Assembly (NCBI GenBank): GCA_042852035.1
Contig: BAAFHK010000002.1
Span: 257,823 to 289,822 of the forward strand
From: Candidatus Saccharimonadota bacterium
Lineage (GTDB): Bacteria > Patescibacteriota > Gracilibacteria > BD1-5 > UBA2023
Reading direction: 5' to 3'
Length of the DNA: 32,000 nt
The notes under the pieces are model-generated. The model did no database searches and had not been told where the DNA came from. It saw nothing but the letters and a program-made list of their open reading frames with translations. The position numbers and the translations under genes are program-made. Below are positions 1-32,000 of this stretch, in pieces (the first letter of the stretch is position 1; the number at the start of each line of letters is the position of its first letter).

Positions 1-1
1 A

Positions 2-289
2 AATAAGGATCGGAAGGAGATTGAAGAGATCGATAAGAAATACATACCAGAAAGTTGGTATATTCAACAAATGGTTGAAGGATGATTCCTTGGTCTAATT
101 CTTTTCCTTTTCATCGTCTCAATGATTCTCTATAAGCTTTTCCGAGAAAATATTTTACTTGCTTGAATGTTTTTTTCTATTTTAGTCATGAATTTATTCT
201 TGCATACATTTGAGTCATCTATCGTTTCATTACTTCTTTTTTCTCTCATAGGACTTATTCTTGCTCCGCATGAAAAAAAATCTAGATAA
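2..289 (+). CDS. 3' end of a polytopic membrane protein (5' partial; O-antigen ligase/polymerase-like role is only a guess from context)
   Basis: The frame is open from the window edge to TAA 287-289 with TGA read as sense. The translation is strongly hydrophobic: ...GGFLGLILFLFIVSMILYKLF..AGMFFSILVMNLFLHTFESSIVSLLLFSLIGLILAPHEKKSR. It sits directly upstream of a glycosyltransferase. Confidence 0.45.
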
Positions 290-1415
290 TAAAATTCATA
301 TACTTTTTTGTTCACGACTTGTGAAAGAAAAAGGAGTAGATATTCTTTTAGAAGTAATAAAGAAGTGTCTATCGGACCCTCTCTTTTCTGAGAAATGTAT
401 CTGGCATATAACGAGTGACTGAGATTTTGTGAATGAAATAAAAGATTTGAGCTCTCAACATGAAACAGAAGTAAAATATTATGGAAAAATTTCACAAAAT
501 GATCTTGCTTCGCTTATGAGAAGGGTAGATTTTCTTTATATGCCTTCTCGATTTCTTGAAACATTTTGACTCACTGCCCTTGAATCACTCGCTTGTTGAA
601 CAGGAGTAATCGGTTTTAAGAAGGGTGGCCTGAGGGATTTTATTGCTGATGATTGTTCTCTTGATGAATCTAATCCAATAGAATCAAGTATGAATTTTCT
701 GAAATATTATTTATCATGAAATTATCAATCCAAATCTATTGAAATTCAACCGTATGCGAGAGAAAAATGGGCACAATGATTGAAAAAGATATTTCCAGTC
801 GAATCAAATATCTTTATTCTTCATGACTATAATGAGCGAATTTGATGAGCAGAGGCCTATATTGATAATCTCTGTGATTATCTTCCGAATATTTCATATC
901 GTATAGTTCGTTCAAGTTATCAGGGATTAACATCGCCCATAAAAAGAAGAGTCATGTTTATCTTCTCGATTTTTGCATTCTGGAGATGAATTGTTGTGAA
1001 AAGGAAGTTGTCTTTAGTAAAACCAGATATTATATGGATGCATTCGATTCTTAGGTATTATTGATATTGGTGACTGAGATCAGTAGCAAAATATTCTCAG
1101 AGAAATAATGTTCCAGTCTATCTGAGTCATCATGATGTTTGATTTATTACACCATTTCCTCAGTTTATTTACAGTGAATCACAAATTCCAATTAACGCCT
1201 CACTCCAGGAGTTTCTTAGAGGGTTGAAATGAAAACGGAGGTTTATTGCCATTTTCAAATGGCTTTATATAAGGCTTTTACGAAATGCCTTCCCAAAGAA
1301 TATGAAACATATAATATTTTCCTCGTTCCTTAAAGATCATATAATGAATCATTTTCAAGGTGCTTCAGTGCATATTCTTCCGCATACCTATGATGAGAAT
1401 ATTTTTCACCTATAG
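270..1415 (+). CDS. GT4-family (GT-B fold) glycosyltransferase with apparently circularly permuted domain order
   Basis: ATG 270 to TAG 1413-1415, 381 codons, with in-frame TGAs read as Gly. The first ~165 aa look like a GT4 C-terminal domain: KIHILFCSRLVKEKGVDILL, and PSRFLETFGLTALESLACGTGVIG with E-x7-E at nt 558-584. The following ~200 aa look like a GT4 N-terminal domain: IFILHDYNERIGGAEAYI (GG = TGA TGA at 843-848), KPDIIWMHS, VPVYLSHHDV. The ORF ends ...IIFSSFLKDHIMNHFQGASVHILPHTYDENIFHL, the segment that normally precedes the C-domain. Confidence 0.7.
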
Positions 1416-2486
1416 TTAATCTATCGGACATCATTCCCATGAAATCTCTGAATTTTCGGGATTATATGAGGATATTTTTGATCAGAGAAGGGGAGAGTGT
1501 TCAGATCGTATTGTCTGAAGTATTCATTCGATGTCATCGATTGATTCAACATGCACTAATCTTGTTCGATATTCTTTCACTCATGGGAAGCCGTGGAGGT
1601 ATTGCACGAGATGCTTTCGGGCTTCCATCATTCCTTTTCTTACTTTTGTTTCCCAAAGAAGCTTTCCATGAAGAGACATAATCGTGAGTATCTCTTCTAG
1701 AGTTGGCTCGTAATTTCCAGGAAGAAAACACCAAGGATTTCAAAATGATGCTCGACCAATCATGAATCCATCTAAATTCTTGAGACAGCTTTCCGTTGTA
1801 TTTAAACTTTGTTCGTTTCTGTTATTGGGATGGATAATCTTTTTTACTCCATCTTCATAGCTTAAGATATCGCCATTACATATGACAGGAATTTTTACGT
1901 GTTGCTTGAGATCATATATGCCAGTAAAATCAGCCTTTCAGGTAAATGCTTGTTTGTAAGTTCGACCGTGGACACTAATAAGGTTAGCTCATGCATTCTC
2001 GAGTCCTTTTACAAAGTCTACAAGGAGTTCACTATTTTCCCAACCGAGTCGTGTTTTTACAGAAATAGGAATTTTTACTGCAGAAGACATTTCTTCCACA
2101 ATCCGAAAAGCGGTATCTCGATTGATCATGAGTGAAGACCCATGTCAGCTTTTTACAACCTTCTTTGCTGGACATCACATATTAATATCTATACCAGTTA
2201 TCCCATAGGACTCAATTATCTTTGCTGCTTCTCGAAACATGGCAGGATCCTTTCAGAAAATTTGAATTATGAGAGGATATTCGTTGCTCTTATGTGTGAG
2301 AGCTCGCTTCTGGAGCTCTTTTGAGTGAACTAGTCCATCAGCTGAATAAAATTCTGAGAATACTACCGTCTCGGGCGCTATACTCTTTACAACTTGTCTA
2401 TAGGGGCTATCTGTATACCCATCCATTGGGGCAAGTGCCATTATCGGTCACTTTTCAGCGAGATGTTTCCAAAATTCTTTGTTCAT
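1416..2486 (-). CDS. dus: tRNA-dihydrouridine synthase
   Basis: ATG 2486 to TAA 1416-1418 (356 aa). Dus-family motifs are present: LAPMDGYTDSPYRQ, GIDINMGCPAKKV, ISVKTRLGW, ISVHGRT, MIGRASFGNPWCF. Several in-frame TGAs sit at Gly positions. The track fragment 2253-2441 is in the same frame. Confidence 0.85.
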
Positions 2487-2627
2487 CGGGCGAATTTATA
2501 TCGAAAAAAATGAGAAAATCCAATGTTTTTTATGTACTAATCAAGACTTATCTTGGGAGTCAAGTCTCATTTTTCGCAATATTCCTTTCTATATGCTATT
2601 ATTCTCTTAATTCATACCAATATACCT

Positions 2628-3089
2628 ATGCCAACGAATCTTAAAAATTACAAAGAAGAGAAGCGAACGACTCTTCTTCGTGCTCATTCTTTTGCAAAGT
2701 CAACAAGAGCTATTGTAATACTCTTTCTTTCTGATAAGGGACTCAATGACTTTATTCGGGAGGCGGGAAAAGCTATTGATGTTGAATTTATTGATGATAG
2801 CAAGGAAAACCGAGAAGGAACGGATGCCTTTATTACTGACGATTGGTCTCTTGTTCCTATAGAAGATCTTACAGCTTCTTTGATTGTTCCTATATGACCT
2901 AAAGAAGGATCAAACGAAAAAGGCTTGAATGAATTTAATCCCATGAAATTTGAAGGAAATGCGTTTCTTTTTGAAAAAAATGATAAATATCAGATATTTG
3001 CCGCGCTTGTAAGGTACCTCGAAAACATAAAATATCCTGGTGATAAAAGAACACTTCTGAAGAATCTCCACTCAGAAAAGAGCAATTAG
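2628..3089 (+). CDS. Hypothetical protein; weak resemblance to a degenerate, stand-alone C-terminal Rossmann domain of GT-B (glycogen-synthase-like) glycosyltransferases
   Basis: ATG 2628 (alternative TTG 2553) to TAG 3087-3089, 153 aa, with one in-frame TGA. ...DAFITDDWSLVPIEDLTASLIVPIGPKEGSNEKGLNEFNPMKFEGNAFLFEKNDKYQIFAALVRYLEN resembles the tail of GT-B enzymes but lacks clear catalytic residues. A terminator hairpin follows. Confidence 0.45.
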
Positions 3090-3106
3090 ATATTGCTCTT
3101 TTTTTG
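3079..3106. terminator. Intrinsic terminator between convergent genes (2628-3089 and def)
   Basis: Stem agagcaa (3079-3085) / ttgctct (3093-3099), 7-nt loop, then a T-run at 3100-3106. Confidence 0.6.
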
Positions 3107-3150
3107 TTCTAAAATTGAGAAATTCAGAGCTCCTCTTTAATTCTGGGTAT

Positions 3151-3645
3151 CTATTTCACAATCTCCACTCCTCCCACCACCTTATCTGTAAATAACACCC
3201 CATCGAGGTGATCAATTTCGTGTTGCACGATTCGTGCCGCAAGATCTTCGAGTTTAAGGGAATATTTTTTTCCTTCTATATCAAGGAAATTAACTCGTAC
3301 CCAGGTCCATCTCTCAACAGAACCTGTCTCTCATGGTACAGAAAGACAGCCTTCTTTATCGCTACATTTTTTTCCACTATTTTCGATAATTTCTGGATTT
3401 ATCATCGGGATAGTTCGATAGTTTTCATCATCGTAGTCTTTCATAAGAGAAACGACTATAAGGCGTTTATTATATCAAACTTGAGGAGCGGCGAGTCAAA
3501 CCCCTCAATTCTCCGGATCTTTAATATGTTTTACCATCTCAAGGGCAAGACTTTTATACTTTCTTATTTCTTGAGATTTTATAGGTTCAGATAGAGTTCT
3601 TAGAATACTATTTGATTGCCCAGTTTGGATTTTTAATTTTTGCAT
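3151..3645 (-). CDS. def: Peptide deformylase
   Basis: ATG 3645 to TAG 3151-3153 (164 aa). All three Def motifs are present: GGVGLAAPQVG, EGCLSVPG and QHEIDHLDG. Several of the motif glycines are TGA codons. Confidence 0.92.
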
Positions 3646-3735
3646 ATATTCTAATGTTTGTACAGGAAAGTCTATTTTTCCGATTGAATAATAGGGACTT
3701 TCTCATAAAATTCAAGACAAATAAATGAAGTTGAT

Positions 3736-5052
3736 ATGCTTGAAAAATTTAAAAAACTCATTCCTCTTGATTCCCCAATCCGACTCACTTGGCATTATCT
3801 TATGGGATGGCTTGCTTATCTTTCCTCTGGAAATCCAGCAAAGGATATGATAGTAATAGGAGTAACTGGTACAAAAGGGAAGACTACAACCTGTAATCTT
3901 ATTGCAAAAGGATTGAGTGCGAATGGAAAAAAAATCGCCATGTTTACTACGGTAAATATGATTATTGGCGATATTGAAGAGGAAAATACTCTCAAAATGA
4001 CCACTCCATCACCCTGGCAAGTTTGGGAATTTATACGACGAGCAAAATTAGCTGGTTGTGAATTCCTTATTATGGAAACATCTTCACATGCGCTTTTTTA
4101 TCACAGAGTCCATGGGCTTAGATATGATGTAGCAGTCATGACGAATATATCTCAGGATCACCTTGATCTTCATCGAACAATGGAGAATTATGTTAATACA
4201 AAACTTCTTCTCTTTAAGAATCTCTACAAATATTGAATCCGCAGAGATGTAAGAAAGGTTTGAGTCGTAAATATCGATACTGAATATAGCGAAAAGTTCC
4301 TTTCGAAAGATATCGTTGTTGATGCGATGCATACTTATGGTATATGACCAAGAGCAAGCATTCGTGCAGAAAATATTGAGGCAAAAGAAATGGGTATCTC
4401 TTTCGATGTGCGTATGGCTTCAAGTAAGTTTCATATAGATTCCAAGCTTCAAGGGGAGTTTAATGTTATGAATATTCTTGCTGCCACAGCTGTGCTTATT
4501 TCTCAAAAAGTACCCCTAGAAATTATAACCAAAACAATATCACTTGTTGGATGAGTGCCAGGAAGACTTGAGGAGATTCCTAATTTAAGATGATGAAAAA
4601 TATTTGTTGATTATGCTCATACCGAAGAATCCCTCAGGAGTGTTCTTGATACTATAAAAAAGATTGAATGAACAAAGCGTACTATTCTTCTTTTTTGAGC
4701 CACAGGTGATAGAGATAAAACAAAACGCCCGAAAATGGGGCGAGTTGCTGACACTATGGCTGATGTAATTATACTCACGGACGATGATACATATACTGAG
4801 GATTCACTTGCAATTATTAGGCAAGTAACCGAAGGGATTTCGAGAAGAGAAGGTGAGAATTTCTGGATTGTTCCAGATCGTGAAGATGCTATCCGTACAG
4901 CGCTTCTTATGCTTCACCCTTGAGATGTTCTCCTTGCCGCAGGGAAGGGCGCAGAAACTGTTCTTGTGACTCAAGCTGGCCCGATACCCTGGAATGATAG
5001 GAAGGTTATTGAGCGAATCCTTATGGAGATCGAGAGTCAGGTGATAGCTTAA
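3736..5052 (+). CDS. murE: Mur ligase family protein, MurE-like, lacking most of the N-terminal UDP-binding domain
   Basis: ATG 3736 to TAA 5050-5052 (438 aa). The P-loop GVTGTKGKTT is already at residue ~43. Other motifs: METSSHAL, MTNISQDHLDLHRTMENY, FVDYAHTEESL, TGDRDKTKRPKMG, LAAGKGAE. An in-frame TAA at 3706-3708 precludes an N-terminal extension. Confidence 0.8.
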
Positions 5053-5288
5053 TTTTTCTTTTTGAAATAATATCCTCAGTTCTTGCCTGAAAGTCGAGGC
5101 GATGGGCTCATATGAGCCTATTTGTGTTTGCAATGAGTCGAATCGCTCATGTCGATGCGTTAGCATTTAGAAGATGTAGTATGTCATCCATGACATCTCA
5201 ATTTTCGAGCATTTCCAAAACAGCATTGATCCCAGAGGATCGAGTAGTAGTAAAACAATGTTTTTCCATAAAAAAATAAGTAAAAAAT

Positions 5289-5316
5289 AAAAACTCCCTC
5301 TGAAGAAGGAGTTTTT
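5289..5316. terminator. Bidirectional-looking intrinsic terminator in the murE/aroK convergent spacer
   Basis: An A-run, then stem aactcc (5292-5297) / ggagtt (5308-5313), then a T-run to 5316. Confidence 0.5.
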
Positions 5317-5337
5317 AAGTTCTCTCAATAAGACGCT

Positions 5338-5361
5338 AAAAACCCATCCTTCAGAGAAGGA
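5338..5361 (-). terminator. Intrinsic terminator downstream of aroK
   Basis: The minus strand reads tccttc-tct-gaagga followed by tgggttttt (plus-strand stem 5347-5361, A-run 5338-5342). Confidence 0.5.
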
Positions 5362-5438
5362 ATGAGTAATAATACAATGAAGATAGAATCGATAAAAACA
5401 TTTTAGAATAGGTAAAAGTTCTGGGATAAAGAGAAAAA

Positions 5439-5939
5439 CTAGAGTAAGAATCAGAGAATATCGCTTGCGATTTCTTGAGGGGTTCTTCCTTCTATAGGAA
5501 ATCTGGGATTAAAACTTTGGTAGTGCATTCCTCGAGTGTGCATAAGGTTTCTGAAATCATTGGCATTTTGTGCAAGGGGTCGAACATTTATTGTATCTGC
5601 CATTATTCTCTCAAGGAGGAGTCAAATCGGTCATGAAAGAGAAATAATACGACCTTTTGATCTATAAATTCTCCTTACATTTTCTTCGTCGAGTAATGAG
5701 CCGCCTCAAAGAGAGATGACCCGGCTCCTAGAGTTTTGAATGACGGATAATAGGGTTTGTGATTCTAATACACGAAATACAGAGATTCAATAATGCTTTA
5801 TAAAGTCTGGTATGCGTACTTCGTAGAGTCGTTCAAACTCGGTATCGAGGTCGACGTGATGTGTCGAAAGTTTTCGAGCGAGTTCTTTTCCGACAGTACT
5901 TTTTCCAGATCAAGGAGGTCAATAGAGAAAGAGGTTCAT
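5439..5939 (-). CDS. aroK: Shikimate kinase
   Basis: ATG 5939 to TAG 5439-5441 (166 aa). N-terminus MNLFLYGPPGSGKSTVGKELARKL, with the P-loop glycines at 5919-5921 and 5910-5912 encoded by TGA. Also ISLGGGSLL. It starts 4 nt after the aroG stop. Confidence 0.8.
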
Positions 5940-5943
5940 AAAA

Positions 5944-7047
5944 TTACATCTTAGTTCTTCTTTTTTCAACAGATTTACTTAAAGTCTTAAGCATTTTCAA
6001 GGTTTCTTCCCATCAAACACATGCATCCGTGATGCTTTGACCATAAATCAATCACTGTGGATCATCTTTACCTGGGGTAAATTTTTGAGCTCATGCTTCG
6101 AGATTACTCTCAATCATTACTCATCAGATATGTCTCGATCATGATCAAATCTGTTCGCTAATATTATCAACAACTTTTAACTGATTTTCATGATTTTTCT
6201 GACTGTTTCAGTGACTTGCATCAATCATTATTCTACTTCAATATAATCAAGCTGCCATTAGTTGTTCAGCGGCAGAAAGAACATGTTGAGCTGAGTAGTT
6301 TGGATTTTTTCATCCCCTAAGAATAAGGTGGCAGTCTAGATTTCACGTTGTTTGCACCATGGCAACTTTTCCACTTTTATGAACAGAGAGAAAATGATGT
6401 CATTTTGATGCAGCCAAGATGGCATCAAGTGCAATCTTTATATTGCCATCTGTTCAATTTTTGAAGCCAACAGGTGAGGAAAGTCATGAAGTTAATTCTC
6501 GATGGACTTGACTTTCCGTTGTTCTTGCTCATATGGCTCACCAGGCGATAAGGTCAGCTATATATTGAGGACTAATTACATCAAGATACTCTGAACCTGC
6601 AGGAACTCATAGTCTGTTAATTTCTAGAAGAAGCTGTCGTGCAATCCTTAATCATTCATCAATTTTATATGTTTCATCTAGGTATGGGTCATTAATAAGT
6701 CATTTCCATCCAACAGTAGTTCGTGGTTTTTCAAAGTATACACGCATTATTATTTCAAGAGTATCTTTATATCTTTTTCTTTCTTCAGCAAGATTTCGAG
6801 CATATTCGATTGCTCATGCAGGGTCATGTACTGAACATGGTCAAACTACAACTATAAGTCTATCGTCTTTTCCATGAATAATTCTTGATGCTGCAGATCT
6901 TGTATCGGAAACTTGGGTTTCAATAGAAGTGCCTGCTATAGGGAAAAACCGAATTAAGTCTTCTGGCGGGGGAAGTGGTTCAATATTTTGAATTCTTTTA
7001 TCATCAACAGTTGATGTGATATCAGAGGGGGTAGTATTCAATGCCAT
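5944..7047 (-). CDS. aroG: 3-deoxy-7-phosphoheptulonate (DAHP) synthase, class I (AroF/G/H type)
   Basis: ATG 7047 to TAA 5944-5946 (367 aa). It is colinear with E. coli AroG motifs: [96 protein letters not shown]. By my count there are 22 in-frame TGAs, all at Gly positions. Confidence 0.92.
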
Positions 7048-7066
7048 ATAAAAATATTATATAAAT

Positions 7067-7095
7067 AAAATCTCCTCCAGTTAGACTGAAGGAGA
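7067..7095 (-). terminator. Possible terminator after the AI-2E permease gene, just upstream of the aroG start
   Basis: An imperfect hairpin, tctcc-tcca (7071-7079) / tgaa-ggaga (7087-7095), with a T-rich tract following on the minus strand. Confidence 0.35.
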
Positions 7096-7197
7096 GGTTT
7101 TTATCTTCGAAAGTATTTCGACTACACAAATCTTCCCTTCAGTCAGTTCTGAAAGTAAAAAAAGAAGAAATATGTAGAAGAAAAGGTTCGCATAGAG

Positions 7198-8376
7198 TTA
7201 TTTTTGGGTACTTTTGGAGGATATTGACTTTTTTGTATTTGTCAAATCTTTTCTTCCACTTCTTACTCAAACAGGGTGAGTATTTCTTTTTCGATATTCA
7301 TCGAATGTAATACTAATGACTCAAGCTATAGGTATAGCAAGGATAATTCCTAGCACACCACCAAGGGTAGCACCAAGAAGCATCACAATAAATACAAAGA
7401 AAGGCGATAGATCAAGGGCTCGACTCATAACATATGGTACAAGAAAATCATTTTCGACTCTTTGAATAAGAAGATAGAGTATAGTAATGATTAATGCAGC
7501 CTTCCAAGAAATTCATAACGCAAGAATCACAGCGGGTATGAGCGCTATAAGAGGTCCAACATAAGGTATAAATTCCATAATACCACTAATGAGCGCAAGA
7601 GTAAAAGTCTTTCCAAGAGAAATATCAAAGAGAAAATCAACTAATGAAAGTCAAAAATAGGTTACTATGAATATACTAATAGAAAGAATAAGCATTGCTC
7701 TCATCCATGCAGTGAAGACTTGTTGAGTTTTTGCAAAGTGTGTGTTGAGAAAATTCTTTTTTTCAAGAGAAACAGAGTCAATAATATATTTTCCTATCGA
7801 TTTTCTTTCGAGAATCATCAGAAATGTTGAGATGGCGATAAGAAGCCAATTTGTTATAGCTCAACCAACCTGTGACATAATTGAAATTCAGCCCGATGTA
7901 ATTGATGATATTTGGCTCGTAAGGAAAGATTGTATGTTTCATGCATTTTGTTTGATGATATCAAATGTATGATCAATATTTTTTTCCCCAAAGAGAAATA
8001 GAATTGCTCTCTCTATATATGGATTCAAATGAAATCACTCTATTCCTTGAGTAAGATATATTTCTTTGGCATTATTCGTCCAGCTTGTAACTGTTCCGAT
8101 GCTATCAGATATATAGTTGCTTATTATAGGTATAAGTGTTCCAACCACGATAAGAAGCAAAAGTATTATTGCGATAAAAACACCAATAACTGTAACCCAA
8201 GCCGGTATCTTATATTTTTCCCCTAAAGTAACTAAGGGGGATATTATAATCGTGAGAAAACCAGAAATAAGTAGTATAAAAAAAATCTCCCTTGAGATAT
8301 AAATACCATAACAAAGCAGCCCAATAAGAATAGTGACAATAAGCTTTTTTATCCAAATAAGAATCTCTTTTTCCAT
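7198..8376 (-). CDS. AI-2E family transporter (PerM/YhhT-like, UPF0118) permease
   Basis: ATG 8376 to TAA 7198-7200 (392 aa). Multiple TM helices. Characteristic C-terminal half: ...LISGIMEFIPYVGPLIALIPAVILAL..., FLVPYVMSRALDLSPFFVFIVMLLGATLGGVLGIILAIP. Confidence 0.75.
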
Positions 8377-8434
8377 AGCGACAAGTATTAAGTAGAATCA
8401 TTATAAAAAATTCTCTCGTATTGCAACTAGAGAA

Positions 8435-8989
8435 TTATTTTTCGATTTCATCGATTTTCTTATCGAGTAAATATATAAGGTGACGTAGGAATTCTTGAAG
8501 AATCTCTTTTTTCGATGAACTTCACTCAGTTTCTTCAGTTTTTTCAAGTCGAATCTTGAGAGATTCTTGTATTTTTTGATAGGCAACCTTTCTTTCGTTT
8601 AAGTCAGGTATGGTTTTTGTAAGCTTTATACTGAGATCTTTGATAATTTTATTTCATTGAGCCTTGTAAGATTCGATTATGTAGGCATTGATATCACGTT
8701 TGAGTTTAATTTCAGTTTTTTTCTTTTCAATCTCATTGTATTCTTGGGAGCTTGATCAAGTTAAGGTTTCCTCATCAAGACTATTCTGAGATTCTAAATC
8801 TTGATTGCTATTCTCATTTTTCTGATTTTTTATCTTTTCCTTTAAGTCCTTTTTTTCATTCGTGAGTTTTGTTCCTGTTGATGAAGTCTGCACTGTTTTG
8901 GTGCCATCTTCATTTTTAGCAAAAACACTTCACCAAGAAGCCGTGAAGAAGATTAGGGCACAGAAGAGGTATCAGATATACTGTTTCAT
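8435..8989 (-). CDS. Hypothetical secreted protein (signal peptide plus K/E-rich coiled-coil)
   Basis: ATG 8989 to TAA 8435-8437 (184 aa). N-terminus MKQYIGYLFCALIFFTASWGSVFA, then a low-complexity charged sequence. A hairpin, ttctct(N12)agagaa, plus a T-run follows downstream (8410-8434). Confidence 0.55.
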
Positions 8990-9057
8990 TACCCAGAAGG
9001 ATATAGCAAATATATTTAAATGCAAATACCGAATGTAAATTTTTCGTGAAGCCCGTA

Positions 9058-9918
9058 TTAGTTAATGTCATTTTTCAAAATTTGAATTTCTCAATCTATC
9101 TTTTTGCAGAGTGAAAAATAGGGAATTGACATATTCCTTATGAAAAATATTTCATCTTCTTTTATGGAAGAGGGTAAAAGTTCTTTGGTTATTTTCTTTC
9201 AATGAATGATTTCATTCATTGTGGCAATAGATCATTCATAAGTATGAATAGTATGAAAAATACTATTTAATGAAATTGGAGATGGATTTTCAATATTTGA
9301 GCACTCAGATATTTGACAATGAAAGTTTTCGCCATCAATCGAGATTCGTCTGAGTTGAGTAAGGTATCATCACTCAACCCCAAAGAATTCTCAGAGAAGA
9401 GGTCAGAATGATCGTATATAACAACCAGATGAGACCTTCAATCGTATCTTTATTTCAAGATTTCACTTTTCTATAATATCAGCTTCAAATACTTTAATTG
9501 GCCTTTTTTCAATATGAAAATCCTTTCACTTTCGAGCTATTTCATAGGAACGTTTCCCATTTATGTGAATTGCACTATATTTTGGTGGAGTCTGATCTTT
9601 TTGTCACAAGAGAAAGTCAATAATTTCGGATTCAGATTTCCACTTAAAGCCGGTTACATCAATAGGTGTTATAGGCATCTCAGTATCATAAGATTCTGAT
9701 GTTCCATCAAAACGTATGGTCGTAATATATTCTTTCTTTGATGATTCAAGAAGAGGAATGAGTTTTGTACTTTTCTCTGTAGCAATGAGCAAACATCATG
9801 TAGCAAGAGGATCAAGAGTTCCTGTGTGTCACATTTTTTTTACATTGAGTTTTTTTCTTAGCTGTCGAATCACTCAGAAACTTGAAACACCGCTTGGTTT
9901 ATCGATGAGGTAAAACAT
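9058..9918 (-). CDS. truB: tRNA pseudouridine(55) synthase
   Basis: ATG 9918 to TAA 9058-9060 (286 aa). MFYLIDKPSGVSSFGVIRQLRKK..., with catalytic motif GHTGTLDPLATG, QTPPKYSAIHINGKRSYEIARKG and SSGCYIRS. Confidence 0.88.
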
Positions 9919-9926
9919 AGAAAAAG

Positions 9927-10745
9927 TTACTCAGAAAGCTCAGGATAGCTTGCATTTCTTGGATGACTGAGAAACCGAGGAGGGTAAGTCCAACGCCATT
10001 TCTTGCTATCAATAAGTCCGTCAACACCAAAAATATTGTAGTATCATAAATTAAGTAGTACTTTTCATACTATATCTTTTCTTTTTATGAAGTGACTTTT
10101 TGAATCATCATTGAGGCAAATTTTAAAACACGATCGAGAATCAGCAGAATTATTTCTGTTATCACCCATAACCCAATAATATCATTCTGGAATAGTAAAT
10201 TCATTTGTTTTTACGTTTTCAGGGAGCCGAGTCTGTCAAGCGTTTGCACTTGAGAGATATTTTTCAGAAATTTTAATAAACTTTTCACTGTTTGGAGTCT
10301 TAATAAGTACTTCACCATCCTCAAATCGAATAGTATCACCAGGCGCTGCAATAACACGTTTAATGTAATATTCTTTCTTTCTATCGACATGAGGAGTAAT
10401 GACGACTACATCACCACGCACAGGATCTCCAACATGTATCGGGAGAATTGATAAAAAGTTATATAGTAATTTCTCGACAGTTCCTGCGCTCGTTGATGGC
10501 TCTTTATAGACAACAGGGGTATTAAGATATGAGAATTTATCAACTATGATATATTCTTTATCATGATAACTTGTTTCCATCGAGCTTCCATTAATTCTGA
10601 AAGGCGTTACGACAAATACGCGAATAGTAATTACGATAAGAAATATAATGACTAGATCACGCAAAAATGCTATAAATTCTTGGAGCGTCTTATTTGAATC
10701 TTCTAAGCTTTCGGTCTCAAAGTGAGATTCTTGTTTATCTCTCAT
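9927..10745 (-). CDS. lepB: Signal peptidase I
   Basis: ATG 10745 to TAA 9927-9929 (272 aa). An N-terminal TM helix, then INGSSMET (catalytic Ser box), YIKRVIAAPGDTI and YYWVMGDNRNNSADSR. The track ORF 10236-10745 continues through TGA. Confidence 0.88.
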
Positions 10746-10777
10746 ACGTAAATTTTATGAATAAAAGAAGGTTTATA

Positions 10778-13537
10778 TTATTTACCGTGACACTGTTTAA
10801 ACTTTTTTCAACTTCAACAAGGGCAGGGATCGTTTCTTCAAACTCAAGCGTATTTTGCTTTTTCAGAATCATTTTCTCATGTAACTTTCATTATACGTAT
10901 ATCAGGATCTGCTTCAGTGAGCGGTTCTGGCGTATACTCTGAATGTCACATGTGTCCGGCTCTTGCTGTCATTGATTGATCAAATCCCTCTTGAGCACTG
11001 TCAGTATATTTCTCGAGAAGTGATGCCTCAAGGTTTACTTCATCGATTGATTCACGAGGCCTTGCTGTGAGAAGTCATTTTATGACACGAACTCCAATTG
11101 TATCAATAAGAATTACAAATTTTTCATAGGCCTTTTCTTTATATATAATGAGAGGATTTTTCTGTGCATATCACTCAAAGGCAACTTCTTCCCTGAGGTG
11201 GGCCATACTGTCGATATGATTCATCCAGAGCTCATCGATAGAGGCAAGCGTAAGTCTTCTTTCAAATTCTGCAAATTCTTCTTCTGTTCCAGTGTTTCGA
11301 AGTGATTCAATTTTTCCAGAGAGAAGAGAAAATACTCGACTCTTCGCTTCATCGAAGCTTCAAGCCTGAGCAAGATCGTCAGCATGAATTACTTCAGCTT
11401 CAGCAAATTCATTCACAAACTCCATAATTTGGACTCAGATTTCAGAAGAGTATTCCTTTTCTTCTCCTTGAGCCATATCTATAATTCTAGAAATTTCCCT
11501 TTGAAGCATCTCAAGAATTTCACTGTGAATGTCGTTTCATGCAAGAATTCTTCCTCTTCGTGAGTAGATGGCAAGTCGATGATGATTGAGTACATCATCG
11601 TACTCAAGAATATGTTTTCTTATATCAAAATTTCTTCATTCAACTTGTTTTTGAATCGTGGTAATATTCCTCATGAGCTGCTTACTCTCAATAAGTGGAT
11701 CACTCTCAGGATGGGATTCAAGATTCGCTAGGATAGCAAAAAGTCGATTTCATCCAAATATTCGCATGATATCATCTTGAGGAGATAGCATGAATTGGGA
11801 GAGTCCTGGATCGCCCTGTCGTCATGATCGCCCTCTGAGCTGGTTATCGATACGTCGTGTTTCGTGTTTTTCTGTTCCAATGACATAAAGTCAACCAAGT
11901 GGGTACTCTTGCATTCCTGCAGCTCATTCGAGCTTAACTGATCCTGTAAGGGTACGGACACGTTCATCGATTTTGATATCTGTACCTCGTCATGCCATAT
12001 TAGTTGCTATAGTCACTGCTCAATATTGACCAGCAGAAGCTATTATATCAGCTTCACGTGCATCTTGTTTTGCATTGAGTACTTGATGTGGAACTCATTC
12101 TTTCTCAAGAAGGTTAGAGAGATACTCACTTTTTGCTACCGAAACTGTTCCTACAAGTATAGGCTGACCTTTTTCGTGAAGGGCTTTAATTACTCGTACA
12201 AGATAGGCATACTTTCCTTTCTCTGTTCGAAAGAGGAGATCTCAACGATCGCTTCGTTTAATCGGTTTATTGGTTGGAATTTGTATCACCTCAAGATGAT
12301 ATATCTTGTAAAACTCTTCTTCTTCAGTTTTTGCAGTACCAGTCATACCTGCAAGTTTTGGATACAGTCTGAAATAATTCTGAAATGTTACGGAAGCAAG
12401 TGTGCGAGACTCTTGTTGTATGGTCACCGATTCTTTTGCTTCAATTGCTTGATGAAGTCCATCAGAGTATCGTCTTCCTGGAAGGACTCGACCTGTATGC
12501 TCGTCAATAATAAGAATCTCATCATTTCGAACGAGATAATCGATATCCTTTTTATAGACACTAGCTGCCTTCAGAGCATTCTCTACATGATGAAGATCAT
12601 TATAATGTTGGCTTACGTAGATATTATCAACTCACAGAAACTCCTCAATCTTTCGTATGCCTTCTTCGGTAAGTGTTGCAGTTTTTTGTTTCTCATCAAT
12701 TTTATAGTGAATTCCCTCATCGAGTGAGCGTGCAAGAGCTGCAAATCGTGGATACTTACTCGTAGGTTCAGCATCAGGAGCGGAGATAATGAGCGGAGTT
12801 CTTGCTTCATCAATGAGTATGGAGTCAACTTCATCAACGATTGCAAACCAACGCTTTCTCATAACCTGCCTATCATCTCGAACAGCCATATTGTCACGAA
12901 GGTAGTCGAATCAAAGCTCATTATTGGTTGCATATACTATATCTGCACTATATGCAGCTTTTTTTTGCTCAAATGATTGTCAATGGGTGATGACATCAAC
13001 CTTGAGACCAAGAGTATTGTAAATTATTCACATCTCAAGAGCATCACGTCGAGCAAGGTAGTCATTAACCGTAACAATGTGTACTCAATATCCAGTAAGA
13101 GCATTTAGGTATGCAGGGAGGGTAGCAACAAGCGTCTTTCCTTCTCATGTTCGCATTTCGGCAATATTACCATCATGAAGCGTTAAGGCTCAGATAATCT
13201 GAACATCATAAGGTATCATATTCCATGTTATGGATTTTTCTCATCAGATACTGAATTCTTGTCCATAAATCAATTCACAAGCTCTTCTATGGAGAGCAAA
13301 TGCTTCATGCTTTATTGATTCGAGTATTTCACGGATTTTAATTTTATCCTCATCTTTTTCTATATCGAGTCATTGAAATCGAGATTGAAATTCATGAGTT
13401 TTTGCCTGAACTTGATCTATAGAGCTGATTTCTTCACGAAACTTTGTTTCAATAGATTTAATAATTTCAAGTTCTTTCTGATATTGTTTGAGTTTTTTTG
13501 TACTTGGGTCACCAAAGAGGAGAGATAAAAGCCACAT
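10778..13537 (-). CDS. secA: Preprotein translocase ATPase SecA
   Basis: ATG 13537 to TAA 10778-10780 (919 aa). Motifs: [96 protein letters not shown], and the C-terminal zinc motif [15 protein letters not shown]. Confidence 0.95.
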
Positions 13538-13569
13538 GTTCTAGAAGGAGTAAATAAAAAATCCCGCAA

Positions 13570-13597
13570 ATTATACGAAAAAAGTCTCTCTTATCAA
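13570..13597 (-). promoter_or_regulatory. Candidate sigma70-type promoter of secA
   Basis: The minus strand reads TTGATA (13592-13597), a 16-nt spacer, then TATAAT (13570-13575), about 32 nt upstream of the secA ATG. Confidence 0.4.
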
Positions 13598-13652
13598 ATC
13601 TCGTGTGGTGAAATGAAAGTGAAGGAGTTGACTATTTTTATATTAATTCATT

Positions 13653-13675
13653 AAAAATCCCCTTTCGGGGGGATT
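13653..13675 (-). terminator. Intrinsic terminator downstream of tig
   Basis: atcccc-tttc-ggggat stem-loop immediately after the tig TAA, followed by a T-run on the minus strand. Confidence 0.65.
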
Positions 13676-13677
13676 AA

Positions 13678-15009
13678 TTATTCAAAGAATGAATCAACTA
13701 CTTTTCTGTAGGCAAGACGATTTTTTATATCTTCGTAGTAAGTGTCACCTGGAACAAGTTTTGCACGAAGTCTATCAATAACTTCATTTGATCCGTATTG
13801 AGAAATAACCTTTTCAACTTCTTCTTTGATTTCATTTTCTGATGGCTCGATCGCTTTAAGTTCACGAATTTTTCTAAGAAGAAGTTCTGCCTTTACTCTT
13901 CGGAGAGCTTCAGGTTTTACTACCTCATCCTTGTACATTTCTGCTGACTTCTTGAGGTGATCAAGGTATTGCTTCATCTCATACCCTTGCTGCATGAGGT
14001 TTTCAGATTGTTCTCGATATACTTGTTCAATTTCAGCAGAAAGAAGAGAAGGTCCTACTTCAAACTCTGAAGCTTCAAGAATCTCCTTCATAAGAAGATC
14101 TTCATCCTTTGCTCGTGCATCGTATTCATGTTTAGCTCGAATCTCTTTTGAAAGGATTTCACGAAAGCCAGTAAGATCAGTTTTTACACCACGAAGCTGT
14201 TCGATAAATTCTTCATTAAATTCTGGTGTGTGAGGTTTTTCTACCTTTTCGATATTAACGACGAAATGTACTTTTCTACCTTTGAACTCTTCTGAATGAT
14301 AATCTTTAGGGAAAACGATATCAAAAGAAACTTCATCGTGAGATTTTGCTCCAATAAGCTTTTCTTCAAACCCGGGAATAAATGACCCAGAACCAATTAC
14401 AAGAGGATAATTTGGAACTCGAGTTTCATGGATTGCATCGCCATCCTTTCCATCATACCCTTGAGCAGATATAGTAACCCTATCACCATTTTCAACCTGT
14501 TCATGAGAAGTATCAGCTCCATCATGAGCGTGGTGTCCAGCTTCATGGAAGTGTGTAAATTGAGTCTTAATACGATTGAGCTCATTTTCTACTTCAGTTT
14601 TTTCATCAAATTCTACTGGAGACTTTTTCACTTTTATCTTTCCAAGTTTCTTTTCATCGATAGTAATCTCAGGAAATACTTCAACTTCAAGAGTAAGCTC
14701 AATTGGGTTCGTACTTTTTACCTCGGTAATCTGGCCTTGAGCTACGGGGATAATATTTTCTTTTTTGAGTACTTTTGGATAAATTTTCCCTACAACCTGA
14801 TCAAGAGCTTGCTGCTCGATGGCTGCTTCTCCATATTCTCGAACGATAACACTTTCAGGAATTGCAGAGCCTTGCTTAAAGCCCTTTACCTTTCCTTTGG
14901 TGCGAATTTCTTCGATAACTGCTTTCTTTGCTTTTTCAAATTCGACTCCAGTTTCTTTAATGTTGATAATGAGTGTATAACTATTCTTGCGTGTAACAGT
15001 AGATTGCAT
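13678..15009 (-). CDS. tig: Trigger factor
   Basis: Uninterrupted 443-aa ORF from ATG 15009 to TAA 13678-13680. GFKQGSAIPESV (the ribosome-binding-domain GFRxGxxP signature) and an FKBP-type region, VIGSGSFIPGFEEKLIGAK. It contains no in-frame TGA. Confidence 0.95.
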   Translation of the reverse strand: MQSTVTRKNSYTLIINIKETGVEFEKAKKAVIEEIRTKGKVKGFKQGSAIPESVIVREYGEAAIEQQALDQVVGKIYPKVLKKENIIPVAQGQITEVKSTNPIELTLEVEVFPEITIDEKKLGKIKVKKSPVEFDEKTEVENELNRIKTQFTHFHEAGHHAHDGADTSHEQVENGDRVTISAQGYDGKDGDAIHETRVPNYPLVIGSGSFIPGFEEKLIGAKSHDEVSFDIVFPKDYHSEEFKGRKVHFVVNIEKVEKPHTPEFNEEFIEQLRGVKTDLTGFREILSKEIRAKHEYDARAKDEDLLMKEILEASEFEVGPSLLSAEIEQVYREQSENLMQQGYEMKQYLDHLKKSAEMYKDEVVKPEALRRVKAELLLRKIRELKAIEPSENEIKEEVEKVISQYGSNEVIDRLRAKLVPGDTYYEDIKNRLAYRKVVDSFFE

Positions 15010-15029
15010 GATTTGAAATTAAAAATTTT

Positions 15030-15063
15030 AAAAAATCCCGAATAAAACGGGACAATTATATGG
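15030..15063 (-). promoter_or_regulatory. TATAAT box abutting a GC stem-loop plus U-tract in the tig 5' leader
   Basis: The minus strand reads ccaTATAATtg-tcccg-ttttatt-cggga-tttttt, ending about 20 nt before the tig ATG. No minus-strand gene lies upstream that it could terminate. Confidence 0.35.
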
Positions 15064-15250
15064 AAAAGTATGAAAAAAACAAAAGAAAAACTTATACTCC
15101 AACAACTTTTCTATATATTCTACATAGTACTCTAGACGACAGTTCTTCTTATGTGCAAATACTGAGAGGGGTTGATTTTTTTAGGGGGATACAATACTGA
15201 ATCAGGCTTTTATAAATTTACACTTCATTTATTTTCAATACAATTCTTTC

Positions 15251-17347
15251 ATGCAACTCTCTTTTCTTCTCTCTCTTTCTCGTGAGCTTCTCGATAGATC
15301 TCATAATCTAAAAAAATCGGATATTGAGACGCTTCGAGAAGTTATTAAGGAGCATAATCGACTCTATCATATTGAGGAACAACCGATTATTTCTGATACG
15401 GAATATGATATACTTTTTCATGCACTTGCGAGAGCTGAAGTTGATTATGATATGCTTGATGATGCAAGTCCAACTGCGAAGCTTGCAATCCTTGCAAGTG
15501 AACAGTTTCAGAAAGTGAAACATATCTATCCGATGATTTCACTCGATAACACTTATAACGTAGAAGAAGTGAGGGATTTTGAGAAAAGAATGAAAAATAT
15601 TCTCAAAGAAAAATCACCAAAACTATTTCCATATTACATACAACCAAAATATGATGGTCTTGGACTTGCGGTAATCTATAAATTCTGAAAGCTTAACCAG
15701 GCAATAACTCGTGGGAGTTGAGTGGAAGGCGAAGATGTAACTCTTACCGCTTTTGAGATATGAAATCTTCCGAAAATTATACCAAGCTTACAGTCGGTTG
15801 AACGAATGGAAATCCGCTGAGAAGTCATGATGAGTCGAACTGAATTCAATCGGGTAAATCATGAAAGAAGTGAGCAATCAGAAAAGCTTTTTGCAAATCC
15901 AAGAAACTGTGCTTCTGGTTCACTCCGTCAACTCGATCCTTTAGTTACTCGTTCAAGAAAGCTTCAGTTTTTTGCTTATAGTATCCCCCAGATAGAGCAG
16001 GGAATTGATGGCTCATTTGAAATAAATACCTATGAGCAAATGATGACACTTCTTTCTTCTTGGTGATTTGAAAGAGAGGATTTTCCCTTTACTTGTGCTC
16101 TTGGTATTGATGATCTTGCATCTATACTTGATCGAGAAACTATTCATCGCAAGGAGTATTTTGATTTTGATATTGATGGGATGGTTCTCAAACTTGATGA
16201 TATGACCCTCTGGGATGAGCTTGGTCGTACCGAACATCACCCGAGATATGCGATTGCCTATAAATTTCCCGCAAAGCAGGTCCGCACAAGGGTGCTTTCT
16301 ATAGAGCATTCTGTTGGACGCACAGGAACAATTACCCCCGTAGCAAATCTTGATCCTGTAGAGGTTACTGGTGTTATTGTGAGGCGAGCAACACTCCATA
16401 ATTATGATGAGCTTGAAAAGAAGTGAGTAAGAGAAGGGGATTATGTTTTTATAATGAGGGCGGGAGAGGTTATCCCAGAAGTAGTTTCTGTTCTTACTGA
16501 GCTTCGAAATGGAAGCGAAAAAGTCATAGAAATTCCAAAAACTTGTCCTATATGTTCCACACAAACACAACAAGATGAAGGTATGGTGGCAATTTATTGC
16601 CCAAATCCTCATTGTCCTGCAAAAATCCAAGGCCAGCTCGAGATGTTTGTAGGGAAGCAGGGGTTAAATATTGATGGTCTTTGAGTGAAACAAATAGAAC
16701 TTTTTCTTGAACTTGGTTGGATTACGGATTTTGTCTCGATTTTTCATCTTGCAAAATATCGAGAACATTTCTTTGAAATCGAAGGATATAAAGAAAAGTC
16801 TATCAACAACCTCCTTGATTCTATCGAAAAGTCTCGACATACTTCTCTCGATCGGGTTTTTGTGGCTCTTGGTATCCCACAAGTTGGAAAAAAAACAGGA
16901 AAAATCCTCGCAGAATATATTTTTTCCCTCAGAGGAGAATGAGAAAGTCTTATTTCAACTTTTCGGAAGGTAACCTATGAGGGGCTCGAGGCTCTCTATG
17001 ATATTGGACCCGAGACAGCAGAAAGTGTGGTGGTATTTATTGAAGAAAATGATATCCTTATTGAACGATTACTGCATGAGCTTGATATAATTATTCCAGA
17101 AAAAATAGAAAAAAAATGATGAGTTCTTGTAGGGAAGGCGTTTTGTGTGACTGGTTCTTTTGAGGCAATTTCACGAGATGATATTCATGAACTTATCGAA
17201 AAGAATGGTGGGGAAGTCCGCACATCTGTAACGTCCAAGCTTGATTATCTCATCGTCTGAGAAAATGCTGGATCAAAAAAAACCAAGGCGCAAAGTCTTG
17301 GAGTTGAATGTGTAAGCTTACAAGATTTTCTAACTATGTTAGCTTAG
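15251..17347 (+). CDS. ligA: NAD-dependent DNA ligase
   Basis: ATG 15251 to TAG 17345-17347 (698 aa). Adenylation motif [34 protein letters not shown], Zn finger [27 protein letters not shown], HhH region [10 protein letters not shown], and a C-terminal BRCT ([10 protein letters not shown]...[18 protein letters not shown]). The track fragments are all in one frame. Confidence 0.95.
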
Positions 17348-17872
17348 CTCATTTTGGAGGGATTCAGTTGAGTTGGATGTTTGAACTCTTACAATTCCAT
17401 AATTTTTCTCTAGAGCTTGTGTTTGAGCTCTAATTGCCAGAGAGAATCGCTCCATATTATTCATATCAGCAAACTGTAACATAACATCACGGATAAAAAC
17501 AGAGAAATCTTTAATTTTTTGTGCACGAGCACTTCATTCAATCTTTGTAAGTGCATCAGCATGTCTTTCGTAGGCCCGATTAATAAATGCTCGAAACATT
17601 TCAGGACTTTTAAAGACATCTTGTTTTATTCCATCAACGGATTCGAGAAAGTTTTTCTGAGCCTCAGGATTATTCTCGAATGCATCTATGACTCTTTGTG
17701 CAAACTCTTGCACTTTTCTTAGTGATTCGGGATTCATATTTGCTCATTCCTGTATGGAGTCATGAGTTATCCCAGTTTCGGGTGCTCATTCTTTAAAAAA
17801 TCTAGTTGGGTGACGTGTATGTGAGAGTGAAATTGTGAACATAAGAAAAATACTACCCTTACAGAGTAGCAT
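17339..17872 (-). CDS. Hypothetical protein (start uncertain: ATG 17872 or ATG 17737)
   Basis: TAA 17339-17341. The frame is open (TGA = Gly) upstream past 17872. The core MNPESLRKVQEFAQRVIDAFENNPEAQKNF...[24 protein letters not shown] has no motif I recognise. Its 3' end overlaps the ligA 3' end by 9 nt. Confidence 0.45.
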
Positions 17873-17924
17873 GGATTCTAAATATTGGCAAGGAATTTCT
17901 CTTGACGTGTTTTTATGAATATTT

Positions 17925-18257
17925 TTAATGACAACCTCCACCACAATCACCACAACCACCTGTTCCACATGAGTCACCATGTCACTCAGTATCGTCACCG
18001 AGAATAGAGACGAACATTGATTTGATTTCATCATATTCTGGAACTTCACCCTGAAATATCATATCTTTAAAGTCTATCGATTCCTCTTCGATAGCAAGTG
18101 CAGGATTTTCAGTGATTCCAAGTTCCATTTTATAGCTGCTATCATCAGTTTTTTCTACTGTTACTGCATCATCGAGTGAGAGTTCAGCGAGGGATTTGAG
18201 TACGAGGCTTTCAAGGTTCTCAAGATCAGCTCCAGTACCGACAAGTTTAATTTTCAT
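17925..18257 (-). CDS. Thioredoxin-fold protein of the MTH895/TM0996 (Thioredoxin_3-like) type, lacking CxxC, with a Cys/Gly-rich C-terminal tail
   Basis: ATG 18257 to TAA 17925-17927 (110 aa). MKIKLVGTGADLENLESLVLKSLAELSLDDAVTVEKTDD...ENPALAIEEE follows the pattern of small GTGCxxC thioredoxin-like proteins, but the Cys pair is replaced by A..E. The tail is GHGDSCGTGGCGDCGGGCH. Confidence 0.55.
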
Positions 18258-18306
18258 ATAAAAAAAGTTAGTATAAAAATGGTATTGATTTTTCTAAAAA
18301 TGCAAG

Positions 18307-18334
18307 AAAAATCCCGCAAGAGCGGGATTTTTTT
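18307..18334 (-). terminator. Intrinsic terminator downstream of rplY
   Basis: Perfect stem atcccgc (18311-18317) / gcgggat (18322-18328), with an A-run on one side and a T-run on the other. Confidence 0.7.
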
Positions 18335-18962
18335 ATTCTGCAGCTCAATCTTCTGTATTTTCAGTCTTTGCTGTTGCGACTCCTACATCTGCAACTGATT
18401 TTACTTCTGTTTCTTCTTTGTGCTCCTTCACGGCATGAACGAGTGCTATTGCATCTTCAGGGTTATTGAGGATGTGAAACTTCTTTGTATCCACAACAAG
18501 ATCAGAAACATGGAGCGCTTTTCCTATATGATCAAGTGGAGCTACATCAAGTTCAAATGCATCAATAACATCACTTGGAAGACACTTTACATCTACGGCT
18601 TCAAGAACTTGGTGAAGTTGTCCACCTCCAAGTACTGCTTGAGAGTTTCCAACAAGACGTACTGGAATTTTTACATGAACTTCCTTTTTCATATCAACTG
18701 TAAGGAAATCGACATGGAGCGCTTTTCCGGTAACAGGATGACGCTGAAGTTCGTGTACAAGAACCGGATAAGAATCTTTACCAACCTTGAGTGTAAAGAC
18801 ATGATTTTGTCCTACTTCACGGAAGAGTCGTGTAAAGTCTCCTACACTTACACTGACGCTCTTCGAAGGGACATCCTTACCGTATACGACTGCTGGAACA
18901 AGACCGTTTTCACGTGTTTCACGAGCAGTTTCGCTGCGGAGCTTTGCTTCGAGAGAATGCAT
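18333..18962 (-). CDS. rplY: 50S ribosomal protein L25 (long Ctc/general-stress form)
   Basis: ATG 18962 to TAA 18333-18335 (209 aa; the track ORF continues through one TGA near the end). LEAKLRSETARETRENGLVPAVVYGK...HPVTGKALHVDFL is typical of L25/Ctc. Confidence 0.88.
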
Positions 18963-19043
18963 ATTTAAAAAATTAGATAATGAATATTAAAAATCAAAAC
19001 AATGAAGATTTGAAATTCAACGCGCGGAGTATAGAAGAAAAAT

Positions 19044-19078
19044 AAAAAAATGCAAATCTTTCGATTCGCACTTTTTTC
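19044..19078 (-). terminator. Intrinsic terminator downstream of pilC
   Basis: Stem tgcaaatc (19051-19058) / gattcgca (19063-19070) with one mismatch, flanked by an A-run and a T-run. Confidence 0.5.
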
Positions 19079-19089
19079 TTGCTTTATTT

Positions 19090-20244
19090 TTAGCCTCAAG
19101 AAAGGGTTCCTGCAAGGTTCATGATTGGCTGAAATATACCTACGGCGATAAAACCAATTACTACCGCCATCACAGCAAGGATTATTGGTTCAATCATCTT
19201 TTGAATACTTCCAATAGCAATATCAACTTCTTCATCGTAGAAGTCTGCAATTTTGATAATTGTTTCTCCTACTTGAGCTGTTTCTTCACCTACTCGAAGC
19301 ATTGATACGAGAAGATCTGGAAAAAGAGGGTCGTCTTCAAGTGACTCTGCCATTTTCATACCATTTTTTACATCATTTCGTAGAAGGAGGAGGCGTTGGT
19401 GGTACACCTCGTTTCCTACGGCACTTGATACAATACGTATTGCTTCGATTACGGATACACCACTTGAAAGAAGGTTTGAGAAAACTCGAGCAAATCTTGA
19501 GAGTACTACTTTTCTTAGAAGCGCTCAAAATACAGGAGCATGGAGAACAAGGCTATCCCAACGGTATTTCCCAGATTTTGTTTTTTTCCATACTCAAAGT
19601 AACATATAGGCAACGCCGAGGGCAATTCCAACTACGAGCCAGTTTGCTTTAAAAAAGTCACTTGTTTTGATGATTAATTTTGTGGCGTCAGGGAGTTTTT
19701 CAGGGTCTCCAAAAAATCATGTTAGCACTGGAATAACTTTCACCATAAGAACGGTAACTATACCAGCCATACCAACTATAAGAAGTATTGGATAGGTCAT
19801 AGCACCTTTAATTTTTCTGGTGATTGAGTCAACTTTTTCTGTTTGGTCTGCAATTTGAAGCAGGGCCATATTGAGTTTACCGGTTCTTTCTCAGGCTTCG
19901 ATAATAGAAATTTCTGCATCAGAAAAACATCAGTAATAATCTGCAAGGGCTTCATGCATTGTTCTTCATCACTGGACCCGGTCTATCATAAAATTGTAGA
20001 ACTTTATCATATTCTTATCTTTTTCTTGTTTCTTAAGCGCAGAAAGGCTTTTTAAAACAGTAAGACTGGCATTTACCATTGTTGCCATGATTCGAAAAAA
20101 TATCACCTTTTGTCTGAGTTTAATCGTTGCTCATTTAAAGAGAAGATTTTGTAGATAGGAGAAATAGTTTTCCTGTTTTGTTTCCTCATGGGATTCTTGA
20201 ATATCAAGAATCACTAGATCGGATGTGGTGTTTTGAGTTGGCAT
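19090..20244 (-). CDS. pilC: GspF/PilC-family inner-membrane platform protein (type IV pilus or competence pseudopilus)
   Basis: ATG 20244 to TAA 19090-19092 (384 aa; the apparent stop at 19096 is a TGA Gly). Two GspF-type repeats are present: ...DAEISIIEAGERTGKLNMALLQIAD... and ...LLVSMLRVGEETAQVGETIIKIADFYDEEVD..., with three hydrophobic segments. Confidence 0.85.
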
Positions 20245-20280
20245 AGGATTCAAAAATAGAAGAGGTTTTTATAAATGATA

Positions 20281-21543
20281 TTATACGTTCTCTTTTGCTG
20301 CTGAGTATACTTCTTCAAGCGATGTACGTCCATTAAGAGCCTTAATAATACCATCTTGTTCGAGAGAAATCATCCCATCAGTAATAGCTACTTCATTAAT
20401 CATTGTAGCACTCGCACCATCGAGGATCATTTTCTTTACATTCGGGGTAATTTCGAGAATTTCATAAATACCAACTCGTCCTTTATATCATATATTATCA
20501 CACTCTGGACATCATACTGCTTCATAGAAGATTGGATTTTGGAGTATCTCTGTTGGGATTCTCCCAAGAAGCTCATCTTTTGATGTTCGTTTCAAAGCTT
20601 TTTCCACTGAATTCTTGAGTCTTGGCTCAAGCTGCATCATTGGAATTGCTTTTTTACAGTGTTGGCAGAGCTTACGAATGAGACGTTGAGCGATGATTAC
20701 ATTGATGGATGCTGGAAGAAGAAAGGCTGGTATTCCCATATTAAGAATACGAGTTAAGGTTTCAGCAGCCGAATTCGTATGTATCGTTGATACCACAAGG
20801 TGACCAGTAAGCGCAGCTTCAATCGCGACATTTATTGTCTCATGATCACGAATTTCTCATACCATTATGATATCGGGGTCTTGACGTAGGGCAGTACGAA
20901 GTCAGAAAGCAAAATTATAACCAATATCAGGAAACATTTGTGATTGATTGAGTCCATCAATCTGACTTTCCACTGGATCTTCGAGTGTCATGATGTTCAC
21001 ATCAGGCGTATTTAGATTTGTGAGACAAGAATACAGTGTCGTTGATTTACCAGAACCAGTTGGTCATGATGTTAGAATGATTCAGTTTGGGAGGGAAATT
21101 GCTTTTTCAAGAAGAACTTTATTTTTTCATTCGATACCAAGTTGAAACAAATCGGGAATCTTTTTTGATTTATCAACGATACGCATTACTATCTTTTCTC
21201 CATGAACGGTTGGAAGTGTTGAGACACGAAGGTCGAGAGCCTTATTATTAATTACGGTTGAGAGGCGACCATCTTGTGGTATTCTTGATTCATCGATCTT
21301 TAGGTTCGAGAGAATCTTAAAGCGAGCTACTACTTGTTGATGGAGAAAATTTTGATATTCAAGAATTTCTCTTAGCTCACCATCGACACGATACCTGAGT
21401 CTCACAATATTGGTAAGAGGCTCGATATGGATATCAGATGATCACATTTCTACCGCACCTATAATCATAAGATCACAGATTTGTCATATGTTTTCTCCTT
21501 TGTATAATTGCTCTTTAAGGATTTCAATCGAAGTATTTGGCAT
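20281..21543 (-). CDS. pilB: GspE/PilB-family secretion ATPase (short form without the N-terminal N1 domain)
   Basis: ATG 21543 to TAA 20281-20283 (420 aa). Walker [11 protein letters not shown] (first Gly = TGA 21064-21066), Asp box, Walker B DPDIIMVGEIRD, His box [12 protein letters not shown], and the tetracysteine motif CQHC...CPEC typical of PilB/GspE rather than PilT. Confidence 0.9.
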
Positions 21544-21549
21544 AGGGGA

Positions 21550-22707
21550 TTACTTATCTTTTTTCGGAATAATTGAATCAAGCTCTTGTTCTAGGCTCTT
21601 GAGTGTTGTCGCTGTTTGGTTTAATGCATAGATCATCTCTGGAGAAGTACCTACTGGGAGTGTTTCATTTAGACCACGAGAATATTCATCAAATTTTCTC
21701 TGGAATGCCTTGAGTTTTGGGTTATAGACAGCACACATAACACCATCATTTTCACAGGCTCTAACATTTTCTTGTATACGTGCTTCAAGGTCAGTACGAC
21801 GTACTCTGAGATTTTCACTGAGAAACTGAATATCATCCTTCGAAACTCATCGAATATAAAAGCGAAGTGTTGCCCTTCATGTGTTGAGTTTTGTAGGGTT
21901 ATCGAGATCAAGTTTTTCTTGCATGGAAAGAGCTTCCATGGTAATAAGAGGGTTGCTCATTACTTTTGGTATACGATCTTTTGAGAGTTCACCAGTGAAG
22001 GAGAGTATATCTGGTTTTCCTGTTTGATTAATGTATTCAATAAAATCCTGAATATCTTTATTAGTTGCTTCAAAATCAAGACGAAATTCATACATTCAAA
22101 TACTTTCTGGAATTCCATCAGTTTTCTGTCAAAAGGTCAAACCCTGCATTCCAATAACAACATTGCTGTCAAAATGAAACTTCTGAAGAATAGACTTTTC
22201 TATAAAATTAACGTATTCTCGGAGTGTAATATTATCTTCTTCAATATTATTTGAAAGAGGACTCATTGTTGGTATTATGCTATTAAGCTTTGCCTTTTCA
22301 TTTTTAATAGATTCCTTTTCTTTATCTACCCGACCAAGAACAGACTTTACACACGTAAAGTAATCTACTAAACTACAGTCATATTTGTAGATACTTGATC
22401 CAGTAATCGACATATTCTCTTTGACGAGAATTTTTCTCGTGTATTCTGGATCCGTCTGGATAATTTTAATAAGTTCCGCGTATTCAGTACTTGAAGAAAG
22501 AACCTTTTGAAGGCTTGATTCACTTACTCAGGCATTGTAGGTTCATGAGTATGATATAAATGCTGCTTCAGCATCCTTTGAGAGCTGACTTATTTCATTC
22601 AGTCATGGTAGGATATACTGGTATACAACGATTGCCATTCAAATTATGGCTGCAACTTGTCAAACTGCCGTATAGGTTAGATGTTCTTTTTGTGAATTAG
22701 AGAGCAT
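21550..22707 (-). CDS. Single-pass membrane protein, putative PilO-like pilus alignment/assembly component
   Basis: ATG 22707 to TAA 21550-21552 (385 aa). N-terminal TM segment TAVGQVAAIIGMAIVVYQYILPGL, followed by coiled-coil-like sequence. The pattern YEFRLDFEATNKDIQDFIEYINQTG...GRATLRFYIRG is reminiscent of PilO ferredoxin-like domains. It ends 6 nt upstream of the pilB ATG. The function is inferred. Confidence 0.4.
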
Positions 22708-22718
22708 AGGAATTGAAA

Positions 22719-23609
22719 TTAGTTTTTATCCTGAAATGGAACATACTTGGCTTGAATAGATATTGTAGTTCTAGTATGAAAGTTTGAAAACTCTTTGCTA
22801 TCGCTGATTTTTTCCATCGAAAGCGTTGCGGGTGGGTTTATAAGGATGAACTGGCTTTTTGAGGTATCAGCAAGATTAGCTATAAATCTCAAAGCCTCAA
22901 TACGAGCTGATCAAAGGTTTCCATTTTCATCATCTTTTCCTGAGACATCACCATAAATAGAACATTGCGTACTTATATCTCATTTTCCACTTACACTTAA
23001 ACCATTACATACAATGTTATTTCCTGCTATAAGTGACTTTGAATTATTTCGTACTTCCTCAAACTTATTCATCACAACATCCATATGAAGCTTCTGTTTA
23101 TAGGTTTCCTCGGCAAATCTCTTTTCTGGTGATGTGGCGAGGATATTTTTTGTGAGCTTGATAGGAATGTATTCGTTAAGTTTTTCAACTATTTGAGATT
23201 CCAGATCAGAATTCATCTTATTAAAGGTGTTCTTTATATTGAGAAGTGTTTCACAATGAAACTTCTCCCTATATTCATCACTGAGTGAGATTGAATAGTT
23301 GAGATATGGACAAAGAAAAGAATAGTTATCTTTTATTGCTTGTGCTCATCCACCTCTTTGGATATAGACGTGAAAAGATCAAAAGGCAGTAGCGATAAGC
23401 AACAGAGGGATTACATACCCAAGAATAGTTGTAGCTATCTCAAGTCAGGATTTTTGTGCTCTCCGTCCAATTGAAATATTTCCATCCCCAGTTTCTTGGA
23501 AAAATTCATTATAAGCAGCATCTGCTTGGCTCTCTGTTTCCTTTCAGGATGAAACAAATGAGACAGATTCTGTTGTTGAGGGGGTCGATTTTTTATCAAG
23601 TTCAGCCAT
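22719..23609 (-). CDS. Single-pass membrane protein, putative PilN/PilO-like pilus assembly component
   Basis: ATG 23609 to TAA 22719-22721 (296 aa). TM segment LEIATTILGYVIPLLLIATAFGSFHVYI at about residues 56-83. C-terminal region ...CSIYGDVSG..ARIEALRFIANLADTSKSQFILINPP..TTISIQAKYVP. It ends 11 nt upstream of the next gene. The function is inferred. Confidence 0.35.
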
Positions 23610-23725
23610 AAGAAGAAATTAGACTTAATGCAAGCATATACTAATTTTGTCTGTGCTGCAAGTCTAAGGTATATTCGTTTGTTATTTTGTCTTGATGATA
23701 TTATCTGCTCGTGTATAAAATAGTT

Positions 23726-26026
23726 TTAGAGAAGTTCTGGAAATATGGACTTTCCCCAGCTCATAGTCATAACTTTTTCATCAGTGAGAAATATTTGAAT
23801 TCATGGATTCGAGCTCTTGGCTCTTCCGATAAGCGTATTTATGGTATCAATTGCCATAGGTATACTGTAGAGTTCAAAATTATTCGACATTCCCACAGTT
23901 TTTGCAAGGTAAATAGGATCGTTCGGAGGATCAAACGGAATCTTAGTTACATTCAGGGTCTCGGTGACTTTCCATACTTCGCTTTCATCTTTCCAGGTAT
24001 CAATCAATCAAAGAAGAATAACTCTTTTACCCGTCTTATAAAGATGAAGAATTTTTGATTTCCCTCCGGAAACACTCTGAGTTATTATATCGTAGTCATA
24101 GTATTCCTTTTGTAATTGAGTATTTAAGGTACGAAGTTGTTTCAAATTTGTACCAAGAATAACAATATGATTCCCTTCAATAACCAAAGAATCATTATAG
24201 GTCATGAATTTATTTTGACTGTATGATTCTATGTGTGAAGTGCTGAATCCACATTCTTCATTAAGAAATTTCTTTATTGGAGTGCAGGCAATATTATACC
24301 CCAAAAGTATACTATTTTTTCATCATTGATGTTTGAGGAAATTCTCTATCGCTTTCTTCTGGCTTCGTGGTACAAGAGAGAGACTTGATTTTCAGTTTTT
24401 TATTTCGAGAATAAAGTTTATATTTGGATCTCCAATTTTTATAACTCGAATGAGTTCGTTGAGGATATCTTTGAGTCTTCTATATGTTATTTCTTGAATG
24501 AGGGTTCAGCTTCTGATGCTATTTTCATATTCAATCATAGTGGTTTCAAGCTTCTGTGATGCCCATACAAGCCATATATATCACCGATGCCAAAGGTCTT
24601 TTTGTGTATAAAAGTAGGTTTCACCATATTCACCTGGAGGAATCGGATTTGGGCCAGTCGGTCTTGGTACTACTGAAGAGGCTATTTCTTCAATTATGGA
24701 AAGGCTATATATAAACTCATCCCTGAGTGATTCTTCTAAAAAGGGGAGCTCTCATATATCTTTTTGTATAAGATTCCAGTCAATTATTTTTTTATCTCTA
24801 AATAAGAGCGCATTTTCTAATTCTACAATATCTCGAATAATACAAGTTTCTATATTGTGATCATAAGTTTCATTTTTAAGATCTTTGTTGTAGCTTTCTG
24901 CAATAAGTATTTCCGCTATTTTGCTATTTTCAATATCTTGATTTTGGAATATATTCTCTTCATCATCTCTAAGTTCAAAGAGGTATTTGTAGGATTGCTC
25001 ATCACCATACCATTTTATTTCATCAATACTTCCAGTCTGTGTCGTATTAATCCAATGAATGAGGCGTATGATAAGAATTGATTCTTTTCGCCTCCAAGTA
25101 TCTTTCATAATCCATGCTCAAAGCATCCGAAGGGAAATATAAGAACTCCTCTCTCGTATATGAGAAACCTTATAATCGGAAGAAAGCTTGTCCTTGAGCC
25201 AGAGTGATTGTTTTTTTGAGGAGCTAATTATGAGTAATTTACCGTTCTTTACTGCATTATCGATGATTGCTCTTTCTTCATCCCAAGAGGGAGAGAGCGA
25301 TATTATGCTATATTGATTTTCATTCAGTTTTGTTATCTTTTCAGATTTTTTGCAAGTTTTGTACTGAAGAAGTGGGTTGTTCCATGAGTCGCTCGAATTT
25401 GAGTTTCCCATGATTGAAAGGAGTGTATTAATGGCTCCACTTTCATCTTTATTTCTTGCAAATTCCCAAAGGGAAAGAAGAGGCTCACCGAGCTTTGATA
25501 TCTCAGTAAGATAATGTAAAAAGAGTTTCACTGAAAGTTTTGTATCATCGAGAGCTCTGTGTTCACTTCCATCATCAAAACCGTATTTTTTTGCAAGAAA
25601 TCAAAGATTAAGGCTCTCAGCATCTCCTGAGAAAATTTCAGAAAGTTCAAATGTGTCAAGAATCGTGTGCTTTCTTAAGCTGATACCATGGGTTTCCAGC
25701 ATTGATACATCAAAAAGTACGTTATGTCCAACAATTATACTTTCTTCTTCTATGAATGCATTTACCTTTTCTCGAACTTCACCCCATTTTGACTTTCCAC
25801 GAACCATATCGTTGGTAATTCCAGTAATCATCGATATATGCTCATCAATCCCCCTTTCAGGATCGATAAGCATACTTCTCTCTTCTTCGTGTGTAATTTG
25901 AAAGAAGTCCCCATCTCGTTTGAGCTTGAATTTTATTGCAGCAACTTCGATAATTGTATCTTTTTGAGGAGAAAGCCCAGTTGTCTCGAGATCGAGAGCC
26001 ACGAATGTATAAGACGAAGGATTCAT
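23726..26026 (-). CDS. dinG: DnaQ-type 3'-5' exonuclease fused to a DinG-like helicase scaffold with a degenerate Walker A
   Basis: ATG 26026 to TAA 23726-23728 (766 aa). Five track ORFs (25601-26026, 25118-25531, 24752-25108, 24008-24304, 23801-24007) lie in one frame, joined through TGA. Exo motifs: FVALDLETTGL, IVGHNVLFDVSML, and HRALDD just after the first TGA. The C-terminus GKRVILLGLIDTWKDESEV...TKIPFDPPNDPIYLAK matches the DinG/XPD pattern (LLGT.SFWEGVD...LPF.PP.DP). The expected P-loop position reads LSPSWDEERAII, with no GKT/GKS. Confidence 0.7.
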
Positions 26027-26077
26027 AAAATTACTCTATCAGATAAGCGGGAAAAGTCGAAACAAAAGCGAAAGTAA

Positions 26078-26106
26078 TATTGACATTTTATCGAATTATT
26101 GACATT
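26078..26106. repeat. 10-bp direct repeat TATTGACATT x2 (19-bp period) upstream of the dinG-like gene
   Basis: Exact copies at 26078-26087 and 26097-26106, located 52-80 nt upstream of ATG 26026. Confidence 0.6.
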
Positions 26107-26153
26107 ACTCCATCTGCTCGAGGCAATCACTATCATCGATTCATACTAAACTT

Positions 26154-26173
26154 CACGCCCCTTTCGGGGCGTG
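26154..26173 (-). terminator. Stem-loop downstream of ftsZ (probable terminator)
   Basis: Perfect 8-bp GC-rich stem cacgcccc / ggggcgtg with a tttc loop, 31 nt after the ftsZ TAA. The U-tract is weak. Confidence 0.55.
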
Positions 26174-26204
26174 CTTTATTATAATTCCGAGATATAAAAA
26201 TATA

Positions 26205-27452
26205 TTAATTTTTTGGAAGCTTATTACGAAGGAAGGCTGGAATATCATAATCATCGCCTGAGTTTGCAGGTCCAGTGCCTGGAAGGGGAGACTGCACTGG
26301 TGGGCGGTTGTTTATTGGAGTGTGAGGTGTTGATTTTTGAAAGAGATTGCTCGTGCCAAATCCTCGAGAAAGTGCTCCAAGTTGAGCATTGGATTCTTCA
26401 GAGAATCAAGTTGCAATAACTGTCACCTTGATTTCTCATGTATAGCGTTCATCGATTGAGGTACCGAATATAATATTTGCATTTGGATCGCATGATTCAG
26501 TAATCATTCGAGCAGCTTCATCGATTTCAAACATGGATAAATCTGTTCCACCTGTAATTGAGAGGAGAAGTCATTTTGCTCCATTGATAGAGAGTTCGAG
26601 AAGGGGTGATTCGATAGCACCTCGAGCAGCTTCAATAGCACGATTTTCCCCACTTCAATATCAGATACCCATAAGAGCTGATCAGGCATTTTCCATCACT
26701 GATCGCACATCAGCAAAATCCACATTAATAAGTCCAGGGTGAGTAATGAGATCTGAGACTCATTGCACACCTTGCTTAAGAATCTCATCTGCTACATTAA
26801 ATGCCTCAAGAAGAGGAGTTTTTTTATCAATAATTGAGAGAATCTTATCATTAGGAATTGTAATGAGTGTATCAACCTTTTCCTTGAGTCTTTCATATCA
26901 TTCAAATGCTACACCGCTTCTTCTTTGTCCTTCAAATGCAAAAGGTTTTGTTACTACTCAGACTACAAGAGCTCAGAGTGATTTTGCAATTTCTGCGATA
27001 ATCGGCGCAGCACCAGTACCAGTACCACCACCGAGACCACAGGTAATAAACACCATATCAGCACCAGTAAGAATCTGCTTCAGTTCTTCGCTTGATTCTT
27101 CGGCTGCTTTTTTTCCAATTTCAGGATTAGCACCAGCTCCAAGTCCACGAGTGGTAGCTCGCCCGATATTTATTCTGGTGGGAGCCTTCGATGAAAAGAG
27201 TGCCTGAGCATCCGTATTAACAGCAATGAACTCAACCCCTTCAACACCGCTCTCAATCATTCGATTTACAGCGTTATTTCCACCACCTCCAACACCAACG
27301 ACTTTAATATTTGCTATAGGAGAAATATACCCATTTACATTTACTTCAACATGACTTTGTGGGACTGGTGCTGCAGGAGGAGTAACGGGATTAATATTGG
27401 TTCTCAGGAGTTTCTTGAGACGATCTTCACTTGAAGAATGAGCTTGAGACAT
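26205..27452 (-). CDS. ftsZ: Cell division GTPase FtsZ
   Basis: ATG 27452 to TAA 26205-26207 (415 aa). Motifs: [15 protein letters not shown], the tubulin signature [31 protein letters not shown], and the C-terminal peptide [12 protein letters not shown]. By my count 10 in-frame TGAs match Gly positions in E. coli FtsZ. Confidence 0.96.
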
Positions 27453-27494
27453 AAGAAAAAAGTTAATAAAGTTTTTTAGAGTTATTGAATGTTA

Positions 27495-28733
27495 TTAGGG
27501 CATAAATTTTTTGAAGATAGCCTTAAGTGAAGACATGCTCTTTCCTGGTGAAAATGTGAATTTAAATGGCTTTTTCGCAGTTCCGTATTTCTGTGCAAGG
27601 AGAAGCGTTCCAACAACTGAAGTATAGATAGGATCGGCAATTGATGTACCACTGATGCCTTCAACCTGTTCTGGTACGCCAATCGATGCAGGAAGTCTGA
27701 GATATTCTCGGGCTCTATCTGCAAGTCCTCTCATTTTTGCTCCGCCACCAGTGAGAATAGCTCCTTCAGGAAGCATTCCATCCCGTCAGACGTTTTTCAA
27801 CTCCATTACAATATGGTGAAAAATTTCATCATAACGAGCTCGTATGATTTCATTCATGAACTTACGAGATATGGCATTTGTATCGATATTCGAAATCTTT
27901 GAGAGATCAAGTTGCTCGTCATAATCACTTGCCATACCTTCTCCAAAATTCATATCTCCATATTCAACCTTAAGTCTCTCTGCAGTATCTATTGAAATAC
28001 GAAGGCCAAGTGCCAGATCGCTTGTTACATGTTCCCCACCGATAGGAATAACTGCAGCGTATATAAGTGCTCCTTCTTCATAGACAGCAATATTAGTTGC
28101 GCTTGATCCTATATCAACAGCAACGACACCAAGTTCTTTCTGTCGGCGAGAAAGCATAGCCTCACCTGTAGCAATAATATTTGGGTAAGTGTCCATAATT
28201 TCAACTCCGATATCATTCACTCCTTTCTGGATATTCGAAAGAGTATTTGCCCCAATAGAAATAATATGGGAACGAACTTCGAGCTTTTTTCAGCTCATTC
28301 CAACAGGATTTTTGATACTATTCTCGAGGTCAAGCGAGAAACTCTCAGGGATAACCTTAAGAATAGTTCGATTCATAAGATCAACTCAACTTTGACTCAT
28401 ATCGAGGGCACGATTTACATCTTCTTCAGTTACATCAAGTCCAGCAACTGCTACAATTCAGGATTTTCTCGTAATATCTATATGTATTCCAGAAACTCAG
28501 AGGCATATATGAGCTGCTTGCTCACCAGTCATGCGCTCTGCATCACCCAAGGCGGTATCAAGATTTGCCTTGAATTCTTCCATGTCAAGGATATTTCCTT
28601 TTCGGATTCCTCGCGATTCTGCCACTCCTATTCCGAGGATGCGAAGTTTTTTATCATCGGTCCACTCGCCGATGATGGCTTTAAGTTTTGAGCTGCCTAT
28701 ATCTATGGCGACGAGCTGTTCTCCAGATACCAT
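27495..28733 (-). CDS. ftsA: Cell division protein FtsA
   Basis: ATG 28733 to TAA 27495-27497 (412 aa). Actin-fold phosphate motifs VAIDIGSSKL and VVAVDIGSSATNIAVY, then IPIGGEHVTSDLA and ILTGGGAKMRGL, with a C-terminal amphipathic helix SSLKAIFKKFMP. The track fragments are in one frame. Confidence 0.95.
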
Positions 28734-28884
28734 ATATTGTATTAAATTATAGGATGTATAAAGATTTTGTACTGTTAGATTTCTTTTCTATTCTAGCTTT
28801 CTTCACTTTTTGGTCTATTTCACGATGCACATTATACCTCCCTCAACTGAATTTACAATCATGAAAAACGCATCTACGTATACA

Positions 28885-28925
28885 CATTTTGTACTCATGT
28901 AAGATTTACAAAATGCTGTTTTTTG
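28885..28925 (+). promoter_or_regulatory. Terminator-like stem-loop plus T-run in the miaB upstream region
   Basis: Stem cattttgta (28885-28893) / tacaaaatg (28907-28915), followed by ctgtttttt. It ends 37 nt before the miaB ATG. Confidence 0.4.
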
Positions 28926-28961
28926 ATACACTTGCGGCCAATTCGATGTGAAAAACTTTTT

Positions 28962-30434
28962 ATGGCAAAAACCTTCTATATAAAAACCTTCGGCTGTCAG
29001 ATGAATTATGCTGATAGTGAAAAGATAAATATGATTCTTCTTTCTGCCTGAATGAGAAAGGTTATCGATCCAACAAAGGCAGATATTCTTATTATGAATA
29101 CTTGTTCGGTTCGGCAAAAAGGTGAAGACAGGGTATTTTGATTTATAAATGAAGTTTCACGCTATCATAAGAAGAACCATACGGGAATACATCCACTTTT
29201 TGGGATTACGGGTTGTATGGTGAGAAAATCAGGAATGGCTAAAAGATATCTCATAGATGAGGCATGAAACATGAAGAATGAATTCTATAAGAGGCACGGT
29301 ACAAGGAGGATTGAGCTTATTAACGATATAAACTCACTTTTGAACTATGATGATGAACTTTTCCTTCGATCCCAAAGTATTGATTTTACATTTCGTATCG
29401 AAGAAGTTACCTTTCTTACAAAAATCCTTTCCCTTATTCTTGGTGAAGATATTGGAAATGATGCAAAGTGGAATGAATATCTTGCCGTCAGACAATATCA
29501 AGAAAATCCTGCAAGTGCTAACATAATTATTCAAACCGGATGTGATAACTTCTGTACTTTTTGTATCGTCCCTTATACGCGTTGAAGAGAGACTTCACGT
29601 TCCCAGGATGATATAGTTTCAGAAATTCGTGAGGTGGTTTTATCTGGCACCAAAGAGGTTACCCTTCTTGGGCAGAATGTAAATAGTTATGGGAAGGAAA
29701 CTCGGGCTAAACTTTGGAATAGCGAAGAGCTTACTTGGGCGAGTAAAAATGTAAAAACTCCCTTTCGAGAACTTCTCGAAGAGGTCAATAAAATAGAATG
29801 ACTTGATCGTATTCGTTTTACAAGCTCGAATCCTCATGATATGACGAAGGATATCCTCGATGCTCATTTTGAACTTCCAAAAATGGGGAAATATCTTCAT
29901 TTTGCCCTTCAGTCAGGGAGTGATACTATGCTTAAGCGTATGAATCGAAAACATACATACTTAGACTTTAAGAACCAAGTCCAATATCTCCGTTCTAGAG
30001 ACCCACTCTTTTCTATTTCTACCGATATTATTGTTTGATTTCCTGGCGAAACACTTGAAGAATTCGAAGCAACTATTCATGCTATGCGTGAGTGTGATTT
30101 TGACTTTGCATATATTGCACGATACTCTCCTCGTTCATGAACTTTGGCTACGGATAAGTATGAAGATGATATATCGCCAATTGAGAAGGCGAAAAGATGG
30201 AATATACTCAATGATATGCTCCAGTCATCCGTTCAAAATCGATCCAAACTTATGATTTGAAGAGAAGATGAAATTCTCATTTCTTGAAGGGGAAAATTCA
30301 ATGATTGGGTATGACGAACTAAGAATTTTAAAGAGGTATATATTCCGGAGAGCTCAGAGGTAAAAATTGGAGATATTGTAAAAGTGAAGATTACAGAGCT
30401 TGATGGGTGGGTGTTACGTGGAAATCTCCTCTAA
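28962..30434 (+). CDS. miaB: tRNA-i6A37 methylthiotransferase (MiaB-type radical SAM MTTase)
   Basis: ATG 28962 to TAA 30432-30434 (490 aa). N-terminal MTTase cysteines: [32 protein letters not shown]. Radical-SAM motif [19 protein letters not shown], then [31 protein letters not shown] and a C-terminal TRAM domain. The CxxxCxxC lies roughly 40 aa later than in E. coli MiaB. Confidence 0.88.
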
Positions 30435-30487
30435 GGGGTTATCTGAGAAATCTTTCCTTTTTTAAATGTTTCTCTATACTCAAGATC

Positions 30488-32000
30488 ATGACTTTTCAAC
30501 AAAAGGTAGAACGGTTCTTTGAACCAATTCTCTGACAAAAAATTCTTGTTGCTCTTACTATTTTTAAATATTCAACTTGGGTACTCAATAGTCTTTTTTC
30601 AGTGTATATTGTTCGTGAGAGTGTAAAGCTTTATAGTTCCTGAGATATAACATGACTAAAGAATTTAATACTCGAGTTTACTCTTTTTATAGGAATCTTT
30701 CTTCTTATTGCATTTATTATGAGGAGAGTGGATTGGCCTTTTCTTTGGCATGAGATACAGCGCTGGATATATACGAAGTATACCCGTGAGATTATCGAGA
30801 TGGACGGGAATTCTCTCGAAAAGATTTGAACCGGTCGTATGATCGCAGTAATTACGAGCGCTGAGAAGACCTGGATTGATGGAATTCTTCATGTTCTTAA
30901 GGAGGGTACAAAGATTGGAATCGTCTCATTTTATCTTTTTTTTCTGCTTTTTTCAAAGAGCTTTTTTCTTGGAGGTATTTTTCTCCTTCTTCTCATATGA
31001 CTTCATATTCTAGTTGTTTATCTTGATACGAAAGCTCATAAACATCGAGCAATTCGTACAGAAAAAAAAGCAGAATTTACAAGGGAGTTGGTTCGTATTA
31101 TTATGTCTCGTAATGATATACTTCAGTCATGATGATGAGGGGGGATTTTTAAAAAAAGTAAGCAGCTTATTCATGCAATGCAAGAGGCAAACAATGGTAT
31201 TAATCTTGCAATATTTCAGATTTTTAATTTGGTCCGAGTGCTTGCAGCGCTCTTAAGAATTACATTCCTCTTAGGGGTTCTTTTTATGTATGATAAAGGA
31301 GTAATTTCTACTCCAGATGTTGCATGAATGTTTGCGCTCCTTATTGTTTTCGAGAGCTTTCTTTTTGACTCTACCGAATTCTATAAAAATTTCACTAAAG
31401 ATTTTGCAGATATTGAAAAACTTTGGGATATGTTCGACATGGCTCCGAAGCTTAAGTGATATCATTCATGAGCTTCTTTTTCACATCAAAACTCTCCCAT
31501 TGTTCTCCACTCCCTCTCCTACACCTATACAGATACTCCTATATTCCAAAACCTCTCTCTCACCATAGAACAAGGAAAGAAAACCGCATTAGTTGGTGCC
31601 AGTGGTGGAGGAAAAACTACTCTCATGAAACTCATAGCAGGATACCTTCATCCCGATGAAGGATATGTTTCTGTATTTTGAAATAGACTCGATAAAACTT
31701 CCCTTAAAACCTACTATCCCCACATAGGATATCTCACCCAAGAACCAGGAGTCTTTGATGCAACCATACGAGAAAATCTTATAAGCGCCCTCCCAACCCT
31801 TCAAAGAGAAGACTCAATCCCTCACGAAGAAGACTCAAGTCTTCAGACAGAATCATCTGACACAGAAACAAAACATACCGAAGAAGCAAAACATACCGAA
31901 GAACAAATCATCAAAGCTCTTCGTCTCGCTCACTGTGATTTTGTCTTTGATCTCGAAAAATGACTCGATACAGAAATAGGTGAACGATGAGTCAGACTCA
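30488..32000 (+). CDS. ABC exporter, fused permease plus ATPase (3' partial)
   Basis: ATG 30488, with the frame open to the window end. The N-terminal half has multiple TM helices. In the NBD: YTYTDTPIFQNLSLTIEQGKKTALVGASGGGKTTLMKLIAGY (Walker A), Q-loop YLTQEP, and GLDTEIGERGVRL leading into the signature motif at the window edge. The frame contains TGA TGA TGA GGG GGG at 31130-31144. Confidence 0.85.
31871..31906 (+). repeat. Tandem 18-nt coding repeat (KHTEEA / KHTEEQ) inside an acidic insertion of the ABC ATPase domain
   Basis: aaacataccgaagaagca followed by aaacataccgaagaacaa, in frame. Confidence 0.7.

Follow-up and report, generated by a model that had tools for sequence, protein, structure and literature searches.

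UGA as a glycine codon in a 32,000-nucleotide stretch of a Gracilibacteria genome

The 32,000-nucleotide stretch of DNA analysed here, which we call the window, is with a probability of about 97% a piece of a Gracilibacteria genome (Candidatus Altimarinota, CPR/Patescibacteria) that uses NCBI translation table 25. The initial annotation had proposed that the entire window is recoded, with UGA encoding glycine and with only TAA and TAG as stop codons, and this was confirmed, since all the proposed tests that were run agreed with it. In the window, UGA is a glycine codon and the most used one, UAA and UAG are the only terminators, UGG stays as Trp and the remaining codons, including CGA and CGG (Arg), keep their standard meaning. 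Compared with table 25 as it is known (the Candidate Division SR1 and Gracilibacteria code), the window shares UGA as Gly, UAA and UAG as stops and UGG as Trp, it comes from a low-GC CPR genome whose relatives and source record are Gracilibacteria or Candidatus Altimarinota, and no tested feature differs.

The finding is correct but already known. For table 25, PMC8629427 cites Campbell 2013 and Rinke 2013. Glycine at UGA has been known in Gracilibacteria since 2013, and in 2014 it was validated by proteomics in BD1-5/Gracilibacteria (PMC4032931). Furthermore, the deposited annotation of the same genome has it, which had been missed earlier. The window therefore adds nothing new scientifically.

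Open reading frames and stop codons

When only TAA and TAG were taken as stops, 27 genes tiled around 92% of the window, whose GC content is 36.5% (Table 1). These genes have 10,013 codons, with 230 in-frame TGA, 455 GGN and 75 TGG. Random codons of the same composition would contain around 486 TAA or TAG and around 185 TGA, whereas in-frame TAA or TAG was never observed. The TGA codons were spread over 26 of the 27 genes at a density of 23 per 1000 codons, and there were no frameshifts. As had been claimed, TAA (21) or TAG (5) terminates each of the 26 genes whose 3'-end lies within the window.

The comparison of ORF lengths across translation tables gave the expected outcome: 24 ORFs of at least 300 aa were obtained with TGA as a sense codon, and just one, tig, is intact under table 11. 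When TAA or TAG, and not TGA, was treated as a sense codon, only 2 or 1 ORFs of that length were obtained, respectively. Pfam domain matches of the window genes were colinear and near full length, and ran across the TGA sites. In particular, ftsZ, secA, ligA and the dinG-like gene, whose fragments had been described as colinear, each form one open frame ending in TAA or TAG with near full-length Pfam matches. In LigA the adenylation, OB, zinc-finger and HhH domains appear in order, followed by three overlapping BRCT models at the C-terminus. The statement that every long conserved gene is cut by TGA was nevertheless exaggerated, because tig has no TGA and L25 only one.

Table 1. Genes and selected TGA codons of the window, with protein length, number of in-frame TGA and supporting matches.
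Feature	Position	Strand	Length (aa)	TGA	Remarks
GT4-like glycosyltransferase ORF	270-1415	+		12	includes GG at 843-848
tRNA dihydrouridine synthase (Dus)	1416-2486	-		11	Pfam
def, peptide deformylase	3151-3795	-			Pfam; invariant Gly of GxGLAAPQ is TGA at 3496-3498; start probably Met51 at 3645
Mur ligase (MurE-like)	3736-5052	+		9	Pfam
Shikimate kinase AroK	5439-5939	-	166	7	Pfam SKI; GAB0175066.1
DAHP synthase (AroG type)	5944-7047	-	367	22 of 32 Gly codons	GAB0175067.1
DAHP synthase, TGA examples	6841-6843, 6700-6702, 6538-6540, 6529-6531	-			
AI-2E family transporter	7198-8376	-		8	Pfam
truB	9058-9999	-		15 of 23 Gly codons	Pfam; start probably Met28 at 9918
lepB, signal peptidase I	9927-10745	-		4	Pfam
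secA	10778-13537	-	919	30	Pfam SecA domains span TGAs; Gly translation is GAB0175072.1
secA, TGA examples	13145-13147 (MRT-G-EGKT), 12911-12913, 11990-11992, 11891-11893	-			
tig, trigger factor	13678-15009	-	443	0	no TGG; GAB0175073.1
ligA, NAD-dependent DNA ligase	15251-17347	+	698	11	seven Pfam families match
Ribosomal protein L25/Ctc	18333-18962	-		1 of 13 Gly codons	Pfam
PilC-type T2SSF membrane protein	19090-20244	-		9	Pfam
PilB-type T2SSE ATPase	20281-21543	-	420	9	Pfam T2SSE, profile 7-368 of 370; GAB0175079.1
DinG-like protein, N-terminal exonuclease domain	23726-26026	-	766	10	16 TGG; Pfam RNase_T and Helicase_C_2
ftsZ	26205-27452	-	415	10	Gly version is GAB0175083.1
ftsA	27495-28733	-		5 of 42 Gly codons	Pfam
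miaB, radical SAM methylthiotransferase	28962-30434	+		10	Gly in E. coli at 6 of 10
ABC transporter	30488-31999	+		14	Pfam; continues past window end

Three ORFs of a greedy first pass, at 17688-18968 (+), 27489-28745 (+) and 2607-3203 (-), were discarded as antisense artefacts. The true genes behind them lie on the opposite strand and are ftsA, L25, lepB and two small hypothetical genes, together with a hypothetical gene at 2628-3089 (+). The GT4-like ORF has an unusual domain order, with Glycos_transf_1 preceding the Glyco_transf_4-like domain.

The frames alone also look, under table 11, like fragmented genes of an organism with the standard code, in which case the TGAs would be the result of pseudogenes or assembly errors, or would be selenocysteine codons or sites of programmed read-through. 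We give this practically no credit. Pseudogenes and assembly errors do not account for 230 TGA codons that are all in frame, in 26 of 27 genes, while in-frame TAA and TAG are nil, and the same TGA usage was found in six independent relative MAGs. Regarding selenocysteine and read-through, the density of TGA, in ordinary housekeeping genes, is far above any known usage, and Cys occupies only 2 of the 134 TGA columns aligned with E. coli (see below), so the residue is not selenocysteine.

The amino acid at TGA codons

The frames do not tell Gly from Trp, as the Mycoplasma/Spiroplasma code (table 4), in which UGA is read as Trp, gives an ORF structure identical to that of table 25. We tabulated the residues found at TGA columns in homologues. 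Against the E. coli K-12 orthologues of 14 window genes, counting non-gap columns, TGA was aligned with Gly in 74 of 134 cases (Gly background 7.8%; binomial P around 6e-46) and with Trp in none. The GGN columns of the same genes were aligned with Gly in 175 of 267. Thus, E. coli has a residue other than Gly at around 45% of the TGA columns, but the GGN columns behave nearly alike (34%), which corresponds to ordinary divergence. By gene, Gly was found in E. coli at 13 of the 30 SecA columns, at 7 of 11 in LigA and, in the comparison with DusB, at 5 of the 7 that could be aligned. For FtsZ, whose TGA positions had been said to align with Gly in E. coli, this was true for 7 of the 10 columns and false for the other 3.

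Two wider sets agreed with the E. coli comparison. For SecA, a TGA-free fragment of 129 aa was used as the query, and the full-length matches were realigned to the protein with X at TGA. Among 41 diverse full-length representatives less than 50% identical, Gly made up 50% of the cells at TGA columns (background 6.4%) and outnumbered every other residue in 17 of the 30. For DAHP synthase we used 118 homologues, and those bearing a source name were mostly from Burkholderiales; 13 of the 22 TGA columns were invariant Gly and Trp was found in none of 2,596 cells.

The individual codons that the initial annotation had placed on conserved glycines were also checked. All those named in PilB, AroK, the GT4-like ORF, DAHP synthase and SecA are in-frame TGA. 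The first Gly of the PilB Walker A motif (21064-21066) is Gly in E. coli HofB, and E. coli AroK likewise has Gly opposite both leading Gly of the AroK P-loop (5919-5921 and 5910-5912). The assertion that these sites are universally conserved glycines could be maintained for Def residue 100, in GxGLAAPQ, which is Gly in all the solved structures shown in the PDB alignments, but not for every listed site: Def residues 97, 107 and 155 align there with N/D, Y/G and D/G respectively, and E. coli Def has D at 107 and E at 155.

We also compared the window with six syntenic loci (L001-L006), with a Tig identity of 69-75%, from MAGs whose titles read Candidatus Gracilibacteria or Patescibacteria group. 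Opposite the window TGAs, in 370 cases, there was GGN in 206 (56%), TGA in 82 (22%) and TGG in none, and the conservation of the TGA columns equalled the level seen for GGN. In close relatives, TGA and GGN are exchanged like synonymous codons. Furthermore, GGN plus TGA amounts to 6.8% of the codons, a normal Gly content, and TGA (230) ranks before GGA (200) and GGT (152) among the Gly codons.

The claim that Trp is still encoded by TGG held as well, since the residue opposite TGG is Trp in 87 of the 109 cells from relatives, in 10 of the 30 from E. coli and in 100% of the DAHP synthase set. Table 4 is extremely unlikely: TGG finds Trp in E. coli and in the DAHP synthases, whereas TGA never does, and the two codons are not exchanged in relatives. 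Reading TGA as Trp would also imply a Trp content of 3.0%, which is implausible. Table 4 (Mycoplasmatales, Entomoplasmatales and some insect endosymbionts) shares with the window a sense UGA, termination at UAA and UAG that would be RF2-independent and an AT-rich genome, and the low GC fits it. It differs in that UGA in the window is Gly and not Trp.

A further code to be considered is the extended one of the sister lineage Absconditabacteria (Shulgina and Eddy 2021, PMC8629427), which has UGA as Gly and also CGA and/or CGG as Trp. Some Gracilibacteria were predicted to read CGG as Trp (PMC8629427), and CGG is rare in the window (21 codons, 2.1 per 1000). Nevertheless, of the 25 cells that face CGG in relatives, 19 hold Arg or Lys and none holds Trp, although this is a small sample. 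CGA is abundant (123 codons, 12.3 per 1000), and the residue facing it is Arg in 205 of 263 cells of relatives and in 37 of 83 of E. coli, and never Trp. Both codons behave as Arg, so plain table 25 is favoured and the extended variant is very unlikely here. Finally, AGC as Gly was rejected: 9 of 32 columns were apparently Gly in E. coli, but these sites are variable or shifted and relatives have mainly Ser.

Public translations and the decoding machinery

The translations with Gly at TGA of DAHP synthase, SecA, FtsZ, PilB and AroK are exact matches of NCBI proteins within GAB0175066.1 to GAB0175083.1, which belong to a 'Candidatus Altimarinota bacterium' MAG (taxid 363464). Therefore, the deposited annotation already uses table 25. 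The assignment to the Gracilibacteria was also right, as relatives are named Candidatus Gracilibacteria and taxid 363464 is the entry for Gracilibacteria in PMC8629427. In the protein collection searched, the Gly version of FtsZ was present and the Trp version absent. A 60-mer taken at the end of the window had 0 exact matches among metagenome contigs.

As had been anticipated for a standard-code annotation, fragmented genes do exist in public data, for instance FtsZ fragments of 127-131 aa from table 11 calls. Public collections also carry code-4 translations of near-identical relatives with Trp at TGA sites (P0273, P0276), which could be taken as support for table 4. Actually, such entries are mistranslations, since their W is located at universally conserved Gly (P0027, for instance, contains 67 W but 11 G). 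Both wrong-code fragments and Trp-riddled translations propagate into clustered protein databases. In practice, table 25 must be chosen first whenever genes are called or homologues sought on this contig.

Judging from the lineage, a dedicated tRNA-Gly(UCA), the decoder expected in PMC8629427, would read UGA, and RF2 (prfB), the UGA terminator, would have been lost, with RF1 ending translation at UAA and UAG. In all BD1-5 genomes then available prfA was detected and prfB was not (PMC6851277). Pfam revealed neither prfA nor prfB among the genes of the window, Rfam gave no match at gathering thresholds, and ARAGORN found no tRNA genes in the window or in the loci of the six relatives (around 110 kb). 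A tRNA-Gly(UCA) would be expected to carry the glycine identity elements G1:C72, C2:G71, G3:C70 and U73.

Uneven use of TGA and the DAHP synthase gene

The share of TGA among Gly codons varies among the 27 genes (heterogeneity chi-square P = 1.7e-8), from 0/25 in tig, 1/13 in L25 and 5/42 in ftsA to 22/32 in DAHP synthase. The relatives show a like pattern, and their six tig orthologues have 0-2 TGA each. This gradient would be expected if UGA were mainly Gly but ambiguous, with some termination or with UGA/UGG misreading by a U34 tRNA, and TGA were avoided where accuracy or speed matters. Hanke et al. (PMC4032931) reported single peptides in which UGA stood for another residue, the wobble risk between UGA and UGG has been noted (PMC8629427), and low-level ambiguous reading would be compatible with our sequence comparison. 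However, ordinary codon-usage selection, for instance through a low-abundance tRNA, gives the same gradient, and the sample is 27 genes. We therefore consider ambiguous reading unlikely.

Regarding DAHP synthase, the protein is around 69% identical to Burkholderiales proteins vs 57% to E. coli AroG, which suggests that the gene was likely acquired from Burkholderiales. These nearest homologues use the standard code, so all its TGAs would postdate its entry into the code-25 lineage. It is possible, although we put it forward only tentatively, that the use of UGA for Gly is a graded and evolving trait, near-absent in presumably highly expressed genes (tig, L25 and ftsA), both in the window and in relatives, and highest in the apparently imported DAHP synthase. 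Should such graded use extend to the whole genome, genes of foreign origin could act as a natural clock of how fast, and in which direction, stop codons are captured, and the donor clade could, if the import is true, give a clue to what this uncultured Gracilibacterium has as its host or prey.

ORF structure and stop codons

Under table 11 the 32 kb window (36.5% GC) holds a single ORF of at least 300 aa, versus 24, the longest of 920 aa, when TGA is taken as a sense codon. This agrees with the initial annotation, and taking TAA or TAG out of the stop set in place of TGA left only 2 or 1 ORFs of that length respectively. The curated set comprised 27 genes covering around 92% of the window; antisense artefact ORFs were dropped from it and gave way to the genuine ftsA, L25 and lepB and to small hypothetical genes. 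Among its 10,013 codons there are 230 in-frame TGA, 455 GGN and 75 TGG. No TAA or TAG was found in frame in these codons, versus around 486 expected from base composition, and the frequency of in-frame TGA is close to the random expectation. Furthermore, the 26 gene 3'-ends within the window are all TAA or TAG (21 and 5 cases respectively), as had been claimed of these two codons as the only stops.

The Pfam matches are colinear, near full length and run through the TGAs (see table). The coordinates of ftsZ, secA, ligA and the dinG-like gene were all confirmed, as were the individual TGA codons. Nevertheless, the statement that every long conserved gene is cut by TGA was too broad, because tig has no TGA and is whole under table 11.

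Features of the window with their coordinates, TGA usage and Pfam matches
Feature	Coordinates (strand)	TGA/Gly codons	Remark
tig	13678-15009	0/25	
L25	18333-18962	1/13	
ftsA	27495-28733	5/42	
truB	9058-9999	15/23	
DAHP synthase	5944-7047 (-)	22/32	Second-highest TGA share in window; DAHP_synth_1 profile positions 8-267 of 270, across TGAs
SecA_DEAD			Profile positions 4-289 of 290, across TGAs
T2SSE			Profile positions 7-368 of 370, across TGAs
LigA domains			Pfam, matched in order along protein
aroK + DAHP synthase	5439-7047 (-)		Two-gene shikimate-pathway block
Def GxGLAAPQ Gly codon	3496-3498		TGA
GT4-like ORF	270-1415 (+)		Unusual domain order
Six ORFs	21550-23609 (-), 17339-18257 (-), 8435-8989 (-), 2628-3089 (+)		No Pfam match above threshold
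truB/lepB overlap	9927-9999		Apparent
def/murE overlap	3736-3795		Apparent

The amino acid encoded by UGA

Four independent comparisons of aligned sequences concur that UGA is glycine. A column is here the alignment position facing a given codon of the window.

i) Fourteen genes against their E. coli K-12 orthologues (loci L007-L015), with TGA aligned as a neutral X. As initially claimed, Gly occupied the TGA columns, in 74 of the 134 that were not gaps (background 7.8%, binomial P ~6e-46), and Trp occupied none of the 134. In the control codons, Gly was found at 175/267 GGN columns and Trp at 10/30 TGG columns.

ii) SecA. Searching the whole library with a stretch of SecA that lacks TGA yielded 41 full-length representatives sharing less than 50% identity with the window's SecA. 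At 17 of 30 TGA columns the most frequent residue was Gly; over all the TGA columns it filled 50% of non-gap cells versus a background of 6.4%. The few W all came from two sequences. One of them, the public SecA P0027, contains 67 W but just 11 G and is therefore a code-4 mistranslation from another UGA-Gly organism.

iii) DAHP synthase. In 118 homologues, those with a named source being mostly from Burkholderiales, 13 of the 22 TGA columns are invariant Gly. Trp was found in none of the 2,596 TGA-column cells, and the TGG columns were 100% Trp.

iv) Six syntenic loci from Gracilibacteria MAGs (Tig 69-75% identical), compared codon by codon. The codon opposite a window TGA was GGN in 206 of 370 cases, TGA in 82 and TGG in none. 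Counted in the same way, with Gly or TGA opposite, the GGN codons of the window are equally well conserved.

Composition points the same way: GGN and TGA together make up 6.8% of the codons, whereas TGA plus TGG as Trp would give 3.0%. In PDB alignments the invariant Gly of the Def GxGLAAPQ motif is a TGA. Of the sites initially listed, several (Def 97, 107 and 155 and three in FtsZ) are not Gly throughout.

All the other codons were standard in a small Codetta-like tabulation. An apparent signal for AGC as Gly in the E. coli alignments disappeared when checked against the relatives. CGA (123 codons) and CGG (21 codons in the window) face Arg or Lys and never Trp in the alignments. Therefore, the window differs from the extended code that Shulgina and Eddy described for Absconditabacteria (PMC8629427) and is plain table 25. 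Of the lineage first proposed, Gracilibacteria stands and Absconditabacteria does not.

As to mechanism, UGA is decoded as Gly with UAA and UAG terminating, which is the part shown here. From the literature on the lineage, the decoder would be a tRNA-Gly(UCA) (PMC8629427), and prfB would have been lost and prfA kept (PMC6851277). No tRNA genes were found in the window or in ~110 kb of the relatives' loci.

Database records and prior knowledge

Translated with TGA as Gly, DAHP synthase, SecA, FtsZ, PilB and AroK are identical to NCBI proteins within GAB0175066.1 to GAB0175083.1, and so is Tig, which has no TGA. These records are labelled 'MAG: ... [Candidatus Altimarinota bacterium]', with locus tags HHAS10_* on a single contig of 289,822 bp, and Candidatus Altimarinota is taxid 363464, which is applied to Gracilibacteria in PMC8629427. 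The spacing of the GAB accessions between marker proteins agrees with the curated gene count, and the protein collection searched had no record of FtsZ with Trp at TGA. The exact matches mean that the deposited annotation of this genome is already on table 25. The code was predicted in 2012-2013, as cited in PMC8629427 and PMC6851277, validated by proteomics in 2014 (97 peptides found only with the Gly database versus 3 only with the Trp database; PMC4032931) and screened systematically in 2021 (PMC8629427). The reading of UGA as Gly is correct and well supported here, and it is nothing new: the code and the lineage are known and the genome is already annotated with it.

In public collections (protein clusters P0273, P0274-P0277 and P0027) the genes of this clade occur as three kinds of translation: NCBI has correct code-25 proteins, code-4 versions put W where Gly is conserved (FtsZ in JGI/IMG and Logan; SecA P0027), and ENA has table-11 FtsZ fragments. 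The fragments, of 127-131 aa, end exactly before a TGA, which is the fragmentation foreseen for a standard-code annotation. Clustered databases therefore contain mistranslated CPR proteins.

Uneven TGA use and other genes

The TGA share of Gly codons varies strongly between genes (heterogeneity chi-square P = 1.7e-8). The relatives repeat this pattern, and the tig orthologues in all six have only 0-2 TGA. The genes where TGA-Gly is strongly avoided, tig, L25 and ftsA, are presumably highly expressed; in DAHP synthase and truB most Gly codons are TGA.

In three relatives (L001, L004 and L006) the interval from murE to the AI-2E transporter gene lacks the aroK and DAHP synthase block. Its DAHP synthase, with a GC3 of 0.21, is closer to Burkholderiales (Aquabacterium, Hydrogenophaga, Albitalea and Tepidimonas; ~69% identity) than to E. 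coli AroG (57%), which suggests from these identities a horizontal acquisition from a standard-code donor, followed by full amelioration and many GGN-to-TGA changes.

In the GT4-like ORF, Glycos_transf_1, normally C-terminal, lies at residues 6-128 and is followed by a weak match to the normally N-terminal Glyco_transf_4, beginning at a GG motif encoded TGA-TGA. Either a permuted enzyme or the remnant of a rearrangement could account for this order. Among the ORFs lacking Pfam matches above threshold, two (385 and 296 aa) follow pilB/pilC immediately downstream, are conserved at 46-52% identity in relative L001 and may be pilus assembly components; another encodes a 110-aa protein with a weak Thioredoxin_3 match and a tail rich in Cys and Gly. 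Finally, the overlaps truB/lepB and def/murE arise when the first ATG is taken as the start: the Pfam matches and the alignments with relatives begin at TruB Met28 (~9918) and Def Met51 (~3645), and starts at these positions abolish both.

What the first reader, a model, noticed from the sequence alone, without database searches (positions are those of the whole stretch)
270..1415. Single-ORF GT4 glycosyltransferase with swapped Rossmann domains (candidate natural circular permutation)
The ORF starts directly with a GT4 C-terminal (nucleotide-sugar-binding) domain, including the E-x7-E motif. It then continues into a GT4 N-terminal-type domain (IFILHDYNERIGGAEAYI, KPDIIWMHS, VPVYLSHHDV). It ends with ...ASVHILPHTYDENIFHL, which in canonical enzymes is the linker immediately preceding a KG-box segment like the one that opens this ORF (KIHILFCSRLVKEKG).

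The total length of 381 aa is that of one normal GT4. The upstream gene is in another frame, ends at TAA 287-289 and overlaps the start. In-frame TAGs at 183-185 and 249-251 exclude an upstream N-domain in this frame. The arrangement looks like the product of tandem duplication followed by trimming at both ends. I do not know of a described permuted GT-B enzyme of this type.
Basis: partly seen in the sequence, partly recalled or inferred. Interest (0 to 1): 0.65.

Follow-up and report, generated by a model that had tools for sequence, protein, structure and literature searches.

The report
Naturally circularly permuted GT4 glycosyltransferase
This gene encodes a sugar-transferring enzyme whose two halves sit in the reverse of the usual order; the reversal is real, conserved across a whole group of uncultured bacteria that read TGA as glycine, and has relatives in normal-order and two-gene forms.

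Summary
Read with genetic code 25 (TGA=Gly), window 270-1415 is one 381-aa ORF. A GT4 C-type, nucleotide-sugar-binding domain comes first (aa 6-128, Glycos_transf_1, E 4e-20). A GT4 N-type domain follows (aa 191-373, Glyco_transf_4).

It is not a misassembly. More than 200 colinear C-then-N homologues exist. At least 88 species genomes labelled Gracilibacteria, Absconditabacteria or SR1 encode a relative; 80 loci were inspected.

The permutation is shown directly. Against two canonical-order relatives (P0177, P0212) the halves align crosswise. Against a doubled P0177 they form one colinear alignment.

The donor-site residues (R16, K21, E97-x7-E105) and N-domain residues (D186, E195, H288, D289, H372) are invariant. 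AlphaFold gives pLDDT 95.9 and pTM 0.91.

Some relatives are split into separate C-half and N-half genes. In the window's clade the gene overlaps an upstream Wzy_C (O-antigen-ligase-like) gene.

Best reading: an active retaining GT-B enzyme with reversed domain order that acts on a membrane-associated envelope glycan.

How the permutation arose is unresolved (duplication and trimming versus fission and re-fusion).

Reversed Alg13-Alg14 fusions in amoebae are a precedent, so this is a new variant of a known kind.

The parts
2..289 (+). 3' end of the upstream Wzy_C-family (O-antigen ligase/polymerase-like) membrane protein gene. It overlaps the glycosyltransferase start by 20 nt.
   Evidence: The 95-aa fragment is 63% identical (E 2e-38) to residues 337-429 of the L002 protein. 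That protein hits Pfam Wzy_C at 51.3 bits. The same gene lies directly upstream in 42 of 84 loci.
270..1415 (+). Complete ORF of the circularly permuted GT4 glycosyltransferase: 381 aa under code 25, with 12 in-frame TGA=Gly codons and a TAG stop at 1413-1415.
270..797 (+). aa 1-176: the GT4 C-type (nucleotide-sugar-binding) Rossmann domain plus the helices that form the C-terminal crossover helix in canonical enzymes (model helices 136-148 and 164-174).
   Evidence: Glycos_transf_1 at aa 6-128, E 4e-20. The family profile matches chain positions of about 190-460 in full-length GT4/GT5 PDB chains (GlgA 251-412, PimB 204-345). Foldseek matches C-domains of GlgA and starch synthases over about 155-165 columns. 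Secondary structure.
315..332 (+). R16-x4-K21 (SRLVKEKG), the phosphate-binding 'KG box' of the donor site.
   Evidence: R16 and K21 are invariant in 55 sequences. The role is assigned from general GT4 knowledge.
558..584 (+). The E-x7-E motif (E97 TFGLTAL E105) within the family signature MPSRFLETFGLTALE.
   Evidence: M91, P92, S93, F95, E97, F99 and L101 are invariant, and E105 is at least 90% conserved. The motif aligns with the EX7E region of P. abyssi GlgA.
798..1412 (+). aa 177-381: the GT4 N-type (acceptor-side) Rossmann domain. It ends inside what is the inter-domain linker in canonical enzymes.
   Evidence: Glyco_transf_4 at aa 191-373. 32 of 55 members hit it. The AF2 model of this half alone has pLDDT 92.6. 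Its best PDB match is the GT4 enzyme GlgM, 6tvp, TMq 0.56, E 6.5e-6. It aligns with residues 3-199 of canonical-order P0177.
843..854 (+). G192-G193-A194-E195, the glycine-rich loop after the first strand of the N-type domain. Both glycines are encoded by TGA.
   Evidence: E195 is invariant, and D186 just upstream is invariant. Codons read.
1128..1136 (+). The H287-H288-D289 motif of the N-type domain, a candidate catalytic or acceptor-side His.
   Evidence: H288 and D289 are invariant.

Best explanation
Window 270-1415 encodes a functional retaining GT-B glycosyltransferase of the GT4 type. Its polypeptide is circularly permuted relative to every characterised GT4.

**Chain topology.** The chain starts with the nucleotide-sugar-binding (canonically C-terminal) Rossmann domain. 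It runs through the helices that normally end the protein and pack back onto the other domain. It then continues directly into strand 1 of the acceptor-side (canonically N-terminal) Rossmann domain. It stops inside what is normally the inter-domain linker. In effect the canonical termini are joined and the canonical linker is cut. The two domains are therefore tethered by one crossing instead of two, yet still form the usual inter-domain catalytic cleft within one chain.

**Distribution.** This order is the standard form of a large family in the TGA=Gly lineages (Gracilibacteria, Absconditabacteria/SR1). The same family also contains rare canonical-order members, and members split into separate C-half and N-half genes.

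**Function (inferred).** In the window's clade the gene is translationally coupled to a Wzy_C-type membrane protein and lies near FtsW/RodA and a Mur ligase. The enzyme most likely adds a sugar from an NDP-sugar to a membrane-associated acceptor at the cytoplasmic face. The acceptor would be a lipid-linked glycan or a glycolipid anchor. The Wzy_C partner would then ligate or polymerise the product on the outer face.

**Shown:** gene, code, domain order, permutation, family conservation, conserved active-site residues, synteny. **Inferred:** catalytic activity, the intramolecular cleft, the acceptor and the pathway.
For: - **Code and ORF:**
- **Domain order:** (216 C-N of 254 relatives).
- **Independent assemblies:** relatives occur in at least 88 species genomes. 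These include a complete 1.0-Mb chromosome (CP060225.1) and a 1.1-Mb contig. The window protein's own contig is 290 kb.
- **Permutation proof:** P0001 181-378 aligns with P0177 3-199 (E 4e-16), and P0001 7-125 aligns with P0177 208-354 (E 7e-7). On P0177x2 there is one HSP, 7-378 to 208-608 (E 1.8e-22). The permuted relative P0133 gives 2-385 to 207-602 at 34% identity, E 2.3e-46.
- **Canonical order of P0177:** confirmed by Pfam, Glyco_transf_4 at 13-194 then Glycos_transf_1 at 200-380.
- **Conserved catalytic set in both halves:** R16, K21, E97, D186, E195, R262, H288, D289, K330 and H372 are invariant, and E105 is at least 90% conserved.
- **Structure:** the full-length AF2 model has pLDDT 95.9 and pTM 0.91, with alternating strand-helix elements in each half as in Rossmann-like domains.
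- **Foldseek, full length:** the sequential aligner covers only one domain of full-length GT4/GT5 structures, about 160 columns at TMq about 0.35, as a permutation predicts.
- **Foldseek, N-half:** the best match is the GT4 enzyme GlgM.
- **Operon:** the Wzy_C gene is upstream and overlapping in the window and directly upstream in 42 of 84 loci.
Against: - No coordinates were available. The geometry of the cleft in the full-length model could not be superposed on a canonical GT-B with a permutation-aware aligner.
- The N-type domain of this particular protein scores below Pfam's cut-off (22.7 vs 28.5 bits).
- HMMER profiles of the N-half find no PDB chain by sequence.
- The N-half structural match is only moderate (TMq 0.56) and is mixed with generic Rossmann folds.
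- Split relatives show that the halves can work, if they work at all, as separate chains. An intermolecular active site is therefore not excluded.
- The Wzy_C pairing is absent from the more distant half of the family, so the functional inference holds at most for the window's clade.
- No donor or acceptor specificity can be read from the sequence.
Confidence: 0.8

Rival explanations
1. The active site is formed in trans. The C-type domain of one chain pairs with the N-type domain of another (a domain-swapped dimer or oligomer), as the split two-gene relatives must do. The single chain would then be two linked subunits and not an intramolecular GT-B.
For: Relatives encode the halves as separate genes. 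In L086 the C-half gene (3910-4449) and the N-half gene (5001-5600) are separated by a Sua5/YrdC gene. Lone N-half genes occur on several contigs. Lone C-half genes occur in L075, L077 and L080. With only one tether between the domains, swapping is sterically conceivable.
Against: The AF2 monomer model is confident as a whole (pTM 0.91). This would be unusual if the two domains had no defined intramolecular packing. The junction is short (about 19 residues from W167 to D186) and well ordered, with pLDDT above 90.
Confidence: 0.12
2. It is a fusion of halves from two different GT4 genes (the C-half of gene 1 and the N-half of neighbouring gene 2), not a permutation of one ancestral enzyme.
For: Fusion of adjacent GT genes with loss of the outer halves would give the same C-N architecture. 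N-domains diverge too fast to trace by HMMER against the PDB.
Against: Canonical-order relatives P0177 and P0212 match both halves of permuted members. Identity is similar in the two halves: P0133 gives 35% for the N-half and 34% for the C-half. The alignment is a single colinear one on the doubled sequence. These relatives share the family-specific motifs in both halves. This is what a single-gene history predicts.
Confidence: 0.06
3. It is an assembly artefact, or a decaying or inactive gene remnant.
For: The source is a metagenome-assembled genome with an unusual genetic code. Under table 11 the ORF looks shattered.
Against: The same architecture occurs in most of the 80 loci inspected, from independent projects (NCBI, ENA, JGI, Logan). 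These include a complete chromosome. The ORF is intact under code 25. Catalytic residues are invariant over sequences as little as 24% identical to the window protein. Synteny is conserved.
Confidence: 0.01

Closest known systems
Canonical GT4 retaining glycosyltransferases (Pfam Glyco_transf_4 + Glycos_transf_1; for example PimA, GlgM, WaaG, MshA, and the related GT5 GlgA)
   Same: The two domain types are the same. It has the same donor-site motifs (R-x4-K-G and E-x7-E), a glycine-rich loop after N-domain strand 1, and a conserved N-domain His. Total length is similar at about 380 aa.
   Different: The domain order is reversed within the chain. The canonical linker is cut, the canonical termini are fused, and the domains are joined by one covalent crossing instead of two. 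No NCBIfam full-length model fits.
Alg13-Alg14 fusion proteins with reversed domain order in Entamoeba histolytica and Dictyostelium discoideum (GT-B, MurG/Alg13-14/EpsE-F clade)
   Same: It is a GT-B enzyme whose donor-binding (C-type) half precedes the acceptor or membrane (N-type) half in one polypeptide. It belongs to a clade that also has split two-gene forms and canonical-order fusions. The paper interprets this as a split followed by re-fusion 'with gene order inversion' (PMC8993221).
   Different: It is a different family: inverting, Glyco_tran_28_C/Alg14 domains, and none of these hit here. Those proteins are eukaryotic and sporadic. Here the reversed order is the dominant state of a large bacterial GT4 family.
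Split GT-B enzymes (Alg13/Alg14; EpsE/EpsF-type heterodimers)
   Same: Some members of this family encode the halves as separate genes.
   Different: The window gene itself is a single fused chain. My searches found no described split enzyme for GT4.
Canonical-order members of the same family (P0177 = L085 1664-2893; P0212 = L093 2491-3729)
   Same: They share the family motifs in both domains, come from TGA-recoded hosts, and are 26-37% identical per half.
   Different: They have N-then-C order and a continuous linker of 26 residues between the PH motif and the R of the KG box. They are rare (2 of 254) and sit nested inside a permuted clade in a crude NJ tree.

Membership tests
GT4-type GT-B glycosyltransferase | Nucleotide-sugar-binding Rossmann domain (Pfam Glycos_transf_1) above the curated cut-off | tested here: met
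   72.5 bits against a cut-off of 26.4, at aa 6-128. 55 of 55 family members hit it.
GT4-type GT-B glycosyltransferase | E-x7-E motif and the R/K phosphate-binding pair in the donor domain | tested here: met
   R16, K21 and E97 are invariant, and E105 is at least 90% conserved. The motif aligns with the same region of GlgA.
GT4-type GT-B glycosyltransferase | Acceptor-side Rossmann domain of the Glyco_transf_4 type | tested here: met
   The query alone scores 22.7 bits, below the 28.5 cut-off. However, 32 of 55 members hit it, best E 6.7e-11. The homologous stand-alone N-half scores 45.3 bits and P0177 scores 28.6 bits. The best Foldseek match of the N-half model is the GT4 enzyme GlgM.
GT4-type GT-B glycosyltransferase | Canonical chain order: N-type domain, linker, C-type domain, C-terminal crossover helix | tested here: not met
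   The order is C-type then N-type. This is the feature that makes it a variant. It is homologous to GT4 but does not share its topology.
GT4-type GT-B glycosyltransferase | Two Rossmann domains facing each other across a catalytic cleft | tested here: inconclusive
   The AF2 model has pLDDT 95.9 and pTM 0.91, and each half matches GT-B domains. No coordinates were available for a permutation-aware superposition.
GT4-type GT-B glycosyltransferase | Retaining glycosyl transfer from an NDP-sugar | not testable with these tools
   This needs biochemistry.
Circular permutant (by definition) | Crossed local alignments with a canonical-order homologue, and a single colinear alignment against the doubled homologue | tested here: met
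   crossed HSPs with P0177 and P0212. There is one HSP, 7-378 to 208-608, on P0177x2 (E 1.8e-22). P0133 gives E 2.3e-46.
Alg13-Alg14 / MurG-like reversed fusion | Glyco_tran_28_C and Alg14 (or Glyco_transf_28) domains | tested here: not met
   There is no such Pfam hit even at E up to 10. Only the architecture is analogous.
Wzy_C-coupled envelope glycan operon | Adjacent, co-oriented, overlapping Wzy_C gene | tested here: met
   It is met in the window. It holds in 42 of 84 loci and not in the distant half of the family.

The most novel reading that the evidence does not exclude
In these reduced-genome, TGA=Gly bacteria the two GT-B halves behave as exchangeable modules. The same family exists as a canonical chain, as a permuted chain and as two unlinked genes. 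This would imply that the halves assemble in trans. A stand-alone donor-binding half could then serve more than one acceptor half, giving a mix-and-match glycosyltransferase. The single-tether permuted chain would also have altered open/closed dynamics. If so, this would be the first natural system showing all three connectivities of a GT-B enzyme in one family.
Probability: 0.15. Interest if true: 0.75.

Novelty: new variant of a known kind. Interest (0 to 1): 0.56.

Why it matters
GT-B enzymes are among the commonest folds in glycobiology, and their domain order is treated as fixed. This family offers several things.

- **A natural experiment.** A large, ancient bacterial family carries the reversed order, together with split and canonical relatives. 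It shows how much chain connectivity matters for the hinge motion that drives GT-B catalysis.
- **Engineering templates.** It gives ready templates for permuted or split glycosyltransferases.
- **Annotation.** Domain-order-aware pipelines currently see only 'Glycos_transf_1' for most members. Many public entries also mistranslate TGA as Trp.
- **A lineage marker.** It marks a conserved envelope-biogenesis gene pair (Wzy_C plus the permuted GT4) in an uncultured, largely host-dependent lineage whose cell surface is poorly understood.

Tried and rejected
1. **Re-ordered profile against PDB sequences.** I moved the N-half in front (alignment A2) expecting full-length matches to canonical GT4. Scores did not improve over the native order. 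HMMER cannot carry the alignment through the divergent N-domain. Only a few hits crossed the artificial junction in register (9v0l 196-374 vs 176-351; 7qsg 186-325 vs 230-367).
2. **N-half profile alone against PDB sequences.** Nothing significant was found.
4. **Looking up the window protein's own contig.** It is not on record.
5. **tRNA scan for a tRNA-Gly(UCA).** There are no tRNA genes in the window. The code assignment therefore rests on ORF integrity and on Gly-aligned TGA codons.
6. **Literature searches for a permuted GT-B or GT4 enzyme.** No relevant hits. The only precedent found is the reversed Alg13-Alg14 fusion.
7. **Misassembly or collapsed duplication.** Rejected on the number of independent assemblies.
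8. **The Wzy_C partnership as a family-wide trait.** Rejected. It holds only for about half of the loci, the closer relatives.
9. **Polarising the evolutionary direction with an NJ tree.** Internal branches are too short (0.01-0.05) to trust. It suggests only that C-N is the ancestral state of the sampled family.

Full report
**1. The observation**

Under the bacterial code the region is a string of short ORFs. With table 25 (TGA=Gly) window 270-1415 is one 381-aa ORF with 12 in-frame TGA codons. Total long-ORF content of the window rises from 6.2k to 24.7k residues under table 25.

The TGA codons sit at glycine positions. G100 of ETFG and G110 align with Gly in the standard-code Pyrococcus GlgA. 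Two adjacent TGA codons encode the GG of the IGGAE loop.

- frame-3 TAG codons at 183-185 and 249-251;
- ATG at 270;
- upstream frame-2 gene ending at TAA 287-289;
- TAG stop at 1413-1415.

**2. Domain order**

Pfam places Glycos_transf_1 at aa 6-128 (E 4e-20). It places Glyco_transf_4 at aa 191-373, covering profile positions 1-165 of 170. The second hit is weak (22.7 bits against a cut-off of 28.5). NCBIfam models of full-length GT4 and GT5 enzymes match only through their C-terminal thirds, and that match falls on the N-terminal third of this protein. PDB sequence searches behave the same way.

The weak N-type assignment becomes solid at family level:
- 32 of 55 members hit Glyco_transf_4, best E 6.7e-11, and 9 hit Glyco_trans_4_4.
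- A homologous stand-alone N-half scores 45.3 bits.

**3. It is a family, not an accident**

The word-indexed protein search returned 150 hits at E up to 0.001. The 120 listed are mostly full-length and colinear, 360-460 aa, with identity down to 25%, from NCBI, ENA, JGI and Logan assemblies. All 120 have the C-then-N order.

A pattern scan of GTDB species representatives found 88 genomes that encode a relative. They are labelled Gracilibacteria, 'Peribacteria', SR1 (including human oral taxon HOT-345), Absconditabacterales and Candidatus Vampirococcus lugosii. They include a complete 1.0-Mb chromosome.

79 of the 84 loci examined have in-frame TGA codons in the gene. Many database entries show W at Gly positions, which means TGA was read with table 4. 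An exhaustive HMMER search with the N-half profile found 159 cluster representatives at E up to 1e-30.

**4. Direct proof of circular permutation**

Among the 254 retrieved relatives:

| Architecture | Count |
|---|---|
| C-N (permuted) | 216 |
| N-C (canonical order) | 2 |
| N-type domain only | 38 (of the 27 with a near-complete domain, 15 were classed as complete stand-alone proteins and 12 as fragments) |

The two N-C proteins (P0177, P0212) carry the family's signature motifs in both domains. Pfam confirms their canonical order. They come from independent contigs.

Aligning the window protein with them gives crossed HSPs. Residues 181-378 match residues 3-199 of P0177, and residues 7-125 match residues 208-354. 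Against a doubled P0177 these merge into one colinear alignment, 7-378 to 208-608 (E 1.8e-22). The closer permuted relative P0133 gives 2-385 to 207-602 at 34% identity (E 2.3e-46).

The new termini lie in the old linker. From H372 to the C-terminus, plus from the N-terminus to R16, there are 24 residues. The continuous PH...R linker of P0177 has 26. The old termini are joined with about 10 residues fewer (read).

**5. Structure**

AlphaFold2 with the 55-sequence alignment gives pLDDT 95.9 and pTM 0.91. The element order is as follows:
- a six-strand alternating strand-helix unit (9-130);
- two helices (136-148 and 164-174);
- a second alternating strand-helix unit (180-369).

Foldseek is a sequential aligner. 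It matches full-length GT4/GT5 structures over only about 155-165 columns (TMq about 0.35), which is one domain. This is what a permuted chain should give.

The N-half modelled alone has pLDDT 92.6. Its best PDB match is the GT4 maltose-1-phosphate synthase GlgM (TMq 0.56, E 6.5e-6). Other GT-B enzymes and generic Rossmann folds follow.

I could not obtain coordinates. The inter-domain geometry is therefore inferred from the high pTM and has not been measured.

**6. Is it active?**

The invariant columns across 55 sequences are R16, K21, M91, P92, S93, F95, E97, F99, L101, D186, E195, R262, H288, D289, K330 and H372. By general knowledge of GT4 enzymes these include:
- the donor-phosphate Arg/Lys pair;
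- the first Glu of the EX7E motif (the second, E105, is at least 90% conserved);
- the Gly-loop Glu;
- the N-domain His.

Conservation of both half-sites over such divergence argues for a working bipartite active site.

**7. Split relatives**

In L086 a 179-aa C-half gene is followed by a Sua5/YrdC gene. It is 39% identical to aa 9-131 of the window protein (E 8e-24) and hits only Glycos_transf_1. Next comes a 199-aa N-half gene that hits only Glyco_transf_4. Each gene has its own start and stop.

Other N-half genes stand alone with no C-half nearby, and one of them is seen on six contigs. Three species have a lone C-half of 180-187 aa after tyrosyl-tRNA synthetase.

So the family shows three connectivities: canonical, permuted and split.

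A crude midpoint-rooted NJ tree of the N-domain puts C-N proteins in both major clades. Most split forms fall in one sub-clade. The N-C pair is nested in the second clade. Internal branches are very short, so I treat the direction of change as open. The split forms make the second at least as plausible.

**8. Context and likely role**

The fragment at window 2-289 is the C-terminus of a Wzy_C-family membrane protein. It is 63% identical to the L002 orthologue, which scores 51 bits on Wzy_C. Its stop overlaps the glycosyltransferase start.

The order FtsW/RodA, small ferredoxin (absent in L001), Wzy_C and permuted GT4 recurs in relatives that are 34-47% identical. In L002-L004, as in the window, Dus (opposite strand) and a Mur ligase follow. 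Wzy_C is directly upstream in 42 of 84 loci. In the distant half of the family the neighbours differ, for example an RsmI-type methylase or TyrRS.

For the window's clade I infer a cytoplasmic-face sugar transfer onto a membrane-associated acceptor. The acceptor would be a lipid-linked glycan or a glycolipid anchor. The Wzy_C ligase or polymerase would then use the product. Pilin-like genes lie near some orthologues, so pilin or surface-protein glycosylation is an alternative. None of this is tested.

**9. Comparison with what is known**

The protein is homologous to GT4 but fails GT4's canonical topology.

[quoted passage not shown] That clade also contains split and canonical forms (PMC8993221; PMC4973528). 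It is a different family that is eukaryotic and sporadic.

Full-text searches found no description of a permuted or split GT4.

**Verdict**

The finding is real, robust and conserved. It is a new variant of a known kind and of moderate-to-good interest to glycosyltransferase and protein-evolution specialists.

Noticed in passing
window 1-32000: The whole window uses genetic code 25 (TGA=Gly). Long-ORF content rises about four-fold under table 25. Most genes carry 4-30 in-frame TGA codons; the SecA-like ORF at 10778-13537 has 30.
   Followed up: partly
window 13678-15045, both strands: The ORF at 13678-15009 (-), trigger-factor-like by eye, has no TGA codon at all, unlike its neighbours. The opposite strand is open over the same span (13678-15045 +, 455 codons), giving a full-length mirror ORF. 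The cause was not examined; it could be codon bias or expression level.
   Followed up: no
window 19090-21543 (-): Type IV pilus / type II secretion-type genes are present: a T2SSF (PilC-like, 175 bits) and a T2SSE ATPase (PilB-like, 417 bits). They are followed by two ORFs with no Pfam assignment: 21550-22707 had no hit and 22719-23609 was not scanned.
   Followed up: partly
public protein entries P0003-P0120 and others: Many database sequences of this family have Trp where Gly belongs (for example EKWVDIL, IGWAE), because TGA was translated with table 4. Several source genomes with in-frame TGA are labelled 'Candidatus Peribacteria'.
   Followed up: partly
L086 3910-5600: This is a split form of the enzyme. 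An unrelated Sua5/YciO/YrdC-family gene (4475-4978) is inserted between the C-half and N-half genes.
   Followed up: yes
L075 936-1499; L077 1678-2238; L080 3016-3558: Stand-alone C-half genes of 180-187 aa (Glycos_transf_1 only) lie directly after tyrosyl-tRNA synthetase. The partner N-half is not in the fetched flanks.
   Followed up: partly
L004 7141-7737; L001 1629-2198; L002 1832-2407: Pilin-like (N_methyl) genes lie next to or a few kb from the Wzy_C and permuted GT4 pair in several orthologous loci. This hints at a possible link to pilin glycosylation.
   Followed up: no
window 1-32000: ARAGORN found no tRNA or tmRNA gene in the 32 kb. The suppressor-type tRNA-Gly(UCA) expected for code 25 is therefore not in this window.
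   Followed up: yes
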